This document shows, piece after piece, positions 1 to 64,000 of a stretch of DNA of 64,000 nucleotides (position 1 is the stretch's first letter; the number at the start of each line of letters is the position of its first letter). The notes below the pieces were generated by a model. The model saw nothing but the letters and a program-made list of their open reading frames with translations. It made no database searches and was not told where the DNA came from. Source of the DNA: Candidatus Woesearchaeota archaeon. Lineage in GTDB: Archaea; Nanobdellota; Nanobdellia; Woesearchaeales; JABIAG01. The stretch spans positions 68,772 through 132,771 of the forward strand of contig JABIAG010000001.1 in assembly GCA_018653365.1 (NCBI GenBank), given 5' to 3'. The translations under genes were made by a program, and so were the position numbers.

Positions 1-3000
1 ATGAATTTCTATGGTAAAGAACCAAGTCCTGCTGTAACTGGCCAGTTCGCATATCAACCAAATACTCAATTAGATGTAGTGTTAGTTGAACCTGTAGACG
101 GACAAAAGTATAATAATCTAGACGATGTATTCATTAGAGCAGATACAAACATATTCGGAAATCCTACAGGTCTTACTTGTTTTTTCTCAGTAAGTTCACC
201 ACAGTTCAATCCAAATCAGAAAAACATGGACAGTTCAGCACTAATCTCTCAAACTTTTTCAGGATATTCATCTGTGTTTGTTCATGACGGAATACCAAAT
301 TATTTAATTGGAGAGGTTGGAGAAACTTATCAGGTTGCAGTAACCTGTATTTTTGGATCACAAGCAGCATTCTCACCTCCTTCAATAAGTATATTAATCG
401 ATGACACTCCTCCACAAATAACTGGATTAACAGTATATGATAAACGTTGTGATGATGTCACTAAACAAGTCTTACCTCTTTATGATCCTGGAACCGGAGC
501 AGTATACTATGCAAAAGAAACAGAAATTTGCGTAGAATCAGAAATAACCGAAGCATTAACAGAAATAGAAAGTGTAGAATTAGAATACCCAAGTAGTACA
601 AGAGATATAACTGCAAATTTTAAAAATACAATTCCAGGAAACGGCATATTAATAACAGCAACAACCCTAAACTTAAATTTACGTGAAGGAGACGAAGAAG
701 AAATAATCTTACGAGCACAAGATACAATAGGAAATGCACCCTCAACATTCACAAGAAAAATAATTTTAGACCAAACCCCTCCTGTTATTGACTCAATAAT
801 AATTAACCCCACAGGCAGTTTAGGAACACCATTAATGAAAGATAACAAATATATTTACAAGGTAGCAGATGACGAACCTTTAGAAATATCTGTAACAACC
901 GATGAACCAGCTTTGATAAAACTATTTGAATTCAGCGAATTAGATGCATCTTCAGATTATGTAACTACTGATTTTTTAAATACCTTATTAACAATAGGGG
1001 AACACACATATAAAATAAATGCAACCGACAGAGCAGGAAATTTACAAACATCTCAAGAATTAGAAATTGTAAATGATCACATCGCACCACGAGTAGATGC
1101 TGTTGCAAATAATAAACCAAGTTATTTTGAAATAAGAGGTCAAAACTTTGGAGTTTTAACACCCACTCTAGAATTATATTTCAGAGATGCAACCGGAATA
1201 AAATATGGAAACTTTACAACCTACCGAATGTTTAGGAGTGGGCCAAATGTAGATCAAGCAGAAAAATTAACACATGAATGGTTAGAAGTAGTCCCTGAAA
1301 ATTTAGGTAACGACCAATACAAATTTACCTTAGATGTTGCATCAGATTTAATACCCAATGAGGTATATTGGGATGACTTCCATTATTATATTGCATATGA
1401 TGTGATGGATAATCTTACAAACACAGGGGGAGAAAACAATTCCAATCATTTTAACTTTGGGGTGAATGAAGAAGCACCACAACTTCATTCAGCAAGTTTA
1501 GAAAACCAATATTGGCAAAACCCAAAACAAACACTGATATTAACCTACAACGATGAACCAACAAAAAGGGATCAACACGTTAAAATAAACCGGTTTGAAG
1601 TAATCGAAAATTCATTTACTGCAGCAGCTATGGCAAAAGTTGATTTTGAAAACTACGATGCATATTTGGAAGGAGAAGTTATTCCTAATGAAGGGACTGG
1701 AAGAAGACAGTTTACCATAACTCCTAACACTGAATGGACTTGCAGCCATTGTATATTTAGGTTAGAGGAAGCAAGAATTGTATTGCCTACGGGAGAACCT
1801 GCAAATTCAGCATTCCAATTCGGAGAGATATTATTCTATATTGACAAAAATGATTCAGAAATAATGGAAATAGAATTAGATGCAGATACAAACTTGTTGT
1901 ATAATGCTGAAGACTTAAGATTAAATGCGCATATGACTGAACAAACCTTAAGTGGTATAAGAACTAAAGATGACACAATCACATTATTGGTCAGATTCAA
2001 GGATGAAAAAATAATTGATGGAAGAGAAACTAGAAATCTAACAATAAAACTTGACGGAACACCCATATTTAATGGAGAGGTAGAATCAGACAGAGATGAA
2101 GACACACACTCAGTATACGAAAAAACACAAGAAATAACATTAGTTCCAGGAACTAACACAATTACCGTACAATCAACAGACCTATCTGGAAGACAATCAA
2201 CAACATTCACAAGAACCCTTTGGTTAGATGAAGAAGAACCAACGTTATCTAATCTTGGTTTTGTTTATGAAGATAATATTGTAGATTTGTCAACAACAGA
2301 ACTAGTATTTAAAACCAATCTGGTCGACTTTGATTTAACAGGAACTTATACTACAGATGATGATGCAACAATATACTTAGATGGGACAAGTTATACAACA
2401 GATGGAGTGCAACCTAGTGGAGCATTCACAATACCAAATATAGTTCTAGATCAACCATCTATTGGAAACGAACAAGAAAACAATTTTGACATAGTAATTG
2501 AGGACAGTGTTGAAAATAAACAAATAACCCCTTTAAAGGTAATAGTAGATAAGTTAGCTCCTGAGTTAATATTAGTAGATACCACAAATACTGAATTAGA
2601 CTTGGTTGGGGGAAACCAAATTTACTATCGATACTTAAGTGATGATATTAACTTAACTGTAAAAAGCACAACTGAAGGATTAGCTGGATGTAAAATGTAC
2701 TTCGGAGGATTACCTGCAGCAGATATGACAGAAACAATAACTAATGAGTTCTTTTACGAAACTGGAACTCTAGTTGGAAATTATGACTTCTATATAGTGT
2801 GCGAAGACAATTTTGGAAATCAAAATCAGTTGGATAGCAGTTTATGGCAGTACACTGATCCTGTAATAACTGGAATCAACCCAGTATTAACACAAACACT
2901 ATTTATACACCCCGAAGACTTTGAAAACGAATTTGACCTAAGAATAACCCCTGTACCAAATACAAATGAAATAAAATGTAAATACGATTTTATACTTGAT

Positions 3001-6000
3001 GAAGGAGCAAGACCCAAATTATTAGATTCAAACCAGAATCCAATAAAGTTAACATACGAAGAAATGCAAGAAGATGATGAATGGGAACAAATAGCATTCT
3101 TACCTTGGGGAGGAAAAGGAAAAAATACTCTACGTGAAATAATTGGGGCAGGATATACTACAAATTATTTATCTGTAAATGTAACGTGTAAAGATAGAAG
3201 CGGAACCGAAATAGACCAAAAAGTTGATTTTGAAATTGATGATGACTTTAATCTACAATTCAAATTTGATTACCCTCCAACACACGAAGAAGTAAATTGG
3301 GTGGCAGATAAAAAAATAAGAACTGGTGAAATGTTCTCAATAATTGTAAATAGGCCAGATGCACAATGTAGTGTTGAGGGCACACCCGACATTGCATTAT
3401 TAGGAAATCCAACAACAATTAACGATCCTGATTATAAATTAGCAACAAGATACGAATTTGAACAAACAATTGATTCAGGGGCATCAGGAAGACCAGCAAG
3501 CGTAGCATTACCTGATGATGCACAAGAATTTACAGTAAACTGTCAAATACTCGGACAACCAATACAAACAAAAACACTAGAATTCATTGGAGACAATACC
3601 GCACCCGACGTACCACAATTAAACTTAGTTCAAACAGGCTATAATAAAACCACACAAACTGTAAGATTTACAATTGACAACCTAGAAAACGTTCTCGAAA
3701 ATAATATGAATGATTCTGTTATAAAACTTCAAGCAGATAATATTAATGGAGGACCAATTTATCAAGATGTTGAGTATAATGTAAGTCCAGATACACTAAA
3801 CAATTATGTATTTGAATTCGTATTTGAAGATTTAATAAAAGAAACACTAACTGGTGAGGTAGAAGAAAAATACAACTTCTGGGTACAAGCATGGGATGAC
3901 CTGGAACTAGGCCCTGTTTCAAGTAACATACTTGAATTAACTTATGATAACAAAAGTCCAACAATAGACTCATACGTAATAGAAAACTCAGTACAAAACG
4001 GAAATATATACTATGTTGGAAGCGATCCAACTATAACCGGGACTGTAAGTGAAGTTGACTCTATTATAACCTTTGACGCGTTTACAACAACAGGAACAAC
4101 AACCGGTAATGACTTTATAATAACAAAAACACTAATTGACAATGCAGATATAATAATAAGTTTAAGATCAAAAGACGCATTAGAAAATATTGGAGAAGAA
4201 ACATCAGAAATAATACTCCACAAAGATTTAACAGGGCCAACATTTGTAGATGCAACAGGTTCACTTAGTGAAGGAACTGGTTTTGAAGTTACAAAATTCA
4301 AAGAATTAAGTCAACTACTAATCACTTTTGAAGACAATTCAGGATTTAGCGCCGGACAACAACCAGTTTTAGCAAAAGCTGAAAGAGATAGTGCAGATGT
4401 AACTGGTGAGACCACAATTAGTTATTATGGTAGTTTAGATGAAAATTCTAATGGTTTTGACGAAAGGATAATCTATGAAATTGAGTTAGCAAGCGGATTT
4501 ACTTCCCCTTCAGCAACAGAGGCATCACAATATGAATTCGAAGTAGATGTAAAAGATTCATTTGGAACCCCAACAACATTTAATTTTAAATTTACAATCG
4601 ATCCAAGAGTACCAGAAATAACTGTAGAAACAGAAGGAAGAACCAGTATTAACGAATTCAAATTTAATATCAGCGACGATTCCAACAACATAGAAACAAG
4701 CACACTGACAATAGAACTTGAAGGAAACGAAGAGGGAATAACAAATTACGATTATGCAGATGGTTGTGTAATTAGCACACCCGTAACTAAACACGAATGT
4801 ACTTTAACAACCCCCTTTACACAATCACAAACTGTAACCTACGAAATTTATGTGGAAGACGATTTAGCAAATTCAAATGAGCTAACTGGACAATACGAAC
4901 ATGATCTTACACCAATAAGCATAGACGAATCAACAATACTTATTGAAGGAGAGGATTCAAGCTATGATATATTAGCAGATGGAAAAACAAATATTACTTT
5001 TGAAATCATAAATAACGAACCTCTGGAAGAAATCACTTGCAGTTATAGTTTAGATACTGACGCAACATATCAACAAATGATTGATGCAGGAACAAGCGAG
5101 GTAGTAACAATCATTTCAGACAACTTAATCAAATTCTTAGACATTTTCAATTCTGTGGGATCCACAGAAGGAGCACACACACTATATGTTTCTTGTAAAG
5201 ATGAATCAGGCAATGTAAATGAAAGTATAGACATACCTTTCACTGTAGACACACAAATTCCGGCAATCACCAATGTAGAGCTTACAACTGTTGGACCACA
5301 TCAAGGCGGACGAAGTGGAGAAGACTTCTTATTCGAAACAGGAAACAATGTGTTAACCATAAGTGGAACATACACAAGTAACGATGGAATAATCGTGACT
5401 ACAGAAGCTATGGGACAAACATACACCCATACAGATGTAGTAAGTGATGGACAATTTAGCTTAACAACTGTTGTATTAGAAACACCAAGCTCTGGAGATG
5501 CAAAAGAAATCAATGAATTAATACTAAATATTACTGACAGTGCAGGAAACGTAAATGATACATTAAAAGTAAACATAACCCTAGATAAAGAAAAACCAAA
5601 TTTAGAAATTGTTGAAACAAGTAATGCTTTAGTTGGAACCGTAGGAAATGATTTAGTATACTGGACAATTGCAAATGCTGATGTAAACTTAGCTGTTGAA
5701 GCAAACGAATACCTTGAAACTTGTGCAATACACTTTTCAGGATTAGATGAAACACTAACAACTAAACCCGCAGACAACAAATTCACTTATTCACTAGCTA
5801 ATTTCGGAGGAATATCATGGGACTTTGAAATAACCTGTACTGATCGATATGATAATGTAGAAACCTTATATTCAACTCTAAAAAAATATACTGAATCTTC
5901 CTTTGACGAAATTGAACTAAGAGTAAGCCCATTAATAATCGATAGTCCAATTTCTGATAATTTCGCTTTAGAGGTTCTCCCAAAACGGGCAGGATCCTAC

Positions 6001-9000
6001 TTAGAAGACCAAGAATTACATGGAATACAATGTGAATACGATTTCATAGGTTTAGGCGCACTATCTGAACAAAGTCAGTTCATAATTAATAAAGAAGAAC
6101 TATATGATAATGGTAAGTGGGAATTACCTGCAAACTTACCTCGAAGTGATGGAAGAGGAGGAAACAAATTAAATACTCTGACAAACGCACAATACATAGT
6201 AAACGCTACTTGTAGAAATTTGAGAGGAACTAAAGTAAACGCTTCCGCGAAGTTTGGAATAAATACTGAATATGATGCAAATTTCAAATTTATCTCACCA
6301 GGTGTAAACGAAGATGCAGTACATTGTGAAGACTGTCATGCAGCAAGAAAAGTTGTTGGCGGAGAAACAATAATAATCCTCGCAAACAAGGGAGACCTAT
6401 CCTGTAATCTTGATGGTACAACTCCTTTAACAGAGGGAGTACTAAACGGAGATGTCGACTTCCCACTAGGAGTAGAATTCTATTTCACACTACCTAATAC
6501 TGGAGCAGATGGAAGTAGTGAAAACACTTTAGAGGTAACTTGTATATCTAACGCAGACATAAGTGACAACCAACCAAAAAGACTGTATTATTATGAAGAT
6601 AATCAAGCACCACAAGAAGATCCAGTTATAATCTTACCTTCTAACCGATTCAATAAAACAACACAAACAGTAACTGTAGGAATTACTAACCTGGCAGCAT
6701 TAACAGAACATAACCTTCATGATGCATTGTTTATTATACACGCAAAAGACCTAAGTAATAATAACGAATATGAAAAAGAATTCCAAATTAATATCACAAC
6801 AACAGAGATAACATTCGAATTTAATGAACTAATAACTGACGATCCAGGAATGGACGCAGAAAAAGAGTACGAACTTTGGGCAGAAGCCTGGGACGATGTA
6901 AGTAATGGACCCGTAAGCTCAATAAGTGCACCACTAACAATGTACTTTGATAATTTAGATCCTGTATTAAGTTTAGAATACACTGGAGTAGAGGGAGTTA
7001 ATAGTTTAACTGCAAGGAATATTGCAATTAGATTAACTGAAGAAAGTAATTTGGATGTAACAGATGGAATCACCCCATTAATAACTTTGACAGGCGCTCA
7101 AGATGGAGATGGTTATGTATTTACTCCAACAGAATACAAAACTTACATTCTAAAAGCAGAACCAACAGACCTAACTGGAAATAAAGGGGAATGGTCAAAT
7201 ACAATCAGTTTAACATATAATGATGAAGCACCAGAATTTAGGGATGAATTACCCTCAGATAATGCGATTGTTGGCGGAACACAGGTAGACTTCAGCATAA
7301 GCGTAGAAGATGAAAATGGCTTAGATACAAGTACACTACAAGCATTCATAAATGGAACACCAATAACTCCTATACCAATAATTACAACAAGTAATGTAGG
7401 AACAAGAGGAATAATAACATTTACTCAATTAGGAATGGCAGCAGAACCCTACAACATAACTGTATATTTGGATGACATGTTAGGAAATCAGGGAGAATTT
7501 GAGTGGACAGTAAACACCAACAATGATGCACCAACACAACCCACCTGGACAGTACCACAATACACAAATAACAAATTACAACCTGTAACAATAACCTTTA
7601 ACGAATTAGTAGTAATTGATGCTGCTGACGCGGTAACTATTAATGGAGAAGTAATTACTGTACCTGCAACCCCTGCAACAACATTTACATTTACACCAAC
7701 TGTTGACTTAATGGGTGATGACGAAGAAAAAACAATTAATGTTGTAGTTAACGCACACCTAAGTGGCGGAACTGGCGTGGACTTCCCATTCACAAAAACG
7801 TTTACTGTAGATACTATCGAACCTGTAGTAAACACGTTTGAATCAATACCTCAAGAAACAACAGTAGACTTAAATGAAATAACCCTTCTTGGAACGTTCA
7901 CAGAAACCAATCTAGAAAAAATAGAAATAAACAAATCAACAAGAATATATGCGGCTAAAACTTATGCACTAACTTCATTCATAAACGAAAGTATAGAATT
8001 AGACCCAGAAGAAAATTCATTCAGTGTAATAGTTTATGACAAAGCAGGAAATGAAGGGACTGCAACAATCTCAAGATATTACGATAATACTGTTCCCGAA
8101 ATAAATGCTGCATCTTTACAAATAATTGGAGTAACTATAGAACAAGACGGAACCTGGATAGTGAGTGTTGAGGAAGGAGAAACAATCACATTAACTGGAA
8201 CATACACATCAACAGAAGAGGTAACAATAACAACGGATATAAATAATGGTGTGGTTACCGTTCCTCCTAATGCAGATACCTTCACAATAGTTGGAGAGTT
8301 AGATGGCACCGATGGAGCAGAAGAAACAAATACGATCACGATAACTATCGATGATGGAACACACATAACCACAACAACATTAACAATTATTAATGATCGA
8401 CAGGCACCAACAGCAACACTAGTACTGCCTGAACTTGGATTTACAAATGATGCAACCCCTGAAATAAAAATTTCTACAGATGAACTTGCAACCTTATGTA
8501 ACATAACCTATCAAGCAAGTGAAACCGAAATGACTTCTTCAGGCGCAGACTTTAGTTACACTTTCACAACAGCATTAGCAGAAACAGCCCATACTGTATT
8601 AATTGGATGTGAAGATGAACGAGGAAATTTCGAAACAACCCCTCTAGAGTTTACTGTAGATTTAACCTCTCCTGACTTTACAACATCTTTTGTAAACGCA
8701 GAATTACAAACTACAGACAATTTCCTATTATTTAGTACAGACACAACACAATTACATATAGAAACGTTTGATGTAATCAAATGTAAATACAAACTTAGTA
8801 CAGAAACACCTTATACGCCAATGAGTGTTAATTTTGGAAACAGCCATACTTCACAAGATTTAACCTTAAATAATGATGAATACATATACAACATAACTTG
8901 TGAAGATAGAGCAGGAAATGAAAAAGACAAAGAAGTAAACCTAACTGTAAATACTGCATTACAAATCCAGGCAACAGCTAACCTAAACGGAGAATCAATT

Positions 9001-12000
9001 AAGAATAATCAACCACAAGTATTTATAATTACTGACAGGCCAGCAACTTGTACGCCAACAGGAAATGGCGCATATCATACTCTGGATGATACGGGAATTG
9101 AAATAACTGAATTCACAACTGCTGATGCTACAACACATATTGCATACTTATCAAGCTTAGCAAGTACTCCCGCACCACTAAATGATGGAACCTACGCCTT
9201 ACCCGTAACCTGTCAAGCACAAACTACTGGAATTAATGATGGAAGCATAAACGTACAATTCACTGTAGATACAAATCTTGATGCACCAGTAATAACTAAT
9301 TTTGATGATTCCACTACAATCCCTATAGTTACAGCATACCCTGATATACAATTCACTGTAAATGAAGAAGTAAACGCAACAATATACGTTAACAATAATT
9401 TTAAACAAGTTTTAGAAAATATTCCTGCAGGAACCATTCATACATTCTCTAATGTACACTTAGCAAATAAAGGAGTGAACGTTATAACTATAAAAGGTGT
9501 TGATGCAGCAGGTAATGAAAATGCTGCCAGCGTATTAATAAATTTATCAACTGACAATCCAGTAATTGACGAAACCAAAGTCAGACACCCTGAACACAAT
9601 GCGCTTTATGGTGGAATAAATGAAACATATGTTTACTTTAATTCAGACCTTGCAATAACTAATGCAGAAGTAACATTGATCGGAGATCAAGGACTAATAT
9701 ACAATTCGGGAACAATAATTATTGATAATGAACAAAGAAAAATAATTTACAATGAAACAGGAAGTTTGATAAGTGATAATTATACGTTCCAAATAAACAT
9801 AACTGATTCTGCAGGAAGAAAAAGCGAGAATAACCTAATTAGATTTGAAATTGATACAGAAGCACCAGTAATAACTGTACTAAGTCCAAACGGGGATGAA
9901 GTAATCACATCAACAACCACAACAGTGACTGCAATATCAAATAAAGAATTAGAAAAAGCAACATTTACACTTAATGGACAAACACAAACACTAGCTCCAG
10001 TAATCCCTCCATTCACATTTACTACACAAAACTTGCCTGAAGGCAGACACGAATACGAAATAAATGGAACTCGATACTGTCCAACCACAAATTGTGGATT
10101 TAATACAGGAACATACAAAAATAGTTTCATCATAGACATAACCGGACCAACATATTCAAACATAGAATACTCTGGAGGAATCAATCATCTAGTACAAATC
10201 ATAAACGAAAACGTAGATGGATACACATACCAAGAATACGAATCAGTTCCACAATCAGAAATGCATCCTGATCTACGAACCCTTGGTTTAGAAAATCAAC
10301 TAATTGCAATATATGAAAATAATTCTAACTCTGAAGAGGTTGAAATAACAATACTAGAATTTGAAACCGCACAAGGAGTACAAGAATATTTAACACTAAT
10401 TCAAACATATAATTCAGACTTAACAAGTCAGAATTGGGCAATAAGAAGTAATGTAATAATATTATCTCTTAATACAGACATAATACAAAAAGGATATGTT
10501 CTTGGAGCACCCTTCTCCGCAGCAAGCGTAGTGGACCACTTAATAAGAGATGTGACCCCTTCAATAACGTTCTTCTTCGACGAACCAACAACAATTACTT
10601 ATGTATTACAAGATGACTCAAACGCGCCAAAAGCAACATCAATGGTTCAAAATGCAGCAGGAACTAGCTTTACAATAACTGCCACAGAAAACTTAATGGA
10701 AACTAATCACAAAATTATTTTGACTGCTTCAGATGTGTATGGAAATCCAAATACGCAAGAATTTTCTTTTAGTATTTTGGCAGAACCTTTTGCAATAGAA
10801 CTAAAAGAACCATTATTTGGATATACAAAAGAAGACGCAACCAAAGTAGTTATCGAAACATCCAGACAGGGAGATTGTAAATGGACAACCAACTTAGACT
10901 GGAACTTTGATCAAGCAATTGCATTTGATTCCGCGAGTTCAACACAACATAATATTACTGGGTTTAATAGATACAACCAAGATCTAAAAATATTATGTAA
11001 CGATACAGGTTATTCAGGAACAGAAATAACTGATATGTTTAGAATCACAAGAGATACCGCAGAACTAACAGCGGAATTATTTATGGATAATGTTGAATCA
11101 TTAACAGGTACATTACAAGCAGTAAGTACGGTAAGTGGCAAGACCATGATTTGTTACTACAATGAATCTGGAATTTGGAACATTTTTGATGGACTAAATG
11201 AAAGAATAGAAGATAGTTATCAAGCAATACAAAGACAAACTTTTACTGTTGGTGATTATTTAGTTGATGGCCGTGTAAATGAAATTTCTGTGTTATGTAA
11301 AGATAAAGCACAAAATGCCTGGACTGGATCCATTGATATAACCGTAAACACCAGTCGAGACTTCGGACTAGAATTAATCAAACCAGTAGTCGGATTTAAA
11401 ACAGCAGAATCAGAAGTTGAAATACACGCAAAAACAAATCGAGATGCTAGCTGTAAGTATAGATTAGACTCAGGAAATTTATTAGGATTAGCGACAGCAA
11501 ATGATAAAGACCACACAAGAACTAGGGGACAATTAGACAGCGGAACATATAATTTACAAGTTACCTGTGAAGAAATGGGATCGGGAACACCTGCCGCAGA
11601 AAATAGAACTTTCTACATAGATACAACTGAACCTGAGATGGCATTAGTCCAAATAAGAAATTTAATTGATGACGAATATTCATATTATGAAAATGAAATA
11701 TATTTTTATGTTTCAGCATATGATAATGAATCAGGAATTACCCGATTCAACATAACTCTTTATGAATCTGGAGAGGATGATCCACTAACAACATTAACTT
11801 TCTCCAATGTAGATTCAAAAGATGTTGCAGATGACTTGGCAGATTGCCTTGCAAGTGCAGATGAAGATGAAGATGAACGAGAAGAGTGTTATGACGAAAC
11901 AACACTAACTGGAAATGAAATAGATGATGTTGAAAATTGTTTAGAAGATGAAGACGAAGATTTCAGAGTAAGTAAGTCTGAAGCAAAAGCTTGTGTCGAA

Positions 12001-13464
12001 GAAAGCTTACCTGATCAAGAATACGACCTAACATATTACATAGAAGATGATCTAAGAGAAAGAGATCTTGAAAACGATACCGAATACGTATTAGAATCAA
12101 GAGCAATGAATGGAGTGGGAATTTGGAGTGATGCAATCGAATCTGACGAATTTACAGTAAACTGGGACATGACCCCAGCATCATGTAATGATGATAAACA
12201 AAATGGAAACGAAACTGATGAGGATTGTGGTGGAAACGAATGTCGATCATGTAGAGTAAGTGAAACCTGTACTGATGATGATGATTGCTTATCTGATAAT
12301 TGTGTTTTAGGTGTTTGTAAAACCCCTAGTTGTACTGATAATAAATTAAACGGAGACGAAACTTCTAAAGATTGTGGTGGAAGTTGTGTTGGATGTGACG
12401 TAGATGAACAATGTTTAAGAAATTCAGATTGTAACTCAAATAAATGTGATATTGCAAACGAATTATGTGAAGAAGATCCTTGTAATAATGGAATAAAAGA
12501 TCTGGGAGAGGCATATATTGATTGTGGAGGATCATGTATTCCAATAAGATGTGCAACAGGTAATCCTTGTACCCAAAATGGGGACTGTCTAAGTGGAAAT
12601 TGTAAAGACTTACAATGTGTAACCACATCAAGCGATACTGATAATGATGGAGTAACCGATCTAGATGATAATTGCATGTCTGTAGCAAATACTGATCAAA
12701 CAGACATAGATGGTGATAACAAAGGAGATGAATGTGATAATGACATTGATGGCGATAGAATGGACAATGACTGGGAAATAAGATATGGATTAAACCAAAG
12801 ATTCATTGGAGACGCAAATGGCGACATAGACCAAGATGGATTAACCAATGTACAAGAATACGATGAAGGAACAGACCCCACAAATATAGATAGTGATGGG
12901 GACGGAATGAGTGACGGAGAAGAAATAGCAAAAGGAAGAAATCCAAGAGTAGCAGACTCTTCAATATTAAAAACAATCTTAATCATACTTTTAGTTTTGG
13001 CAGCTCTGGGTGTAGTTGGGTTCATAGCTTACAAGAAATTCGCTAAGCCACCACTTTCCCCACCCTCTACACCACGAGCGCTAAAACCATTACCTAAAAA
13101 ATTACCTCCTTTAAAGAAAAAATTACCCCCAATGGGCTTGCGACCTTTAAGGCCAGCTTTAAAGAAGAAAATAAAACCTCTAACAAAAAAACCAATAGTT
13201 AGAAGAGGACTCCCACCAAAACTAAAAACCCTAAAAAAACCAATTCCAAACAAAAAACCTGTTAAGGAATACGTTAATTTAAATGAATTAGGTAAATCGG
13301 ATAAGTCTATAAAGAAACCGGCTAAAAAACAAGACGCATTATCTAAACTTAAAGAACTAGGACAAAAAACTCCAAGTGCTAAGACCAAACCAACAACTAA
13401 AAGTTCAACACCACAAAAAGATCCTTTTTCAAAACTAAAAAAGATGAAAAAAACAAAAAAATGA
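1..13464 (+). CDS. Giant surface/adhesin protein, 5'-partial (at least 4487 aa). Repetitive Ig/cadherin-like beta-domain repeats, then a Cys-rich 'DCGGxC' region (about 12180-12620), TSP3-like Ca-binding repeats (about 12637-12930), a single C-terminal TM helix (about 12964-13035) and a Lys/Pro-rich cytoplasmic tail
   Basis: The uninterrupted ORF runs from the window edge, so the real N-terminus is probably upstream. Recurring ~100-aa repeats carry conserved motifs such as 'AWDD..NGPVSS', 'CEDR.GN' and 'NITC.D..GN'. The C-terminus has motifs like DxDxDGxxDxxE/'DSDGDGMSDGEE', followed by a hydrophobic stretch 'ILIILLVLAALGVVGFIAY' and a KKLPPLKKKLPP-type basic tail. Confidence 0.8.
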   Translation: MNFYGKEPSPAVTGQFAYQPNTQLDVVLVEPVDGQKYNNLDDVFIRADTNIFGNPTGLTCFFSVSSPQFNPNQKNMDSSALISQTFSGYSSVFVHDGIPNYLIGEVGETYQVAVTCIFGSQAAFSPPSISILIDDTPPQITGLTVYDKRCDDVTKQVLPLYDPGTGAVYYAKETEICVESEITEALTEIESVELEYPSSTRDITANFKNTIPGNGILITATTLNLNLREGDEEEIILRAQDTIGNAPSTFTRKIILDQTPPVIDSIIINPTGSLGTPLMKDNKYIYKVADDEPLEISVTTDEPALIKLFEFSELDASSDYVTTDFLNTLLTIGEHTYKINATDRAGNLQTSQELEIVNDHIAPRVDAVANNKPSYFEIRGQNFGVLTPTLELYFRDATGIKYGNFTTYRMFRSGPNVDQAEKLTHEWLEVVPENLGNDQYKFTLDVASDLIPNEVYWDDFHYYIAYDVMDNLTNTGGENNSNHFNFGVNEEAPQLHSASLENQYWQNPKQTLILTYNDEPTKRDQHVKINRFEVIENSFTAAAMAKVDFENYDAYLEGEVIPNEGTGRRQFTITPNTEWTCSHCIFRLEEARIVLPTGEPANSAFQFGEILFYIDKNDSEIMEIELDADTNLLYNAEDLRLNAHMTEQTLSGIRTKDDTITLLVRFKDEKIIDGRETRNLTIKLDGTPIFNGEVESDRDEDTHSVYEKTQEITLVPGTNTITVQSTDLSGRQSTTFTRTLWLDEEEPTLSNLGFVYEDNIVDLSTTELVFKTNLVDFDLTGTYTTDDDATIYLDGTSYTTDGVQPSGAFTIPNIVLDQPSIGNEQENNFDIVIEDSVENKQITPLKVIVDKLAPELILVDTTNTELDLVGGNQIYYRYLSDDINLTVKSTTEGLAGCKMYFGGLPAADMTETITNEFFYETGTLVGNYDFYIVCEDNFGNQNQLDSSLWQYTDPVITGINPVLTQTLFIHPEDFENEFDLRITPVPNTNEIKCKYDFILDEGARPKLLDSNQNPIKLTYEEMQEDDEWEQIAFLPWGGKGKNTLREIIGAGYTTNYLSVNVTCKDRSGTEIDQKVDFEIDDDFNLQFKFDYPPTHEEVNWVADKKIRTGEMFSIIVNRPDAQCSVEGTPDIALLGNPTTINDPDYKLATRYEFEQTIDSGASGRPASVALPDDAQEFTVNCQILGQPIQTKTLEFIGDNTAPDVPQLNLVQTGYNKTTQTVRFTIDNLENVLENNMNDSVIKLQADNINGGPIYQDVEYNVSPDTLNNYVFEFVFEDLIKETLTGEVEEKYNFWVQAWDDLELGPVSSNILELTYDNKSPTIDSYVIENSVQNGNIYYVGSDPTITGTVSEVDSIITFDAFTTTGTTTGNDFIITKTLIDNADIIISLRSKDALENIGEETSEIILHKDLTGPTFVDATGSLSEGTGFEVTKFKELSQLLITFEDNSGFSAGQQPVLAKAERDSADVTGETTISYYGSLDENSNGFDERIIYEIELASGFTSPSATEASQYEFEVDVKDSFGTPTTFNFKFTIDPRVPEITVETEGRTSINEFKFNISDDSNNIETSTLTIELEGNEEGITNYDYADGCVISTPVTKHECTLTTPFTQSQTVTYEIYVEDDLANSNELTGQYEHDLTPISIDESTILIEGEDSSYDILADGKTNITFEIINNEPLEEITCSYSLDTDATYQQMIDAGTSEVVTIISDNLIKFLDIFNSVGSTEGAHTLYVSCKDESGNVNESIDIPFTVDTQIPAITNVELTTVGPHQGGRSGEDFLFETGNNVLTISGTYTSNDGIIVTTEAMGQTYTHTDVVSDGQFSLTTVVLETPSSGDAKEINELILNITDSAGNVNDTLKVNITLDKEKPNLEIVETSNALVGTVGNDLVYWTIANADVNLAVEANEYLETCAIHFSGLDETLTTKPADNKFTYSLANFGGISWDFEITCTDRYDNVETLYSTLKKYTESSFDEIELRVSPLIIDSPISDNFALEVLPKRAGSYLEDQELHGIQCEYDFIGLGALSEQSQFIINKEELYDNGKWELPANLPRSDGRGGNKLNTLTNAQYIVNATCRNLRGTKVNASAKFGINTEYDANFKFISPGVNEDAVHCEDCHAARKVVGGETIIILANKGDLSCNLDGTTPLTEGVLNGDVDFPLGVEFYFTLPNTGADGSSENTLEVTCISNADISDNQPKRLYYYEDNQAPQEDPVIILPSNRFNKTTQTVTVGITNLAALTEHNLHDALFIIHAKDLSNNNEYEKEFQINITTTEITFEFNELITDDPGMDAEKEYELWAEAWDDVSNGPVSSISAPLTMYFDNLDPVLSLEYTGVEGVNSLTARNIAIRLTEESNLDVTDGITPLITLTGAQDGDGYVFTPTEYKTYILKAEPTDLTGNKGEWSNTISLTYNDEAPEFRDELPSDNAIVGGTQVDFSISVEDENGLDTSTLQAFINGTPITPIPIITTSNVGTRGIITFTQLGMAAEPYNITVYLDDMLGNQGEFEWTVNTNNDAPTQPTWTVPQYTNNKLQPVTITFNELVVIDAADAVTINGEVITVPATPATTFTFTPTVDLMGDDEEKTINVVVNAHLSGGTGVDFPFTKTFTVDTIEPVVNTFESIPQETTVDLNEITLLGTFTETNLEKIEINKSTRIYAAKTYALTSFINESIELDPEENSFSVIVYDKAGNEGTATISRYYDNTVPEINAASLQIIGVTIEQDGTWIVSVEEGETITLTGTYTSTEEVTITTDINNGVVTVPPNADTFTIVGELDGTDGAEETNTITITIDDGTHITTTTLTIINDRQAPTATLVLPELGFTNDATPEIKISTDELATLCNITYQASETEMTSSGADFSYTFTTALAETAHTVLIGCEDERGNFETTPLEFTVDLTSPDFTTSFVNAELQTTDNFLLFSTDTTQLHIETFDVIKCKYKLSTETPYTPMSVNFGNSHTSQDLTLNNDEYIYNITCEDRAGNEKDKEVNLTVNTALQIQATANLNGESIKNNQPQVFIITDRPATCTPTGNGAYHTLDDTGIEITEFTTADATTHIAYLSSLASTPAPLNDGTYALPVTCQAQTTGINDGSINVQFTVDTNLDAPVITNFDDSTTIPIVTAYPDIQFTVNEEVNATIYVNNNFKQVLENIPAGTIHTFSNVHLANKGVNVITIKGVDAAGNENAASVLINLSTDNPVIDETKVRHPEHNALYGGINETYVYFNSDLAITNAEVTLIGDQGLIYNSGTIIIDNEQRKIIYNETGSLISDNYTFQINITDSAGRKSENNLIRFEIDTEAPVITVLSPNGDEVITSTTTTVTAISNKELEKATFTLNGQTQTLAPVIPPFTFTTQNLPEGRHEYEINGTRYCPTTNCGFNTGTYKNSFIIDITGPTYSNIEYSGGINHLVQIINENVDGYTYQEYESVPQSEMHPDLRTLGLENQLIAIYENNSNSEEVEITILEFETAQGVQEYLTLIQTYNSDLTSQNWAIRSNVIILSLNTDIIQKGYVLGAPFSAASVVDHLIRDVTPSITFFFDEPTTITYVLQDDSNAPKATSMVQNAAGTSFTITATENLMETNHKIILTASDVYGNPNTQEFSFSILAEPFAIELKEPLFGYTKEDATKVVIETSRQGDCKWTTNLDWNFDQAIAFDSASSTQHNITGFNRYNQDLKILCNDTGYSGTEITDMFRITRDTAELTAELFMDNVESLTGTLQAVSTVSGKTMICYYNESGIWNIFDGLNERIEDSYQAIQRQTFTVGDYLVDGRVNEISVLCKDKAQNAWTGSIDITVNTSRDFGLELIKPVVGFKTAESEVEIHAKTNRDASCKYRLDSGNLLGLATANDKDHTRTRGQLDSGTYNLQVTCEEMGSGTPAAENRTFYIDTTEPEMALVQIRNLIDDEYSYYENEIYFYVSAYDNESGITRFNITLYESGEDDPLTTLTFSNVDSKDVADDLADCLASADEDEDEREECYDETTLTGNEIDDVENCLEDEDEDFRVSKSEAKACVEESLPDQEYDLTYYIEDDLRERDLENDTEYVLESRAMNGVGIWSDAIESDEFTVNWDMTPASCNDDKQNGNETDEDCGGNECRSCRVSETCTDDDDCLSDNCVLGVCKTPSCTDNKLNGDETSKDCGGSCVGCDVDEQCLRNSDCNSNKCDIANELCEEDPCNNGIKDLGEAYIDCGGSCIPIRCATGNPCTQNGDCLSGNCKDLQCVTTSSDTDNDGVTDLDDNCMSVANTDQTDIDGDNKGDECDNDIDGDRMDNDWEIRYGLNQRFIGDANGDIDQDGLTNVQEYDEGTDPTNIDSDGDGMSDGEEIAKGRNPRVADSSILKTILIILLVLAALGVVGFIAYKKFAKPPLSPPSTPRALKPLPKKLPPLKKKLPPMGLRPLRPALKKKIKPLTKKPIVRRGLPPKLKTLKKPIPNKKPVKEYVNLNELGKSDKSIKKPAKKQDALSKLKELGQKTPSAKTKPTTKSSTPQKDPFSKLKKMKKTKK

Positions 13465-13970
13465 AAACGAAGGCACAAACACAAATGGTATTTGTATTCA
13501 TACTAATTGCAATAGTAATCGGATTGATAGTTCTATTCGCATATAAAGGAATAAGTAGTACAGTAAATACTTCAGAACAGGTCGTGGGAGCAAAACTAGT
13601 AACATCAATAAAGGCAGATGTTAGTTCACTAAGACGATCAAGAGGAAGTTCACAAATATTCGAGTACCAAGTTCCCGGCAAAATAACAAATATTTGCTTT
13701 ATACGAAGTTGTTCTGGAGACTGTAGTACACTTTATTCTGGATCACTGCCCATCGCGCTAAGTTCATACTCTGCAGACGATCCCCAAAAAAACATGTTCT
13801 TATTGGGAAAAGGGGATTTTGTTCTAGAAGCAATATCTTTAGGAAGTTTAGACGTGGATTATGACCGAGATGGAATCACAGATGATTTTCACTGTTTTAA
13901 AACTCCTGGAAGATTAAAAATAAGAATTCTAGGAACTGGCGCTAATGCAACAATTCAAAATGCTCAATAA
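13461..13970 (+). CDS. Class III signal peptide (type IV pilin-like) protein, 169 aa
   Basis: N-terminus 'MKTKA/QTQMVFVFILIAIVIGLIVLF': a short basic leader followed by a hydrophobic helix. The ATG overlaps the giant gene's stop codon (ATGA). Confidence 0.55.
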   Translation: MKTKAQTQMVFVFILIAIVIGLIVLFAYKGISSTVNTSEQVVGAKLVTSIKADVSSLRRSRGSSQIFEYQVPGKITNICFIRSCSGDCSTLYSGSLPIALSSYSADDPQKNMFLLGKGDFVLEAISLGSLDVDYDRDGITDDFHCFKTPGRLKIRILGTGANATIQNAQ

Positions 13971-14964
13971 AAAAGGAATGACCTCTACAGTTTTCAACTG
14001 GGTATTTATAGCAATAGCTGGAGCACTAATAATGCTATTCTTCTTTAAAATTATAACAACACAAACAGAAATAAGTGAAAACGAAATAACCGCGAGAATA
14101 GTAAAAGACATGGAAGATATATTAGTTGGAAAAACAATATCTACGGATTCGGCATCTGAAGTAAAAATATCTGAAAAAGACTTTGAATTCAAATGTGAAG
14201 AACCCTGTAATGAATTAACAGGGTGTAATTCTTGGCTTGGAATAAAGAAAGCAGAAAATAGAATAGAACTCAATACACAACCTGTTTTTACAATAGAAAA
14301 CTTACGATCTAGCAAAATATATGCATTTGCACAAGGATGGGATGTACCATTTCATACAGCAAACTTTCTTTACATTGCAGCACCAGGAGAAAAAATAGTT
14401 TTCCCAACAAATTGCAATACAAAACCCCTCTGTAATAAAATTTTTACACTAATACCTCAAAAATTAAAAGATGCAAGAATTGTAATAAAGGGCGAGGATG
14501 ATAAGTTATCACGATTTAAAAAATACATAGAATTCGAGGTTCCATCAGGGAATCCAACTCGAAAAAAAGAGGTAGTAATTGATGAAGCAAATCACCAAAT
14601 ACATTTTTATGAAAACGGACGACTTCAAGCATCAGAATACTATTTTCTAGAAGAAGCAATAATTGGGGCAGCATTCACACAAGATCATAAAACATACTCT
14701 TGTAATATGAAAAAAGCATTCTACAAGTTAAGAAATTTAGCAATAGTTTTAGAAGGCAAAAGAAGTTATCTAGAAATTAATGCCCCCGCAGATCCAGCAT
14801 TTTGCAGATCGCATTTCCTAACTACCCAAAACCAAATTGCGAGCTTTAACACATTATACAAAGACTTAGATACTGCAAAATTAGTAGAACTTAACACAAG
14901 AAAACAAGAATTAGAACACGAAAATAACGAGTTACGCAGAGGATCTTGCGCATCAGTATACTAA
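13960..14964 (+). CDS. Class III signal peptide (pilin-like) protein, about 334 aa. The track ORF starts at 13945; the likely start is at 'MLNKKG'
   Basis: 'MLNKKG/MTSTVFNWVFIAIAGALIMLFFF' is a canonical archaeal prepilin-like N-terminus. The extracellular domain contains several Cys. Confidence 0.6.
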   Translation: MLNKKGMTSTVFNWVFIAIAGALIMLFFFKIITTQTEISENEITARIVKDMEDILVGKTISTDSASEVKISEKDFEFKCEEPCNELTGCNSWLGIKKAENRIELNTQPVFTIENLRSSKIYAFAQGWDVPFHTANFLYIAAPGEKIVFPTNCNTKPLCNKIFTLIPQKLKDARIVIKGEDDKLSRFKKYIEFEVPSGNPTRKKEVVIDEANHQIHFYENGRLQASEYYFLEEAIIGAAFTQDHKTYSCNMKKAFYKLRNLAIVLEGKRSYLEINAPADPAFCRSHFLTTQNQIASFNTLYKDLDTAKLVELNTRKQELEHENNELRRGSCASVY

Positions 14965-14966
14965 AA

Positions 14967-15530
14967 ATGAAAAATAAACAAAGTCGAAGATTTTCAAAAG
15001 GACAACTGCACCTAATGGAATCAACCGTGGTAATGTTCGTATTTTTCTTACTCATAATGGTTGGGCTAACAGTATATTCTAATTATCAAAATGCAAAAGT
15101 AGAACGAATAAGAATTGAAACAAATGAACAAAAAGCAACACAAATAGCGAAAAGAATGTTATTCGCACCCGAATTAGAGTGTTCCAACAATAATGCACGA
15201 ACACTAGATTGTATAGAAATCCAAAAATTACAACCCTTTGTGAATCGCGTAAAACAAAGTCCTGCATATTATAGACAAGAATTTGGAAATTCAAGAGTGA
15301 GCATAAAATGGGTTTACTCCCCAGGATTTACAGGAACGTTTTCAGCACCTGAATTTTTTAGAGCAAACCCTACCGATATATTAGTCACTTCACCACAAAA
15401 AGAACTGTTTAATTTTAAAGCAGGAGGCGAAAGTCATAAAACGTTTACTTTCCCGATCCTATTATGGGATAAAAGACAGGTACCTGAATGGAGCTATTTC
15501 GGATGGTTGGAAGTAGAGGTAAACATATGA
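14967..15530 (+). CDS. Class III signal peptide (pilin-like) protein, about 187 aa. The likely start is the internal Met 'MKNKQSRRFSKGQ'
   Basis: 'FSKG/QLHLMESTVVMFVFFLLIMVGLTVY' has a KGQ cleavage-like site and a Glu at +6, which are the classic type IV pilin hallmarks. Confidence 0.6.
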   Translation: MKNKQSRRFSKGQLHLMESTVVMFVFFLLIMVGLTVYSNYQNAKVERIRIETNEQKATQIAKRMLFAPELECSNNNARTLDCIEIQKLQPFVNRVKQSPAYYRQEFGNSRVSIKWVYSPGFTGTFSAPEFFRANPTDILVTSPQKELFNFKAGGESHKTFTFPILLWDKRQVPEWSYFGWLEVEVNI

Positions 15531-16078
15531 ACAAACGTGCTCAAATGGAAATATTTGGACTCGCCATAATATTTGTAATATTTATACTTGGATTATTGAT
15601 TTTCTTAAAATTTAGTGGAGATGAACCGATAACTACTGCAGAAGATTTTGTAATGAAACAACTACCCACGCGAATGCTTCAAACCATGATGAAAACAACA
15701 ACAGGATGCAGAGAACAAGAAGTAGAAGTTCTAGTAGTTGATATTGCTTCGCATGTAAACCCTACCCCTCCTGATTATTGTACTGATATAAATGTTAATT
15801 CACAAATAAATTGTAATGGACACACAAGTTATGAAGAATTATTTGGAATAGGCAATGTAGTACCTTCAGTGTTTGCAAATAGTTTAGATATAGAAAAGAA
15901 AGATTACGAATTTATAATAAAAATGAAAGGCGGATGCGAAATTTACGCAATTAACTCAACCAATAGTTGTGCAAGAGCAAATAAGATAAGTGCAGAAACT
16001 TTTTATTTAACTTCCAATAGAGGGAAAGTAGAAATGATTATGAAAGTATGTGAAAATGTGGGGTATGCAAATGAGTGA
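15527..16078 (+). CDS. Class III signal peptide (pilin-like) protein, about 183 aa. The likely start is at 'MNKRAQME'
   Basis: 'MNKRA/QMEIFGLAIIFVIFILGLLIFL'. There are 6 Cys in the C-terminal domain. ATGA overlap with the upstream gene. Confidence 0.55.
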   Translation: MNKRAQMEIFGLAIIFVIFILGLLIFLKFSGDEPITTAEDFVMKQLPTRMLQTMMKTTTGCREQEVEVLVVDIASHVNPTPPDYCTDINVNSQINCNGHTSYEELFGIGNVVPSVFANSLDIEKKDYEFIIKMKGGCEIYAINSTNSCARANKISAETFYLTSNRGKVEMIMKVCENVGYANE

Positions 16079-16175
16079 TATAGTGGGACTGCCAATGTCA
16101 AAGTTTATTATACTAATAGCAAGTATAATTTTTATTACTTTAATACTTGTAGTTGTAGTGGGAATACTTAAATGA
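16071..16175 (+). CDS. Small single-TM protein (34 aa), not in the ORF track, translationally coupled between pilin-like genes
   Basis: ATG at 16071 overlaps the upstream stop, and the TGA at 16173-16175 overlaps the next ATG at 16172. The product is 'MSDIVGLPMSKFIILIASIIFITLILVVVVGILK'. Confidence 0.35.
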   Translation: MSDIVGLPMSKFIILIASIIFITLILVVVVGILK

Positions 16176-16966
16176 AATTATGCAATAAAAAAGGAAGTAG
16201 TTTAGTACAAACAACCCTGGCTAAAGTACTCATAACCATATTAGTTTTAATAGTGTTATTAGCAATAGTCTATGTCTGGCAAGAAGAAATAACTGGCGGG
16301 GCAGATTCTAAAAAATGTAAATTTGAAGTAGTCAGAGTATCACAAACCTCAAAGATTCCAGGAATCAAAGACAAATACTTAACAGCCTATTGTCCATCCA
16401 AGGAATTGGGAATTCTAAACTTAGGAAAAGATGGGGAACGAGAAATGAGGGGCTTGGCCATAGACTTAGTAAGTGAAATGGTAGATTGCTGGGACAAATT
16501 TGGAGAGGGCAAATTAAATCCGATAAAGGGGGAGACAAATACACAAAAAACACACTGTTTTGTATGTGCATCATTTAGCATGCCAGAGGAGTTACCCTCG
16601 GCAAAGTGGGGCGAGTTTGGAAAAGAGTTAGATATAGTATTAAAAAATAATGACAATGCAAGAAAGTTTTTAGCAGACACACTATCAAAGAAAAGTATAG
16701 ATCATTATGACCATCATATGCAAAAAGTTAGTGTGGATAATAATCTGATCCTCGCAGATAAAATTAAATATACTTATTTCTCCAACTTTCACCTACAAGC
16801 AGATAAAAGTTACCATCTAATAAACATCTTTGTTGTAAATAAAAAACAATTCCTTACAAACGCAGTACAAGAAGGAAAGCCAATAAACGAATATGAAACA
16901 GTAGCACGTTTGGCGTTTGTAGAAGAATCAAATTTTGAAAACGTATGTACACAATTAGAAAACTAA
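16172..16966 (+). CDS. Class III signal peptide (pilin-like) protein, 264 aa
   Basis: 'MKLCNKKG/SSLVQTTLAKVLITILVLIVLLAIVYV'. Cys residues in the extracellular part. Confidence 0.6.
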   Translation: MKLCNKKGSSLVQTTLAKVLITILVLIVLLAIVYVWQEEITGGADSKKCKFEVVRVSQTSKIPGIKDKYLTAYCPSKELGILNLGKDGEREMRGLAIDLVSEMVDCWDKFGEGKLNPIKGETNTQKTHCFVCASFSMPEELPSAKWGEFGKELDIVLKNNDNARKFLADTLSKKSIDHYDHHMQKVSVDNNLILADKIKYTYFSNFHLQADKSYHLINIFVVNKKQFLTNAVQEGKPINEYETVARLAFVEESNFENVCTQLEN

Positions 16967-16967
16967 A

Positions 16968-17852
16968 ATGGAATTCCTACAAAACAAAGCAGCACAAGCA
17001 ATACTAGCACTAATAATCATGGCATTATTAATTGCCATGGTTGTAGCAGTAAAAAATGCATCAGAAGAAGCAGCAGCTGCCAAATCCTGTGAAGCAAGCA
17101 TAAAAATACACACAGATCTTATAAAATTAGGAGTGCCAGCAAGACATAATGAAATTGATTGTCCTGCAAAAATGATAGAAATAAACGAAAAAAACGCACA
17201 ATTTGAGTTAGCAGAATCAATGAGAAAATGCTGGAACCAATATGGTAAAGGCAATTTAAACATGTTTAATGGAGAGGGCATATTTTGTTCTATATGCAAT
17301 GTAATTACGGTTGACGAACCAGTAGTTGTAGAAAACTTCGTTGAGTATTTAGCAAGCGCGTACGTACCTGGAAAAAGAACAAAATATTTAGCAGACATGG
17401 CCGATGTACAAACCGACAAGGCCTATGCTCTAGAGGGATATGAGGAGGCAATACTTCGAGATTCAGCACTAGAAGATTTTACAATAACAAAACAACAACC
17501 TTATGGAGTGATATTTGTTCAAGTAAAAGGATATGATAAATTAGGAAAGTATGTACGAACAGCTACAAATGTGTTGGGAGGGGCAGCAGTGGTTGGAACA
17601 GGCCTTTTAATAATGAAAGGGTCTACAACATTAAACATAATTCCTGGTTTTGGGACGTTAGCAAGTTGGATAGGCTATACTGTTGGTGGAGTACTGGTTG
17701 CAGGGGGAACAGTAACCACAATTGTTGCAGAATATTTTAATGTCTTAAATTTTGAACGTTATTCAGAAGTCGTATTGAGGCCATACACCGAAAAAACTTT
17801 AAATGAAACAATTGGATGTGACTACATACCTGTAAGAGTAATAGAAAAATGA
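16968..17852 (+). CDS. Class III signal peptide (pilin-like) protein, 294 aa, with a Gly-rich C-terminal hydrophobic segment
   Basis: 'MEFLQNKA/AQAILALIIMALLIAMVVAV'. The C-terminus 'GGAAVVGTGLLIMKG...GGVLVAGGTVTTIVAEY' suggests a second membrane-associated segment. Confidence 0.5.
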   Translation: MEFLQNKAAQAILALIIMALLIAMVVAVKNASEEAAAAKSCEASIKIHTDLIKLGVPARHNEIDCPAKMIEINEKNAQFELAESMRKCWNQYGKGNLNMFNGEGIFCSICNVITVDEPVVVENFVEYLASAYVPGKRTKYLADMADVQTDKAYALEGYEEAILRDSALEDFTITKQQPYGVIFVQVKGYDKLGKYVRTATNVLGGAAVVGTGLLIMKGSTTLNIIPGFGTLASWIGYTVGGVLVAGGTVTTIVAEYFNVLNFERYSEVVLRPYTEKTLNETIGCDYIPVRVIEK

Positions 17853-18001
17853 AACTAATAAACAAAAAAGGAAATTTTGGGTTCTTATCCAAATCCGCAG
17901 TATTATTCATTATAATTATGGCATTAGTGGCGATAATAGTTTACTTCTTAGTAAAATTTTTACCTAGAGGAATAGCCTTCGCGAGGATGTTCGGCAGATG
18001 A
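17849..18001 (+). CDS. Mini pilin-like protein (50 aa), not in the ORF track
   Basis: 'MKLINKKG/NFGFLSKSAVLFIIIMALVAIIVYFLVKFLPRGIAFARMFGR'. The start ATGA-overlaps the upstream stop and the stop overlaps the next ATG at 17998. Same NKKG leader as its paralogs. Confidence 0.45.
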   Translation: MKLINKKGNFGFLSKSAVLFIIIMALVAIIVYFLVKFLPRGIAFARMFGR

Positions 18002-18372
18002 AATCAGGAATATTAACAGCAGCAGTAATTATTTTAGTATTGGTACTGGCAATGGTAATGTTTGTTATTAATGGTAAAGTTGGGGGCGGACTTACAAGAA
18101 TACTCGGAACATCAGAAGATTACCAATACTGTGAAGAAACAAAAACAACAGCAAATGAGTTCAATTCAAATTTACAGGTGAAAATAAATGATGGCGATGA
18201 GGCCAGAAACTATTATGAATTTCATGCAAATGAGGGTTGTTTTAAAGATCCGTCAAATATAGAGTTAGATAAACAATTAAAATGTGATTTTTTTTGTGAA
18301 AATGAAAATTTTAGAGTGAGTGAAAGTATACAAAAAAGAATAACTCGCTTTTGTAAAAGTTGTAGAGGATAG
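17998..18372 (+). CDS. Class III signal peptide (pilin-like) protein, 124 aa, Cys-rich C-terminus
   Basis: 'MKSG/ILTAAVIILVLVLAMVMFVI'. The C-terminus carries 'C..C', 'CDFFCEN' and 'CKSC' pairs. Confidence 0.5.
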   Translation: MKSGILTAAVIILVLVLAMVMFVINGKVGGGLTRILGTSEDYQYCEETKTTANEFNSNLQVKINDGDEARNYYEFHANEGCFKDPSNIELDKQLKCDFFCENENFRVSESIQKRITRFCKSCRG

Positions 18373-18571
18373 AAACATTTATATAACATAAATCTTTGAT
18401 TTATGAATATAAATGTCCGAAAAATGGGATTAAGTTATTGCACATTTATATAATAAACTTAGTTATTTAGGAGCATAGATATTCAAAAAATAAAAATGGT
18501 TTTTCGATACATTTATATAGGAGAAAGGGGATAGAAAACATAATACCTAAAAAAAACTCGAGGTGTCAAGC
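18373..18571 (+). promoter_or_regulatory. Intergenic region with three copies of a 'CATTTATATA' TATA-box-like element upstream of the twin small pilin genes
   Basis: 'aaaCATTTATATAacat' (about 18375), 'caCATTTATATAataa' (about 18441), 'taCATTTATATAggag' (about 18509). 'AGGTG' lies before the ATG at 18572. Confidence 0.4.
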
Positions 18572-18838
18572 ATGGAAAAAGGTCAAGGTTTATCAATAAC
18601 AACAATTGTTGTAGCGGCAATAGCATTATTAATTCTAGTTGTATTGGTTGCAGTATTCACAGGACAATTCGGAGGATTTACACTCGGAGTTCAAGATTGT
18701 AACGCTAAAAGTGGAGCATGTTACGATTCCTGTCCAACAGGAACTGCAGTATTACAAGGAAGAACATCATGTAGCAAACTACCTTCTGTAGATGGTGAAG
18801 GAAAACAAGTTTGTTGTATAAGCCCAGAAGGGATATAA
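18572..18838 (+). CDS. Small pilin-like protein (about 88 aa), candidate major pilin. The track ORF begins at a GTG at 18563
   Basis: 'MEKGQG/LSITTIVVAAIALLILVVLVAVFTGQFGGF' followed by a short 4-Cys domain. It sits after an intergenic region with three TATA-like boxes and has a paralog immediately downstream. Confidence 0.6.
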   Translation: MEKGQGLSITTIVVAAIALLILVVLVAVFTGQFGGFTLGVQDCNAKSGACYDSCPTGTAVLQGRTSCSKLPSVDGEGKQVCCISPEGI

Positions 18839-18845
18839 ATATAAA

Positions 18846-19127
18846 ATGAATAAAAACGGAGTAGCAATTGGAGTAACAACAATAGTAATTGTTGTAATTG
18901 CACTCTTAGTTCTAGTTGTGGTAATGGCCGCATTCTCAGGACAATTCGGCGGATTCGGACAAGCTGTAAGAGACTGTCCAAGCAAAGGGGGAGAATGTAA
19001 ATCTGGTTGTCTTCCAGAAGAAACACGATACTTTGGGGTGGGGATTTGTAAAGATGCAGGAAATGATCCCGGTGATGATGGTGCAGCCAAAGATAAATGC
19101 TGTATAGATATAGCAAAAGTTGATTAA
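18846..19127 (+). CDS. Small pilin-like protein (93 aa), paralog of the 18572 gene
   Basis: 'MNKNG/VAIGVTTIVIVVIALLVLVVVMAAFSGQFGGFG' shares the '...[FS]GQFGGF' core and a 4-Cys C-terminal domain with the preceding gene. Confidence 0.6.
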   Translation: MNKNGVAIGVTTIVIVVIALLVLVVVMAAFSGQFGGFGQAVRDCPSKGGECKSGCLPEETRYFGVGICKDAGNDPGDDGAAKDKCCIDIAKVD

Positions 19128-19202
19128 AAATTATTTTTTCTTTTTAACTTTATTCTCTAAGCAGATAGAAATATTTAAATAGGGTTAAGAGAATAAAAAG
19201 GT

Positions 19203-20144
19203 ATGAAAAAGAAAGGGGCAATAGGTGCAGCATTAGTCTTAGTTGGTGTGATGATTGTGGTTATAATTGTGCTGGTGGTTGTTGGACCTTCTTTAATAAA
19301 GCAATTTAGAGGATTAGACGGTTATTTAAGAGGTATAGAAACCACAAACAAATTCTGTGATCAAATCGCTAAAGAAGTAACATTGAAAGATGTATCATTA
19401 CGAGATGGTGATCAAAAATATACTGGACAAACAGTACCAAAACCCGGAGCGTGTGAAGTATTAGCACGGGAAAAAGGAGAATTTCGAAAAGGTAGAGACG
19501 GAAAAGGACAACAAGAATTCAGATGGACCTTCTCAAAAGAATCTAATCCTGAATATGGAAATGAGTTCTGTTGCTTATTCATAGTTAATGTAGGTGAAAA
19601 TGGAGAAGACCTACCTCCTACAAGAACAGGTACTTCTGGAAGCAATACTGGTTCTGATGATGCAACTGGCGCTTCAGATGGGGTAATAATTACAACCAAT
19701 GCAGCTGGAGATACAATAAAAACATATCCTGATGGAACTGTTGAAACTATTTATAAAACTCCCATAGATTTGATAGATCTAAACGATTTACCTCAAGAAG
19801 CAGAGGTTCCTGCACAATGTAAAAATTATAATAAAGACGTAAATGAAATCAATATAGATTGTGGCGGACCTTGTGCTGTTTGTGAATGTGTTTTTGAGAC
19901 TAATCGTTTTGTCTATTATGAACAACCCGATTCGATTTTTTATTTTGCATTTTTTGATTTGAGTTGGAAATTTACCCAATCAGGGGATGGAACCCCCTCT
20001 GACGTTGGAAATTTAGCTCTTGGAACGTATTCAAATGAACTCAAGGAACTAGGACGAGAATTAAGAACAAAAAATGAAACTGAAGGGCGTCAATATCTTG
20101 AAAACACTTTTTGCATATTTAAAACGATTACTAAAACATCTTAA
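19203..20144 (+). CDS. Class III signal peptide (pilin-like) protein, 313 aa, with a 'DCGGPC..C' Cys module
   Basis: 'MKKKG/AIGAALVLVGVMIVVIIVLVVV'. The extracellular domain contains 'CKNYNKDVNEINIDCGGPCAVCEC' (nt about 19808-19888). Confidence 0.6.
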   Translation: MKKKGAIGAALVLVGVMIVVIIVLVVVGPSLIKQFRGLDGYLRGIETTNKFCDQIAKEVTLKDVSLRDGDQKYTGQTVPKPGACEVLAREKGEFRKGRDGKGQQEFRWTFSKESNPEYGNEFCCLFIVNVGENGEDLPPTRTGTSGSNTGSDDATGASDGVIITTNAAGDTIKTYPDGTVETIYKTPIDLIDLNDLPQEAEVPAQCKNYNKDVNEINIDCGGPCAVCECVFETNRFVYYEQPDSIFYFAFFDLSWKFTQSGDGTPSDVGNLALGTYSNELKELGRELRTKNETEGRQYLENTFCIFKTITKTS

Positions 20145-20146
20145 AA

Positions 20147-20710
20147 ATGAAACAGAATAAACTAATAAACCAAAAAGGAGTACTGGGAGAGGGAGGAGTA
20201 AGATTAATGGTAATAATCGTACTTGTTCTTTTAATGGCAGCAGTAGTTGGGTGGTGGGCAATAACCTCAACAAGCGAATCAGGAACAAGACTAACAGAAT
20301 TAGGAGAGTGTGAAAGAGGTTTTGAAGGAATGTATGGAATGTGCTCACAAGTGCAATGCGAAGCAACAGGGGGGGATTCAGTAGTTTCAAGTATGTTAAA
20401 AACATGTCCATCAACAAGAGTAAGATTAGCATTTCAATTACAAGGAATACAAAAACAAGAAGTTAACAAATACAAATATTGTTGTATAGTAGATCATTGT
20501 TCAGATATAACCGATCACGGAGTACCCAGAGTTCAGGGCTGTTTTTACGGTGAAGAAGATCAAGACTATTCGCTTTGTGCAACAGACAAAGGACATAAAA
20601 CAGGTTATACTGAAGATCTCTGTTTAGGTTATGCAAAAGATTGCTTGCCTGAAGACGGATGTTGTTGTGTAATTCCTGAATCAAAAAACGCATTAAGAAA
20701 AAATAAATAA
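20147..20710 (+). CDS. Class III signal peptide (pilin-like) protein, 187 aa, very Cys-rich (about 17 Cys)
   Basis: 'MKQNKLINQKG/VLGEGGVRLMVIIVLVLLMAAVVGWWAI', with 'CCIVDHC' and 'DGCCCVIPE' motifs. Confidence 0.55.
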   Translation: MKQNKLINQKGVLGEGGVRLMVIIVLVLLMAAVVGWWAITSTSESGTRLTELGECERGFEGMYGMCSQVQCEATGGDSVVSSMLKTCPSTRVRLAFQLQGIQKQEVNKYKYCCIVDHCSDITDHGVPRVQGCFYGEEDQDYSLCATDKGHKTGYTEDLCLGYAKDCLPEDGCCCVIPESKNALRKNK

Positions 20711-20715
20711 TAAAA

Positions 20716-23268
20716 ATGAAAAAAAGAGGGTTCTTAAGTCATGTAACTAATCTAATTCTCGCAGCAATAGTCATATTAGTAATAATTGTAATTGTAGCTA
20801 AATTCATGCAAGGACTCGGCGGAAACGAATTTCATCCCGGAAGTGAAATGACCCTGGAACGAGTAAAAGAACAAATTGACATTCTCATGGATTCTGAAGA
20901 AGCTTTTGCAGAAACCACTCTCAGATTTAGCATACACGAAGATTATTTATTTATGGCAGGAGACAAATCATCAATTAAGGGCATGCCGTTAATCCAGGCA
21001 ATGCTAGAAAACATTCCTAATCAGTATGCAGCATATAATCACGCAGAACCAAAATGCAAGGACCGATCTTGTGTTTGTATATTAAATCAAGATAACAAAC
21101 CATTATGCAAAAGTTTTCTTAATGAAATAACTTTTGTTGGAGAGGAAGGAAAAAATCCGCGTAGTCCACCATACCTGGGCTCACAAATTAGAGGCAGTCC
21201 GAATGGAAATGTAGCTCTTGCCAAATTTAACTTAACCACACTTTATGTTGCAAAAATAGTAATTGATGATGACAGATCTGGAAAACAAACATTTGTTTAC
21301 ATCACTCCCATAATGAGATCTGGAACCTGGGGACTGACCATAGAACAAATCAGGGCAAAAATGGCCACGTTTAAAGAAAAAATAGCAGCTGCAGCCTACG
21401 AAAAAAACTACGAACTTGTTTCATGCAGTACTGGCGCAAACGGATTTTATAGATCAACAGATGAAGAATGTTCACGATTATATCTGTCAGAAAATCATCA
21501 ACAACCCTTTTATCCCTCGCCATCATCACAAATAATAAGTTTAGGAAAACTAAAAGATTTCTATGAAGCAGAAGATAGGCTGTCCAAACCATATTGCTGT
21601 CAGGTAATAAATGCAGATACTGAATGTACTTCTCAAGCATTACAAGGTTATGCAACCTGTTCAGACACCCTAAGTTGTAGCAGCATAAAATACACTAATC
21701 CCCATAATGGCAAAGAATTCCCCTCAATTTCAATAGGTTCAAGAGGGTGCGATTTTACTTGCTGTTACGCATACGGAGCAAAACCTCGAATATTAGAATT
21801 TAACTCAGCAGTATATTGTGAAGATGAAATTAAAAACTATGAAGAAACTGATGTTGACTGTGGCGGAACAAAATGTGAAAAATGCGAATTAAACAAACGA
21901 TGTGAAGAAAATACCGATTGTGCTGAAAATTTAGTCTGTGAAGAAAAAAGAGATTACGAATTAGATGGGCGCGGGAGAAGATTAACCATTCCCGGCGGGT
22001 TCGTTTTTGAATGTAAAGGAGAAGAAAATCAATCATGTACTAATATTGCTGATTGTAAATTCGGATTAAAATGTAAAGATGAAAAATGTGTACTAAAAGA
22101 AGAGGGAGACCTATGCGAAGCACCAGAACATTGCGGAGAGGGATTAATCTGTGAAATGCGAAAGTGTGTAGATCTAGAAAAAAGAGAGGAAGAAGCTAGA
22201 TATAAACTATATGAAATCCAAATTCAGAAAGATTTTAACACATTTACTGCGGCTCCAATATATGCACCAGTAATTCTTCCTCAGGGTGAACAATTACCTA
22301 GTAATTATCGAGCACTAGGAATAGATTATTTTGAGCCAACAAAACCGTTTAGTTCAATACTCGATGGTGAATTAGTTTATCAAGATGGAACAATATGTGA
22401 AAAAGAGGGGTTATGTTTAAATGAGCTAACTTCTTGTGGTGAGGGATGTGAAGAATCAGAGTATTGTTGTTCATTTTTTGATAAGTGTATGAATTCAGAA
22501 AGTATAATTGATACATCACTCTATTATCAGTTTGAAGCGCCATTTTTAGATCCAGTTTATGTCAAGTTAGAAAATACGTGTTTACCAAAAGGGTACACTC
22601 CAGTGTTAATTTCAAGAGCGCCCTTTTTTTCTGTAAAAGAATATTCTGAAATAACTGATGCAGAATTTTTATTTAATGAAGATGAAATAAGAACCAAAGA
22701 AAGTTTAGAACTGGGAGAGGGAGGAAAATTATACTACTTTTTTAAAAAATCTAAAGATGGAAATGAATATGCCCCAATATATGTTGACGCAACTAAAATT
22801 GCAAATTTACACTATACCTTGGAACAAATAAAATATGGTAGTCAGGCATTATCAATATATTATAAAGATATTAAAGATGGAGAATTCATTTTTGAACCTA
22901 ATCAGGGAGCATGTCCAAAAGGGTATGGTTGTCATGATATTATGGAATATAACTGTAAATCTGAATTAACTTGTGAAGGAGACGAATGTTGTTCAACAGA
23001 TAGTTATTGTTGTGAATTTTCAGGAGAGTGCATTCCAAAAACAGCCTTTCAAAGTACTGATGAGTTTTATAGTTATGCCGGGCCATCAGAAGGATTCTTT
23101 TCAAAAATTGGAGAAAGATGCATTCCTCCCTTATCTTTAAAAACAAAAAGTTCAGAACCCTACTTCATAAAAAAAGATTATTCACAAATCTTAGGTTCAG
23201 AATTTGTTTTTTATCAAGGGGATGATTCAATACAAAAAGCTACAATTGAGGAACAACAAAGTGAATAA
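20716..23268 (+). CDS. Large class III signal peptide protein (850 aa) with EGF-like or Cys-knot-like repeats, including a 'DCGGTKCEKC' module
   Basis: 'MKKRG/FLSHVTNLILAAIVILVIIVIVAKF'. The region about 21810-22160 encodes 'VDCGGTKCEKCELNKRCEENTDCAENLVCEE...CKFGLKCKDEKC...CGEGLICEMRKC'. There are many CxxC/CC motifs. Confidence 0.6.
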   Translation: MKKRGFLSHVTNLILAAIVILVIIVIVAKFMQGLGGNEFHPGSEMTLERVKEQIDILMDSEEAFAETTLRFSIHEDYLFMAGDKSSIKGMPLIQAMLENIPNQYAAYNHAEPKCKDRSCVCILNQDNKPLCKSFLNEITFVGEEGKNPRSPPYLGSQIRGSPNGNVALAKFNLTTLYVAKIVIDDDRSGKQTFVYITPIMRSGTWGLTIEQIRAKMATFKEKIAAAAYEKNYELVSCSTGANGFYRSTDEECSRLYLSENHQQPFYPSPSSQIISLGKLKDFYEAEDRLSKPYCCQVINADTECTSQALQGYATCSDTLSCSSIKYTNPHNGKEFPSISIGSRGCDFTCCYAYGAKPRILEFNSAVYCEDEIKNYEETDVDCGGTKCEKCELNKRCEENTDCAENLVCEEKRDYELDGRGRRLTIPGGFVFECKGEENQSCTNIADCKFGLKCKDEKCVLKEEGDLCEAPEHCGEGLICEMRKCVDLEKREEEARYKLYEIQIQKDFNTFTAAPIYAPVILPQGEQLPSNYRALGIDYFEPTKPFSSILDGELVYQDGTICEKEGLCLNELTSCGEGCEESEYCCSFFDKCMNSESIIDTSLYYQFEAPFLDPVYVKLENTCLPKGYTPVLISRAPFFSVKEYSEITDAEFLFNEDEIRTKESLELGEGGKLYYFFKKSKDGNEYAPIYVDATKIANLHYTLEQIKYGSQALSIYYKDIKDGEFIFEPNQGACPKGYGCHDIMEYNCKSELTCEGDECCSTDSYCCEFSGECIPKTAFQSTDEFYSYAGPSEGFFSKIGERCIPPLSLKTKSSEPYFIKKDYSQILGSEFVFYQGDDSIQKATIEEQQSE

Positions 23269-24259
23269 AAAAGGAACTAGCGATGTATTTTTAGTAATAT
23301 TACAAATGCTAATTGTGGGACTAGTACTAGCATTTATGATAGCAAAAGTTGGAGCAGTAGATATAAGTTTTCTCAAACGTACAATTGTAGTGCAAAACTT
23401 AGGGATGGTAATGTCCGCAATCTCATTTCTACCTGGAAGTTTTAGTTATGCCTACCTAACAGAATATGACGAAAAAATGGCAGACTGGTTAAAATTTCCA
23501 GCAAAAATAAATGATAAAGATATTTTTTATGATGAAAAAGCTGAAAATGTAAATTCAGGAAATGTAAAATATCAATTATTTATGAATGACATTCAATACG
23601 ACCAATTAAACAGACTGGTGATGCTCAAGAAAAAAGCAATATTCATAGAAAAAGCAAATAAATTCATTACTTCAGATAAAGTAAACGAAGATCTCAGAAA
23701 GTTAGTTTGTGAAAAAGTAACTTATGATTTGAAAGTTAAATCACTAAATGGAGGAGATGAAACTAAGTTCTACACTGCAGAAGGCGAAGAAGTTACAAAC
23801 GTAAATGAAAATTACGTCAATATGGAAAAACAATACTTCCAGGAACAAAATCGCGTTTATCCGGGAAATAGGGGTTTAAAAAATGAAGACCAAGACGAGG
23901 CAACAATAACACAAAAACTAGCTGAACTAATTAATCCAGTAACTGATGTATTAATACAACCCGAAACACTTAGCGAAAAACATATCTTGTTAACTGTGGG
24001 GGAATATGAATCCACTAAAAATTTCATGATCATTTACGCACCAATAACAACCTTTGAAGACGATTATAAAATTGGATGCAACATACTAAATAATGTTTTA
24101 GACACAGAATTAAAAGATCAAATAGACGGAATAGCAATAATTCCCAGTTTAGGAAACCACATTATATTTGAAGTTGGAAACATGGCAAAACCAAACAACC
24201 CCCTTCTAATAAGTGAAGACAATCTAATGTTAATTGCAGAGGGAATAAAAAATGAGTGA
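23222..24259 (+). CDS. Class III signal peptide (pilin-like) protein, about 346 aa. The start is uncertain: 23204, 23222 and the GTG at 23261 are all in frame
   Basis: '...NKVNKKG/TSDVFLVILQMLIVGLVLAFMIA'. The NKKG leader is conserved with paralogs, and the GTG at 23261 would give 'VNKKG'. Confidence 0.5.
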   Translation: MIQYKKLQLRNNKVNKKGTSDVFLVILQMLIVGLVLAFMIAKVGAVDISFLKRTIVVQNLGMVMSAISFLPGSFSYAYLTEYDEKMADWLKFPAKINDKDIFYDEKAENVNSGNVKYQLFMNDIQYDQLNRLVMLKKKAIFIEKANKFITSDKVNEDLRKLVCEKVTYDLKVKSLNGGDETKFYTAEGEEVTNVNENYVNMEKQYFQEQNRVYPGNRGLKNEDQDEATITQKLAELINPVTDVLIQPETLSEKHILLTVGEYESTKNFMIIYAPITTFEDDYKIGCNILNNVLDTELKDQIDGIAIIPSLGNHIIFEVGNMAKPNNPLLISEDNLMLIAEGIKNE

Positions 24260-24770
24260 TGACGCACTACTTTACGATCAAACAATGTATATCATAAAAA
24301 TGATTTTTCTAGCAGCAACAGTAATCACAATAGTAGTCTTAACCTATGTTTTTTCATTTCAAACAATAAAAACAGACGTATTAGAGATACAAACATTAAT
24401 CGAAGAAACATATTCGTCCCCCCAAGTATTTGCATATCAAGACACATTAACAAAAAGAGCATATCCGGGCATTATTGATCTAGAAAAGTTCAAAACATTA
24501 AACCTCAATGAGATAATACAAACAAATAGAAATGACATCATAATGAAAGTACGCTTACTCGATGATGCTTCTGAAGAAGTAACCATAAAATACTTCATTC
24601 CTACTAAAGAGCCAACAGCCGAAGTTTTTCAAATAGCAGAGACACTAATTAAATACCCAGAAAGAACAACAACATTAACAGATTATCCTTTATTAAAACC
24701 TGTAACAATACTGAAAGATGGAGAAATGAAAAGAGGAACGCTAGAGTTTTATGCTATCAAACAAAAATGA
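24252..24770 (+). CDS. Membrane-anchored protein (172 aa) in the pilin-like operon. No KG leader
   Basis: 'MSDDALLYDQTMYIIKMIFLAATVITIVVLTYVFSF' has an N-terminal TM helix. It overlaps its neighbours by 8 and 4 nt. Confidence 0.4.
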   Translation: MSDDALLYDQTMYIIKMIFLAATVITIVVLTYVFSFQTIKTDVLEIQTLIEETYSSPQVFAYQDTLTKRAYPGIIDLEKFKTLNLNEIIQTNRNDIIMKVRLLDDASEEVTIKYFIPTKEPTAEVFQIAETLIKYPERTTTLTDYPLLKPVTILKDGEMKRGTLEFYAIKQK

Positions 24771-25408
24771 GAATGAATAAACGAGGAGGGGGACCCTCAG
24801 ATACAATAGTGTCTGTGTGGAGCGGGATATTTTGGGTATTTGTAATTCTTATATTTGTATTGTTATTCAATTTAAGATCTTGCGTGTCAGGACACGAAGC
24901 AGGAGAACAAGCAATAGAAGGACAATTAAGCGAGATGGTAGATCAACATGACATCATGTTAACATATTTAACAACATCATTAGATTATTGTGACAGTTTA
25001 GATGCAAAAACTAAAACATTAACACACGCAGAACTGATAACGTTTTTTATGAAAGGTGTTCCTAAATCTATTACTGAAAGGCAAGTAGAAAAAAATGATT
25101 ATGAAAAAAGATTTGAAAATAAGGAGTACGCAAGATACCTCAAAATTTGGTATGACTGCAACAAGCAATATTTTGGACCTGAAAAAACACTAAAAATCTT
25201 AGTAAACAATTATTACAAGTACCCTAATAGTTTTAAAACAAAACTGCCCTTTGAAAATAAATTAATTAATTTAGAACTAGTGTTTGATAAAGGGTCAAAA
25301 TTAGTTTTTGTCTTAAGTGAAGAAGAATTACAAAAAATACTTGATCAAGAAGACGCCGCAGAAGAAGAATCAACACTTGATTGGGCAGTTATGCACGGAG
25401 CACCTTAA
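24767..25408 (+). CDS. Class III signal peptide (pilin-like) protein, 213 aa
   Basis: 'MRMNKRG/GGPSDTIVSVWSGIFWVFVILIFVLLF'. Confidence 0.55.
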   Translation: MRMNKRGGGPSDTIVSVWSGIFWVFVILIFVLLFNLRSCVSGHEAGEQAIEGQLSEMVDQHDIMLTYLTTSLDYCDSLDAKTKTLTHAELITFFMKGVPKSITERQVEKNDYEKRFENKEYARYLKIWYDCNKQYFGPEKTLKILVNNYYKYPNSFKTKLPFENKLINLELVFDKGSKLVFVLSEEELQKILDQEDAAEEESTLDWAVMHGAP

Positions 25409-25416
25409 ACATTAAA

Positions 25417-27444
25417 ATGAAAAGATTAAACAAAAAAGGACTTGAAATCGCAGACCCAATGTTCGTAATAATCACAATAATCGCCTTAACAATAGTTTAT
25501 ATGAATGTTGGATCATCATTACCAGAAACAAAAATTGGGTCCAAACAAACAGATATCTTTGCAACAGTACAGGCAGCTCAAAACGAAATGTTCTTTTTAG
25601 ACCTGGGAGCAAAGTATGCAGGTATAAACTCAATTTATTCTCTTGCTTTAAAGGGAGGAATTCATGAAACAAACTTATGTGGAAATTATTATGGGAAAAA
25701 TCTTTGGAACTACAAAAATCCTGAAGACGAATACGCAAGTTGTTTACCTAATATCAAAACTGAATTAAAAAACGAGTTTGAAAAAACTTACAACTCTTTT
25801 CTAGCTAAAAATGGTGAAAATATAAATTATAAATATTTTCTAACTGCAACGCCCACATTAGAAATAAGAGGAATCTCTTTAGTAAACAAAGAAAAAAGTA
25901 TTGAACCTGAAAGAAAATATTCGTACAAACCAACCACAACACAAAAGTATAATTACAACTTTGAAGCATACAATAAAATTAACGAATTTATCACAGTATT
26001 AAATGAGAATTGCAACGAAAAAGAAAACATACAAGGTGGCAGCGAACTTACACTTTGTGTGGTAGATACATTATCAACATTTAATGAAGAACTAGACGAT
26101 TTCATCGAGATTAAAGCAGTTTATCCAACCGATTCTGATTTAGATTTAAACTTTCAACAATATCTCAAAGAATTAGAAAGAACCGGTTATGAAGAGTGTT
26201 ATTTTGATTTTCCCAAACTTAGCGAAGAATTTCCAATAACATACAAAATAGAAAGTTTTGTCGAAGAAAAAAGTTATTCAGAAATAAGTTTGTTATATAA
26301 TGAAAACAAGGTCCGAACTTCTAATTCAAACCTGATTTTTTTTATGATGAAAGCCAACCGAGAAAATAAATTTGAAAAATATCCCGGGAAAGAACTAAGT
26401 TATGATACTTCAAAAACTGAACTAACGTACGATTTCGAGGGAGGAAAACGAACAGAACCCACAGGGCTAGACTTTTTTAAAATAGATAAAAATAAAGCAG
26501 GATTTATACCAAAAAAAGAAAAAACCGATTATCTAACTTATCTAAAAAATAGGCCATGCAGTTATGAAAACAGAATGTTCATATTCGAATTAAAAGAAAA
26601 AGAACTGTACCCTAAAAAGGGAGAAATAATTTACTCTTTTGCTACCTATGTTGAAGATAAAAAAGAACCCTTCATATCAGCAGTTAAAGTAGAATCAAAA
26701 GAATTTGACGAAGGCACACTACTAATACGCTGGAAACACACCAATTCATTAGATCTAATGAACTATTCAATATTTGTTGATGGAACATTAGTTAAAAAAG
26801 TAATCCCCTGGAAAGATACAAAAGTATATGATTCAATTAATTGGGAATATGGAGATGAAAAACCGTTTAATACCTGCAAATTAGATAATAATGATGCATT
26901 CAAAAAGTGCGTTTACAGTTTTGGCAACACCTTCCAAGATCTGAACACTTATTATTTTAAAGACAGTAAGGAATGGGTATATGTATTAAACGGATTAGAA
27001 GACAAAAAAACCTACGATATTGTGATAAAAGCAACAGATGATGATGGAAACACTTTTGAAACTGAACAAAAACCAGGAATAAGCAAAGATACCCTTCCTT
27101 TTGCACCAATCGAATTTCAACTAACTAATGATCCACTAAGAACACATCCACAAACACAAATATACACTGGTGTGGTTGGAGCGCCTCTATTTACTTTATT
27201 TAACATGGATGGCACTCTTGGACTTGAGAGTATGGAGTTTAAGTTCGTTCATTCTAGCATACCCCTACAAACGTTTAATAAGGATAATTTAGACACGTAT
27301 TACCTGTTCGGAGCATCAGTTCCCAGCTATCATTTAGGAGTTCCAACACATTATCTGATAGTTCAAAAAGATCCCTCCTTAGACAATTTAAACTTGTTTG
27401 TAGAAGAAATGGGATATAAAACACAAACCATCCCTGGAGAATAA
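25417..27444 (+). CDS. Large class III signal peptide protein (about 675 aa). The track ORF starts at 25381; the likely start is 'MKRLNKKG'
   Basis: 'MKRLNKKG/LEIADPMFVIITIIALTIVYMNV'. The extracellular domain is long and mixed. It is the last gene of the co-directional array. Confidence 0.55.
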   Translation: MKRLNKKGLEIADPMFVIITIIALTIVYMNVGSSLPETKIGSKQTDIFATVQAAQNEMFFLDLGAKYAGINSIYSLALKGGIHETNLCGNYYGKNLWNYKNPEDEYASCLPNIKTELKNEFEKTYNSFLAKNGENINYKYFLTATPTLEIRGISLVNKEKSIEPERKYSYKPTTTQKYNYNFEAYNKINEFITVLNENCNEKENIQGGSELTLCVVDTLSTFNEELDDFIEIKAVYPTDSDLDLNFQQYLKELERTGYEECYFDFPKLSEEFPITYKIESFVEEKSYSEISLLYNENKVRTSNSNLIFFMMKANRENKFEKYPGKELSYDTSKTELTYDFEGGKRTEPTGLDFFKIDKNKAGFIPKKEKTDYLTYLKNRPCSYENRMFIFELKEKELYPKKGEIIYSFATYVEDKKEPFISAVKVESKEFDEGTLLIRWKHTNSLDLMNYSIFVDGTLVKKVIPWKDTKVYDSINWEYGDEKPFNTCKLDNNDAFKKCVYSFGNTFQDLNTYYFKDSKEWVYVLNGLEDKKTYDIVIKATDDDGNTFETEQKPGISKDTLPFAPIEFQLTNDPLRTHPQTQIYTGVVGAPLFTLFNMDGTLGLESMEFKFVHSSIPLQTFNKDNLDTYYLFGASVPSYHLGVPTHYLIVQKDPSLDNLNLFVEEMGYKTQTIPGE

Positions 27445-27478
27445 TAAAGCTTTTAAATGAACTTTCTAAAAGTAAGAT

Positions 27479-28462
27479 ATGATAAAAATTCCTTATGAGC
27501 AAGTACTAGACAAAATAAAATCTAATTCTGAGTTAGGAACTGAAGATATAGAAGCAAAAATAAAACAAAAAATGGACCAGCTATCTGGACTAATCTCAAA
27601 AGAGGGTGCAGCTCACATAATCGCAAATGAATTAGGAGTGCAACTTTATGACCAATTCTCAGGAAGATTACAAATAAAAAACATTCTACCTGGACTAAGA
27701 GATGTAGAAGTGTTGGGAAAGATAACACAAAAATATGAAGTAAAAGAATTTAAGGTGGGAGAACGTGCAGGAAAAATGGGAAGTTTCGTTATTGGTGACG
27801 AAACTGGAACTATCCGAGCGGTAATGTGGGGCGACATAGCTGAAAAACTAAACGAATTAAAAAAAGATGATGTTGTAAAAATAACCGCAGCCTATTCTCG
27901 AGAAAATAATGGTTACAAAGAATTACATATGAACGAACGATCCGAACTAGAAATAAATCCTGACGGCGAAACAGTAGAAGTCAAAATCGTAGAAGAAAAA
28001 CAAGAAAGAAAAAAAATAAACGAATTAAAACAAGGAGATAACGTAGAAGTGCTAGGCACGATTGTAGATATGTTTGACCCTAAATTTTTTGAGATGTGCT
28101 CAGAGTGTAACAAACGAGCTAAAAACGAAGGGAAATGCGAATTACACCCTGAATCACCAATAACCTATTCATATGTTCTAAACGCATTTTTAGATGATGG
28201 AACAGATAATATTCGAATTGTAATGTTCAAAGAACAGGTAGAAGCATTTCTATCTCAAAATAACGAAGGAATGCTAAAAATAAAAGAAAATCCAGAAAGT
28301 TTTTCAGAAATGAAACAAAACTTGTTAGGAAGTATAGTAAAATTAGGGGGTAAAGCAGTAAACAACCAAATGTTTGATCGACTAGAATTCATTGCAAATA
28401 AAGTAGACCTCACTCCTGATCCAAAAGAAGAAATCAAAAAAATGGAAGAAAATGCGATATAA
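27479..28462 (+). CDS. Replication protein A-like ssDNA-binding protein (OB folds plus a zinc ribbon)
   Basis: OB-fold-like segments ('VEVLGKITQKYEVKEF...GSFVIGDETGTIRAVMW', 'VEVLGTIVDMFDP') and 'CSECNKRAKNEGKCELHPES' (CxxC...CxxH), as in archaeal RPA/SSB. Confidence 0.6.
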   Translation: MIKIPYEQVLDKIKSNSELGTEDIEAKIKQKMDQLSGLISKEGAAHIIANELGVQLYDQFSGRLQIKNILPGLRDVEVLGKITQKYEVKEFKVGERAGKMGSFVIGDETGTIRAVMWGDIAEKLNELKKDDVVKITAAYSRENNGYKELHMNERSELEINPDGETVEVKIVEEKQERKKINELKQGDNVEVLGTIVDMFDPKFFEMCSECNKRAKNEGKCELHPESPITYSYVLNAFLDDGTDNIRIVMFKEQVEAFLSQNNEGMLKIKENPESFSEMKQNLLGSIVKLGGKAVNNQMFDRLEFIANKVDLTPDPKEEIKKMEENAI

Positions 28463-28895
28463 AACTCATATAATTTTTGCAATATTATTATCCATAATTT
28501 TTATTAAAATACTAAAACCAGGAAATATATTATTATTCTTAGTAATCTCTTTAATAGTATCCTTTCTTCCAGATATAGACACGCCACATTCTAAACTTGG
28601 TCGAAAAGTGTTCTTTTCCAGGTTTTTAAAACATCGCGGATTTTGGCACTCAATCTGGGCAGTAATATTATTCACATTTATCATTATGCTGTTTTACGTT
28701 GGAGTTTACGTAGTTGCGTTTGTAGTAGGTTACATGTCACATCTACTAATAGATATGAGCACAAAAACAGGAATAAGCTTACTGAACCCATTAGTTAATG
28801 ATCGGATTAAAGGACCAATAAAAACAGGAAGCATATTGGAAAAAGCAATTTTTTGGATAATATTTGCCTTGATATTGTTAGTGATAATTATTTAA
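28452..28895 (+). CDS. Polytopic membrane protein, DUF457/YdjM-like membrane-bound metal-dependent hydrolase
   Basis: Four or five TM helices, with 'LPDIDTPHSKLG' and 'HRGFWHS' motifs typical of the YdjM family. Confidence 0.45.
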   Translation: MRYKTHIIFAILLSIIFIKILKPGNILLFLVISLIVSFLPDIDTPHSKLGRKVFFSRFLKHRGFWHSIWAVILFTFIIMLFYVGVYVVAFVVGYMSHLLIDMSTKTGISLLNPLVNDRIKGPIKTGSILEKAIFWIIFALILLVIII

Positions 28896-28956
28896 ATTAC
28901 GAATTTTATTAAAATTTAAATAGGACAGTACATAAAAAGAATAAAAAGAGGTGAAA

Positions 28957-29598
28957 ATGAAACTATTAGCCATTATTATACTTTGTATATTATTCTTAAC
29001 TACAATAACCCTTGCAGCACCTGAAGATGCTCCTTTAACACCACAACTAACTTCTGCAAATGAACAAGATTCTATTACTCAACCGCTTCTACCAAAAATG
29101 ACTGCTGAAGAAGTAAGATTACTAATAAAAGACAGAAAATATGTAACCGAACAAGGAATATATGGAGAAACCGAAGAAGAACAAGAAATATACTTAAAAC
29201 AGAGCAAAATATCTGCAGCAATGCAGGTTTTTTTGGTTTCTAAAGGAATGTCCTTAGATGAAACAAAAACATTCGAGTTGATGGAATTAATAAATGTTCT
29301 AGAAACATCTGTACCTAAAACGATCGAATTAGAAAATAAAATAAACAAAAAAAGTAAATTCGCAAGATTTTTGACTGGGGGCAATGCAAAAGCTGCAAAA
29401 GAGTTTAGAATAGAATACCAAAAAAGAAAAGAACCAATTGAAACCTGGCGGCAGGTGATAGCTGAAGAAGAAGATATGGAAATAAAATCCTTGTTATTGG
29501 AACAGTTCGAAAATATAGATGTTGAACAAGAACGACAAGAACAATTAGCACAAAAAGAACTAACTTCTAAAGGAATCATTGGGTGGATCTGGAAGTAA
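28957..29598 (+). CDS. Secreted coiled-coil or charged protein (about 213 aa)
   Basis: Signal peptide 'MKLLAIIILCILFLTTITLAAPEDAP'. The remainder is Glu/Lys-rich. The track start at 28951 is a GTG. Confidence 0.4.
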   Translation: MKLLAIIILCILFLTTITLAAPEDAPLTPQLTSANEQDSITQPLLPKMTAEEVRLLIKDRKYVTEQGIYGETEEEQEIYLKQSKISAAMQVFLVSKGMSLDETKTFELMELINVLETSVPKTIELENKINKKSKFARFLTGGNAKAAKEFRIEYQKRKEPIETWRQVIAEEEDMEIKSLLLEQFENIDVEQERQEQLAQKELTSKGIIGWIWK

Positions 29599-29656
29599 GC
29601 CCAATTACTTTTATTATTAACAAAAACAATATAAACAACTTAAACATTCTTGAGGC

Positions 29657-30694
29657 ATGCAAACAGTACTAATAACGGGGGGAGCAGGATTCTTAGGAAT
29701 TAATTTAGTGAGATATTTATTGGAAAAAGAGTTTAAGGTTATAGTATTAGACCTTGAAAAGTTTGATTATGCTGATGTAACCGATGAAGTAGAATCAATC
29801 GTGGGAGACATTCGAAAAGAAGAGGATTTGGAAAGAGCAATGAATGGTGTTGATTTAGTTGTAAATTGTGCAGCAGCATTACCATTGTACACCCATGAAC
29901 AAATAATGTCCACTGATTACAAAGGCGTAGAAAAAGTACTTACCCTAGCTAAAAGGTTAGGTGTGCAAAGAGTAATACAAATATCCTCTTCCGCAGTATA
30001 TGGGATTCCAGACCATCACCCCTTATATGAAACAGATAATTTAACCGGGGTTGGACCTTATGGTGAAGCAAAAGTGTTAGCCGAAAGAGTTTGTGAAAAA
30101 TTTAGAAAAGAATTAATTGTACCTGTATTAAGACCAAAAAGTTTTGTAGGCAAGGAAAGATTAGGAGTTTTTGCAATATATTTTGATTGGATAAAAAGCG
30201 GATGCAACTTACCAATAATCGGAAGAGGGAACAATAAGTATCAACTATTAGATGTTGAAGATTTATGTGAAACCATATATTTATGTTTAACCGAAGAAAA
30301 AGAAAAAGTGAATGACACGTTCAATGTTGGCGCAGAAAAATTTACAACAATGAAACAAGACTTCGGAGCAGTAATTAAATATGCAAAAACAGGGAAAAAA
30401 GTAATTGGAACCCCTGCTTGGTTAATAATTCCTGTATTGAAAGTGTTAGAATTTTTCAACCTATCTCCCTTATATAAATGGGTATACGAAACTGCATCTA
30501 AAGACTCCTTCATATCAGTAGAAAAAATAAAAAAAGTACTTGGATTTACCCCAAAATATTCGACCTCTGAAGCATTAATACGAAGTTATCAATGGTACGA
30601 ACAACACTGCGAAGACTATGTTGGAAAAGAGGGAGTAAGTCATAGAGTTCCCTGGAAACAAGGAATACTAGGATTGGTTAAGAAATTCTTTTGA
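29657..30694 (+). CDS. NAD-dependent sugar epimerase/dehydratase (SDR family)
   Basis: Rossmann 'ITGGAGFLG' and the catalytic 'YGEAKVLAE' (YxxxK), over about 345 aa. Confidence 0.8.
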   Translation: MQTVLITGGAGFLGINLVRYLLEKEFKVIVLDLEKFDYADVTDEVESIVGDIRKEEDLERAMNGVDLVVNCAAALPLYTHEQIMSTDYKGVEKVLTLAKRLGVQRVIQISSSAVYGIPDHHPLYETDNLTGVGPYGEAKVLAERVCEKFRKELIVPVLRPKSFVGKERLGVFAIYFDWIKSGCNLPIIGRGNNKYQLLDVEDLCETIYLCLTEEKEKVNDTFNVGAEKFTTMKQDFGAVIKYAKTGKKVIGTPAWLIIPVLKVLEFFNLSPLYKWVYETASKDSFISVEKIKKVLGFTPKYSTSEALIRSYQWYEQHCEDYVGKEGVSHRVPWKQGILGLVKKFF

Positions 30695-30697
30695 AAG

Positions 30698-30994
30698 TTA
30701 ACGTTTTGGAAGAAACTTTTGTGGTGGCAGAGTTTTCCTTTTTTTACTGTCATCCTTTTTCGTTTTAGCTTTACGTGTTCTACTCTTACCACCTGACTTA
30801 CCTTTAGTTTTAGCCATACCATAAATTTCTCCTGAAACTAAATCAAGAGCCATACTTAATGTATCCCGTAAAAGACGTAGATTAGTACTGGCATTGTCCA
30901 TCATCCCATAAACAATCCCTAATTCAGAAGGAAGTGCAACTGCAATACTTCTTGGTCCTTGATAAGGGATTCGTCTCTGTCTAGCGTAACTCAT
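30698..30994 (-). CDS. Small basic protein with a Lys/Ser-rich C-terminal tail (98 aa). Possibly nucleic-acid-binding or ribosome-associated
   Basis: '...KTKGKSGGKSRTRKAKTKKDDSKKRK'. I cannot place the family. Confidence 0.35.
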   Translation of the reverse strand: MSYARQRRIPYQGPRSIAVALPSELGIVYGMMDNASTNLRLLRDTLSMALDLVSGEIYGMAKTKGKSGGKSRTRKAKTKKDDSKKRKTLPPQKFLPKR

Positions 30995-31032
30995 ATTGAA
31001 TAGAACTAGCTTGGTTTTTAAAAAGATTTCTG

Positions 31033-32349
31033 CTAATTAAGTAAAGTATTCAAACTATCAATACTAGCTTCAATCTCAACAAACGTGCTATCAAACCCAC
31101 GAATCCGACCTAAAATAGATCTAAGCGTAAGATCCGAAAGATGCCTTCCTAAAATTCGTATGATGTCGGCATCTGAAAAAGATTTAGATCGATCAATTTT
31201 TCTTTTTGCTTCTTTAACATCTTTAGCACCCCCTCTTAATTTTAAGAATGCACTATTATCATCAATTAATCTTTCTTCAGTTCTCAAAACGTCTTTTCTT
31301 TTTCTTTCAATAAACAATTCAGATTCTTTTAGGGCTAGATTTTGAAGTTTAGAACCAACATAACCAATAAGTTCTTGTAAAAGTGGCTTTTTATCTTCTA
31401 AATCATTAGCATTAAAATCTCGAAATACCTTGTATAATGCTTTCTCAATGTGTAATACTTTTCGAAAAGCCTCTTTTTCAGGTTTAGAACCTGCTAATTT
31501 TTTATACGCACGACCAATAACACGATTAAAATGCTCAGCAGAATTAGTAAGAGTTTGATAAGCCTGACGAATGTTTTCAGCTTGATCTACTGTTTGTCCT
31601 TGTTCTTGAATTATGGCTTCTAAACGAACAATAATTGCAACAAGATCCGCACTAACATTAGAATGATTAGTAATAATTATTTTTAGAGAACGAAGCAGAT
31701 TAATATATGCAGCAAGTTGTTGATCAATATCTTGATTATTTCTTAACATGGTTAAAATTTCTTGCTCTAACTGTTCTAATCGCTCAATTTTTACAGAAAT
31801 GTCTCGCACAATATTTTGTAGTTGATCAATATTAGCCAGGCCCCCACCAATAATATTATTAATCACTTCCAGAATGTTAGTAATATTAAGTTGTTCATTA
31901 TCATTACCAATCCTTTCAATTAATGTTTTGACCTGTTCTAGCGAAGTTAAAATTTGAGTTAAAACATCACGAATTTCATGAGACTCAAAAAGTTGTTCCA
32001 TCTCTCTGATTGTATTCTCAGTTCGTTCACTAGTTCTAATTCTTTCAACTTCTCTTTCACGATCTTGAATGATTGTGTTTAAACGCTCAGAAGCCTCATT
32101 TTGTTCTTCGGCTTCTTCTTGGGCTTCTTCAGCATTGTCTTGTTCACGTTCGGTTGTACGTTCAGGAGTCCGACTTCCACCAAAACGTTTAAGCAAAGCA
32201 GCAGCCATGGCAACAAGAATGATTAGAACAGCAATAACCATCATGCCGTCATTATCCAGATATCCTTGAGCGTTAACTGATAAGGAAAGAACTAATGCCA
32301 TTAAAGTCAAAATTAGGCCACTTTTAGGTAACATATTCATAAATAGCAC
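31033..32349 (-). CDS. Membrane-anchored coiled-coil protein (438 aa)
   Basis: Two N-terminal hydrophobic segments, then a long stretch of heptad-like E/Q/L/I-rich sequence. Confidence 0.45.
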   Translation of the reverse strand: MLFMNMLPKSGLILTLMALVLSLSVNAQGYLDNDGMMVIAVLIILVAMAAALLKRFGGSRTPERTTEREQDNAEEAQEEAEEQNEASERLNTIIQDREREVERIRTSERTENTIREMEQLFESHEIRDVLTQILTSLEQVKTLIERIGNDNEQLNITNILEVINNIIGGGLANIDQLQNIVRDISVKIERLEQLEQEILTMLRNNQDIDQQLAAYINLLRSLKIIITNHSNVSADLVAIIVRLEAIIQEQGQTVDQAENIRQAYQTLTNSAEHFNRVIGRAYKKLAGSKPEKEAFRKVLHIEKALYKVFRDFNANDLEDKKPLLQELIGYVGSKLQNLALKESELFIERKRKDVLRTEERLIDDNSAFLKLRGGAKDVKEAKRKIDRSKSFSDADIIRILGRHLSDLTLRSILGRIRGFDSTFVEIEASIDSLNTLLN

Positions 32350-32548
32350 TCTCTGTTTTTATTTCTTTTGATTTTTGTCCACTGGACAACCTCTTTTGTC
32401 TTTATTCTCTACAAAACCACTGGACACTGGACAAACTGCGACGATGAGTATATAAAAGATTGTTAGTTTATTAGTTATAGCAGTTAAGAAAACTGCCTCC
32501 ACTGCCAAAATAGCAGCTGAAATAAAACGCGAAAGCAAGGAGGAAAAA

Positions 32549-32794
32549 ATGAACGAAAACGAAATAGAAAAAAAATTTAGTACAGGAGTTGTTAGCGCAA
32601 CTATATGGAAAAACAAAGGTACAGATAAAGAAGGAAAAGAGACAGAATTCAGAACGATCACTATAGATCGAAGGTACCAAGACAAAAACGAGGAGTGGAA
32701 GTCAACGTCTTCTATGAGAATAAACGACCTACCCAAGGTAGTACTTGTATCAAATAAAGCATATGAGTATTTAGTTTTAAAGGATGCCGAATAG
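32549..32794 (+). CDS. Small conserved hypothetical protein (81 aa), possibly nucleic-acid-binding
   Basis: Strong SD 'AAGGAGG' 8 nt upstream of the ATG. It overlaps a likely spurious antisense ORF. Confidence 0.4.
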   Translation: MNENEIEKKFSTGVVSATIWKNKGTDKEGKETEFRTITIDRRYQDKNEEWKSTSSMRINDLPKVVLVSNKAYEYLVLKDAE

Positions 32795-32839
32795 GCATTT
32801 TTTTTTAAACATTATAAAAACATAAAAAGGTGAACGATT

Positions 32840-33904
32840 ATGACAAAACAAAAAACAATGGTAAAAGAAGTTATGGAAGAACAAGAAGAAGCACAAGAAG
32901 AAATTAAAGAGGTAGTAATAGATGAAAGTTCATTAGAAACTGAAGAAGAACCTCTAGAAACAGAGAAAAAGAAGGAAATAACAATATATGACATACCTGG
33001 TGTGGGAGCAGCAACAGCAGAAAAACTTTCAGAATCAGGATATGATGACCTAATGTCCTTAGCAGTAGCAACTCCAGGAGAGGTAGTAGATGCATCAGGA
33101 GTAACCGAAACAACTGCAAGAAAAATGATTAATTTTTGTAGGAACTCATTAGATATGGGATTTGAATCTGGAGATGCCTTACTTAAAAAAAGATCTAAAG
33201 TAATGAAAATAAAAACTGAAGTAGAAGCATTTGACCAATTATTGGGAGGTGGATTCGAAACAGGAGCAATAACAGAATGTTTTGGCCAATACGGAAGTGC
33301 AAAAACACAAATTGCACATTGGTTAGCAGTACAAGTTCAAAAATTAGAACCTAATGCAACAGCAATATACATTGATACTGAAAACACTTTTAGACCAGAA
33401 AGAATAATACAATTTGCAAAAGGCGCAGGATTAGACCCTGATAAAGCATTGCAAAATATAAAAGTAGCAAGAGCATATAATTCAGACCACCAAATGTTAT
33501 TGGCAGAAAAAGTTGGAGATCTTATTAAAGATCAAACTCTTAATGTTAAATTAGTGGTGGTGGACTCATTAACTGCACACTTTCGAGCAGAATTCGTCGG
33601 CAGAGGAACTCTAGCAGAAAGACAACAAAAATTAAACAAACACATGCACACACTAATTAAATTAGCAGACAGTTATAATCTCTGTGTTTATGTAACAAAT
33701 CAGGTAATGTCGAAACCCGACCAATTCTTTGGAGATCCAACCGAAGCAATTGGAGGAAATATAGTGGCACATAATTCAACCTTCAGAATATATCTTCGAA
33801 GAGGTAAAAAGGGAAGCAGAGTTGCCAAATTAGTTGATTCTCCAAATTTGGCCGAAGGAGAAGCAGTATTCTTGGTAGAAGAAGAAAAAATAAACGATTT
33901 GTAA
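32840..33904 (+). CDS. radA: DNA repair and recombination protein RadA (archaeal RecA/Rad51 homolog) with an N-terminal HhH domain
   Basis: '[27 protein letters not shown]' (HhH), then '[21 protein letters not shown]' (Walker A-like) and '[13 protein letters not shown]...[30 protein letters not shown]'. Confidence 0.9.
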
Positions 33905-33907
33905 AGC

Positions 33908-33948
33908 ATTTTTTTTAAGGTCTATTAAACCCAAACGAGAGTTTGGGT
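33908..33948 (+). terminator. T8 tract followed by an 8-bp-stem hairpin immediately after the radA stop codon
   Basis: 'TTTTTTTT' (33910-33917), then acccaaac-gaga-gtttgggt (33929-33948). Confidence 0.4.
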
Positions 33949-34091
33949 ATAGATTACTTTAACAATAGCTTTATAAATCTAAGTTGCTTTTTTCTGATTG
34001 TTATTTAACGTAACAAAAATAATATTTTTGAACTTAAAAAGACTTATGTGTTTTTTTAAAGTAACAAAATAACTAATGGAGGAAGAAAGAA

Positions 34092-34493
34092 ATGTATGAA
34101 GATGGTGGATTTAACCAAAAAAGATTAGCACCTGTAAATGAGGGTGATGAGATAGATGTAAGGATAGAATCTGTAGGAGAAAAAGGCGATGGCGTAGCAA
34201 AAATAAAAGGATTTGTAATTTTTGTTCCAGGCGTTAAAGAAGGCGAAAAAATAAAGATAAAGATCAAAAAAGTTCTAAAAAGCGTAGGGTTTGGAGAAAA
34301 AGTTGGCGAAGCAGAAGGACCAATTGAAGAAGAAAAACCTCAACACGAAGAAGTAAACGCAGAAGAACTTCCTGACGCAGACAATTTATATGAAGAAGAC
34401 GCTGTTGAAGACACTGAAGATTTCGGTGAAGAACCAGAAGATGAATCTTCTGAACCTCAAGAAGAGCTTAAGGAACCAGAAGAAGCAGAATAA
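34092..34493 (+). CDS. TRAM-domain protein with an acidic C-terminal tail
   Basis: 'GDEIDVRIESVGEKGDGVAKIKGFVIFVPGVKEGEKIKIKIKKV' matches a TRAM fold. The C-terminus is E/D-rich. Confidence 0.7.
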   Translation: MYEDGGFNQKRLAPVNEGDEIDVRIESVGEKGDGVAKIKGFVIFVPGVKEGEKIKIKIKKVLKSVGFGEKVGEAEGPIEEEKPQHEEVNAEELPDADNLYEEDAVEDTEDFGEEPEDESSEPQEELKEPEEAE

Positions 34494-34518
34494 TTTCTTT
34501 TAATTATTTTTTATTTTT

Positions 34519-35514
34519 TTATGAAACTCGAGCATTTAAGTCAACTATTCTATTATTAGTTGTACTTTTTAATTGGGCATTAGAATAGTGCGTATTTTGT
34601 TGTGAGATAACAAAATTCTGTAAGTTAGTATCCAAAGAACCAACCCAGTAAATTTTCTTACCTGTCATAATTGGCTTGTAACCATTATAATTAGTGTTAT
34701 CTAAAAATAATAATGGCGAATTAGAATAGGCAGCAAATAAAGCAGCTAATAAAGCATCATCTTCATTATCTGGATCAATTACAACAACGCTAGAAATTGC
34801 GGTCCAAAAATCAAAATAAGCATTTTGATCTTGAGGGTTCAAATGCTCACGCAACCCTGCAGAAACTTTGTTTGTTTCAGTAATATACCCAAAACTATTG
34901 CCTTTCATTAAATTAGTTAACTCAGTAGCAGAAGGAACAGATTTAAAGTTATACGCCCTTAAAGGGTAATGAGTTAAAGAGTTATCTTCACTCCAAACAG
35001 CAAGAGGAATAATCTTATGAAGGTTCTCCCAAGCAATACCTCTTGAAGAGGTAGCAGGAGTTAAAAATATGGGATTTTGAGAATACTTATTCATATTTTT
35101 TAAGTTCTTAGAATAAACATGAAGCAATATGCTTTTTTCATCAGTGCCTGCAGGTCCAACAGCCTTTAATTCAATTTCATAATCCCCTGGCTCTTGATAA
35201 ATATAACTAAAACTTGATCCTGTATGATCTGGAATTTCATCCCCATCAACATACCAAAAATAGTTGGTGACAGAACTATCTGTTTGAGCTTCAAAGAAAA
35301 CTTCATTTCCTGAATAAGCAATGCTATTATGAACGGGTGAGGTGATAGTGACCTGAGTTTGTACTGTAGAACTATATCGTTCAACTTGTTGAGAGGCATC
35401 GTCGGTTCTATCTCTAATAAAAAATAATGTTAAACCTATCATTATAATTGCAATAATTAGAACAACAATAAGAGTTGTACTAATACTTATTGATCCTTTT
35501 TTCATTTGTTTCAT
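34519..35514 (-). CDS. Class III signal peptide (pilin-like) protein with a PKD-like domain (331 aa)
   Basis: 'MKQMKKG/SISISTTLIVVLIIAIIMIGLTLFFI', and 'YFWYVDGDEIPDHTGSSFSYIYQEPGDYEIELKAVGPAG' is PKD-like. Confidence 0.5.
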   Translation of the reverse strand: MKQMKKGSISISTTLIVVLIIAIIMIGLTLFFIRDRTDDASQQVERYSSTVQTQVTITSPVHNSIAYSGNEVFFEAQTDSSVTNYFWYVDGDEIPDHTGSSFSYIYQEPGDYEIELKAVGPAGTDEKSILLHVYSKNLKNMNKYSQNPIFLTPATSSRGIAWENLHKIIPLAVWSEDNSLTHYPLRAYNFKSVPSATELTNLMKGNSFGYITETNKVSAGLREHLNPQDQNAYFDFWTAISSVVVIDPDNEDDALLAALFAAYSNSPLLFLDNTNYNGYKPIMTGKKIYWVGSLDTNLQNFVISQQNTHYSNAQLKSTTNNRIVDLNARVS

Positions 35515-37673
35515 CTTAATATAATCTCCAGGTCATAAAATAATGTGTTTTGAGATGATTCTTCAACCCATTTTCCACTTACACAACTTCCTCCAACATC
35601 AAAAATATCTAACACTTTTGAATCTGAAATGTAGGTCCAGGTCTCTCCTGAATCATCACCACAACAAGGCGCATTAACCGTTCCAGTCGGAGAGGTTTCA
35701 GCCCAACAATATTGCTCGTTATCAGTATCACAAATTCCTGAATCTGCAATTCCTACTTGTGTTCCTTTCCAGGTACAATGTCTAGGATCATTATCTGGAT
35801 TATTCGCACAATTAGCATAATAATTACAACCATTCAAATCAGGAGTACACTGCAAAGGAGTGTTGGTACAATCATCATTACAATCAGCAACACCATCTAA
35901 ATCAGCATCAATAACATTTCCCGAAATATCACAATCTGGGTCTAAACCAAAACATTCAGCATCAGAACAAATATTGTCACAAGTTGTAGAGCAAAAGTCT
36001 TCTTCAACACAAAACTGAGACACTCCTGAACAGATAAGATCCGCAGCACAATAACTTTGTTCACCTAAACAATCATCACATAAACAAGATTCCCCAACAT
36101 CACAAGTGTTATCATCATCACAAGTTTCAATCTCATCACTTCCACACTCATCATCACAAGTGCCATCTAAACAACGACGCGTCTCACTAGGACAACCACC
36201 AAATCCAACTTCTACAATAAAGGATTGTTCAACATAACGTTCTGAATCACTCACGTTTAATGTAATCCTCTCAGAACCCTGCCACAATAAAGGCGCGGTA
36301 AAATTAACGATGGATGTGCTTGGATTATATTTAACTTTAATAGTATTATTTCCTCTAAATTTAATGCTTAAACTTGAAAAGGCGTCATCTACATCAGAAA
36401 CATACCTAGAGATGTTTAAGGCATAATGCGCACCTTCATTAAACGTAATCTTTGGAATTGTCGTAATTGTTGGAGGTAGGTTAGTAATGTTAACAAAAAT
36501 AACTTCTGAGTTAAAATTGCCTTGTGTATCATTAACTAAAATATCGAGCCAATATACTCCTTTACTAAGCGCAGTTGAATTTAGACTACCTGAACAGTTA
36601 ATTTCAAATCGAGAATCATTCACATCAAAACAACCCACTTCACTAATTACATCCTCCGCAACAATAAGGGATTCAACACTTTCTTGACTAGTAAAAGTCA
36701 AATTATTGATCGTTGTAAAAATTGGGGGTTGGGTATCCTGCGTAAGCGTAAATTCTTTATTAACAACATTGCCTGCAACATCTTTAGCCCAAATAATAAC
36801 TGTATTAAGTCCTTCTAAACCTGGAAAAACAAAAGGGTCATTACAATTAACCGAAACTGTTGCATCAAGAGTGTTTACATACCAACAAGAATCTAGGTTT
36901 TCATCAGCAACAATCACAGTAAGTTCTTGGGATTGCGCCGAGTAATGATAAGACGTAGCAAAAACAGGATCTACGGTGTCAATTGAAAATGCGATAGATT
37001 CATTAATCTCATTATTAGCTAAATCCCTAGCAAAAAAAGTAAAATTATAGTTTCCATCTGCTAACGTAATTGTTGTAGCTGTTGTGTAAGTAAAAGAATC
37101 AGTCCCATTAGAATACCATAGTGTGTTGCTAGCATCATCTGAAGAAAAATCAATTAAAATATTATTCTGATTGTAAGATGTATTTTCAGGAGAGGTCACG
37201 GTTAAAATTGGGGGAGTGTTATCAAAAACACAACACACCTTGTTTGTGTAAGCAGAACAATCTCCAACATGAGCATCCTCTGTTCCAGATAAAGACATAA
37301 TACACTCATCACTTCCACACGTAGCATCCATATAACAACTATTTACATTACCCAAACAAACATCATTTACATAATTAGTCGAATCACCAGCATGTTGATT
37401 AAATGGAGTTGTAGAAACAGTTCCTGATAACGAGATTAAGTACGTGTCAGAACAACCATCACTAATGCTTGCAGTAATTCCTTGACAACATAGGTCAAGA
37501 CTTGTTTCAGAATATCCATAATATGAAACATGAGAATTTGTTAAAGAATAAACTGATAAAACTCCCGTTTCACCACTGTCACATTCAGACTTAAACGAAC
37601 AAACATCCGCAAGTGCAGGAGCAGCAGCTAATAAAACAAATACAAAAATTAAAAAAATATTTATTCTTTTCAT
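35511..37673 (-). CDS. Secreted Cys-rich surface protein (720 aa) with Ig-like repeats and a C-terminal Cys/Asp-rich module
   Basis: Signal peptide 'MKRINIFLIFVFVLLAAAPALA', and '...CPSETRRCLDGTCDDECGSDEIETCDDDNTCDVGESCLCDDCLGEQSYCAADLICSG...'. Confidence 0.55.
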   Translation of the reverse strand: MKRINIFLIFVFVLLAAAPALADVCSFKSECDSGETGVLSVYSLTNSHVSYYGYSETSLDLCCQGITASISDGCSDTYLISLSGTVSTTPFNQHAGDSTNYVNDVCLGNVNSCYMDATCGSDECIMSLSGTEDAHVGDCSAYTNKVCCVFDNTPPILTVTSPENTSYNQNNILIDFSSDDASNTLWYSNGTDSFTYTTATTITLADGNYNFTFFARDLANNEINESIAFSIDTVDPVFATSYHYSAQSQELTVIVADENLDSCWYVNTLDATVSVNCNDPFVFPGLEGLNTVIIWAKDVAGNVVNKEFTLTQDTQPPIFTTINNLTFTSQESVESLIVAEDVISEVGCFDVNDSRFEINCSGSLNSTALSKGVYWLDILVNDTQGNFNSEVIFVNITNLPPTITTIPKITFNEGAHYALNISRYVSDVDDAFSSLSIKFRGNNTIKVKYNPSTSIVNFTAPLLWQGSERITLNVSDSERYVEQSFIVEVGFGGCPSETRRCLDGTCDDECGSDEIETCDDDNTCDVGESCLCDDCLGEQSYCAADLICSGVSQFCVEEDFCSTTCDNICSDAECFGLDPDCDISGNVIDADLDGVADCNDDCTNTPLQCTPDLNGCNYYANCANNPDNDPRHCTWKGTQVGIADSGICDTDNEQYCWAETSPTGTVNAPCCGDDSGETWTYISDSKVLDIFDVGGSCVSGKWVEESSQNTLFYDLEIILR

Positions 37674-37675
37674 TC

Positions 37676-40600
37676 TTATTTAGGTATCCAACAACGGAAT
37701 TGGTTAGAGGCTGTATCTGCGCTGAACCACAAAAGACTCTTTCCACTGGCCGCTTTATATATAGTTCCTCTATAACTTCCGTGGTAAGCAGAATCACTAA
37801 GCCATTCACGTTGTAAATCTCCATCTATTCCAGTAAGTTGAGTGTTAAATCTCGCTGCGCTAATATGCCATTCTTCTTGAGTTGGAAGACGTCCACCAAA
37901 TTCATCAAAGCAATACATAGTTGCATCATACCAATCTTTGGTAGTTCCAGAACCTTGATTAATTTGCATACAGCCTAATTGTCTATTTTGTCCGCCTTCA
38001 ATACTTACAAATTCGGCAGGACAATTAATTTTCAAATTGTTAACAATAACTTTCCCTGCATCCACTTTAAGTGCACTTTTAGGAGTATCAAATAGTAATT
38101 GAAAGACCAGATCTAGGTCTGCACTACTTGAATGTCCGTCAGGATACGCATTATTCTGGTTTGCTTTGCAACTTCCTCCTATAAGATGAAAGGTATACGT
38201 TTGATCTTTAACTAAATTGAATGTTCCAAAAGAGGAAATATCATAATTAATCCAACCATCCGAGGATTTAACACCGACAACATCTTCATACAAAAAGGAT
38301 CCAACCCCATTTTGATTAGTTTGAATTCCATTATAAAGAATTAATTTAACTGATGAAGGAGTAGTTGTTGGAGCATAGACTCTTAAAGTTTTCAACGCAT
38401 CATTTGTTGGTGCTTTAAATGTTTGCTCGAGACCTCCGGCAGCATTAGTTTCCGCATGCTCTTCGTTTAATCCTATGGTAAAATCGCTTTTTACATCAAG
38501 AATTCCCTCAGGTTGACTGGTCCCAATACCCACATTGCCGCCCATAATTGCCATGGTGTTGTCCTGTGTTACAACAGTTCCGGTTTGATCATTTAATCCT
38601 ATTGCAATTGAATAGTCACCTTGTGCTTCTATTCCTCTACCTGTTGCTATTGAATGAGTGCCTGAAGCAATTGTATAATATCCTAGTGCGATTGAGTCAC
38701 TGCCTACTGCACGGGTGTTACTTCCTATTGCTGTTGATGCACCTCCTACGGCAGTTGTTTGATATCCCATTGCGATGGAGGCTTGACCTACTGCTATTGT
38801 GTTATGTCCCATTGCTGTTGAATAAGGTCCTTCGGCTCGTGTTTCTTTACCCATAACGGTTGATACACTACCTATTGCCCATCCGCCTTGACCCATTGCA
38901 GTTGAATACGGTCCATACGCATGTGATAAGTGTCCCATTGCGGTTGAAAAGTGTCCTGTACCATATGTTACGCCTCCCATTGCAGTTGAGGCACTTCCTG
39001 TGGCAGTGGTTTGGAGACCCATTGCTGTTGAAGCTTGTCCTTCCGCTATTGTTTCACTACCCATTGCTATTGCATAATCTCCGGTTGCTATGTTATCAGA
39101 ATGCCCTATTGTTGCAGAACCTCCTGTATCTCCTTGAACTGCCGACGATCCAGAATCTACATCTAATCTTACTGTGGGATTAGGTGTTCCAATTCCAACA
39201 TTTCCATCAAGATTTACATTAAACGTTGTTTCTGCGTCATTTACTATCCTAAAATCTCCAAAAACATCAAGTTTGGTAATTGGTGTATTTGTACCAATTC
39301 CAATCCTTTCTTCAAATTCAATAATTTGTCTAAAAAATGAAGCTGAAGTAAACGTCTGACCAAACATATCAAATATATATTCTCTTATTTCTTCTTCAGA
39401 TCTTGCAACTAAATTCAGATCATCCATGTCTTCACCACGTAAATATCGAGTAAGAACAATCAAATCCCCAAAATTAAATTGCCCATCTCCATCAAGATCT
39501 AAATCGTCATAAATAAGCTCGACAGCATCTACCATTTCTTGGGGGGTGTTTGTTGCAAACGTAAGATCATCTACATAATTACCAATCAAATCTTCTGGAG
39601 ATCCTAATCCCTGTGATATTAAGGGTAAGTAAACATTTTCATAATTATAAATGATATACATGTCCGTTATGGTGAACACGCCATTGCCATCAATATCTAA
39701 TTTACTCCCCATCACAAATCCATCAACATCTAATTTACCTTTTGGCAAAGTAGTTCCAATTCCGACATTTCCATCATCATCTACATAAACTACATCTACG
39801 GGATCTCCATCTGCAGAAGATAATGAATTACTGCTTAAACTATCTAAACAGTTTCCATTTCCATCACATATAGTTCCTGTAGTAGTTAGGTCTCCTGCTG
39901 CATTTATATTTCCATTGACATCAAGTGCTTCAGTTGGATTCTGATTGTTTACTCCTACTCGGTTATCTGAAGTTATAGATAATATATCTGAAAAAAATCC
40001 TTTGTTAATGCCTAATCGGTTTTCTGTAGCATCAGCAGAAATTGTCCAATCATTATTTGCATTTTTGAGTTTTAAACCAGTTCCCTGACTATCTACTGTT
40101 TCTACCTTAATGTAATTTCCGTGATTAGCTCCCTTAAGATGAAGAAGTTCTTCTGGATCTGTAATCGCTCCAATTCCCACCTTTTCATTATAAATAATTC
40201 CGTTAGTAGTGCCATCGTTCCATTTTCCTGTTTCAATTCCTGTAAGTCTTGATCCATCTCCAATGAAGTAATCTGCATACATCTCACCATCTAATAAAAT
40301 CTGTGTTGGAGATGTGGGTTCATCATTACCAATCTGAAGAACTCCGCCATCATTTAATAAATTAACATAATTACCTAATCCTCCCCTGCCATTATTATCA
40401 TGCAATATTATTTCGGCTTCATTATTTGAGATTACTAGATTTCCTGAAAGAGTCATGTTAGTTCCAACAAAATTGTTCTGAGTTATTACATCTGCTTGAG
40501 AATAAAAGTAGTCTGGAATTAATAACTCATTAATTTGAACATGGTTGCTAAAAAGTGCTTCTCCTGAAATTCGAAGTGCAAGATCTGAAGGGTCAGCAGC

Positions 40601-43600
40601 AGTCAGAGTTAATCCACGTCCAGAAATATTTCCTTCAACAGATAATGCTTTTGAGTTAGTTCCCAAATTTCTTATATTAACATCACCTAAAAAATCAAAG
40701 TTTCTGTCTTTATCTATAATTAAAAAATTACGTCCTGAATAAGGTACTGCTGGATTAGCATCATTATTTCCTAATATGAAACTATCTCCTGCAGTTTTAA
40801 ATAACCAATTATTGAGACCGTTTTTAGAAAAAGCTAGGATGCTATCTTTAGCACTATCAATTTTTATAGCACTAAAGTCTTCTATTCCTGTTCCTGCATC
40901 ATACACGTGAAGGTTTGCATGAGGTGAAGGTGACGTAGTTCCCATTCCAACATTTCCCTCATTTGTTACTGTAAGAAGATTTTCATCGCCTCCTGTAGCT
41001 TCTTTTACTATAAAATTACTATCTCCCATTCCTCCTATTTTTACAATTACATCTTGATCATTATGGCCTTGTAATTCTAAATTATTACTTACTGCAGGAA
41101 TGATTCCCCCATATCCTGCTCCTGATCTTAAAATTATTCCATCTGTATTTGTACCTACTGTTAAGGTTCCATCTTCAATATATACTTCGTGTTCTCCACC
41201 ATATCCATCACCTTCTATGTGGAGCATTGCATTAGGGGTTGGTGTTCCAATTCCCACATTTCCATTTTTCTTAATTGCTAGCCCTGAGTTCCAAGTTGCA
41301 TCATCAAAATAATCAAACAAAAGAGTTCCTGGGTCTGACATGTCCTCACCATATGCTGTAATCATCCAACCTTTGTTACCTGAACCCGCATTACTTTCTT
41401 CAAGGGTTTTTGTTGTATCTGGACGTGCAGTGTATAATTTTATTGCATTATTATCATTTGAATTGCCAGATAATACTAACTCTGAAGCGCCAGTAGGATT
41501 GAAGATGTCTAATTTTTGAAGAGGTGCATTGATGCCAATTCCAACATTACCATTATTATAATAAACTTCTGCACCTGCAGCAGCACCAGCATCATTATAC
41601 ACTAGTTGGCCATCAGTTCCTGCAATCGGACCCGGTTCACCATTACAAATATTTTCCTCAGCAATAAACGTATCCGCACCAGTGTAAGCGCCATCAGAAT
41701 CAGTATCCTCATAAATAAGAACGTTAAGTCCGTCAAAAGGACAACTTCCTGATGTACCTGAAGCGGTTGTGTAAACTCCCATGTTAATTCCATCAAGTCC
41801 TGGAAAACCTTGGGGGCCTTTAAGATTAGTGAAAAGTGCCCAGTTAAGTGAGACCCTTTTATAAACATCTCCTGTCGAACTATCTAAATAAAAATCTCCG
41901 TCTTTTCCAATGTTAGCAGCTGTTGGAGCAGCGTTACCACTAATCCAGGTAACGCCATCTGCGCCAATTAATCCTGTTGGAGAACCAATCCAGTTACCTG
42001 CGTCATCAATAACATCTATTCCATTTATTCGCAATGAATTAGCAAAGTTATCTATGTTCATCGAGTTAGTATTTGGAAAGACTGCTAAATTAACTATTGC
42101 ATGAGTTCCACCGATTGTTTGAATACGTAACTGCTCTCCTCGGGTTATATCCCCAGTTGAAAGCCAGGCTCCGCCACTTCTTCGGAATACTGAAGCAGAT
42201 CCACCTGTAGCAGTATCAACACGGTTTTTAATAACATTAATAGCAAGAGGGTCTCCTGCCCAAATAAACCCATTCATTTTTTCAGCCACAACTTCTACAG
42301 AGTATTCTTTAACAATGCCTGTAAGTTGTGAACCATCACCAATAAAAGAGTTAGCAGTAATATCTGCAGTAGTTGTAGAACCTCTTCCAGCAACTGTAGA
42401 AAGAGTATCTGCTTCTGAATTAAGAGTCGCAATTGTATCTGGATGAATGTCATCCGCAGTAATAGTTTCATCTAAAATTTTATCAGAAGTAACTGAATTT
42501 GCAGCTAGTTTTTCAGTTGTAACAGCTAAATCATCAATTTGATCTGTGTTAATTGTATCTAATAACGCTAGAGCACCAAGCCCAACAATGTTGGCAGGAT
42601 TAAGATTTGTTAACGCAGCACCATTTCCTGAAAAGAAATCTGCAGTAACGGTTCCAACTATGTCTAAAGCAGTACTTGGAACTTTTCCAATGCCCACCCA
42701 GGTGTTAGCAGAATCGTAATTAACATTAGCGCCTGCAGCAGCGCCAGCATCATTGAAAACAAATTGACCATCTGTTCCTGCAATTGGGCCTGCGGGGCCA
42801 TCCGCACCAATAATTGTAGCAATAACTTCAGTCCAGGTTGTAGCATCTGTTTTTTTGAAAACTTTACCCGAAATAGTATTTAAATAAAGATCATCAATAG
42901 TACCAACTGTACTAATTGGTTCTATAATTCCGCTAAGAACTGCTTCACCTTTCGGACCAGTAATATCATTTGTTGTTTGATTTGAACCATCAACATAATT
43001 AATTGTTAAAGAACCATCAGTCTCATGATCTATGGAAACAATTCCTTTTCCATGACAAGCATATGTTTCACCAATTAATTCATCAGTTCCAGATTGATAT
43101 CCTGAAGTTGAGCCTTCTTCAGAATAAAAGGTAATCTTTTTACCGCCAGCATCACAATTAGGTCCAACGGGTTCATCATCAAAATGAGTTAAAGGAACAA
43201 TTCCTGTAGAAGGACCGACCCATTCACCATTAAAATCAATAATTTTTATTCCATTAAGTGAGATACTACCGTCATTGCTAATAATAAAATCATTTAATTT
43301 AAGAAGATCACCCTCTCCTGCTTGAGTTCCCCAAAGTAAAGGAATTCCTGTCACACTAGAAAAAAAGCTTTCCATACCTGTTTGAAAAGGGCTTGGATTT
43401 GAGGTACATTCACATCCCTGCATAAATCCGCCAGGGAAACCACCAATTTCACAAGCATCATTTTCTTGAACTTCACAACCATCAGCATCAAGTTTATCTC
43501 CTCCATTGTTACAAGCATAAAAGTTAGGTTCACATTGAAGATTTTCTGCAGTTTCCGAACAACTAGAACCATAGATTACATGGTTAGCATTAAAAGCAGT

Positions 43601-44086
43601 TGAACTAAATTGAACTTCGCAACCATCTCCTGCATCACCATTACAATCTCCAAAGTCTTCTACGCTATCTCCATCTATATCTTTACAAGTTCCACAAGTT
43701 GCGTCACCCCAAGCGTTAGCTGTACAGATGGTTTCAAGATTGCCTTCTTCACAAGATTGTTTTGGACTACACCAAGCTTGTCCGCCATTATCACAAGGAG
43801 CGTCTGTTGCATCATTGCTATAACAGTCAACAATAAATCCTCCACTTGATGGAGCACCAGCTATTGGTTGGGATGCCGTCTCAGAATCTGTTGGTGCGAA
43901 GACCAAATCAGAAACATAACAAATGTATTCACCACAAATGTGTTCATTACTGCCTGCAGCATCGCAAGAGACTGCCCCCTGTGTTGAGGGACAGGCCGCA
44001 GGATTAGCTGCCCATAATTGTTCGCTTGCACTTACAAAACTAGTGAACATTAAAACTACAAATATTAGAGTTAGTATTTTCATCAT
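37676..44086 (-). CDS. Giant secreted fibre/adhesin-like protein (about 2136 aa). It has an N-terminal signal peptide, duplicated beta-repeat regions, YadA/Hep_Hag-like head repeats (nt about 38560-39140) and a C-terminal C-type-lectin-like domain (about 37676-38070)
   Basis: The start 'MMKILTLIFVVLMFTSFVSA' sits 8 nt after a GGAGGAGG SD (the track start at 44113 is less likely). 'STAMGxxTxAxGxxS' 14-mer repeats occur about 12 times. The C-terminus reads 'CPAEFVSIEGG..C....TKDWYDATMYCFDEFGGRLPTQEEW...C'. Confidence 0.7.
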   Translation of the reverse strand: MMKILTLIFVVLMFTSFVSASEQLWAANPAACPSTQGAVSCDAAGSNEHICGEYICYVSDLVFAPTDSETASQPIAGAPSSGGFIVDCYSNDATDAPCDNGGQAWCSPKQSCEEGNLETICTANAWGDATCGTCKDIDGDSVEDFGDCNGDAGDGCEVQFSSTAFNANHVIYGSSCSETAENLQCEPNFYACNNGGDKLDADGCEVQENDACEIGGFPGGFMQGCECTSNPSPFQTGMESFFSSVTGIPLLWGTQAGEGDLLKLNDFIISNDGSISLNGIKIIDFNGEWVGPSTGIVPLTHFDDEPVGPNCDAGGKKITFYSEEGSTSGYQSGTDELIGETYACHGKGIVSIDHETDGSLTINYVDGSNQTTNDITGPKGEAVLSGIIEPISTVGTIDDLYLNTISGKVFKKTDATTWTEVIATIIGADGPAGPIAGTDGQFVFNDAGAAAGANVNYDSANTWVGIGKVPSTALDIVGTVTADFFSGNGAALTNLNPANIVGLGALALLDTINTDQIDDLAVTTEKLAANSVTSDKILDETITADDIHPDTIATLNSEADTLSTVAGRGSTTTADITANSFIGDGSQLTGIVKEYSVEVVAEKMNGFIWAGDPLAINVIKNRVDTATGGSASVFRRSGGAWLSTGDITRGEQLRIQTIGGTHAIVNLAVFPNTNSMNIDNFANSLRINGIDVIDDAGNWIGSPTGLIGADGVTWISGNAAPTAANIGKDGDFYLDSSTGDVYKRVSLNWALFTNLKGPQGFPGLDGINMGVYTTASGTSGSCPFDGLNVLIYEDTDSDGAYTGADTFIAEENICNGEPGPIAGTDGQLVYNDAGAAAGAEVYYNNGNVGIGINAPLQKLDIFNPTGASELVLSGNSNDNNAIKLYTARPDTTKTLEESNAGSGNKGWMITAYGEDMSDPGTLLFDYFDDATWNSGLAIKKNGNVGIGTPTPNAMLHIEGDGYGGEHEVYIEDGTLTVGTNTDGIILRSGAGYGGIIPAVSNNLELQGHNDQDVIVKIGGMGDSNFIVKEATGGDENLLTVTNEGNVGMGTTSPSPHANLHVYDAGTGIEDFSAIKIDSAKDSILAFSKNGLNNWLFKTAGDSFILGNNDANPAVPYSGRNFLIIDKDRNFDFLGDVNIRNLGTNSKALSVEGNISGRGLTLTAADPSDLALRISGEALFSNHVQINELLIPDYFYSQADVITQNNFVGTNMTLSGNLVISNNEAEIILHDNNGRGGLGNYVNLLNDGGVLQIGNDEPTSPTQILLDGEMYADYFIGDGSRLTGIETGKWNDGTTNGIIYNEKVGIGAITDPEELLHLKGANHGNYIKVETVDSQGTGLKLKNANNDWTISADATENRLGINKGFFSDILSITSDNRVGVNNQNPTEALDVNGNINAAGDLTTTGTICDGNGNCLDSLSSNSLSSADGDPVDVVYVDDDGNVGIGTTLPKGKLDVDGFVMGSKLDIDGNGVFTITDMYIIYNYENVYLPLISQGLGSPEDLIGNYVDDLTFATNTPQEMVDAVELIYDDLDLDGDGQFNFGDLIVLTRYLRGEDMDDLNLVARSEEEIREYIFDMFGQTFTSASFFRQIIEFEERIGIGTNTPITKLDVFGDFRIVNDAETTFNVNLDGNVGIGTPNPTVRLDVDSGSSAVQGDTGGSATIGHSDNIATGDYAIAMGSETIAEGQASTAMGLQTTATGSASTAMGGVTYGTGHFSTAMGHLSHAYGPYSTAMGQGGWAIGSVSTVMGKETRAEGPYSTAMGHNTIAVGQASIAMGYQTTAVGGASTAIGSNTRAVGSDSIALGYYTIASGTHSIATGRGIEAQGDYSIAIGLNDQTGTVVTQDNTMAIMGGNVGIGTSQPEGILDVKSDFTIGLNEEHAETNAAGGLEQTFKAPTNDALKTLRVYAPTTTPSSVKLILYNGIQTNQNGVGSFLYEDVVGVKSSDGWINYDISSFGTFNLVKDQTYTFHLIGGSCKANQNNAYPDGHSSSADLDLVFQLLFDTPKSALKVDAGKVIVNNLKINCPAEFVSIEGGQNRQLGCMQINQGSGTTKDWYDATMYCFDEFGGRLPTQEEWHISAARFNTQLTGIDGDLQREWLSDSAYHGSYRGTIYKAASGKSLLWFSADTASNQFRCWIPK

Positions 44087-44087
44087 T

Positions 44088-46115
44088 TTAATTACCTCCT
44101 CCACAACAAGCAAACGCTTTTCCCACGTTACAACTAGTTACGGTACTTTTTCCACCATTATCATTAAATACCCAATATCTTCCATAAACGCTTGTATGGT
44201 CTGTTGTCCAACCATCACAATCTGTAACTGCAACAGTGTTATATCCTGGTGGGCCTCCATTAATCCAGGCCTGTCCTGTCCAACCAGGTAAAGAAGTTAA
44301 ATCTTTATCATTAATAGTATTAAAAATTTCTTCAACAGTACAAACATGAGTTCCTGCTAGCGCTGTGTTGATATCAGTAGAACAAACATTGTTTGCACCT
44401 TTATATCCGTTTAATACATTTCCATTAGATGTTGCAGAGGTTCTACCAACAAAGTAAGTTTTAGATCCTGAAGTTCCTCCAGTACCTGAACAAGTTTCTG
44501 CAGTACCTAATTGGGTGTCAGTAACGCCATAACCGGGAGTACCATCATCATCAAGATAAAATGTAATTAAATCACCGCCATTAGTACAACTAGTAGCACC
44601 CCCTGTAGTAGTATGAACTAAAGGATTTGGTCCAACAGCTCCATCATTACCTGCATCTCCCTTTATTGTGGTGATTTTGTTTTCCCATCCTGTTGCTGTT
44701 TTTATAAGTATTTGAAAAGTGTCTGTTCTTAAATAATAATCATTTTCTACTGCAGTAGTTGCAGAAGTTTCATCAGTACCGGAAAACCAGGTAGCGCCAT
44801 TAACTCCATTTGTTCCGTCTACTCCGTTTGTGCCGTCTGTTCCTGCAGCACCTCGTAAGTCTGATGTTGAAAGTGTTGAGCCATCTGAGTATGTTAGTGT
44901 TAGTATTCCTGTTGTAGATTCGTATGTTGTTGAACTAATACCTACTCCATCAGTACCGTCTGCACCATTGGCTCCATCAGCACCATTTGTGCCGTCTGTT
45001 CCTGCAGTACCTCTTAGGTCTGTTGTTGAAAGTGTTGAGCCATCTGAGTATGTTAGTGTTAGTATTCCTGTTGCAGATGCGTAGGTTGCGGAACTAATGC
45101 CTACTCCGTCAACACCATTTGTTCCATCCACTCCATTAATTCCATTTGTTCCGTCTACTCCGTTTGTGCCGTCGTTTAGTGTTGTGGTTGTAGCTCCACA
45201 GGTTACGGTGTGGGTTCCGTCACCATTATTTGTAATAGTACAAGAGTCTCCATCCACCCCATCAATTCCATTTACTCCGTTTGTGCCGTCGTTTAGTGTT
45301 GTGGTTGTGGCTCCGCAAGTTATGGTATGAGTTCCGTCACCATTATTTGTAATTGTACAAGAGTCTCCATCAGTCCCATCCACTCCATCTGTTCCTGCAG
45401 TTCCTCGTAAGTCTGTTGTTGAGAATGTTGTTGCATCTGAGTAAGTTAGTGTTAGTATTCCTGTTGCAGATTCGTATGTTGCTGAATCAATACCCACTCC
45501 ATTAGTTCCATCAATTCCATTAGAACCGTCTACTCCATTTGTTCCGTCTATGCCGTTTGTGCCGTCGTTTAGTGTTGTTGTTGTAGCTCCACAAGTGATT
45601 GTATGAGTTCCATCACCATTATCTGTAACAGTACAAGAGTCTCCTGTTGCACCAGTAGCACCTCGTAGGTCTGTTGTTGAGAATGTTGTTGCGTCTGAGT
45701 ATGTTAGTGTTAGTATTCCTGTTGCAGATTCGTATGTTGCTGAACTAATACCTACTCCATCAGTACCGTCTGTACCATCAACACCAGGGGGGCCTTGAAA
45801 TTCATTCCAACCCGTGTTATCACAAACATAAATTTTATGTTCAGTAGAATCATAATACATAGAACCCTCATTACAAGTTGCTGGTGCACTAGTTAATGGA
45901 AGTAATCGCAATACGTTTTTAACAGTAAGATCATCGGTAACTTCTGCAGCGTTATCAATACCTGCACCAACATCTCCGGAGGAAGTGATTGTCAGAGCTG
46001 ACGCTATGGTCCCTGGATCTATTTGCGAAGCTGGGTGACCAGGATCAGTGTTTGCCTGGGCTAGTGCTGTTAATAATAATAGCATTCCAACTACCAAAAC
46101 TCCAAGTTTTTTCAT
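44088..46115 (-). CDS. Secreted collagen-like (G-x-x) tandem-repeat protein, 675 aa, with a globular Cys-containing C-terminus
   Basis: Signal peptide 'MKKLGVLVVGMLLLLTALAQA'. Five units like 'VGISSATYESATGILTLTYSD...DLRGTAGTDGVDGTDGDSCTITNNGDGTHTITCGATTTTLNDGTNG' each carry GxDGxNG triplets. GGAGG SD upstream. Confidence 0.7.
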   Translation of the reverse strand: MKKLGVLVVGMLLLLTALAQANTDPGHPASQIDPGTIASALTITSSGDVGAGIDNAAEVTDDLTVKNVLRLLPLTSAPATCNEGSMYYDSTEHKIYVCDNTGWNEFQGPPGVDGTDGTDGVGISSATYESATGILTLTYSDATTFSTTDLRGATGATGDSCTVTDNGDGTHTITCGATTTTLNDGTNGIDGTNGVDGSNGIDGTNGVGIDSATYESATGILTLTYSDATTFSTTDLRGTAGTDGVDGTDGDSCTITNNGDGTHTITCGATTTTLNDGTNGVNGIDGVDGDSCTITNNGDGTHTVTCGATTTTLNDGTNGVDGTNGINGVDGTNGVDGVGISSATYASATGILTLTYSDGSTLSTTDLRGTAGTDGTNGADGANGADGTDGVGISSTTYESTTGILTLTYSDGSTLSTSDLRGAAGTDGTNGVDGTNGVNGATWFSGTDETSATTAVENDYYLRTDTFQILIKTATGWENKITTIKGDAGNDGAVGPNPLVHTTTGGATSCTNGGDLITFYLDDDGTPGYGVTDTQLGTAETCSGTGGTSGSKTYFVGRTSATSNGNVLNGYKGANNVCSTDINTALAGTHVCTVEEIFNTINDKDLTSLPGWTGQAWINGGPPGYNTVAVTDCDGWTTDHTSVYGRYWVFNDNGGKSTVTSCNVGKAFACCGGGN

Positions 46116-46133
46116 TTTGTAATTCCTCCGTTA

Positions 46134-46694
46134 TTATTCATTTAATCCACCTCGAATTTCAACATTAATCTGTTGTGAGGGATGAAAACTAATTTTATGT
46201 GAAGCAATAGTTAATAATTTTGAATCAGCATTAAAAGAAATAGAGACGCCGCCAAACATTTTTTCAATATTTGAAAGGTCAAGAGAATAATAATTATTTC
46301 CTGAATAAAATAATACTTTGTTAGTTTTAGTTATGAAATTAGAGGTAGTGGAAAATTCATTAATCTTAGTATACTCTCCAAGTGTGCTCTTTAATACTAG
46401 TTGTAAATTTCTTGGGGTAACGCCGTTTTTGAAAGTGTACTTAATTAAATCTTGATTATTTTCACTTCTTACCTCTTTGTTAGCAACAACCTGAAGCTCA
46501 TTCTTATCAATGTCATAAGCAAAATCATTAATTACCAAACCATCTTCTATTGTTGGAGGACTAAGAATGGTGTTTAACTCAATTGCGGCACCTGTAGAAG
46601 AATCAACATCTTTGATTACAAAAAATCCTGCTACTAATATGCCTAATGCAATTAATACAAATAAATTGTTCTTAGTTTCGTGTTTCATTTTCAA
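46134..46694 (-). CDS. Membrane-anchored or secreted hypothetical protein (186 aa)
   Basis: N-terminal hydrophobic helix 'LFVLIALGILVAGFFVI'. It overlaps the upstream gene by 23 nt. Confidence 0.4.
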   Translation of the reverse strand: MKMKHETKNNLFVLIALGILVAGFFVIKDVDSSTGAAIELNTILSPPTIEDGLVINDFAYDIDKNELQVVANKEVRSENNQDLIKYTFKNGVTPRNLQLVLKSTLGEYTKINEFSTTSNFITKTNKVLFYSGNNYYSLDLSNIEKMFGGVSISFNADSKLLTIASHKISFHPSQQINVEIRGGLNE

Positions 46695-47382
46695 ATTTTT
46701 CCTTCATTCTTTCTAGTCGTTTAAACGCATCATCCAATTCTTGATCTAACTTTTGATAAACTGGTTTTTCTACAGGTTTTGGGATGGGTCGCTTTTGAAT
46801 TGGCGCATTCAGTGATTGAATTGGAACTTGATGACTTTGCTTTGGTTGCTTAATTGGGGGCGGTACTGAACGTGTTGGTAAGGGAGGTAGTGTTTTATGA
46901 ATTTGTGAGGGTGTATGAAGATGAGGTAGGTCTAAAGACTCTTTTGACTCTTTTATTGGCTTAAGGGGGTTAGATTTTTTCTTTTTCTGAATAACTCTCA
47001 CCACTAGAATCGCTATTACTATAATCATAACAATTATTACAGTACCTAAAATCATTTCAGCTGAAAACTTAAACGATGTTGGAGCAAAAAGTTCTGGGGG
47101 GGGTTCGGACACATCACTTAGGGTTGGGTCTGTTCCCTGATTAAACTCCTCTAAGTTAGAGATTCCATCATTATCAAGGTCTTCCTGAGCATCAGTAGCA
47201 CTATCAAATCTTAAACCGAACATCATTTCCCATTCATCGGACATGCCATCATTATCAAAATCTCCTGGAAAACTATCTTGTTCATCAGGAATTCCATCAC
47301 GATCAGTGTCTTCAATGGCTAGAGCTAAAGGAATTAAAACTAGAATTACTAACATTAAACTCAACATACTACTTTTTTTCAT
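46672..47382 (-). CDS. Small surface protein (236 aa) with TSP3-like Ca-binding repeats, a C-terminal TM helix and a basic Pro/Lys-rich cytoplasmic tail
   Basis: Signal peptide 'MLSLMLVILVLIPLALA'. 'DTDRDGIPDEQD..DFDNDGMSDEWE..DLDNDGISNLEEFNQGTDPTLSD', then TM 'ILGTVIIVMIIVIAILVV' and a K/P-rich tail. Same architecture as the C-terminus of the 1..13464 product. Confidence 0.6.
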   Translation of the reverse strand: MKKSSMLSLMLVILVLIPLALAIEDTDRDGIPDEQDSFPGDFDNDGMSDEWEMMFGLRFDSATDAQEDLDNDGISNLEEFNQGTDPTLSDVSEPPPELFAPTSFKFSAEMILGTVIIVMIIVIAILVVRVIQKKKKSNPLKPIKESKESLDLPHLHTPSQIHKTLPPLPTRSVPPPIKQPKQSHQVPIQSLNAPIQKRPIPKPVEKPVYQKLDQELDDAFKRLERMKEKFENETRN

Positions 47383-47753
47383 TTTTTAATTCTTCCCTCA
47401 TATAAATTTCAATCTTTTTTGATAACAAAAATGCGTTTTTTTCACAAAACTCTCTATAAGAATCATAAATTTTAGCATCAATACTAAATGTAACCTTCTT
47501 TTTTTTAATCAAAGTAGTGTACAAAACGTTAATCCTTATATTTAAATCTTTTTATTTAATTTGACTTCTTTTTATTTCCTTCTGCTTCTTTTAACTCTTT
47601 TTTACTTCTGTTTACTTCTTTGTAAGTATAGTTTGTGCCGGCCATCAGTTAAATTTATAAACAACCCACCAATTCCAGTATACATTACCAAACCTGCATG
47701 AGGTGAAAAAAAATGCAGATTCTCATGAGTGTTTGGTTAAGGAGAAAAATAAG

Positions 47754-48353
47754 ATGACTGAAGAATCACTATTATTACCAACCGACAATTACCTAAAAGC
47801 AGGAATCCATATTGGAACTAAATTTAAAACCAAATATATGGAGAAATTCATCTATAAAACCCGACCTGACGGGTTATCTGTATTAAATTTACAAGAAATA
47901 GATAAAAGAATAGGTATAGCAGCAAAATTCTTAGCAAACTACGAACCTGAAGAAATCATGATAGTATCCCGAAGAGAGGGTTCTTTTAAAGCACTGAAAA
48001 AAATGAAAGAACTTCTTGGATTAAAAGCATTCGCAGGAAGATATCCTCCAGGAATACTAACTAATCCTGAATTAGAAAATTTTATTGAAGCGAAAGTTAT
48101 ACTAGCATCAGATCCTTGGGCAGATAAGTCTGCAGTAAATGATGCATTTAGAGCAGGAATCACCATAATTGGATGTTGTGATACAAACAATCAAACAAAC
48201 AGACTGGATCTGGTAATTCCTTGTAATAATAAAGGGAAAAAATCATTAGGTTTACTATTTTATCTTTTAACCAGAGAATACATGGTACATAAAGGGTTGA
48301 TAAAAAATGCAAAAGACTTCCAAGCAAAAATCGAAGACTTTGTTGAAGAGTAG
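47754..48353 (+). CDS. rps2: 30S ribosomal protein S2 (archaeal/eukaryal type)
   Basis: 'YLKAGIHIGTKFKTKYMEKFIYKTRPDGLSVLNLQ...DPWADKSAVNDAFRAGITIIGCCDTNN...IPCNNKGKKSLGLLFYLLTRE'. AGGAG SD upstream of the ATG at 47754. The in-frame GTG at 47703 given by the track is less likely. Confidence 0.9.
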   Translation: MTEESLLLPTDNYLKAGIHIGTKFKTKYMEKFIYKTRPDGLSVLNLQEIDKRIGIAAKFLANYEPEEIMIVSRREGSFKALKKMKELLGLKAFAGRYPPGILTNPELENFIEAKVILASDPWADKSAVNDAFRAGITIIGCCDTNNQTNRLDLVIPCNNKGKKSLGLLFYLLTREYMVHKGLIKNAKDFQAKIEDFVEE

Positions 48354-48903
48354 TTTAGTTTTAATGCTACTTGTTATCTTAGTTGGATGTTCATCCCCAT
48401 TTGAAAAAACATTAAAACAAGTAGAAAAAATTGATTCTCAATATGGAATTTCGCTAGATGATTACGGACAGGGCCTGTCTTATTTTGATACTCATGCACG
48501 AACAGTGCCTCTAAATGCAGAAGAAATAGATCAAGTAATAAGTAAATTAGAAGCATTAAAGCAAGAAAAAGATGAAGATTCATTAGCGTACATAAATTTC
48601 AGAATAAACCTATTAAATGCAGAAAAATTCTATAAACGTGCTTCTCGTCGACCATTTGCAGGAATACATGACGCACTAAGATGTTCTAGACAACAAGATA
48701 TTTTAATATCTATAAATGATGCAAGAAAATCGATAAATGCATCAACAGATGCAGTAGAATCTTATATGCGGGAAGAAGTAAAAATCAATTTAACAGAAAG
48801 CTGGGTACATGGAGTATTAAATGATAACGGTCAGATTTATCAAAAAATTAATCAAAAAGAGAACACAATTCTTAATTTTTGCAACTCATCCCAGACTGAG
48901 TAA
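48307..48903 (+). CDS. Putative lipoprotein or secreted hypothetical protein (198 aa)
   Basis: 'LVLMLLVILVGCSSPFEK' is lipobox-like. It overlaps the rps2 3' end, so the start is uncertain. Confidence 0.35.
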   Translation: MQKTSKQKSKTLLKSSLVLMLLVILVGCSSPFEKTLKQVEKIDSQYGISLDDYGQGLSYFDTHARTVPLNAEEIDQVISKLEALKQEKDEDSLAYINFRINLLNAEKFYKRASRRPFAGIHDALRCSRQQDILISINDARKSINASTDAVESYMREEVKINLTESWVHGVLNDNGQIYQKINQKENTILNFCNSSQTE

Positions 48904-49534
48904 TTTTAAAAGTAATATTCTTATTTTCTTCCAAACTTCTATGCTTTTTTAAAACTGCTTTTCTCATACTACTGTGTCCTTTAACAATTTCAATTACACA
49001 CTTGCTACCATAAAATAATAAGTCTCCCCCCACCATTCTAACCCCGTTCTCAAAGTTAGAATACACTTGGTTTGTAATCAAAACAGGAATCTTCCTTTTT
49101 CTAGCAATTTCAGTAAGATAAGAAAGTTGTCTACCAAGTTCTCTATTAATTTCAAAAACATCTTCGCTTTTGCCTAATTCTAATCTATAGAGCATAGCAA
49201 TGGTATCAACAATAATTAATTTGATGTCATCTGTTATTTTTTCTTTTAACTTCTCTAAAACTTGTTTTTGCTCAGAAAATGAGGTTGGCTTGATAAAATT
49301 AATCCGGCTGAATATTATGTCAAAATCATCACCTGCGATTTGTTTAAGACGATCAACACTAAAACCTCCCTCAGTATCAATATAAAGTACTTTTCCTTTA
49401 TTCTTAGCTGTTTCAGCAGCAACAAGAATACAAGTACAGGTTTTACCACTGCCTCCTTGACCATAAATAGTAGTAACTACATCAGTTTCAAGGTTACCAA
49501 TTAAAAAATCAAGGAATTCACATCCTGTAGCCAT
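48872..49534 (-). CDS. radB: RadB-like RecA-superfamily ATPase (KaiC/RadA paralog)
   Basis: 'LDFLIGNLETDVVTTIYGQGGSGKTCTCILVA' (Walker A). Its size of about 220 aa and 'LIIVDTIAMLYR' are typical of archaeal RadB. Confidence 0.6.
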   Translation of the reverse strand: MATGCEFLDFLIGNLETDVVTTIYGQGGSGKTCTCILVAAETAKNKGKVLYIDTEGGFSVDRLKQIAGDDFDIIFSRINFIKPTSFSEQKQVLEKLKEKITDDIKLIIVDTIAMLYRLELGKSEDVFEINRELGRQLSYLTEIARKRKIPVLITNQVYSNFENGVRMVGGDLLFYGSKCVIEIVKGHSSMRKAVLKKHRSLEENKNITFKITQSGMSCKN

Positions 49535-49628
49535 ATTAATTTCATAATTTACGAGTTTTTAAGGATTGTTGTTTAATAGTTACACCAACAGGAGAAAGGT
49601 TTAAATAACCAAGTAATAAAAAGAAAGC

Positions 49629-51113
49629 ATGAATAAAAAATTAGTGGTGACACTGCTGGTATTGCTGTTTGTATTCTCACTAGGAATTCGACTCTACTTT
49701 GTTTTTCAAACACCTCATTTCAACTTGGGGGACTCATATTTTACTGAAAGACAGGTAACAAGCATACTTGAAACAGGATTGCCAAATTATATTGATGTTT
49801 TAAGCTTTTCAGGCAAGACCCAGGCATTTGTACCTTTATTCTATTATATTCTTGCGTTGTTTAATACGGTCATGCCCTTCTGGTGGGTTGGAAAATTAAT
49901 ACCCAATATTTTGGCTTCATCAATAGTATTTTTCTCATTTATATTAGCAAAAAGAATAACCCGAAGTGACGTTGCTGCACTTCTCACTGCATTCTTATCT
50001 GCATTTATTCCCATATTTTTTATCCAAACACTCAACAACATTTCCCCCTATTCGATTGTAATCCCTTTAATGTTGTATCAACTTTATTGTTTTATGGAAA
50101 AAAAGTTCACAATGTTTGGAATATTGGCAGTACTTCTTCCTTTAATCCATTTTTCAGCAGTAGTTTTACCAATAAGTTTAGTGGTATTTGTTGTAATATC
50201 ACGAATAGAACGTTTTAAGGTAAAAAAACCCTACGCAGAAATGATTATTTTTTCTTTAGTACTAAGTTTATGGTTATTATTAGTATTTTACAAACAAGCA
50301 TTCGCATTTCATAGTTTTGAAATAGTATTCAAAAATATGCCTTTCAGTGTAATCGGACAACACTTTGCAGAAGTCAATCTTGCAGAAGCAATATACCTCA
50401 CTGGAATAATTCCGTTCATATATGGTATGATCTCCCTCTATAAATTTTTATTCCGAAAAAGATTTTTTGAAGGATTTTTAATGATATCTCTTGTAATCAC
50501 CCCTGCATTACTGCTTTGGTTAACATTTATTGAAGTAACACAAGGAATTCTTTTTTTAGGGGTATTTGTAACAATATTGTTTAGTTCACACTATAATTCA
50601 ATTAAAGCTTTTGTTAAGAAATCAAAATTTTCTCATATAAAATATTATCAACACTATTTTGTGGTATCATCTATAATCGCATTTGTTTTAACATCAGTAT
50701 TGCCCTCCTTCTTTTTAGCAGGGGCACTAGTTGACACAAGCTTAAACGAAAACGAATTTCAGGCAATGACCTGGATAGAAGAAAACACCCCCCCCGATTC
50801 AGTAATTTTAGCACAGTTAGAAGAAGGAAATGCAATTGCATCAATAGCTAAAAGAAAAAATGTAATCGATAGCAACTTCTTATTGGTAAGAAATATAAAT
50901 TTGCGACACAGAGAATTTGAAAAAATGCTAAATTCACCTTATAAAACAGAAACAATAAGCTTAATGAACAAATACCAGGTAAACTACGTTTATATTTCAA
51001 AAAGAAAGATCGTTAACGTTTTTGAAGACAAATTCCAAGGAACTTGTTTTGATGAAGTATTCACAAATAATGATGTAGACATATTTGAGGTAAAATGCGA
51101 AATTCGAACATAA
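49629..51113 (+). CDS. Polytopic membrane protein (about 11 TM helices plus a C-terminal soluble domain), putative GT-C-type glycosyltransferase
   Basis: Its topology and size resemble ArnT/PMT/AglB-like enzymes. It has paralogs at 51095 and 54528. Confidence 0.4.
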   Translation: MNKKLVVTLLVLLFVFSLGIRLYFVFQTPHFNLGDSYFTERQVTSILETGLPNYIDVLSFSGKTQAFVPLFYYILALFNTVMPFWWVGKLIPNILASSIVFFSFILAKRITRSDVAALLTAFLSAFIPIFFIQTLNNISPYSIVIPLMLYQLYCFMEKKFTMFGILAVLLPLIHFSAVVLPISLVVFVVISRIERFKVKKPYAEMIIFSLVLSLWLLLVFYKQAFAFHSFEIVFKNMPFSVIGQHFAEVNLAEAIYLTGIIPFIYGMISLYKFLFRKRFFEGFLMISLVITPALLLWLTFIEVTQGILFLGVFVTILFSSHYNSIKAFVKKSKFSHIKYYQHYFVVSSIIAFVLTSVLPSFFLAGALVDTSLNENEFQAMTWIEENTPPDSVILAQLEEGNAIASIAKRKNVIDSNFLLVRNINLRHREFEKMLNSPYKTETISLMNKYQVNYVYISKRKIVNVFEDKFQGTCFDEVFTNNDVDIFEVKCEIRT

Positions 51114-52480
51114 TTCCAAAACAGTATCGCTGGGCAATACTTCTTGTAATTGCTACACTATTACTCATTACACCCCTATTTTTACGAGAAATGCCTTTTA
51201 ATGATCTTACTTACGAACGAATAAAAGTACAAGATCAGGGCAAACTAAACTTTTACACTGAAGATACGTTGGTTAAAGGGGGAAGAGTACTAGTAATTAC
51301 GCCGTATGACTTGTTAGTGATGTTGTTAAAAGATATACCTAAAATAACTCTAATCTTGCCGTTAATTTTTGGATTGTTATCTGTTATTTTGTTTAAATTT
51401 TTCCTTAAAGAATTTAATGTCTCTGAAAACCGGCGATTCTTTATAGTGTTATTATTCATATTAGCTCCTGCGTTCATTTTTACATTTAGTCTAAACAATT
51501 ACTACTCTCTTGTTTTATTACTAAACTTTTTAGGACTATTTTTATTTATTAAAGGCAAAACTCGGTTATCATTAACAGTTTATACAATTTTAGTATTCTT
51601 TGGAGTATTCGATTTTTTAATGTCTTTACTAATTTTATTTTTGTTAGATCAAAAATTAAAAAAAGGAATAATAAAAAAAGCATTAATCCCCATCTTGGTA
51701 TTTGCAGGATATTTAGTATTCATTATATTTAAAGGAGGGATATTCATTCCTAAACTAACTGCGACTTTAAACGGAGTTCTTGCAGATATCGGACCGTTGG
51801 GGGGGATAAGCATCTTTGCACTAATTTTAGCAGTAATGGGCTGGGGCCATAACTGGAGAAAAAACAAAAAAGCCCTTGCAGTACTTTTTTTAGTTCTTAT
51901 AATAACAATCTTTTATGCTCGTGCAAGCTTTTTCTTATTTCCACTTATAGCAATACTAAGCGCATCAGGATTAACCATACTTTTAAGTAAACAATGGAGT
52001 ATTAATTCACTAAAAACATTCACGGTTCTTATCTTCTTATTAGGTATATTATTTTCAGTAATATCTTATGAAACTAGTGCACTAACAGAAAACCCTACTG
52101 CAAAAATAGTACAAGGCCTAGAATTCTTAAAAGAGAGTTCAAGCGAAACTGATCTAGTTTTAACACATTATTCAAGAGGGCTTTGGGTGGAAGTTTTTGC
52201 TAATAGATCTGTGTTGTTGGATTCAAATTTTGGCGGAATAACAGATTATGAAGAACGATTAAAGGATATGGAATCTGTTTTTCACACTTATGACATGAGA
52301 ATTGTCCGAGAAATATTAAATAAGCATAATATAAAATATGTAGTAGTAGATAGCGAACTATATCAGGGGTTGGTTTGGGAAAAATCCGATCAAGAACTGC
52401 TACATCTAATGACCGATAAAGACACATTTAACAAAATATATTCTAATTCTGAAATTACCATCTGGGAATTTAAAGGATAA
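51095..52480 (+). CDS. Polytopic membrane protein (paralog), putative GT-C-type glycosyltransferase
   Basis: More than 10 TM helices plus a C-terminal soluble domain. 19-nt overlap with the upstream paralog. Confidence 0.4.
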   Translation: MRNSNIIPKQYRWAILLVIATLLLITPLFLREMPFNDLTYERIKVQDQGKLNFYTEDTLVKGGRVLVITPYDLLVMLLKDIPKITLILPLIFGLLSVILFKFFLKEFNVSENRRFFIVLLFILAPAFIFTFSLNNYYSLVLLLNFLGLFLFIKGKTRLSLTVYTILVFFGVFDFLMSLLILFLLDQKLKKGIIKKALIPILVFAGYLVFIIFKGGIFIPKLTATLNGVLADIGPLGGISIFALILAVMGWGHNWRKNKKALAVLFLVLIITIFYARASFFLFPLIAILSASGLTILLSKQWSINSLKTFTVLIFLLGILFSVISYETSALTENPTAKIVQGLEFLKESSSETDLVLTHYSRGLWVEVFANRSVLLDSNFGGITDYEERLKDMESVFHTYDMRIVREILNKHNIKYVVVDSELYQGLVWEKSDQELLHLMTDKDTFNKIYSNSEITIWEFKG

Positions 52481-52522
52481 AAACGATAAGGTTTAAATAG
52501 GAATCAATAGTTATTCTAAGAT

Positions 52523-53758
52523 ATGGAGCTGGGCGCTATACTGATGTATGTAACAACTTATTTTGGTTTATTTACAGCCATATTCTTTTTTATGACATTG
52601 TTAGAAAATAGAAAAAGTTTGAAAAGTCCTAAACCCACTCGACTACCAAAAGTAACAATTGCAGTACCTGCATATAATGAAGAGAACACCATAGCAGGGA
52701 CAGTAAAGTCTTTGTTAGCAATGAAGTATCCCAAAAACAAACTTGAAATATACGTTATAAATGATGGGAGCTCAGACAATACACTAAAAGAAGCAAATAA
52801 ATTCAAAAAATATGGTGTGAAAGTTATAGACAAACCAAATTCTGGAAAAGCAGATTCATTAAATCAAGTTATAAAAAAATGTAAAGGGGAGTTTTTTGGA
52901 GCATTAGATGCAGACTCCTTCGCACATCCGGAAGCAATAAAAAGATTAGTTGGTTACTTTTCAGACCCAAAAATAATGGCAGTAACCCCCTCTATGATGG
53001 TGTTTGAACCAAAAGGTTTCCTTCAAAAAATACAATACATAGAATACCTGATGGGAGTTTATTTAAGAAAAATCTTTGCATTTCTAGGAAGCATACATGT
53101 AACCCCTGGACCCCTCTCACTCTATAGGGTGGAATTCTTTGAAAAATACGGCGGGTACGCATTAAACAATAGAACAGAAGACATAGAAATGGCATTAAGA
53201 ATACAAAAAAAAGGATATCAAATAGAAAATGCAATAGACGCATACGTATTCACAGTTTCACCAAGAAAGTTCGTCCCGTTAACAAAACAAAGAGAAAGAT
53301 GGTATTCTGGTTTTTTACAAAATGTTTTGGCGTACAAAAGCTTATTCTCTCGTAAATACGGAAATTTAGGATTGTTCATCCTACCTGCTTCATTTTTATC
53401 TATAATACTAGTAATATTTGCAGCAGGATATGCATTATTTAGCATGGGACGAAATACCTGGCGAACATATACGCATTTAAGAGCGGTGAATTTCGAATTC
53501 TGGAGAATGTTCGATTTCAGACTAGATTTTTTTTACTGGGACGTAAGCATGATTATGTTTTTATCAATGATTACACTAGTAATCGGAATATTTATAATAT
53601 GTTTAGCTAAATACTTAGCAAATAGAAAAGAAAGCATTGCCTGGTCATATATTTTATTTATGATCTTTTACTGGATACTATTCGCTTATTGGTGGGTAAT
53701 TTCTGCCTGGGCATGCATAAGAAAGAAAAAAATACAATGGGGCATACAATATGAATGA
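52523..53758 (+). CDS. Family 2 glycosyltransferase, processive synthase-like (cellulose/chitin synthase-like), with C-terminal TM helices
   Basis: 'TIAVPAYNEE...VINDGSSDNT', 'DADSF', and 'TKQRERWYSG' (a Q-x-x-RW motif). Confidence 0.75.
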   Translation: MELGAILMYVTTYFGLFTAIFFFMTLLENRKSLKSPKPTRLPKVTIAVPAYNEENTIAGTVKSLLAMKYPKNKLEIYVINDGSSDNTLKEANKFKKYGVKVIDKPNSGKADSLNQVIKKCKGEFFGALDADSFAHPEAIKRLVGYFSDPKIMAVTPSMMVFEPKGFLQKIQYIEYLMGVYLRKIFAFLGSIHVTPGPLSLYRVEFFEKYGGYALNNRTEDIEMALRIQKKGYQIENAIDAYVFTVSPRKFVPLTKQRERWYSGFLQNVLAYKSLFSRKYGNLGLFILPASFLSIILVIFAAGYALFSMGRNTWRTYTHLRAVNFEFWRMFDFRLDFFYWDVSMIMFLSMITLVIGIFIICLAKYLANRKESIAWSYILFMIFYWILFAYWWVISAWACIRKKKIQWGIQYE

Positions 53759-54443
53759 TGACGCAATAAAAACAGACAAGATGAAGTATACCGCAGTCTT
53801 CGCAATAACAACACTAATATTTGTAATAGGCTTTCTTTTAGGAAGTTATGCATCTGGAGTTAAAGCAGATAAACTTAACATGTTAGAACAAGAATTCAGA
53901 TCAGATATAATGGCACTAGAACTCCAATATGAAATAATAAAAGAAAATCCGTGTGACTCAATTTCTGTTGCAGGTCTTAATGAACAACTTTATGTGTTGG
54001 GCGCAAAATTAACCCACTTGGAAAATGCAGAAGGGGAAAATCCTCAAACAATAAATCATCTAAAAAGTTATTACTCAATTTTACAAATACGTCATTGGTT
54101 AATTACTCGAAAAATAACAATATCTTGCGATACCCCTTTTAAAACCGCACTTTACTTTTATTCTAATAAAAACTGTGATAATTGTGATAAACAAGGATAT
54201 GTATTAACTTTTTTACGAAGAAAATATCCACAAATAAGAACTTACACGTTTGATGTAGATGTGAATAATGTGGCATTAGATTCGCTTAAGGAACTATATG
54301 GAATAGAAAATGAAGAGGTGCTACCCATTTTAATTATAGATGGGGATGTTCATTATGGATTTAAAGATTCTGACGAATTAGTTAAAATAATGGACTTAGA
54401 TATCTCGGTAAATGTAAGTACGACTAACCTATCAAATACTTAA
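53751..54443 (+). CDS. Membrane-anchored thioredoxin-fold CxxC protein (putative extracytoplasmic thiol-disulfide oxidoreductase)
   Basis: N-terminal TM helix. 'ALYFYSNKNCDNCDKQGYV...VLPILIIDGDVHYG' has a CxxC followed by a cis-Pro-like 'LPI' motif. Confidence 0.45.
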   Translation: MNDDAIKTDKMKYTAVFAITTLIFVIGFLLGSYASGVKADKLNMLEQEFRSDIMALELQYEIIKENPCDSISVAGLNEQLYVLGAKLTHLENAEGENPQTINHLKSYYSILQIRHWLITRKITISCDTPFKTALYFYSNKNCDNCDKQGYVLTFLRRKYPQIRTYTFDVDVNNVALDSLKELYGIENEEVLPILIIDGDVHYGFKDSDELVKIMDLDISVNVSTTNLSNT

Positions 54444-54527
54444 GCAATTATATTAATTGAGAAATTAATCAAAACTAGAGAATTAAGTTCAAATATCTTT
54501 TTAAAACAAGTTTAGTTCTTATATTAT

Positions 54528-55823
54528 ATGAAGAAATGGATCTTTCTTTTGATTTTTGTAATATTTCAAATAATTATAATTTTTAATACCCCGTTAGTTA
54601 GCTGGGACGAATCAGTATATCTTGGAATGGGCAAGTTTATCTATTCTAATGGTACTGTGGGGCTGTTTGAATCATTTAGACCAACTATGTTACCCTTATT
54701 ATCTGGAATGGGTTGGAAACTGGGGTTAAATACAGTTACTTTTGGAAGAAGCTTAGCACTAATTTTCAGTGTTGCAAATTTAGTTGCTTTTTACTTTGTT
54801 AGTAAACAATTCTTTAAAAAAAGAATGGCAATGTTGGCAAGTCTACTATTAGCAATCATGCCAACATACTTTATTTATACAACTCAGGTATTTACAGGCA
54901 TAATTGCAAGCTTCTTCGTACTATTAGCATTTTATTTCTATTTGAAACGAAAATATTATTGGATGAGTGTTTTTGCAGGAATTGCAACAATAACACGATT
55001 CCCTGCAGGAATGTTTTTTGTACTGTTTCTTATTTTCATGATAGTTAAAAAAGAGAAATTGGCAGTTTTGACTAAATCAATCCTATGTTTTTTAGTATTT
55101 ATTTCCCCATATTTTATCATCAATTATTTATTCGGAAATGGATTGCTATCTCCAGTGTTATCTGCACTAATACACCAAAATAATTATGTGTTTCAACAAG
55201 ATTTTGGATTTTACATAAAAGAGATGATAATGCAAGCCTTATTCTTGATATTTACCTTACCTGGCATTTACTATGTTATAAAAAATAAAAAATGGGATTT
55301 ATTGCTCTTATTCTTAGTGCCATTAATCTATTTTACATACATTGTGAATAAACAAGCAAGATTCATGAACTTATTCCTCCCTTTTGTTATCTTAGTTGCA
55401 GTTTATGGATTTTATGAATTATTAAAAAATCTCAAAAAAAGTAAAGTAAACACTTTTGCATTATTAGCATTTTTATTAATATCAATGATTCTTTCAATTT
55501 CCGTGATTGTAAACGATCTAAAGTTGGATACTAGTATAGAAGAGTTTAAGATTGATTTTGAGGGGACAATTCTTACAACAGACCCAATATTTAGCGCATA
55601 CAATGATAATAAATTCCTTCCACTTTATTTTGATATTAGTTCAGGAAACAACGCCTTAAACTTTTTTGAGGATGATGCAGAACTAATAATATACTCTGAT
55701 GTTTATCCTTGTGAGGTTTATGAAAATTCTCTCGAGTGCGAACAATTGAAAAACAAATTAGAAAAAAATATATTTGCCAAGAAGTTAGTGAAAGAAACAA
55801 TACACTACAAATTCTTTAAGTAG
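54528..55823 (+). CDS. GT-C-type membrane glycosyltransferase (ArnT/PMT-like, GT39/83-like)
   Basis: 'NTPLVSWDESVYLGMGKFI' is a DE motif in the first extracytoplasmic loop. About 11 TM helices plus a C-terminal domain. Confidence 0.55.
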   Translation: MKKWIFLLIFVIFQIIIIFNTPLVSWDESVYLGMGKFIYSNGTVGLFESFRPTMLPLLSGMGWKLGLNTVTFGRSLALIFSVANLVAFYFVSKQFFKKRMAMLASLLLAIMPTYFIYTTQVFTGIIASFFVLLAFYFYLKRKYYWMSVFAGIATITRFPAGMFFVLFLIFMIVKKEKLAVLTKSILCFLVFISPYFIINYLFGNGLLSPVLSALIHQNNYVFQQDFGFYIKEMIMQALFLIFTLPGIYYVIKNKKWDLLLLFLVPLIYFTYIVNKQARFMNLFLPFVILVAVYGFYELLKNLKKSKVNTFALLAFLLISMILSISVIVNDLKLDTSIEEFKIDFEGTILTTDPIFSAYNDNKFLPLYFDISSGNNALNFFEDDAELIIYSDVYPCEVYENSLECEQLKNKLEKNIFAKKLVKETIHYKFFK

Positions 55824-55876
55824 AATAACAAGAAAAATAACTTAACTTTTTTATACTAGAACATATATTTCTGATT

Positions 55877-56884
55877 ATGGTGTTAACAAAACTCAAAGCC
55901 CTTATAATTGGATACGCCCCAAAAGATAGAAATTATGCTGGGGCCATGAAAAAAATAAATGCTGCACACAGTTTAATAAAAACAAATAAAACATTAGATG
56001 CTGCTAAAAAATTAGGAATTAAAGAACGCACACAAAAAATATTTAACAAAAAAGAATTAAATCAAATACTAAAAATAATTCTTGCTACGGGATTTGATAA
56101 TGTTGTCAAAACTTCAAAAAATTTTGACTGGGTCTTCAAAAGAAAAGTCAAATCCTCGGATAGTATAAAACAAGCTAAAACAAAATCAATAATTCTAAAA
56201 GGAATAAAGAAAATGAAAGCAAGCAATGACCCTGCACATGATTTTTCTCACATAATGAGATGTTTGCGATTTTCAGAATTTATGTTAAATAATACTCGAT
56301 TAGAACTAGATTGGGGCGTTTTAGTAACAGCAATAGTTTGGCATGACATAGCAAGGGTTGATAATCAAGGAATTTTATACCAAAAACGATTCCGATGGTT
56401 TAGAAAAACACCTGTAATTAGAGATTTAAGCCTGTTTGGGATTTACATACGCGATGCATATGAAAGCGTGTTAATAGTACATAAAGAATTCAAAAAAGAA
56501 AAACTGGATAAAAAGTTCATAAAGTCAGTTAGTCATGCAATATATGGATCAGATAATAAATTCTTATTTTATGACAAATACGCTTTTAAGAAAAAATATC
56601 AAAGATTTATTGCAGATTTAGATAATTTAGACATGGTAACAATTGCAAGATGGGAAGATCTAAACCGAAACGTGTTAGATAAAAAAATATGCGATAAACA
56701 TTTTTTAAATAGAGTCGCATTACTGAATTTTATCTTTAATGTAAGAAGAGTAGAAAGAAAACTAAATTATAACATATCAAAACAACTTATACAGGTAATA
56801 AAAGAGTCAACATTACTGCATTTTGAAGAGTTTTATAAAACTGATTTAAAGTTTATAATAAAAGCGTTAAATAAAAGTAAATAA
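55877..56884 (+). CDS. HD-domain phosphohydrolase
   Basis: 'DPAHDFSHIMRCL' and 'IVWHDIARVD' are H...HD...D motifs. Confidence 0.6.
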   Translation: MVLTKLKALIIGYAPKDRNYAGAMKKINAAHSLIKTNKTLDAAKKLGIKERTQKIFNKKELNQILKIILATGFDNVVKTSKNFDWVFKRKVKSSDSIKQAKTKSIILKGIKKMKASNDPAHDFSHIMRCLRFSEFMLNNTRLELDWGVLVTAIVWHDIARVDNQGILYQKRFRWFRKTPVIRDLSLFGIYIRDAYESVLIVHKEFKKEKLDKKFIKSVSHAIYGSDNKFLFYDKYAFKKKYQRFIADLDNLDMVTIARWEDLNRNVLDKKICDKHFLNRVALLNFIFNVRRVERKLNYNISKQLIQVIKESTLLHFEEFYKTDLKFIIKALNKSK

Positions 56885-56925
56885 ATAAAATAACCACTAC
56901 ATTTTTAAAACAAAGTTTATTCTTT

Positions 56926-58677
56926 TTGATCATGTTAAGAAAACCAATCGTAACAGTGGTGGGACATGTAGACCACGGAAAAACAACCCTTCTAGATTCA
57001 ATTAGACAAACCACTGTAACCGAGGGCGAAGCAGGAAAAATAACACAAGCAATTGGTGCATCAATCATACCGGTAGAAACCATACAACGTGTTTGTGGAA
57101 ACTTAATGAAAGAAGAACTAAAATTACCTGGACTTCTCTTCATAGATACTCCGGGGCACGCAGCGTTCTCAACTTTAAGAAAAAGAGGGGGAAGTTTAGC
57201 AGATATAGCAATCGTAGTAGTAGACCTAAATGAGGGATTCATGCCCCAAACAGAAGAAGCAATAGACATACTTAAAAAATCAAAAACTCCCTTTTTAATC
57301 GCAGCAAATAAAATGGACTTAATACAGGGCTGGGAGAAAAAAGAGGGAACAATTCTAACTGAAATTAACTCACAACACCCAAAAGTACAACAACAATTAG
57401 AAACAAAAATGTACGAATTAGTTGGAAAATTACACGAAAAGTTTGAATTAAACGCAGATCGATTTGACAGAGTACAAGACTACACATCACAAATAGCAAT
57501 CGTACCTATTTCTGCATTCACACAAGAAGGATTGCCCGAAGTACTAATGGTACTTATTGGCCTGGTACAAAAATATTTAGAAAAGTGTTTAGAATGCGAT
57601 GTTACTGGAAATGCAAAAGGAACCATCCTTGAAGTAAAAGAACAAAAAGGAGTGGGAAAAGTATTAGATGTAATAATCTATGATGGTTCGTTAAGACCTG
57701 GTGATCCAATAACCATAGCAGGACTGAATGGGCCCATTTCTACAAAAATAAGAGGGTTGTTTGAACCAGCACCCCACTCGGAAATGATGGAAAAAAAAGC
57801 AAAATACAAATCAGTTAAAGAGGTATTAGCAGCAACAGGTGTGAGAATCTTAGCACCAAATGTTGATGATGTAATAGCAGGAATGCCAATAGTATCCTGC
57901 AGAGATAGCGAAGCTAAAGTTTGTGAAGTAGACGTACAAGAACAACTAAATGAGGTGTTAATCACATCAGATTCTGAAGGAATCATAATTAAGGCAGATA
58001 CGCTGGGGAGCCTAGAAGCACTAATCAGTTTAGTTAAAGACAAAGAAATACCCATAAGAAAAGCAACACTTGGCGAAATAAATAAAAAAGACCTAGCAGA
58101 CGCAGAATCAAGTTATGAAAAAGACAAACTCAAATCAGTAATTTTAGCATTTAATGTCGAAGGAGAAGAATCCACAGACAAAGTAAAAGTAATACGATCA
58201 AACGTAATCTATAAAGTAATAGAAGAATACGAACTCTGGACTGCAGAAATGAGAAAAGACGAAGAAGAAAAAGAACTGGGAGAACTGATTAAACCTTGTA
58301 AAATAGAAATAATGAAAGGTTACGTATTTCGACAATCCAACCCTGCAATTTGTGGAGTTTCAGTAGAAGAGGGAGAAATAAAAACACAAATGCCCCTTAT
58401 GAACAAACAAGGAAAAGATATTACTGTAGTTAAAGCATTACAAGAAGAACAAGAAAACATTTCAGTTGCAATTAAAGGCAAACAAGTAGCTTGTTCAATG
58501 GGTGGTGTGACAGTAGGAAGACAGGTAAATGAGGGAGATACATTGTATAGTTCCATTCCTGAAGAGGACTTTAGAAAACTAAAAGAACTAAAACACTTAC
58601 TGGCAAAAGAAGAATTAGCAGTACTAAAAGAAATCGCATTAATCAAACGAGAAATAAACCCAATGTGGGGAGTATGA
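56926..58677 (+). CDS. infB: Translation initiation factor aIF5B (IF-2 homolog) GTPase
   Basis: 'VVGHVDHGKTTLLDSIR' (G1), 'DTPGHAAF' (G3), 'AANKMD' (G4). 583 aa. Confidence 0.85.
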   Translation: MIMLRKPIVTVVGHVDHGKTTLLDSIRQTTVTEGEAGKITQAIGASIIPVETIQRVCGNLMKEELKLPGLLFIDTPGHAAFSTLRKRGGSLADIAIVVVDLNEGFMPQTEEAIDILKKSKTPFLIAANKMDLIQGWEKKEGTILTEINSQHPKVQQQLETKMYELVGKLHEKFELNADRFDRVQDYTSQIAIVPISAFTQEGLPEVLMVLIGLVQKYLEKCLECDVTGNAKGTILEVKEQKGVGKVLDVIIYDGSLRPGDPITIAGLNGPISTKIRGLFEPAPHSEMMEKKAKYKSVKEVLAATGVRILAPNVDDVIAGMPIVSCRDSEAKVCEVDVQEQLNEVLITSDSEGIIIKADTLGSLEALISLVKDKEIPIRKATLGEINKKDLADAESSYEKDKLKSVILAFNVEGEESTDKVKVIRSNVIYKVIEEYELWTAEMRKDEEEKELGELIKPCKIEIMKGYVFRQSNPAICGVSVEEGEIKTQMPLMNKQGKDITVVKALQEEQENISVAIKGKQVACSMGGVTVGRQVNEGDTLYSSIPEEDFRKLKELKHLLAKEELAVLKEIALIKREINPMWGV

Positions 58678-58683
58678 TTGTTA

Positions 58684-59661
58684 TTACATGGTTTTTTGTT
58701 CTCTAACTAATAAATGATCTTTATCTACCGGAATTGTTAATGGAAGCCAATCCCAATCTAAGTTTTTTTCAAAGACATCTCTTTTCATAAATACTGCATA
58801 ATTAGCAAGATACACTCCGCCACGTTCATTTAGCGAAATTCTTTCATAACCCGCTCTTTCTTCATCTGAAACAACTACATCAAGTCTCGCACAACCCCTA
58901 TCTGAGTTTAATATTTCATCAGACGTAGAAAAAGTACAGGTATCATAAATCGAACAACCTTCTGGACACGTTTCTGTTCTAGCACACATTGGGTTGGGGA
59001 GTATGAATTCATCGCCTCTTTTGAAATAAGCAAGGGCGGAACTTACAAAAGAATGATATCTGGCCTCTTGAAAATTTGTTTCCCAATCATCTAATCCCCA
59101 TACTTGTTTTAATGCACTAATGGATCTTTTGGACAGGTTGTTAAAACAATAAACATAACCAAACTGTCCCCCAGAATCCATTTTAGTAATTGGAAGGTTA
59201 AATTTAAAAACATCTGTGAAACCCAAACAACAATTCAAATCAACAAGTAAATTTTCAACTGGAACGCTTCTAAAAATGGTTACTGCATCTTGTAAGCTAA
59301 TCCCTCCTTTGCGTTTGCCATCAACAAAACCTAATTCTCTTAAAGGCAGGGGGAAGGTCGCTTTTCTTTTTTGATCGTATAAATAAACAAAGGTTTCAAA
59401 ATTTCCGGGGGTGTTTTCAGGAGAAACATAAGTTGTGTAGATGTCAACTTCCTCAGTTTGGGCGTGTCCCTGAAAGTGACTAAAAGGAAGATGATGAAAA
59501 GGAATGCCGCCAGAGAGTCTCAGTCTTTCATTAGAATCATCATATTCATATTGTTGAACAACAGTATCTAAGTCTAAACATTGTTCTAGCTCATCAAGTG
59601 TAACCCCTTTTAAGCTAAGTTTCACTAGTGGTTCAGTTCCAAATTGGGTAATAACGCTCAC
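58684..59661 (-). CDS. Hypothetical protein (325 aa) with a C-x5-C-x3-C-x5-C cluster
   Basis: 'NPMCARTETCPEGCSIYDTC'. I cannot assign a family. It is the last gene of a four-gene minus-strand operon. Confidence 0.35.
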   Translation of the reverse strand: MSVITQFGTEPLVKLSLKGVTLDELEQCLDLDTVVQQYEYDDSNERLRLSGGIPFHHLPFSHFQGHAQTEEVDIYTTYVSPENTPGNFETFVYLYDQKRKATFPLPLRELGFVDGKRKGGISLQDAVTIFRSVPVENLLVDLNCCLGFTDVFKFNLPITKMDSGGQFGYVYCFNNLSKRSISALKQVWGLDDWETNFQEARYHSFVSSALAYFKRGDEFILPNPMCARTETCPEGCSIYDTCTFSTSDEILNSDRGCARLDVVVSDEERAGYERISLNERGGVYLANYAVFMKRDVFEKNLDWDWLPLTIPVDKDHLLVREQKTM

Positions 59662-59692
59662 TTAACAATTAACCTGACTATACTTAAAAAGA

Positions 59693-59941
59693 TTATTGAT
59701 AAAACTTCATCCAAATCTTTTTAAACCAGTTAAGAGAAAGAGTAGATAATACAAACCCGACTGTAGGCACGATAGAATTGATAAATGGTTTTGGCAAATT
59801 AGCAGTGTAAAAAAATAGTACAATAACAAAATAGGTTAAAATTGCAATAATCCCTCTACGTGTAAAACTAGTCTCCCACTGTTTATTTAACTCAACCCGG
59901 TTGTTTCGCTCTTCAATGGTTTGTATTCTTTTTTCTATCAT
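59693..59941 (-). CDS. Small membrane protein (82 aa)
   Basis: Two TM helices. Its start overlaps the upstream stop. Confidence 0.4.
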   Translation of the reverse strand: MIEKRIQTIEERNNRVELNKQWETSFTRRGIIAILTYFVIVLFFYTANLPKPFINSIVPTVGFVLSTLSLNWFKKIWMKFYQ

Positions 59942-60180
59942 TGATTAACCTTCTCTTTAATTAAACCCTCAATTTCAGAACTCATTTTCAAATTATTCTT
60001 ATGACAATGGACCCTGAACGATTTCATTAAATCATTATCCAGGGTAAAGTTAAAACGTTTTTTGGCGGCAATTCTCGATATTCTTCCAGAGGATTCAAAA
60101 TTATCTAGGGCATCAAGTACATCAGAGTACTTAACAACTACTTTGTTTAACACATTTTTAAATTCCTTATTGCATAACAT
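59938..60180 (-). CDS. Small ribbon-helix-helix (CopG-like) protein, 80 aa
   Basis: 'KKRFNFTLDNDLMKSFRVHCHKNNLKMSSEIEGLIKEKV' matches the RHH pattern. Confidence 0.45.
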   Translation of the reverse strand: MLCNKEFKNVLNKVVVKYSDVLDALDNFESSGRISRIAAKKRFNFTLDNDLMKSFRVHCHKNNLKMSSEIEGLIKEKVNQ

Positions 60181-60487
60181 CTTTAATCATACTCGTAATC
60201 TTTGGAATGTCTAACACATTATCCTTACTGATGCTTGTTAATGTTTTAACCAAAACATTCTTGTTAAAACACATGTTATAATTATCAAAATAAGCCATTA
60301 GAACCAGAGCTGCTGCCTTAAGATCGTTGTTATAAATTACTAGTGCTCTGGTTAAATGACTCAAGTGGCTAAGCCAACTTCCCCCACCCTCAATTACATT
60401 AAGGGCGTTCACTAAAGAGTCTGAATGAGAATGTTCTTTCTGAGTAATATCTCTTACTAATGCTAAATTGTCGTGAAACATACACAT
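60167..60487 (-). CDS. Small helical protein (106 aa), possible HEPN-like partner of the RHH gene
   Basis: 'RDITQKEH' is an R-x6-H motif. 14-nt overlap with the RHH gene. Confidence 0.3.
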   Translation of the reverse strand: MCMFHDNLALVRDITQKEHSHSDSLVNALNVIEGGGSWLSHLSHLTRALVIYNNDLKAAALVLMAYFDNYNMCFNKNVLVKTLTSISKDNVLDIPKITSMIKDVMQ

Positions 60488-60546
60488 TCATACACACTAC
60501 TTGTATTTAAATGTTTGGTTTGAAAAAAAGTGTGTAGAAGTGTGTA

Positions 60547-61239
60547 TTACTTCTTGATGAATGTTAATTTTTTGTCTTCTAATCTTAAATTGTGCGAAAG
60601 AAATACCAAATCAAACCTGCCTTTCAAAAAACTATTTGGATGAAGAACATCTGCAGCACCATCCGACAATAAACTCTCAATTTTTTTAACAACCTTCTTC
60701 GGACGCTTAAAAGTTTTCAAACCACTCTTATACCCTGCATGTTTTAAACCCTCATTAACCAGCTCAGTACAAAAAAAAGCAGTAGGCCCCTTAACAAAAT
60801 CAAAATCATATGGTTTACCAAACTGGGTTTTAACATAACGAACTAATTTTTTAATAATGCTTCTTCGATGTTTAACTTTAGGAATTCGTAAAATAACTAA
60901 GGTATCATATTCAGTAAAAACATGATAAATAGACATGTATTGTACACCTGCTGCAATTGAGTGAATAAACTTATTCTTTCCAACATACAAACAAGAGTGT
61001 GTTACAGGTTCATCAATGATAGTTGACAAAACAGTCTTAAGATTACCTAATAAAACCACATCCCCTTTTTTCAAAACTCTTTTAACTCGTTTAAGATCCT
61101 GTTGAGAAAGAAGATTTTTACGAGAGTGTACAATGGCACAACTTAAAAGAAACGTAATGTTATCTTTCACTTTTCGATGTAATGGATAATTACGAGGAAA
61201 GTTCTTAATAACATTATACTTGCTAAACGGGTTAAACAT
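60547..61239 (-). CDS. Putative permuted papain-like (NlpC/P60 superfamily, YiiX-like) hydrolase
   Basis: 'GDVVLLGN...HSCLYVGKNKFIHS' with the Cys downstream in 'FCTELVNEGLKHAGY'. The order is His then Cys. Confidence 0.35.
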   Translation of the reverse strand: MFNPFSKYNVIKNFPRNYPLHRKVKDNITFLLSCAIVHSRKNLLSQQDLKRVKRVLKKGDVVLLGNLKTVLSTIIDEPVTHSCLYVGKNKFIHSIAAGVQYMSIYHVFTEYDTLVILRIPKVKHRRSIIKKLVRYVKTQFGKPYDFDFVKGPTAFFCTELVNEGLKHAGYKSGLKTFKRPKKVVKKIESLLSDGAADVLHPNSFLKGRFDLVFLSHNLRLEDKKLTFIKK

Positions 61240-61266
61240 AGTTTTTCTTTACATTCTTAGTATAAA

Positions 61267-61749
61267 ATGCTTTTGAAAAAGTTTATTAAGTTGAGATGTA
61301 ATAAAAAATGTATGATAAAAGAAATTATACAAGAATTCTCACTAATGGGAAGCAGTTATACGTTTGGAATTGTATTCTTATTTGCACTAATACTTCAAAA
61401 ATATCAATTAGCATTACAGTTATTCATTGGCGTAGTTATATTATTCATAATCGGTTACGGAATTAGATTTTTTTGGTATAAAGACCGGCCCCAAAAAGAA
61501 AAACACCAAACTTTATTACAAAAACTAGATGCATCCTCCTTTCCAAGTCTACACGCTGGAAGAAGTATCATATTAGGATCCTTAATTGGATTCTTTTTTA
61601 ATAACACCCTGATATTTGGACTGTTGATGCTATTAATATTACTTAATGGGTATTCAAGAGTATACCAAAAAAGACACTACTGGAGCGACGTTTTGGGAGG
61701 TTGGGGTGCAGGAATAATCATAATATTAATTTTAATGTTATTCTTCTGA
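61267..61749 (+). CDS. PAP2-family membrane phosphatase
   Basis: 'SFPSLHAGRS' (PSGH-like) and 'SRVYQKRHYWSDV' (SRx5Hx3D). Confidence 0.7.
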   Translation: MLLKKFIKLRCNKKCMIKEIIQEFSLMGSSYTFGIVFLFALILQKYQLALQLFIGVVILFIIGYGIRFFWYKDRPQKEKHQTLLQKLDASSFPSLHAGRSIILGSLIGFFFNNTLIFGLLMLLILLNGYSRVYQKRHYWSDVLGGWGAGIIIILILMLFF

Positions 61750-62310
61750 GAATTTTTCTATCTTAAACAATTTAGAAATAAGATAAAATAAAGGACCTAA
61801 AACAAAATATGATATCTGCATCCATAACGGTGCGTGCAAACAATTACAAAATTTAATTCCTGCATAAGTAGTTGAGGTAATATTTTGAACATTAAAAAAG
61901 TTGAAAGCAAAAGATTCAGAAACTAACAAAATAACCCAAAAGAAAAAACAGAAAAGAAGAAATCTAACAGCAAAAGTAGCCGTTTTAAAATATTCATCCA
62001 ATCCTGAAAAAAACATATGCATACCGTATAAACCTATTGCCCATCCAAAGAAAGGAAAGGTAGCAAAACCAAAAAATGTAAGAAAATTCTGATTATACGA
62101 ATAAAAATTATTAGCAAGTAAAACCCAAATAAATGCAAGTGCTGTTGAAATCGCATACCGCTTAATAGATTTTATTCGTTTAGTGGAAATCATATAAACC
62201 CACATTAATACAAAAGTAGTTAAGAAAAAATATTTAGGCAGAACAAATCCGATAATTATGGTAAACACAACTAACGTCCATTCATAAATCGTAAGCCCAA
62301 GTAATTTCAT
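61738..62310 (-). CDS. Polytopic membrane protein (190 aa), hypothetical
   Basis: Five or six predicted TM helices. Confidence 0.4.
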   Translation of the reverse strand: MKLLGLTIYEWTLVVFTIIIGFVLPKYFFLTTFVLMWVYMISTKRIKSIKRYAISTALAFIWVLLANNFYSYNQNFLTFFGFATFPFFGWAIGLYGMHMFFSGLDEYFKTATFAVRFLLFCFFFWVILLVSESFAFNFFNVQNITSTTYAGIKFCNCLHAPLWMQISYFVLGPLFYLISKLFKIEKFSEE

Positions 62311-62431
62311 AATCGTAACAGTCTAGAACTAGTATATATTGTTTTTGGTCCCTTTGTGAAACAAATTAAGACTTGATTATAGTTTTAAAATAAAGATAAA
62401 TTTATATATTCTTTAAACCAATTGAGGGTAC

Positions 62432-64000
62432 ATGACAAAAAAGATAGTTAAAGTTGCAATATATATGGCCTTCCTTATGTTGTTATTTGCAATCAATTTT
62501 ATTCTTGTAACTGGTATGCTTAATGATCCAAAATGTGATGCTGAATGGGGATCATTGCATCCACCTTGTAACGGTACTGAGCCATTTTGTTTTATTCAAC
62601 CAGCAATGAGTTTTGATGAACAGGATGAAATTTGGGCAGTTGAATGCGGAATACTATATGCTTGGGATGGAACTGAACATGAATGTCAGGTCGCAGGCCA
62701 ACTTATTGAGTCCGAATGTAGTGTCAGGTGTGAACAAGGAAAAATTCTCAGCTTAGGTGATGGAGATTCATGTGATGGTGGTGTTTGTTGTGGTGGTTCT
62801 TGTCGTTCACCATCTGATTGCTATGAATGTGTGGCTAGTAAATGGGTAAGCAAGTTCGATTCTGATAATTGTGAAACCTGCGAAAATAATAAAATTGTAA
62901 AAACAACAGGAAATAATTGTAATCAAGATAAAGGTACTTGTTGTGCAGGCACATGTAATCTAAAAAATGAATGTAAAACCTGTGATACAACGGGTAATTG
63001 GATTGATACTCCTAATGCACTTTGTGATAATGGAAATGGCCAATGTTGCACAGGGGGAGAATGTTTGCCAATAATGGGATGCGAATTATGTATTGATCTT
63101 GGCGGGGGTACATGGGCAAAACAATTTTTACCAGCCGACGTAACATGCACTGATGAAGACGGTAATGGAAACTGCTGTGCTGGGACATGCGAACACTTAA
63201 CAGGTTGTGATTTTTGTGATAAAAGCAGCGACCCAATAGGTACTGTTGAAATAGGTGCCGATAATGAACCTTGTACTGACTCAGGAGGATATGCAGGTTC
63301 ATGTTGTGGGGGTAGCTGTGAAAAAATGTCTGATTGTGAGGAATGTGATTCCGGAGAAATTGAAGATAAAGATGATGGCGGATCTTGTGGATCCGGTTAT
63401 TGTTGTGGCGGATATTGTTTACAGTCACCATCAGTATGCGATGGTGATGATGATTGTGCACCGTTTAAGACAGCAAGGGGATTACAAAAAACCTGTGTTG
63501 AAGAAGTATCAAGTGCAGTTAATGCATGTGAAAAAGAATGTGCAATAACTTGCACCAATGGAGATGCGTATGAAACGCCCTGTACTGACAAATACGGAGA
63601 GGAGTATGTTCCTTCCTGTGATGAAACAGATCACACAAGACACTATTATGTATGTGGAATAGATGGAACTTGTGAAGAAGCTGCAGACCCAACTTACGAT
63701 TATCTTTGTGATTGCGTATTGGATCCTAGCGTATGTGGCCCATATACTTGCTGTGGTGAAGAAGAAGGATGTGTCCATCTTGATAACAATGATGCAAATT
63801 GCGGTTCTTGCGGTATTACTTGTGAGACAGGCATATGTGCAAATGGTGTATGCCAATGTAGTAACCCCAATGAAGATATGTGTGAGGTAACTAGTGACGG
63901 ATTTGGGGGGTGTACAGATACTAGTTCAGATTCAGAATTTTGTGGCATGGACTGTTGCAAAGATGTTTCTTCGGGGGGATTATCAACATGTACAGATTGC
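62432..64000 (+). CDS. Cys-rich secreted or anchored repeat protein, 3'-partial (at least 523 aa, runs to the window edge). Repeats of the form '(G)xCC(x)GxC'
   Basis: ATG at 62432 with a TATA-like 'AAATTTATATATTC' about 26 nt upstream plus GAGGG. N-terminal TM 'VAIYMAFLMLLFAINFILV'. Recurring 'GGVCCGGSC', 'KGTCCAGTC', 'NGQCCTGGEC', 'GNCCAGTC', 'AGSCCGGSC', 'SGYCCGGYC'. Not in the ORF track because there is no stop inside the window. Confidence 0.6.
   Translation, partial: MTKKIVKVAIYMAFLMLLFAINFILVTGMLNDPKCDAEWGSLHPPCNGTEPFCFIQPAMSFDEQDEIWAVECGILYAWDGTEHECQVAGQLIESECSVRCEQGKILSLGDGDSCDGGVCCGGSCRSPSDCYECVASKWVSKFDSDNCETCENNKIVKTTGNNCNQDKGTCCAGTCNLKNECKTCDTTGNWIDTPNALCDNGNGQCCTGGECLPIMGCELCIDLGGGTWAKQFLPADVTCTDEDGNGNCCAGTCEHLTGCDFCDKSSDPIGTVEIGADNEPCTDSGGYAGSCCGGSCEKMSDCEECDSGEIEDKDDGGSCGSGYCCGGYCLQSPSVCDGDDDCAPFKTARGLQKTCVEEVSSAVNACEKECAITCTNGDAYETPCTDKYGEEYVPSCDETDHTRHYYVCGIDGTCEEAADPTYDYLCDCVLDPSVCGPYTCCGEEEGCVHLDNNDANCGSCGITCETGICANGVCQCSNPNEDMCEVTSDGFGGCTDTSSDSEFCGMDCCKDVSSGGLSTCTDC

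Follow-up and report, generated by a model that had tools for sequence, protein, structure and literature searches.

A conserved collinear array of pilin-like genes beside a giant surface-protein gene in Woesearchaeales, a candidate locus for a type IV filament

In bacteria, the minor-pilin/PilY1 operon (fimU-pilVWXY1E) and the T2SS pseudopilins GspG-K form priming or tip complexes, and the major subunit is separate and highly expressed. Among archaea, the Epd pili of Methanococcus maripaludis represent the archaeal TFF 'system 1', and their pilins EpdA-E are processed by EppA (PMC4371748); a recent survey has reported system 1 in DPANN. The adhesion pilins of Haloferax volcanii are defined by a conserved hydrophobic domain, and the archaeal prepilin rule places G, A or S at position -1 and a charged residue at -2, with the site ahead of the hydrophobic domain (PMC4371748). 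Pili have been imaged on ultrasmall episymbionts (PMC7906910), which is in keeping with a filament as the product of the Woesearchaeal array described here.

The array lies in a 64,000-nucleotide window, the whole stretch of DNA that was analysed, from a marine Woesearchaeote, which is a DPANN archaeon, as the initial annotation had supposed. It comprises 18 ORFs (g02-g19), all on the + strand at 13461-27444 and directly 3' of a giant surface-protein ORF (stop at 13464). The co-directional arrangement described earlier was confirmed, and the count of about 19 genes was corrected to 18, the two micro-ORFs (34 aa and 50 aa) included. With corrected starts, 10 junctions are overlaps (six of 4 nt, ATGA; three of 8 nt; one of 11 nt), a further six leave gaps of 1-8 nt, and two are larger, namely 199 nt 5' of g11 and 75 nt 5' of g13. 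The reported overlap of the first array gene with the giant ORF stop is an exact ATGA overlap at 13461-13464. The start of g11, formerly placed at GTG 18563, is most likely ATG 18572 with GAGGTG at 18560-18565 as its ribosome-binding site, both being kept in relatives, and the start of g16 was revised to GTG 23261, giving the leader (M)NKKG. The public gene call of g04 begins too late, on an internal Met, and g09, which is conserved in 8 loci, was missed by the public gene caller. A micro-ORF of ~30 aa is also present at the g06 position in three other loci. All array families are annotated 'hypothetical' and have no Pfam or NCBIfam match.

Table 1. Features of the locus, with positions in the window; a slash marks the putative cleavage site.
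Feature	Coordinates	Strand	Description
g01	1..13464	+	C-terminal 4487 aa of 7512-aa giant surface protein
g02	13461..13970	+	169 aa; MKTKA/QTQMVFVFILIAIV; opens g02-g05 module; ATGA overlap with g01 stop
g03	13960..14964	+	334 aa; MLNKKG/MTSTVFNWVFIAIAGA; family helix FNWIFVLxAGA conserved
g04	14967..15530	+	187 aa; ...RRFSKG/QLHLMESTVV; family consensus [KR][GAS]/QxQMxES
g05	15527..16078	+	183 aa; MNKRA/QMEIFGLAII; 6 Cys
g06	16071..16175	+	34-aa single-TM micro-protein without KG site
g07	16172..16966	+	264 aa; MKLCNKKG/SSLVQTTLAKVLITILVL; g08 paralog (hhalign 98.8%)
g08	16968..17852	+	294 aa; MEFLQNKA/AQAILALIIMAL; extra C-terminal hydrophobic segments
g09	17849..18001	+	50 aa; MKLINKKG/NFGFLSKSAVLFIIIMAL; helix-only pilin-like peptide
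g10	17998..18372	+	124 aa; MKSG/ILTAAVIILVLVL (relaxed site); 6 Cys
Intergenic promoter region	18373..18571	+	three exact ACATTTATATA copies: 18375, 18442, 18509
g11	18572..18838	+	88 aa; MEKG/QGLSITTIVVAAIALLILVVL, then small 6-Cys head
g12	18846..19127	+	93 aa; MNKNG/VAIGVTTIVIVVIALLVL; g11 paralog (hhalign 98.4%)
g12-g13 spacer	19128..19202	+	T-rich terminator-like tract ~19128-19157; TTTAAATA box 19174-19181, 29 nt before g13
g13	19203..20144	+	313 aa; MKKKG/AIGAALVLVGVMIVV; 10 Cys
g14	20147..20710	+	187 aa; ...LINQKG/VLGEGGVRLMVIIVLVLL; 14 Cys
g15	20716..23268	+	850 aa; MKKRG/FLSHVTNLILAAIVILV; 48 Cys; large modular pilin-like protein
g16	23261..24259	+	332 aa, GTG start; (M)NKKG/TSDVFLVILQMLIVGL, spacer, then degenerate Amidase_3-fold domain
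g17	24252..24770	+	172 aa; N-terminal TM helix, without KG site in this genome
g18	24767..25408	+	213 aa; MRMNKRG/GGPSDTIVSVWSGIFWVFVIL
g19	25417..27444	+	675 aa; MKRLNKKG/LEIADPMFVIITIIAL; last and most widely retained array member

A strict [KR][GA] site stands directly before an uncharged hydrophobic stretch of 20-25 residues in 14 of the 18 array ORFs (KG in g03, g04, g07, g09, g11, g13, g14, g16 and g19; KA in g02 and g08; RG in g15 and g18; RA in g05). The sites of g10 and g12 (MNKNG) are relaxed, and g06 and g17 have none; the orthologs of g17 start with MNKKA or MNRKA. With 14 strict and two relaxed sites, the pilin-like N-termini proposed earlier agree with the published prepilin rule (PMC4371748). 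The motif is found in 16/18 array ORFs as against 2/31 remaining ORFs of the window (Fisher p = 6e-9). The window's remaining secreted proteins carry classic Sec signal peptides, in which the hydrophobic region is short and the cleavage site is of the AxA type. The prepilin-like motif is kept in orthologs that are otherwise just 20-30% identical. When 237 orthologs were compared with other N-terminal-TM ORFs, the residue behind the final K/R ahead of the helix was G/A in 68% versus 26% (p = 5e-18), and Q came next after this site in 30% versus 8%; the ortholog leader consensus is M-N-K-K-[G65/A35]/Q40. As judged by sequence comparison, the motif is under selection. The N-terminal module is shared by at least 14 unrelated ectodomains, g07/g08 and g11/g12 being the only paralogs found by hhalign, and such a combination of one module with many unrelated ectodomains is typical of pilin families. 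The Cys-rich heads imply an extracellular location.

The locus was initially regarded as unusual; it proved to be a conserved and widespread synteny block of Woesearchaeal genomes. Dozens of Woesearchaeal loci, at 20-35% identity, share the collinear order g02-g05, g07-g10, g11-g12, g13-g15, g16-g19 and RPA, and the RPA gene (27479) lies directly 3' of g19, as it does in relatives. Motif-bearing ORFs make up 136 of 709 upstream of RadA as against 21 of 658 downstream. Since this unannotated gene set recurs with its order kept across the lineage, the array probably builds an attachment filament. We lean, with little better than even confidence, towards reading the array as the genes for the structural subunits of a type IV filament specific to the lineage, a pilus-like surface organelle of Woesearchaeales.

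The best candidate for the major subunit is g11, which is conserved more strongly than any other array gene. A TATA box (18512-18519) is located in the last ACATTTATATA copy, ~60 nt 5' of the g11 ATG, and the arrangement of TATA box and GAGGTG is kept 5' of the g11 ortholog in nine other loci. As a small gene that has a conserved TATA box and ribosome-binding site to itself, g11 is likely to be the major subunit. Its model shows, at low confidence, a continuous helix of residues 9-45. The T-rich tract and the TTTAAATA box in the g12-g13 spacer are seen in the sequence, and their functions are putative.

We infer the following course for cleavage and polymerisation, together with the subunit roles and the target of the filament. 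Each array protein would start with a very short basic leader, MNKK[G/A] by consensus, and be inserted into the membrane via Sec, and a class III (A24) prepilin peptidase would cut ahead of the hydrophobic helix. An ATPase and a platform protein from elsewhere in the genome would polymerise the subunits by this helix. The shaft would consist of g11 and g12, which are small, have a tiny, presumably disulfide-bonded head and form their own transcription unit, and the conserved modules g02-g05 and g16-g19 may be minor-pilin priming or tip complexes. Adhesive or wall-binding heads might be provided by the large Cys-rich g13-g15 and g19 and by the amidase-fold g16. The giant Ig-like g01, co-transcribed with the array, would be a separate membrane-anchored adhesin produced along with the filament, and the whole locus would serve as an attachment apparatus for contacting other cells.

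The giant ORF, described initially as at least 4487 aa long, is just the C-terminal part of a 7512-aa gene. It contains Ig-like domains (Big_13, Big_3_2), Cys-rich modules from ~12184 and TSP3-like Ca-binding repeats from ~12634. A TM helix spans 12964-13032, and the 143 aa behind it (13033-13461) form a Lys/Pro-rich cytoplasmic tail that carries two D[AP][LF]SKLK motifs. Counterparts lie directly 5' of the array in six other loci, and those in relatives carry Sec signal peptides. The suggestion that the giant protein is the tip or cargo of the structure found no support in these features. A pilin-type tip role is unlikely because the C-terminal TM helix anchors g01, which appears to be a membrane-anchored adhesin and not a subunit inserted through a pilin helix.

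It is possible, but rather improbable, that the array forms not a long pilus but a short pseudopilus, a bindosome-like structure or an envelope-embedded scaffold, with its proteins class III-processed or unprocessed; a scaffold would hold adhesive and enzyme-like heads at the surface and perhaps organise the giant adhesin. First, the distinct subunits are very many, and the bulky ones (850, 675, 334 and 332 aa) are hard to pack in a filament; in several members, charged residues 2-8 positions past the putative site also count against a filament. Second, in the AF2 model of g05 (pLDDT 88) the N-terminal TM helix and an alpha/beta head, whose antiparallel sheet has 4 strands, speak for a pilin-like subunit, but a break at residues 31-35 separates the TM helix from a second helix, and this break suits an anchor; a plain membrane anchor would look alike. 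Third, class III proteins that are not classical pili have a precedent in the bindosome of Sulfolobus. Finally, the machinery is unlinked to the array. As stated in the initial annotation, none is in view: Pfam on 30 flanking ORFs and motif scans gave neither a T2SS-E ATPase nor a T2SS-F platform protein nor an A24 peptidase, and assembly genes were absent from the window, from 8 kb beyond and from the neighbourhood of the array in all relatives examined. This is not remarkable in itself, since pilA1-6 of H. volcanii are also unlinked from pilB/pilC (PMC4371748). Against this reading, g11 and g12 resemble dedicated polymer subunits, being tiny, most conserved and served by a strong promoter and a ribosome-binding site of their own, and a pseudopilus would require the same machinery as a pilus.

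More doubtful still is that these are ordinary uncleaved type II (signal-anchor) envelope proteins, in which the basic residues ahead of the helix reflect the positive-inside rule, 'KKG' is a lineage habit and no peptidase acts. The profile searches are consistent with such proteins: Pfam models (including Class_IIIsignal) and NCBIfam models for class III signals, pilins and archaellins matched no array member, and fold searches with the sole confident model returned no pilins. The site is also missing in g06, g17 and some orthologs. However, the positive-inside rule leaves the G/A at -1 and the +1 Gln unexplained, as well as the uniform 5-residue leader and the identity with EppA sites (PMC4371748), and the lineage has an A24-type peptidase (FDLKTREVPNW...GGGDAKLL, present in a Woesearchaeote). 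That the array belongs to a virus integrated in the genome or to a mobile element, or that it is an ORF-calling artefact in AT-rich DNA, is barely credible: the proteins are unannotated orphans with weak sub-threshold matches to phage pIII-N1 and baculovirus families, but the chromosomal site adjoining RPA-YdjM-RadA is stable over dozens of genomes, gene order is collinear, a single array family has 2,335 cluster representatives, the GC content equals that of the flanks, and integrase genes, tRNA genes and repeats are all absent.

Among the subunits of the proposed filament, g19 gives a weak FN3-like signal, and the g16 family carries a bacterial-cell-wall amidase fold, mostly degenerate. The g16 family profile spans the whole Amidase_3 catalytic domain (4rn7_A, E = 1.8e-7; 7tj4_B, E = 9e-6); 5 of 14 orthologs pass the Pfam scan for Amidase_3, and the H/E/H/E set is intact in only 2 of 14. 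In g16 itself, the catalytic-Glu motif FEVGN is retained and both zinc-binding His are absent. The family matches the full catalytic domain of the Amidase_3 (PF01520) N-acetylmuramoyl-L-alanine amidases (CwlV, LytH, AmiC), but differs from them in the zinc His lost from the window protein, the position of the domain behind a class III-like N-terminus and a host without murein. As far as the literature searched goes, no pilin-like protein has been described before with a module of amidase fold.

The four-gene pilin-like block g02-g05 adjoining a very large adhesin gene recalls fimU-pilVWXY1E and GspG-K in its arrangement, and the idea of a priming or tip complex with a separate major subunit fits both systems; PilY1 is a beta-propeller riding on minor pilins, whereas g01 has a C-terminal TM anchor and is Sec-dependent in relatives. 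Modular type IV pilins with grafted functional domains, such as PilB of Streptococcus sanguinis, likewise join a pilin N-terminus to an unrelated functional module, as seen here in g16 with its Amidase_3 fold and in the large, adhesin-like g15 and g19, although the context of the array is archaeal. PilA1-6 and the dispersed FlaFind-positive genes of H. volcanii resemble the array in that pilins lie apart from pilB/pilC (PMC4371748), but they are scattered paralogs that share a single head type, whereas the array is one collinear operon with at least 14 unrelated head families. The Epd pili differ from the array in having ~5 subunit genes instead of 16-18, with no sequence or profile similarity detected, and in a locus that includes its own ATPase, platform and peptidase genes, of which the array has none; in addition, the array has +1 Gln at only ~40% of its sites and Cys-rich heads. 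On the other hand, the Epd sites KGQV, KGQI, KGQL and RAQI have the processing signature seen as KKG/Q and KRA/Q in the array (PMC4371748), leaders are short in both, and several minor pilins with a small major pilin per pilus would be common to the two systems.

The plus-strand array consists of 18 ORFs (g02-g19) located immediately downstream of the giant surface-protein ORF (g01). After ORF starts had been corrected by comparison with relatives, ten of the junctions are overlaps (six of 4 nt with ATGA, three of 8 nt, and one of 11 nt). Another six genes are separated from their predecessors by just 1-8 nt, and only g11 and g13 follow longer gaps (199 nt and 75 nt, respectively). The conserved 50-aa g09 is absent from public gene calls, the public call of g04 begins at an internal Met so that its KG/Q site is cut off (the slash marks the predicted cleavage point), and a GTG start restores the MNKKG leader of g16. 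In the public 605-kb ENA contig containing the window, the giant gene is called at 7512 aa. Over 50 assembly blocks, with contigs as long as 1.11 Mb, contain identical proteins, as do NCBI MAGs that bear the name Candidatus Woesearchaeota archaeon, and all array proteins in these records are labelled 'hypothetical protein'. In addition, an identical fragment was found in a marine metagenome. The array is flanked by archaeal housekeeping genes (RPA/DUF2240, RadA, a RadB-like gene, S2, and aIF5B), and the window RadA shares 63-76% identity with those of Woesearchaeota/Nanoarchaeota MAGs. A mobile-element or viral origin of the array was considered and rejected.

Coordinates of features in the window and in the numbered loci of relatives (L)
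Feature	Location	Strand	Remark
Giant ORF g01	1-13464		C-terminal 4487 aa
g01 TM helix	12964-13032	+	
Tail motif, g01 tail	13333-13461		
Tail motif, second occurrence	46672-47382	-	
Tail motif, relatives	L085 2-766; L095 1-4730; L091 3-1274; L108 2858-7939		
Array g02-g19	13461-27444	+	
g04	14967 (start)		
g09	17849-18001		
Repeat ACATTTATATA	18375; 18442; 18509		
g16	23261		
g17	24252-24770		
g17 orthologs	L064 5330; L047 3349; L013 4462		
RPA to RadA	27479-33904		relatives, L002-L081
331-aa PKD-domain protein	34519-35514	-	
Second giant-protein block	35511-47382	-	720-aa Big_13; 2145-aa with YadA-head repeats; 675-aa collagen-like; 236-aa TSP3
230-aa Peptidase_C92 / NlpC-P60 protein	60547-61239	-	
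970-1240 aa class III-like protein	L098 398-4123	-	
970-1240 aa class III-like protein	L102 4366-8070		
970-1240 aa class III-like protein	L098 12007-14928		
Three small ORFs	L098 8984-9806		between g05 and g11 homologs
A24 peptidase	L078 7344-8177		
DsbA/thioredoxin-like gene	L105 1418-2080		about 9 kb past window 3' end

The N-terminal examination revealed a strict [KR][GA] site directly before a 20-25 residue uncharged hydrophobic stretch in 14 of the 18 array proteins and a relaxed site in g10 (MKSG) and g12 (MNKNG), while g06, a 34-aa TM peptide, and g17 have none. The co-directional pilin-like array that the initial annotation had noticed behind the giant ORF was confirmed. The motif occurs in 16/18 array ORFs and in 2/31 other window ORFs (p = 6e-9). 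Since the remaining secreted proteins of the window, such as the 720-aa, 2145-aa, 675-aa, and 236-aa proteins of the minus strand, contain conventional Sec signal peptides, in which the hydrophobic region is short and the site is of the AxA type, the array motif is not a general habit of the organism. Among the TM-bearing orthologs, 186/241 have [KR][GA] within 10 aa before the helix, and their consensus is M-N-K-K-[G 65% / A 35%] followed by Q (40%), with a median leader of 5 residues. When compared with other N-terminal-TM ORFs, the array orthologs more often have G/A after the last basic residue before the helix (68% vs 26%, p = 5e-18) and Q at the next position (30% vs 8%), and this enrichment is not explained by the positive-inside rule alone. 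It has been known that archaeal prepilins contain G, A, or S at position -1, a charged residue at -2, and a hydrophobic domain after the site (PMC4371748). Most of the array N-termini follow this rule, and they also show the class III arrangement of a short basic leader with an uncharged hydrophobic domain of about 20 residues right after the site. Within families, the residues just past the site are strongly conserved (QMEIxGLxII in g05, QxQMxES in g04, and xIExQFNWIFVLxAGA in g03).

No match to the Pfam (Class_IIIsignal, Pilin_N, and Arch_flagellin) or NCBIfam archaeal N-terminal models was obtained for any array protein or for 211 orthologs, and Pfam/NCBIfam searches with every array protein gave nothing above threshold, only weak chance matches such as CTXphi pIII-N1, big defensin, and Tcp10_C. 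The class III or pilin-like reading proposed earlier is the best-supported explanation of the array. The g17 ORF lacks the MNKKA/MNRKA leader of its orthologs and begins with MSDDALLYDQTMY; in this genome, its product may have become a subunit that escapes processing. Outside the array, the sole class III-like N-terminus, MKQMKKG/SISISTTLIVVLIIAII, belongs to a 331-aa PKD-domain protein, whose gene closes, on the 3' side, a second block coding for giant surface proteins that depend on Sec. Proteins of 970-1240 aa with class III-like N-termini (MKKRGQ...) were also observed in or near the array in some relatives, indicating that giant 'pilin-like' adhesins exist in the lineage, and one of them matches the Cys-rich Cu-binding_MopE motif.

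We then compared the array between relatives. The set comprised 80 GTDB loci anchored on RadA, 23 loci from metagenomes, and 4 further contexts, and it was analyzed by tblastn, ORF calling, and jackhmmer. A reading of the locus as an unusual one-off is not supported; the same families recur in the same order across Woesearchaeal loci. The common order is [big surface protein], g02-g05, g07-g10, g11 and g12, g13-g15, g16-g19, and RPA-YdjM, and the array families share 20-35% identity between relatives. Motif-bearing ORFs amount to 136/709 upstream of RadA and 21/658 downstream, and they were found only where RPA lies upstream. The g05-family profile collected 105 clusters at 90% identity, none annotated, and a full HMMER scan of 1.84 billion proteins returned 2,335 representatives at 50% identity, 1,395 of which had E <= 1e-10. 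For g19, the homolog search gave two close relatives only, and the GTDB genome scan gave none. When the ectodomain families were aligned with hhalign, only g07/g08 and g11/g12 proved to be paralogs and the others were unrelated, which rules out a single paralogous expansion as their source; by this comparison, one N-terminal module is shared by at least 14 different heads. About half of the Woesearchaeal loci examined share the conserved order array-RPA(DUF2240)-YdjM-(small Alba-like ORF)-RadA, and one relative contains three small ORFs inside the array that by eye resemble a nucleotidyltransferase/HEPN toxin-antitoxin pair. In the open-access papers searched, we found no description of such a Woesearchaeal array or of an amidase-fold pilin.

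The AF2 model of g05, calculated from a 103-sequence alignment, was confident (pLDDT 88, pTM 0.75) and shows a TM helix (residues 9-30) separated by a short break from a second helix (36-56), together with short helices and a four-stranded antiparallel sheet. PDB profile searches with the g05, g11, g19, g03, and g07/08 families returned nothing significant, with weak FN3-like signals in g19 only. The ectodomains of g15, g14, and the 88-aa g11 contain 48, 14, and 6 Cys residues, respectively, which is compatible with an extracellular location. A DsbA/thioredoxin-like gene, with an Orc1/Cdc6 gene nearby, lies about 9 kb past the 3' end of the window (L105), and its product could help the numerous Cys-rich surface proteins to form disulfides.

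Of all array families, that of g11 is the most conserved, with 65-70 ORFs in 36 loci. Its N-terminus, MEKG/QGLSITTIVVAAIALLILVVL, is followed by a 6-Cys head of about 45 aa, and the AF2 model from a two-sequence alignment shows one continuous helix at residues 9-45 with low confidence (pLDDT 65). The 199-nt gap before g11 contains three exact copies of ACATTTATATA at a spacing of exactly 67 bp, and no further exact copy exists anywhere in the 64-kb window. The last copy is located about 60 nt upstream of the g11 ATG, and a GAGGTG site lies 6 nt upstream of the ATG. This TATA-plus-GAGGTG arrangement is also present upstream of the g11 ortholog in 9 relatives. In relatives, a single TATA box occupies the position of the three copies in the window. 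Downstream of g12, the g11 paralog, there is a T-rich tract and then a second TATA-like box before g13. From this arrangement we infer that g11-g12 would form a separate, strongly expressed unit, as expected of a shaft subunit, and g11 is the candidate major subunit of a filament.

Amidase_3 matches at the g16 position were noticed first in the gene calls of two relatives. Five of the 14 g16 orthologs match PF01520 (best E = 1.8e-16), and the family profile matches PDB MurNAc-L-Ala amidases over the full catalytic domain (4rn7_A, 1.8e-7; LytH, 9e-6; also CwlV). Window g16 alone has no Pfam match; it matches the canonical ortholog of locus L047 directly (E = 4.4e-8), and by these profile comparisons g16 is homologous to the Amidase_3 catalytic domain. 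Among the 14 orthologs, the His/Glu/His zinc ligands and the catalytic Glu are all retained only in L047 and L107. In window g16 both His residues are lost and only the Glu in FEVGN is kept, so we do not consider it an active amidase; it is probably a module without catalytic activity that sits on a pilin-like stem and possibly binds walls. Woesearchaeota are not known to have murein of their own. Bacterial walls may be the target of the g16 head. Some Woesearchaeota have been proposed to possess lytic transglycosylases and to prey on bacteria (PMC9723730; PMC12352652). The window also encodes a 230-aa protein with a cell-wall peptidase-like domain, which is of interest beside the amidase-fold g16.

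The giant protein g01 contains Ig-like Big_13 domains, Cys-rich modules, and TSP3-like repeats, and the domain search gave nothing beyond Ig-like and TSP3 domains. Its TM helix is followed by a 143-aa cytoplasmic tail (29% Lys and 17% Pro) with two D[AP][LF]SKLK motifs. In L065, L085, L090, L091, L095, and L108, the gene immediately upstream of g02/g03 encodes a large protein whose C-terminus is built in this way, and Sec signal peptides were found in the counterparts wherever the N-terminus was visible. The initial annotation had suggested that the giant protein may be a tip or cargo; given the C-terminal TM helix, the tail, and the Sec signals, this is unsupported, and the protein is predicted to be an adhesin anchored in the membrane and not a tip carried by pilins. 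Elsewhere among the relatives, g03 is the first gene of the array and follows unrelated genes, so the link between giant protein and array is recurrent but not obligatory. The Lys/Pro-rich cytoplasmic tails of big type I surface proteins contain a repeated amphipathic motif, D-[AP]-[FL]-[SK]-[KR]-L-[KR]-x-[LM], to which a cytoplasmic partner may dock. In many cases it forms the extreme C-terminus, as in DPFSKLKKMKK, DAFSKLRKLKK, and DDAFKRLERMKEK.

Here, we need to consider the assembly machinery. Neither a secretion ATPase (PilB/ArlI), a platform protein (PilC/ArlJ/TadC), nor an A24 prepilin peptidase was found in the window, as had been stated before, and the same holds for the 8 kb past its 3' end (record coordinates 133664-154236) and for the array flanks of the relatives examined. 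When the window and 104 loci were scanned for the motifs Walker-A and GxGDxK, the matches were limited to UvrA, RadB-like proteins, and one A24 peptidase, a typical one in a Woesearchaeal relative. It is well known that archaeal pilin genes can lie apart from pilB/pilC (PMC4371748). A recent survey reports TFF systems 1 and 4A in DPANN/Nanoarchaeota, and it makes no mention of Woesearchaeota or of such an array. We lean slightly towards a true type IV filament built from the array proteins. A surface assembly of class III proteins that forms no filament is a considerably less likely alternative.

Taken as type IV filament subunit genes, the array is best described as a large, conserved Woesearchaeal set that has until now gone without annotation; one member has an amidase fold, and an adhesin recurs as its partner. 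More speculatively, and with a rather small chance of being right, it could encode a dedicated host- or prey-contact organelle of Woesearchaeales: g16-g19, the most conserved minor-subunit module, would present on a type IV filament the amidase-fold head, catalytic in some lineages and a binding module in others, and together with the co-transcribed giant Ig-like adhesin the organelle would grip, and in some lineages cut, bacterial walls. If so, this would suggest bacteria rather than archaea as partners of many Woesearchaeota, and the contact-site proteins would be named. Little is known about the means by which DPANN archaea hold on to their partners and live off them, and no member of the Woesearchaeota is known to have been cultured. 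The 18 'hypothetical proteins' become a defined lineage-wide set of at least 14 families, one with more than 2,000 cluster representatives. The proposed architecture is testable: the candidate major subunit has a promoter of its own, two minor-subunit modules are conserved, the Cys-rich heads are large, the member with the amidase fold hints at bacterial walls as target, and the link to giant membrane-anchored adhesins is recurrent. The set provides defined proteins to look for by metaproteomics, to label for cryo-ET, and to assay in heterologous hosts, and it shows that many archaeal pilin-like proteins are missed by current profile libraries and TFF finders.

When compared with known systems, the predicted architecture shows both differences and similarities. 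First, a PilY1-like tip adhesin is held via minor pilins without a membrane anchor of its own, whereas g01 carries its own TM helix at the C-terminus, followed by a cytoplasmic tail. Second, Epd-type pilins, which have a dedicated large EppA peptidase, are characterized by a conserved Gln at +1 and Glu at +5; Gln at +1 is seen in g02, g04, g05, and g11 and in 40% of orthologs across the lineage, and the acidic residues of the array proteins are spread over +3 to +6. Finally, the substrates of Methanococcus EppA contain KGQV, KGQI, KGQL, and RAQI (PMC4371748), and the sites of the array proteins with Gln at +1, KA/QT in g02, KG/QL in g04, RA/QM in g05, and KG/QG in g11, are of the same kind.

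Follow-up and report, generated by a model that had tools for sequence, protein, structure and literature searches.

A widespread cysteine-rich extracellular mini-domain, apparently unnamed in the searched libraries, in a giant surface protein and two pilin-like proteins of an archaeon

The DNA analyzed here (the window) is a stretch of 64,000 nucleotides from a Candidatus Woesearchaeota archaeon. It opens inside the ORF of a giant surface protein, which is followed by a row of ORFs on the same strand. A first-pass annotation had reported that a cysteine module with the motif DCGG is shared by the giant ORF and two pilin-like ORFs of this row. The relevant features are as follows.

1..13464, + strand: giant surface protein ORF, cut at the window start; at least 4487 aa
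12184..12318, + strand: Cys module copy 1 (first to eighth Cys, aa 4062-4106), full 8-Cys form; AlphaFold2 pLDDT ~95
12331..12468, + strand: Cys module copy 2 (aa 4111-4156), full form; joined to copy 1 by KTPS (4 residues)
12481..12618, + strand: Cys module copy 3 (aa 4161-4206), full form; joined to copy 2 by EEDP (4 residues)
12631..12924, + strand: Asp-rich thrombospondin type-3-like (TSP3) repeats adjoining the modules; Pfam TSP3_bac (E 1.4e-5) and TSP_3
12964..13032, + strand: predicted transmembrane anchor helix ILKTILIILLVLAALGVVGFIAY, read from the sequence
13033..13461, + strand: Lys/Pro-rich C-terminal tail, presumed cytoplasmic, likewise read from the sequence; conserved in related archaeal proteins
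13461..27444, + strand: 16 ORFs in a row, tightly packed or overlapping; every N-terminus is basic and leads into a hydrophobic helix
19203..20144, + strand: pilin-like ORF 19203, 313 aa; N-terminus MKKKG, then a hydrophobic helix
19818..19889, + strand: short 4-Cys module (N-half only) in ORF 19203, aa 206-229, from the profile search described below
20716..23268, + strand: pilin-like ORF 20716, 850 aa with 48 Cys; N-terminus MKKRG, then a hydrophobic helix
21817..22014, + strand: full-form module in ORF 20716, aa 368-433; core aa 368-408 (21817-21939)
22036..22167, + strand: two weak C-half-like 4-Cys units, CTNIADCKFGLKCKDEKC and CEAPEHCGEGLICEMRKC, recognized by their Cys spacing

The giant ORF is ordered as Ig-like repeats, an acidic stretch, the three Cys modules, the TSP3 repeats, the transmembrane helix, and the Lys-rich tail. 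Calcium binding is expected of TSP3 repeats as a family. The N-termini of the 16-ORF row, judged by eye and by hydropathy, resemble archaeal type IV pilin-like (class III) signal peptides. No pilin model of Pfam or NCBIfam matched ORFs 19203 and 20716, and ORF 19203 had no Pfam or NCBIfam family of any kind. An assembly ATPase, a platform protein, and a prepilin peptidase were absent from the window ORFs scanned with Pfam; the pilus assembly genes may lie outside the window.

As expected from the first-pass annotation, the window contained five instances of the DNA pattern GAYTGYGGNGG (D-C-G-G), at nt 12223, 12370, 12520, 19857, and 21856, in every case on the + strand and in frame within the three named ORFs. 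One hundred dinucleotide-preserving shuffles of the window gave an expected count of 0.13 and a maximum of 1. Furthermore, a module HMM was built from 400 copies of other organisms only, excluding the window sequence, and run on all 839 six-frame window ORFs of at least 30 aa. It matched the giant ORF at aa 4061-4107 (E 4.9e-11), 4110-4157 (5.9e-9), and 4161-4208 (2.5e-11), ORF 20716 at aa 368-410 (E 5.1e-13, profile positions 2-43), and ORF 19203 at aa 206-229 (E 4.2e-4, profile positions 1-25 only). Beyond these five copies no window match was significant, the next best (E 0.14) being noise. These results confirmed that the module occurs in all three ORFs and that the likeness of the copies stands statistically. 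The five copies are not all equivalent, since the four others are full copies whereas that of ORF 19203 is a 4-Cys N-half.

All three giant-ORF copies carried eight Cys (columns 2, 16, 21, 24, 30, 36, 41, and 46) together with E11, D15, G17, G18, and D35. The ORF 20716 copy showed the same columns and residues, and its putative eighth Cys (nt 22014) is assigned past a 24-residue insertion. The ORF 19203 copy retained the first four Cys with E11, D15, G17, and G18. The two C-half-like units that follow the ORF 20716 module gave HMM E values of 0.42 and 6.3, neither significant alone. The giant-ORF copies were 35-46% identical to one another as proteins, and Tandem Repeats Finder detected no DNA repeat across them, indicating that they are repeats at the protein level only.

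The full module comprises ~46 residues in two halves of four cysteines each, namely an N-half (C-x-D-G-x2-N-G-x-E-T-D-x-D-C-G-G-x1-3-C-x2-C) and a C-half (C-x5-D-C-x-S-x2-C-x4-C) that ends in a beta-hairpin. The N-half can repeat alone as a unit of ~25 residues, and such tandem arrays (e.g., in P0148 and P0009) indicated that the halves are separable. Conservation was restricted to Cys, Gly, and acidic or amide positions (E11 100%, D15 99%, G17 99%, D35 94%, D4 85%), while the commonest residue at other non-Cys positions reached ~14-63%; this pattern points to a scaffold and not to a conserved ligand site. The near-invariant N-half residues D4, N8, E11, D13, and D15 would probably hold Ca2+. 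The cysteines tended to vanish in pairs, such that C1 and C3 were both absent in 10 copies from 7 proteins, C5 and C7 in 3 proteins, and C2 and C4 in 1. Because of these paired losses, we infer a 1-3/2-4 ladder in each half, whose disulfides would join C1 to C3 and C2 to C4 in the N-half, and C5 to C7 and C6 to C8 in the C-half, although one copy without C3 and C4 contradicts the N-half pairing. Of 1513 junctions between modules, 1230 had a linker of exactly four residues, and 46% of these four-residue linkers carried Pro as their third residue.

AlphaFold2 prediction was then considered. The three window copies modelled together gave a mean pLDDT of 94.1 and a pTM of 0.69 with almost no helix, whereas the single module had a poor N-half (pLDDT ~57); the confidence of the triple model may partly stem from its deeper alignment, and its pTM would be an indirect sign of rigidity. 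Foldseek searches of the PDB with the module models returned no significant match. Local superposition of the C-half on the cores of toxins from spiders and cone snails covered 22-30 residues (rmsd 0.4-0.8 Å) and was not significant (best E 0.53). The module had been described earlier as small and disulfide-knotted: cysteine-rich it is, while the knot finds only these sub-significant knottin matches and the paired losses suggest the ladder. An EGF-like or anaphylatoxin-like fold had also been envisaged, and neither gained support. No Pfam EGF-family model, cbEGF included, matched at E<=10 or E<=1, and no EGF structure was present among the Foldseek PDB matches. The anaphylatoxin-like fold calls for a helical bundle with three disulfides, whereas the AlphaFold2 model was nearly helix-free, and neither a Pfam (ANATO) nor a PDB match was obtained.

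An exhaustive search recovered 15,422 cluster representatives (50% identity) at E<=1e-3, with 1,889 at E<=1e-30, and up to 39 tandem copies per protein. The carriers were mostly Myxococcota; DPANN archaea, Bacteroidota, CPR bacteria, and a green alga were also found. Similarly, the pattern ETD[VI]DCGG occurred in at least 600 stretches of GTDB species genomes, 513 of the 600 listed being confirmed, and the best 80 loci of these at least 600 stretches were mostly from Myxococcota, with 14 labelled archaeal (Woesearchaeota, Nanoarchaeota, Altiarchaeales, and others) and 1 labelled Paceibacterota. The setting was always extracellular, with signal peptides, transmembrane anchors, and DUF11, T9SS-tail, FG-GAP, TIG, or fibrinogen-like domains alongside; the green-alga carrier is a secreted protein. 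No match to the module was obtained in Pfam-A 2025, NCBIfam 2026, or the PDB sequences, the Pfam HMMs for LDL-A, Notch LNR, and TSP3 did not match the module itself, and no Pfam model covered it in 61 triple-module segments (E<=1). The earlier remark that no named domain is recognizable therefore holds in these three libraries, although among secreted proteins and those of the cell surface the module is very common. It apparently belongs to a very large family of Cys-rich mini-domains, extracellular in setting, that has no name in the libraries searched.

Several known systems resemble it in part. The repeats of myxobacterial TraA (TIGR04201) and, from Myxococcus, the cysteine-rich repeat TIGR02232 / DUF4215 (IPR011936) are, like the module, short Cys-rich tandem repeats of bacterial surface proteins, abundant in Myxococcota. 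In TraA, such repeats separate a distal recognition domain from the surface anchor and have been proposed to form a rigid stalk (PMC3325183). Nevertheless, these repeats are other sequence families and lack both the DCGG signature and the 8-Cys layout in two halves; neither TIGR02232/DUF4215 nor TIGR04201 was reported on proteins with 11-32 module copies (NCBIfam E<=1, Pfam E<=0.01) or on the 61 triple-module segments (Pfam E<=1), nor did any further model cover the module there. The cbEGF-like, LDL-receptor class A, and Notch LNR modules are likewise small extracellular units of ~40 residues with disulfides and a conserved Asp/Asn/Glu Ca2+ site, to which the putative Ca2+ site of our module would correspond. 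Tandem series of them serve as rod-like spacers. The present module differs in having eight Cys as 4+4 with other spacing, without a Pfam match to these families at E<=10 or a PDB fold match. Knottin/inhibitor-cystine-knot toxins and the disulfide-directed beta-hairpin are similar to the C-half locally, where a terminal beta-hairpin is braced by predicted disulfides; however, the C-half has four Cys with a suggested 5-7/6-8 pairing against a three-disulfide knot, and the module is a repeat inside giant proteins whereas knottin toxins are free peptides. The sole significant fold-level match was the pithovirus protein A0A481Z975 (E 2.9e-5, 25% identity over 144 columns). Pithovirus tandem Cys-rich 'transmembrane proteins' (BFVD models) also join such units to a transmembrane segment, but with TM-scores of 0.09-0.23 and rmsd of 8-18 Å only the repeat character is certain to be common, and the proteins are uncharacterised.

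The place of the module within giant proteins was also conserved. In the labelled archaeal loci and in P0264, the module directly precedes the transmembrane helix, which is followed by a charged tail, and the helix position is kept in L003, L006, L010, L017, L018, and P0264. In Woesearchaeota and related loci, 1 to 24 copies lie between the Ig-like repeats and the membrane anchor, the copy numbers in proteins of this layout being 1, 2, 3, 4, 11, and 24. A giant upstream ORF with the module at that place was present in 12 of the 14 related metagenome loci having enough upstream DNA; in L086 and L101 the upstream ORF lacked the module. The membrane-proximal position, the variable copy number, and the fixed 4-residue linkers together suggest a rigid stalk or spacer.

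We consider it rather probable that the module is a widespread, unnamed Cys-rich extracellular mini-domain that serves here as a stiff membrane-proximal spacer and whose copies in the pilin-like proteins are lineage-specific insertions. Two disulfides would pin each half (1-3 and 2-4; 5-7 and 6-8), and acidic and amide residues of the N-half would probably hold one Ca2+ ion. Units joined head to tail through the fixed 4-residue linker, often with Pro, could thus make a stiff rod. In the Candidatus Woesearchaeota archaeon of the window, three units plus the TSP3 repeats may form a membrane-proximal stalk, which would set the Ig-like repeats, over 4000 residues in length, at a distance from the membrane anchor, and the single copies in the two pilin-like proteins would be insertions of a general-purpose scaffold into exposed parts. 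More tentatively, and with somewhat less than even confidence, we propose that the DCGG modules form a major family of extracellular mini-domains which has so far gone undescribed and has a fold of its own, and that the module sets the length of the membrane-proximal stalk in giant surface proteins of episymbiotic DPANN archaea. If so, the family would play in prokaryotes the part of the EGF and LDL-A modules, with members in bacteria, archaea, and at least one alga, and stalk length would set the reach of an episymbiotic DPANN cell toward its host.

Alternatively, the module may be a unit of binding or interaction, as had been suggested, whether for a glycan or protein ligand on a host cell or for contacts between module-bearing proteins. 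Adhesin-like surface proteins do carry it, as do pilin-like proteins in their exposed parts, and its C-half locally resembles knottin toxins; ligand binding is known for other small modules of the Cys-rich and Ca2+ kind, among them EGF, LDL-A, and knottins. We regard this as unlikely. Positions other than Cys, Gly, and the acidic ones are variable, the tandem arrays, of 1 to 39 copies, are uniform and have fixed linkers, the module is carried by highly diverse organisms and kinds of protein, and in the archaeal proteins it adjoins the membrane, which is the end farthest from any target. Conservation pattern and variable copy number favour the structural spacer, although by analogy with EGF and LDL-A a spacer module can bind ligands as well.

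The first-pass annotation had further taken the shared module as a sign that the adhesin is functionally linked to the pilin-like proteins. In its strongest form, module-to-module contacts would physically couple the giant adhesin to a pilus-like filament and mark one machine. The three ORFs indeed lie in one co-oriented, tightly packed gene row. Moreover, gene order is conserved, with homologous pilin-like ORFs coming after a giant ORF; in L003, homologues of the row's first two ORFs do so, and 21 related metagenome loci were found. However, no downstream pilin-like ORF carried the module in any of the 13 related loci having 2-10 kb of downstream DNA, and ORF 20716 has homologues only in its own 90% cluster, except via the module. 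The window copies were 33-46% identical among themselves compared to 50-55% with copies in unrelated organisms, indicating no recent exchange within the genome. Sharing so generic a unit, found in thousands of representatives and absent from the related pilin-like ORFs, therefore does not support functional linkage. Such linkage is plausible, its support being the conserved gene order and not the module; the coupling itself appears weakened by these comparative data and is very improbable.

Equally slight is the chance that the eight Cys are ligands of a metal (Zn or Fe-S clusters) and form no disulfides, which would make the module redox-active or stabilised by metal. Many Woesearchaeota are probably anaerobes, in which extracellular disulfide formation is less obvious; the present archaeon is probably one of them, so that disulfides outside its cell are uncertain. 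The high Cys density and one C-x2-C pair would also suit metal binding. Against this, AlphaFold2, which models no metals, gave the compact fold at pLDDT 94, the cysteines disappear in pairs as disulfides would predict, the family is commonest in secreted proteins of Myxococcota and reaches a secreted green-alga protein, and neither a second C-x2-C knuckle nor a His ligand is conserved. Finally, chance or a low-complexity artefact of cysteine-rich sequence almost certainly does not explain the similarity: the units are short and biased in composition and the ORF 19203 copy is weak, but for the four full copies this is refuted by the signature count and by E values of 5e-13 to 6e-9 against nothing else below 0.14, and homologues number in the thousands.

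The giant ORF, a surface protein or adhesin gene, lies on the + strand at nt 1–13464, is truncated by the window start and encodes at least 4487 aa. A row of small ORFs follows on the same strand, including the pilin-like ORFs 19203 and 20716 (named by their start nt). Five copies of a cysteine-rich DCGG module had been described in the first-pass annotation, and translation recovered its quoted sequences at their positions in all three regions. A six-frame search for [DNEK]CGG detected five D-C-G-G signatures with the expected flanks, at nt 12223, 12370, 12520, 19857 and 21856, and one further match, an unrelated NCGG in a stop-riddled frame. Chance, one of the rival explanations for the module, would have to account for five occurrences of GAYTGYGGNGG in the window against 0.13 expected and a maximum of one in dinucleotide-preserving shuffles. 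Tandem Repeats Finder identified no DNA-level repeat in nt 12000–13100. To avoid circularity, an HMM was trained on 400 copies from other organisms only (the foreign-only HMM) and scanned against the 839 six-frame window ORFs of at least 30 aa, with the results listed below.

Copies of the DCGG module detected in the window with the foreign-only HMM
Giant ORF, + strand, copy 1: residues 4061–4107, E = 4.9e-11, profile positions 1–47
Giant ORF, + strand, copy 2: residues 4110–4157, E = 5.9e-9, profile positions 1–47
Giant ORF, + strand, copy 3: residues 4161–4208, E = 2.5e-11, profile positions 2–48
ORF 19203, + strand: residues 206–229, E = 4.2e-4, profile positions 1–25 only
ORF 20716, + strand: residues 368–410, E = 5.1e-13, profile positions 2–43

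The best match beyond these five had an E-value of 0.14. Thus, the foreign-only HMM and the DCGG counts confirmed the five-copy observation, with the correction that the copy in ORF 19203 is the first half of the module only.

Next, we analyzed the conservation of the module in an alignment of 1896 full copies among the search matches. Eight Cys columns were observed, at profile columns 2, 16, 21, 24, 30, 36, 41 and 46. Near-invariant residues were E11 (100%), D15 (99%), G17 (99%), G18 (95%) and D35 (94%), followed by D4 (85%), D13 (75%), G9 and S38 (73% each), G27 (72%), N8 (71%) and T12 (70%); at the other non-Cys positions, the commonest residue reached only ~14–63%. The module consists of two four-Cys parts, an N-half (C-x-D-G-x2-N-G-x-E-T-D-x-DCGG-x1-3-C-x2-C) and a C-half (C-x5-DC-x-S-x2-C-x4-C). 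The N-half was also found alone as a ~25-residue repeat, with 32 copies in P0148, a Chitinophagales T9SS protein, and further cases in the homologous proteins P0008 and P0009. Copies lacking Cys residues were rare, and the losses came pairwise: C1 and C3 were jointly absent from 10 copies in 7 proteins, C5 and C7 from 3 proteins, and C2 and C4 from 1 copy, although one copy lacked C3 and C4 together, contrary to the trend. The paired losses point indirectly to putative disulfides joining Cys 1 to 3 and 2 to 4 within the N-half, and Cys 5 to 7 and 6 to 8 within the C-half. The linker between consecutive units was exactly four residues long in 1230 of 1513 junctions, and its third position was Pro in 46% of the four-residue linkers. 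In the window, the linkers are KTPS and EEDP.

The module was then compared with known families. Pfam-A (2025 copy) gave no match for the window module segments even at E ≤ 10, and at E ≤ 0.01 no Pfam family was detected on the homologous proteins P0111 (28 copies) or P0190 (11 copies). Only scattered weak Pfam matches were obtained with 61 triple-module segments, namely Dickkopf C-subdomain 1 in 2 of the 61 (best E 1e-3), one conotoxin and one Dumpy DPY. Similarly, NCBIfam (June 2026), whose library includes the TIGRFAM models TIGR02232 and TIGR04201 (TraA) for myxobacterial Cys-rich repeats, showed nothing on the module in the window segments or in multi-copy homologues. Two profiles had no significant match to PDB sequences, and a full-text literature search by motif strings and context returned nothing relevant. 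The first-pass annotation had not recognised the module as a named domain, and in the Pfam-A, NCBIfam and PDB-sequence libraries searched, this real domain is indeed unnamed.

Structure prediction by AF2 depended on the input. For a single module with a 22-copy alignment, pLDDT was ~57 for the N-half, too weak to use, versus ~88 for the C-half. The three-module window segment with 61 triple-module rows was predicted with a mean pLDDT of 94.1 and a pTM of 0.69, each unit ending in a hairpin and otherwise showing a few short strands and one helical turn. Foldseek detected no significant match in the PDB (best E 0.53), giving only local superpositions of 22–30 residues on knottin-type toxins at an rmsd of 0.4–0.8 Å. 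Among viral models, the best match (E 2.9e-5) was a pithovirus protein labelled "transmembrane protein", itself uncharacterised, that carries Cys-rich units in tandem, and local matches to baculovirus conotoxin-like proteins were also observed.

When 1.84 billion cluster representatives (50% identity clusters) were searched exhaustively with HMMER, 15,422 proteins matched the module at E ≤ 1e-3; 6,829 of them reached E ≤ 1e-10, 1,889 reached E ≤ 1e-30, and some had up to 39 matched stretches. A common, well-annotated domain of mundane distribution would have counted against the first-pass annotation, and half of this applies: the module is frequent and widely spread but lacks annotation. Named carriers were Myxococcota, Bradymonadia, Polyangiaceae, Sorangium, Byssovorax and Chitinophagales, and P0120, a Candidatus Woesearchaeota protein, holds 24 tandem copies. 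P0119 (eukprot, Cz19g02010) of the green alga Chromochloris zofingiensis has a signal peptide, is predicted to be secreted and contains 21 copies in tandem; a second eukaryote-labelled carrier is P0012 (Rotaria sp.). These two may represent contamination, horizontal transfer or true eukaryotic members of the family. A scan of GTDB species genomes, for which the alignment was restricted to ETD[VI]DCGG copies, confirmed 513 of 600 stretches among the matches listed, that is, at least 513. The best 80 GTDB loci comprised ~65 from Myxococcota or other bacteria, 14 labelled as archaea (Woesearchaeota, Nanoarchaeota, Altiarchaeales, "archaeon" and "Methanosarcinales" bins) and one from Candidatus Paceibacterota (CPR). 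The last (L012) encodes, at 2317–3876, a bacterial type IV pilin-like protein with an N-terminal FTLVELVVV helix, one DCGG module and a LamG-like C-terminus; here the module has come to a pilin-like protein independently.

In the giant ORF, the three modules (nt 12184–12618) come after a long region of Ig-like repeats and an acidic segment. TSP3 repeats (Pfam E 1.4e-5) lie next, then a TM helix (nt 12964–13032) and finally a Lys/Pro-rich tail. The same order of modules, TM helix and charged tail was observed in other archaea-labelled loci and in the homologous protein P0264. In L003, a locus of a Woesearchaeota genome, three modules likewise lead into a TM helix and a basic tail at the end of the giant ORF, which is followed by one ORF homologous to window ORF 13461 (E 3e-14) and one homologous to ORF 13945 (E 2e-28). 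Through the ORF 13945 family, 21 related metagenome loci were retrieved, 14 of which had enough upstream DNA; in 12 of these, an upstream giant ORF carried modules just before the anchor, typically three; L094 has a single module and L091 has eleven. The exceptions without a module in the upstream ORF were L086 and L101. No consistent positional orthology of the three copies was seen across archaeal proteins. The Lys/Pro-rich tail of the giant protein (nt 13033–13461) exceeds 100 residues, and comparably long charged tails, often ending in ...LKKLKK-like sequences, are a conserved trait of archaeal surface proteins related to it, as seen in L003, L006, L010, L017, L018, L045, L068, L085 and P0264. 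Anchoring to something cytoplasmic is one possibility for this tail.

The best-supported reading is that the module is a rigid spacer, braced by disulfides and probably stabilised by Ca2+ at a putative site. This reading is supported by an exclusively extracellular setting, by uniform tandem arrays with fixed short linkers, by a copy number that varies between 1 and 24 at equivalent positions of related archaeal proteins, by a position adjoining the membrane anchor, and by conservation confined to structural residues. In function, the nearest counterpart is a region of Cys-rich repeats in myxobacterial TraA, for which the TraA authors proposed the role of a rigid stalk that displays the distal PA14 domain (PMC3325183). 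These repeats belong to a different sequence family. Rival explanations are that the module is a binding unit, that it serves in metal binding and that it couples the adhesin to a pilus.

Adhesin–pilus coupling is the rival most strongly opposed by the comparative data. Sixteen ORFs at nt 13461–27444 are co-oriented and tightly packed or overlapping, and in every one of them a hydrophobic helix comes after a short, basic N-terminus. Not one of the sixteen has a match to a Pfam family. These N-termini fit archaeal type IV pilin-like signal peptides; the term "pilin-like" remains a pattern-based assignment because no Pfam or NCBIfam pilin model matches the row and no pilus assembly genes were found within the window by Pfam. 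Together with the giant ORF, the row retains its gene order in L003 and the 21 metagenome loci. The module, searched by HMM (E ≤ 1e-2) and by motif, occurred in downstream ORFs in none of 13 related loci with 2–10 kb of downstream sequence (~5–10 kb in eight). ORF 20716 had no relative in GTDB species genomes and no protein-database homologue outside its own 90% cluster, three others matching via the Cys module only, so its evolution is not directly traceable. The window copies are 33–46% identical to each other versus 50–55% to copies in unrelated organisms; on these values, the idea that the adhesin and the pilin-like ORFs had recently exchanged the domain was rejected. Therefore, the proposal that the shared module evidences a functional linkage between the adhesin and the pilin-like proteins was not borne out, as the module is not locus-specific; support for the linkage comes instead from the conserved gene order.

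Several members of the pilin-like row are very Cys-rich, with 7.5% Cys in ORF 20147 and 5.6% in ORF 20716. The adjacent ORFs 18563–18838 (91 aa) and 18846–19127 (93 aa) resemble tandem paralogues: each has six Cys, and in both ...GQFGGF... follows the hydrophobic helix and a CC motif lies at the C-terminus. They may be candidates for major pilins. Within ORF 20716, a Cys-rich segment of ~100 residues, unrelated to the DCGG module, is present twice (aa ~560–660 and ~760–845; BLASTP E 3e-10, 32% identity) through internal duplication. Two adjacent 564-aa ORFs of L091 (15779–17470 and 17704–19395), downstream of pilin-like genes and with 42 Cys each, recall ORF 20716 but are without the module.

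The module is a candidate new domain family, of a kind, extracellular Cys-rich tandem repeats, that is already familiar. The family stands out by its size, exceeding 15,000 clusters (50% identity) and forming arrays that reach 39 units, and by a high-confidence prediction, yet neither Pfam-A nor NCBIfam has a model for it and no relative is solved. If it were named and its structure determined, thousands of surface proteins labelled "hypothetical" in Myxococcota, Bacteroidota and DPANN archaea would gain an annotation. In DPANN archaea, the module marks a conserved design of giant surface proteins: Ig-like repeats lead to a DCGG stalk whose length varies, then to a TM anchor and a Lys-rich tail, and a row of pilin-like genes comes next. 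Stalk length is therefore a testable variable in host attachment.

A second surface-protein cluster lies on the strand opposite to the giant ORF, at 37676–44113 (− strand) with neighbours at 34519–37673 and 44088–47382. It includes a 2145-aa protein with YadA-head repeats, PKD and Big_13 proteins, a collagen-repeat protein and a TSP3-repeat protein, and the DCGG module is absent from all of them. That the window is archaeal chromosome is confirmed by further genes in it: they encode a full-length RadA (Rad51 + HHH_5; 32840–33904) and a RadB-like paralogue of only 220 aa (Rad51 E 1.4e-25; 48872–49534), together with RPA, an archaea-specific DUF2240 domain, aIF2/IF-2 and ribosomal protein S2.

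Follow-up and report, generated by a model that had tools for sequence, protein, structure and literature searches.

How might the cells of a DPANN archaeal lineage take hold of their partners, and could a cluster of large secreted proteins with the look of phage tail fibres belong to that task? The host-recognition molecules of DPANN archaea have been stated as unknown (PMC11329633), and the most diversified genes in Nanoarchaeota populations are those for cell-surface proteins (PMC6142677). We analysed a 64-kb stretch of DNA (the window) from a tiny marine Candidatus Woesearchaeota archaeon, a member of the DPANN; the proteins carry this name in their annotation, and contigs reach 1.1 Mb. 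Positions 34519-47382 hold six co-directional genes on the minus strand, which we consider, with moderate confidence, to be a native chromosomal operon encoding an extracellular fibrous adhesin apparatus. Since the host is a DPANN archaeon, an attachment apparatus is the most economical reading of the cluster. Its features, in the order of transcription, are as follows.

47369..47524, minus strand: 51-aa ORF just upstream of gene 1, overlapping the start of gene 1 by 14 nt
46672..47382, minus strand: gene 1, 236 aa; signal peptide, calcium-binding-type TSP3 repeats, transmembrane (TM) helix, basic Pro-rich tail
46134..46694, minus strand: gene 2, 186 aa; signal-anchor helix at the N-terminus, then a domain without a family
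44088..46115, minus strand: gene 3, 675-aa secreted collagen-like protein; Collagen 36.2 bits (Pfam cut-off 27.2)
44827..45390, minus strand: tandem DNA repeats in the collagen-like gene, with 159-bp and 117-bp units (Tandem Repeats Finder)
37676..44086, minus strand: gene 4, 2136-aa secreted fibre; signal peptide, modular repeats, C-terminal tip
38597..39031, minus strand: YadA-type head of the fibre; eleven 14-residue repeats (S-T-A-M-G motif), residues ~1686-1830
37679..38056, minus strand: C-terminal tip of the fibre, ~120 aa, ending in FRCWIPK; an uncurated C-terminal domain family
35511..37673, minus strand: gene 5, 720-aa secreted protein; 44 Cys, Ig-like middle domains, Cys-rich ends
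34519..35514, minus strand: gene 6, 331 aa; KKG and a hydrophobic helix, PKD/Ig domain, C-terminal domain

An earlier note, made from the letters alone, had described a six-gene operon with gaps of 18 nt or less or overlaps, and all of its ORF coordinates proved exact. The junctions between the ORFs are -23, +18, about +1 (counted from the ATG start), +2, and -4 nt. In public gene calls the fibre begins with the ATG at 44086 and is 2136 aa long, in place of the 2145-aa ORF at 37676-44113, and gene 2 has 184 aa. A 2145-codon ORF and six abutting ORFs at 33-41% GC cannot be explained by chance, and four of the six genes are conserved at the protein level in a distant relative. GGAGG lies 5' of two genes: 9 nt before the ATG of the 675-aa gene, and, as GGAGGAGG, 8 nt 5' of the fibre ATG. 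The note had assigned these sites to the two largest genes, which is right for the fibre gene but not for the 720-aa gene, before which there is no GGAGG. All six products carry an N-terminal hydrophobic segment, either a signal peptide or a membrane anchor. The cluster is flanked by RadA/TRAM and by ribosomal protein S2/RadB, and glycosyltransferase genes are found near it. Two JGI assemblies from this population also list the 51-aa ORF among their called genes, with 100% identity; it matches no Pfam family, looks ribbon-helix-helix-like by eye only, and could represent either a regulator or one more gene, the seventh.

Behind its signal peptide, the giant fibre has a Cys-rich N-terminal domain. 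Next come eight NVGIGT-type repeats such as tail fibres have, a weak dockerin/EF-hand-like segment, the YadA-type head, and, last, the tip. A YadA-like head had been proposed, and it is borne out: YadA_head scores 76.6 bits over 5 stretches (Pfam cut-off 25), and solved adhesin heads in the PDB match directly (BpaC, 7o23, E=8e-16; CbpF, 2e-8; EibD, 9e-5; YadA, 0.015). The head DNA has periods of 42 and 84 bp. Phage proteins match as well. By tblastn, fibre residues 1578-1851 and 714-766 match tail spike or fibre genes of cultured Flavobacterium, Verrucomicrobia P8625, and Erwinia phages, and a tail-fibre family, phrog_9942, matches at E=2e-10. The broader description of secreted, fibre- or adhesin-like proteins with modules of both phage tail fibres and adhesins thus holds across PHROG, PDB, and tblastn comparisons.

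The fibre tip belongs to a sizeable family: an exhaustive profile search returned 334 cluster representatives at E<=1e-3, of which 191 reach E<=1e-10, with the domain C-terminal in 128 of 150 hits and often preceded by NVGIGT repeats. No Pfam or PHROG model covers it. Members occur in Nanoarchaeota (another DPANN group), in the CPR groups Saccharibacteria and Moraniibacteriota, and in Flavobacteriales; one homologue lies in the structural module of a tailed-phage contig, whose portal matches phage portals at E=7e-48. The C-type-lectin-like tip of the earlier note stands as a C-terminal tip domain. Its lectin fold is only hinted at, by sub-threshold matches to FGE-sulfatase (E=7.7e-4 to 1.9e-4) and the intimin lectin-like domain (E=0.06 to 0.32), because both structure predictions were of low confidence (pLDDT 39 and 43).

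The 675-aa protein contains eight G-x-y runs of 4-7 triplets each, which alternate with a 32-aa unit (four copies) and a 27-aa unit with two Cys (three copies). A collagen-like stalk is supported insofar as Collagen scores above the Pfam cut-off, but the runs are short and broken by these units. phrog_1806, "collagen like minor tail", matches at E=5e-17; the NCBIfam matches, SclB (E=1.2e-9) and Lcl, fall far below the cut-offs of the models. A Cys-containing globular C-terminal domain (residues ~550-675, window 44091-44468) matches no curated family, and is 44% identical to the homologue P0039 and 57% to the orthologue at locus L012. The 720-aa protein was correctly described as Cys-rich and secreted, with its 44 Cys and N-terminal hydrophobic segment. 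Big_13 scores 28.6 bits, no family matches the ends, and the protein is 51% identical to a full-length orthologue (P0037); it is the best-conserved component of the cluster.

Three products are anchored. In the 236-aa protein, the predicted TSP3 repeats, TM helix, and basic tail are all present: TSP3_bac scores 34.5 bits (Pfam cut-off 25), and a second TM helix at residues 102-135 is followed by the basic, Pro-rich tail. Its ectodomain resembles the pre-TM module (43% identity, E=2e-13) of a giant ORF at 1-13464, an ORF with the same arrangement of TM helix and basic tail. The 236-aa protein thus copies the anchoring part of this giant surface protein nearby, and it is a candidate membrane anchor with a cytoplasmic tail. 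The 186-aa protein matches nothing in Pfam, NCBIfam, or the PHROGs. In the 331-aa protein the PKD domain is confirmed at 29.8 bits (Pfam cut-off 23.5), an Ig-like domain of T4 Hoc matches at E=1.3e-4, and the C-terminal half matches no family; the protein is 45-47% identical to the L003/L012 orthologue. Pilin-like accessory proteins, in the plural, were too generous: a class-III-like N-terminus (KKG, then a hydrophobic helix) is present in this protein only among the six, and its match to the NCBIfam UpsB pilin, at E=0.014, is far below the model cut-off. The functional tie that the note drew to a plus-strand pilin-like array is likewise conjectural.

We suggest the following arrangement. The collagen-like protein and the fibre would be exported by Sec and assemble as trimers, because G-x-y runs and YadA-type 14-residue head repeats are known only from structures of three chains. 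At the C-terminus, each has a globular domain stabilised by Cys, which would lie distally and make contact with the target; that of the fibre is perhaps C-type-lectin-like. The likely target is a glycan or a surface protein on a partner cell or particle. A membrane anchor is lacking in both fibres, and the task of keeping them on the cell would fall to the three anchored products (the 236-aa TSP3/TM, 186-aa signal-anchor, and 331-aa PKD proteins), perhaps also with the sequon-rich, Cys-rich 720-aa protein, and the conserved Cys-rich N-terminal domain of the fibre is a possible attachment point. The trimeric state, the distal end, the anchoring partners, the ligand, and the role in host attachment are all what we infer from sequence. 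In this manner, the six products are good candidates, on sequence grounds, for how such cells grip a partner.

The gene order collagen-like, fibre, Cys-rich, PKD recurs in a relative at ~50% identity, with identities of 57% for the collagen-like C-terminus, 36% for the fibre N-terminus, 35% for the fibre tip, 51% for the Cys-rich protein, and 47% for the PKD protein. Within the cluster itself, which is what the comparison covered, four genes are kept in order; the middle of the fibre has diverged in the relative and has no YadA head there. Replacement of the middle with retention of both ends would be the pattern expected of a recognition fibre. N-x-S/T sites are scarce in both fibrous proteins: the fibre has 3 against 26 expected (the reverse motif occurs 28 times), the collagen-like protein has 0 against 12 expected, and the relative's fibre has 1 against 24 expected. 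The 720-aa protein shows no depletion, with 14 sites here and 18 in its orthologue. Such avoidance would suit proteins that meet an archaeal N-glycosylation machinery and in which selection acts against glycosylation. The purge is shared with the ~50%-identity orthologue and not with the phage and bacterial tip-domain proteins, in which sequons have not been purged, and this points to long residence in the present archaeal lineage. Within the sampled population, which is essentially clonal, assemblies are identical save for one repeat unit. The tandem repeats of the collagen-like gene are the only site of difference: one assembly has an extra 159-bp unit, giving 728 aa versus 675 aa, all mismatches over about 20 kb fall at 45074-45150, and five other contigs break off within this gene. 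The tips show no within-population diversification, of the kind that a host-range determinant might show.

Three other explanations deserve weighing against a native adhesin operon. The one we take most seriously, though we give it only a minor share of the probability, is a general envelope or matrix: a coat, sheath, or aggregation matrix, S-layer-associated or glycocalyx-like, that would stick cells to particles or to one another non-specifically, in place of a device for recognising a specific partner. The export of every product, the resemblance of the Cys- and sequon-rich 720-aa protein to many archaeal envelope glycoproteins, the strong ribosome-binding sites that suggest high expression of both fibres, the clonal population with invariant tips, and the nearby glycosyltransferase genes would all suit it. 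No S-layer family matched in Pfam or NCBIfam, however, and both the modular turnover of the fibre between two kept ends and a tip family common to a phage structural module are traits that recognition fibres show more typically than lattice proteins do. The fibre tip could also be a variable region that a diversity-generating retroelement (DGR) hypermutates by means of a reverse transcriptase whose gene lies in another part of the genome. Known DGR variable regions are C-terminal C-type-lectin folds of tail fibres and of DPANN and CPR surface proteins (PMC8144416), and the weak FGE-sulfatase and intimin matches of the tip lean the same way. Yet no copy of the tip DNA that could serve as template repeat exists anywhere in the window, no reverse transcriptase was matched among the window proteins scanned against Pfam, and the tip DNA is identical between independent assemblies; we regard this explanation as very improbable.

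A domesticated or remnant viral module, whether receptor-binding genes now serving the cell or a cryptic integrated element or tailocin-like particle, was the origin that the earlier note had raised, and we hold it to be quite unlikely. It would account for the PHROG tail-fibre and collagen-like minor-tail matches, the cultured-phage tail spike or fibre genes, the tip homologue in a phage structural module, and a neighbour of the P0039 homologue that bears YadA_head together with the tail-fibre chaperone domain Peptidase_S74. The same modules are frequent in cellular adhesins too, and the setting is cellular: the 64-kb window has no capsid, portal, terminase, baseplate, or integrase genes, the flanks are core cellular genes, and each product has a cellular export signal. 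In the comparison of codon usage and GC that the note had thought worthwhile, the cluster does not stand out at third positions: fourfold-degenerate ones have a GC of 0.13-0.23 there, against 0.13-0.33 in the rest of the window, and the raised GC of the cluster sits in codon positions 1 and 2. Pattern scans of IMG/VR, likewise, found no relative. Together with the shared sequon purge, these observations leave nothing that supports a recent viral origin.

The proposed adhesin apparatus can be set beside several known systems. Trimeric autotransporter adhesins (YadA, BpaC, EibD, CbpF) share the 14-residue-repeat head, with direct sequence similarity, and the form of a long modular surface fibre. 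They are Gram-negative proteins, whereas the archaeal host has no outer membrane, and the archaeal fibre has neither their C-terminal beta-barrel anchor nor their stalk (PF03895 and PF05662 do not match). Its C-terminus is a globular tip, so its presumed polarity is reversed, and its anchoring would need separate membrane proteins. Tail fibres and spikes of tailed phages are trimeric, as the archaeal fibres would be, and modular, combining collagen- or YadA-like segments and NVGIGT-type repeats with a tip for binding at the C-terminus. The archaeal cluster differs from them in being chromosomal and free of virion genes, in its Sec/anchor signals and co-encoded membrane proteins, in its native codon composition, and in avoiding sequons, which the phage homologue does not; nor does its fibre have an intramolecular chaperone domain (no Peptidase_S74 match in Pfam). 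DGR variable proteins of phages, DPANN, and CPR resemble it in that a tail fibre or surface protein ends in a small domain, possibly of lectin fold, but here the window lacks the template repeat and reverse transcriptase and the tip is invariant.

Bacterial collagen-like surface proteins (Scl1/Scl2, Lcl, BclA, Pasteuria) serve attachment in known cases, and they too have G-x-y segments followed by a C-terminal globular domain and vary in repeat number between strains. In the archaeal protein the runs are short, small repeat units of two kinds break them up, an anchor such as LPXTG is missing, and the C-terminal domain belongs to no curated family. Giant or modular surface proteins of other DPANN archaea, for instance at a Nanoarchaeota locus (L008), invite comparison as well. 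At L008 the likeness lies in the fibre and its setting. Its accessory genes are different, and its fibre is without a collagen-like partner, YadA head, or sequon depletion; nevertheless, that fibre is 2143 aa long, bears the same tip domain in three copies besides its NVGIGT repeats, and has other very large secreted proteins as its neighbours.

We think it rather likely that the minus-strand cluster at 34519-47382 is an operon native to this archaeon that encodes extracellular fibres, probably trimers; membrane proteins of the same operon would hold them on the cell, and the C-terminal binding domains that they present would serve attachment to a partner cell or surface. Six ORFs of 236, 186, 675, 2145, 720 and 331 codons lie head to tail on this strand, exactly where the earlier note had placed them; public gene calls take the ATG at 44086 as the start of the fibre gene, for a protein of 2136 aa. 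Successive junctions measure -23, +18, about +1, +2 and -4 nt. GGAGG stands 9 nt 5' of the 675-aa gene and GGAGGAGG 8 nt 5' of the fibre gene. Strong ribosome-binding sites had been claimed for the two largest genes: this holds for the fibre gene, while the 720-aa gene has no GGAGG and the 675-aa gene has one instead. A TTTATAT box lies about 20 nt 5' of the ATG of the 236-aa gene. The start of that first gene is overlapped by a conserved 51-codon ORF (MYTTLIKKKKVTFSIDAKIYDSYREFCEKNAFLLSKKIEIYMREELKNEKK), called by other pipelines and without a Pfam match; by eye, its predicted strand-helix-helix pattern resembles small ribbon-helix-helix regulators.

Features of the cluster and its surroundings
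1-13464, plus strand: giant ORF of at least 4487 codons, running past the window start
13461-27444, plus strand: array of 13 ORFs of 124-850 aa
34519-47382, minus strand: six-gene operon
37679-38056, minus strand: tip, the C-terminal domain of the fibre
38597-39031, minus strand: YadA-type head repeats of the fibre
44827-45390, minus strand: 159-bp and 117-bp tandem repeats in the collagen-like gene
46030-46050, minus strand: PGH motif of the collagen-like protein
47369-47524, minus strand: 51-codon ORF
49629-55823, plus strand: run of envelope-glycosylation-type genes, including two PMT_2-like GT-C proteins of 494 and 431 aa, one glycosyltransferase of family 2 (411 aa) and membrane proteins that match no family

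An N-terminal hydrophobic segment is present in all six products. The 675-aa, 2136-aa and 720-aa proteins carry cleavable-looking signal peptides, and the 236-aa, 186-aa (signal-anchor helix) and 331-aa proteins look membrane-anchored. The first gene, a TSP3/TM/basic-tail protein in the earlier note, encodes a signal peptide, TSP3 repeats (TSP3_bac, PF18884, 34.5 bits over two stretches, cut-off 25), a TM helix and, as its tail, a basic segment rich in Pro. The giant plus-strand ORF ends in the same manner: it has Asp-rich repeats of the TSP3 type, a TM helix and a long tail that is basic and Pro-rich, and its pre-TM segment is 43% identical to the 236-aa ectodomain over 63 aa (E=2e-13). Given this shared segment, helix and tail, the 236-aa protein looks like a free-standing copy of the giant ORF's anchor. 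The last product, of 331 aa, contains the PKD domain attributed to it (PF00801, 29.8 bits against a cut-off of 23.5), and the Ig-like domain of T4 Hoc matches it at E=1.3e-4; look-up of a 328-aa strain variant returned no record. Its N-terminus, MKQMKKG-SISISTTLIVVLIIAIIMIGL, places KKG before a helix, a pattern found in the plus-strand array, where most ORFs open with [KR][KR]G and then a hydrophobic helix, as class-III or type IV pilin-like leaders do. The UpsB pilin model reaches 15.5 bits on the 331-aa protein (E=0.014; model cut-off 70). None of the 12 array ORFs scanned exceeded any Pfam family cut-off, and no prepilin peptidase, assembly ATPase or platform protein was recognised within the window. 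The 186-aa protein, residues 135-331 of the 331-aa protein and the two ends of the 720-aa protein gave no match to any family.

The 675-aa protein had been called collagen-like, and it passes the Collagen model (PF01391) at 36.2 bits against a cut-off of 27.2. Its G-x-y segments form eight runs of 4-7 triplets each, alternating with small repeats, four of 32 aa and three of 27 aa with two Cys each; these segments, the longest only 7 triplets, would presumably form a stable triple helix. A resemblance of the C-terminal domain to endostatin or DUF1554 was considered and rejected, with no Pfam match at E<=5 and no PDB match. It recurs in a homologue (P0039) and a neighbouring 173-aa protein, which adjoin an 804-aa protein with YadA_head and Peptidase_S74 that aligns to fibre residues 1630-1983 at 34% identity. 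This neighbourhood indicates that the domain is paired with a YadA-type fibre elsewhere too. At residues 23-35, immediately behind the signal peptide, stands the motif (N)PGH-x-A-S-[EQ]-I. It also occurs in 9 of 149 representatives of the tip family discussed below (P0048, P0062, P0076, P0091, P0114, P0117, P0127, P0133 and P0138), and may represent an N-terminal start module that such secreted fibres have in common. A two-Cys module, C..GG..I...dG......C.G, lies at residues 510-542 of the collagen-like protein, at about 311-344 and 782-814 of the fibre, and at 683-723 of the fibre of a relative (contig L012); it corresponds to Pfam DUF7151, significantly in the relative (E=4e-13) and weakly here (E=0.028).

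The fibre runs from a Cys-rich N-terminus through eight NVGIGT-type motifs, a dockerin/EF-hand-like stretch (weak, below cut-off) and the head to a tip of about 120 aa. Eleven 14-residue S-T-A-M-G repeats make up the head, which matches YadA_head (PF05658) at 76.6 bits against a cut-off of 25 and solved adhesin heads in the PDB at E=8e-16 (BpaC) to 1.5e-2, confirming the YadA-like head that the earlier note had proposed. No relationship was detectable between the N-terminal Cys-rich regions of the fibre and the 720-aa protein.

The tip belongs to a broad family for which neither Pfam nor PHROG has a covering model. A profile of the tip and one homologue, run on 1.84 billion cluster representatives, yielded 334 proteins at E<=1e-3, of which 191 reach E<=1e-10. 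In 128 of the 150 best matches the tip stands at the very C-terminus; these proteins measure 88-3718 aa, and many have a signal peptide and NVGIGT motifs. Members are placed in Flavobacteriales, Saccharibacteria and Moraniibacteriota; one is a Nanoarchaeota fibre of 2143 aa with three tips, among other giant secreted proteins; and one lies on a contig that also has genes for terminase, portal and adaptor, in the same co-directional block as the portal gene (E=7e-48 against phage portals) and some 3.4 kb downstream from it. The Nanoarchaeota locus (GCA_042572295.1, 1-26432) is a DPANN locus dense in very large secreted proteins: one of at least 4525 aa (Laminin_G_3, beta-helix), the fibre with its tips in tandem, a 1029-aa Laminin_G_3 protein and one of at least 1499 aa. 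A genome-collection scan with one narrow pattern returned three loci, all bacterial. This Woesearchaeote's own tip was not returned from the species-representative collection, though the pattern fits its MYCFDEFGG; the representative assembly of the species may lack the tip region, or the region may have failed to assemble.

A lectin-like fold of the tip is unproven. FGE-sulfatase scores 19.6-21.6 bits on it, under the cut-off of 23.3, with matches in 6 of 34 members (best E=1.9e-4), and the intimin lectin-like domain gives sub-threshold values of E=0.06 and 0.32; both sit on one motif, W..A...C..GGrLP. AlphaFold2 models, each from a 2-sequence alignment, reached a pLDDT of 39 for the collagen-like C-terminal domain and 43 for fibre residues 1880-2145, and Foldseek found no match in the PDB for either at E<=0.001. 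The beta-rich part preceding the tip drew faint carbohydrate-binding-module-like matches in Foldseek. Profile-profile comparison of the tip with the collagen-like C-terminal domain was not significant (probability 0.3).

Selection on the fibres is suggested by their N-x-S/T sequons, for which expected counts were taken from shuffling each protein. The fibre (2136 aa) has 3 where 25.9 +/- 4.4 are expected, and within it the reverse motif numbers 28, N-S/T 20 and N-x-x-S/T 18.

N-x-S/T sequons in further proteins, observed and expected
Collagen-like protein, 675 aa: 0 observed, 12.2 expected
331-aa protein: 0 observed, 4.7 expected
186-aa protein: 0 observed, 2.9 expected
720-aa protein: 14 observed, 11.4 expected
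Fibre of the relative (L012, 913-7095): 1 observed, 23.9 expected
733-aa protein of the relative (L012): 18 observed, 10.6 expected
Nanoarchaeota fibre (P0041): 32 observed, 28.0 expected
Flavobacteriales protein (P0096): 44 observed, 31.2 expected
Phage-contig protein (P0040): 6 observed, 8.8 expected
Giant ORF, 1-13464: 46 observed, 57.3 expected

The depletion recurs in the relative's fibre and not in the Cys-rich proteins of 720 and 733 aa; it is slight or absent in the Nanoarchaeota, Flavobacteriales and phage-contig proteins and in the giant ORF. We infer that the fibres pass an archaeal oligosaccharyltransferase and that selection keeps them free of N-glycans, for which trimer packing, or avoided self-binding by lectin-like tips, could be the cause. 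Within the window no gene for AglB was recognised. Such a purge is an unusual sign of selection on an exported protein, legible in sequence alone, and it could serve to find similar fibres in other archaea.

Related genomes and populations show what is kept and what varies. The 720-aa protein finds one full-length homologue other than itself, 51% identical, and the two contigs that carry this homologue, from a relative, keep the gene order: a collagen-like C-terminus (57% identity), a fibre gene of 2060 codons, the Cys-rich protein and the PKD protein (45-47%). Good alignment of the two fibres is confined to their ends, with 36% identity in the Cys-rich N-terminus and 35% in the tip; the middle has diverged, and the relative's fibre is without the YadA head and with the DUF7151 module. 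Conserved ends with an exchangeable shaft are a known pattern of receptor-binding (phage) fibres, and by analogy the kept ends and diverged middle seen here would fit it. Over about 20 kb, independent assemblies differ solely by one 159-bp unit within the tandem repeats at 44827-45390 (728 against 675 aa); this could be real copy-number variation or assembly collapse. Five further contigs end inside the collagen-like gene.

The genomic setting bears on the origin of the cluster. Identical proteins were found on contigs of up to 1.1 Mb annotated as Candidatus Woesearchaeota archaeon, one assembly being GCA_018648745.1 and one sample source being Saanich Inlet water at 200 m. RadA and a TRAM-domain gene flank the cluster on one side, and ribosomal protein S2 and RadB on the other, with the glycosylation-type genes just past S2/RadB; an RPA-like protein, an aIF5B-type translation factor and glycosyltransferases lie farther out, and no tRNA or Rfam RNA was found within the window. 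From these flanks and annotations, the window is cellular chromosome, not virus.

The earlier note had suggested a domesticated viral tail-fibre module, a reading that we now hold to be very improbable. Its support is a partial similarity to tail fibre families, covering at most 13% of the fibre: in a PHROGs run on the six cluster proteins, phrog_9942 matches the fibre (E=2e-10) and phrog_1806 the collagen-like protein (E=5e-17), and tblastn matches the fibre to annotated phage tail fibre/spike genes at E=2e-6 to 1e-4. Against it stand the cellular flanks, a native third-position GC and the sequon purge shared with the relative, which makes a recent arrival from a phage or bacterium less likely. 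No virion structural genes surround the cluster, the other window ORFs having cellular matches or none. Cluster GC is 0.38-0.41 against about 0.32-0.34 in the flanks; we rejected this elevation as a sign of gene transfer because the excess lies in codon positions 1 and 2 and stems from amino-acid composition. Fourfold-degenerate third-position GC is 0.13-0.23, inside the range of other genes (0.13-0.33), and the cluster's larger codon-usage distance is common to the four other minus-strand genes measured. In tblastn against cultured phages, neither the collagen-like protein nor the phage-contig tip protein found a match, and IMG/VR scans for the tip, the collagen-like C-terminal domain, the 720-aa protein and the whole fibre returned no relative, a weak negative with few exact peptide patterns.

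That the tip is a DGR target is an idea we rejected for this window and regard as extremely improbable: the tip-coding DNA has no template repeat in the 64 kb, it is constant between assemblies, and none of the window proteins that were run against Pfam matched a reverse transcriptase. A non-specific envelope or matrix role is unlikely. The reading that we favour remains that of native attachment fibres.

To our knowledge, every cultivated DPANN archaeon is attached to a host, and we know of no Woesearchaeote in culture; the literature yielded none. For a DPANN archaeon, a specific host-recognition role of the operon is plausible. The host-recognition molecules of these archaea have been stated to be unknown (PMC11329633), and surface proteins are reported in the literature to be the most diversified genes in Nanoarchaeota populations. 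The operon offers a concrete candidate set: two fibres, three membrane-anchored proteins and one Cys-rich protein. A bolder proposal, which we put forward tentatively and consider doubtful, is that the operon serves partner recognition, as an organ for it, in a marine Woesearchaeote that is widespread and uncultivated, with trimeric, deliberately unglycosylated fibres, a tip from an unnamed binding-domain family shared by tailed phages, CPR bacteria and DPANN, and sequon removal as a functional adaptation. If true, the tip family would be a receptor-binding toolkit common to viruses and ultra-small attached cells, and sequon loss in the fibres, though not in the co-encoded Cys-rich protein, could, for example, stop lectin-like tips from binding glycans of their own cell.

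Among known systems, one close comparison is with trimeric autotransporter adhesins. Head repeats are common to both, but the C-terminal 12-stranded beta-barrel (YadA_anchor, PF03895), present in all bacterial proteins found through these repeats, has no match in the fibre at E<=0.1, and the stalk/neck (PF05662) has no Pfam match there either. The autotransporters end in this barrel, an anchor in the outer membrane, whereas the fibre ends in its tip and belongs to an archaeal host. The lack of anchor and stalk indicates that the fibre uses a YadA-type head and is not a trimeric autotransporter; the operon shows such a head in use without the bacterial anchor. Every module type found here was known before, and DPANN and CPR genomes commonly encode giant surface proteins of modular build. 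We found no description of such an archaeal system in the literature. What is new is the occurrence together, in one archaeal operon whose anchors are separate, of a YadA-type head and interrupted collagen segments, the sequon purge, and the unnamed tip family common to phages and ultra-small bacteria, whose 334 cluster representatives, as yet uncurated, link phage tail fibres to surface fibres of ultra-small archaea and bacteria.
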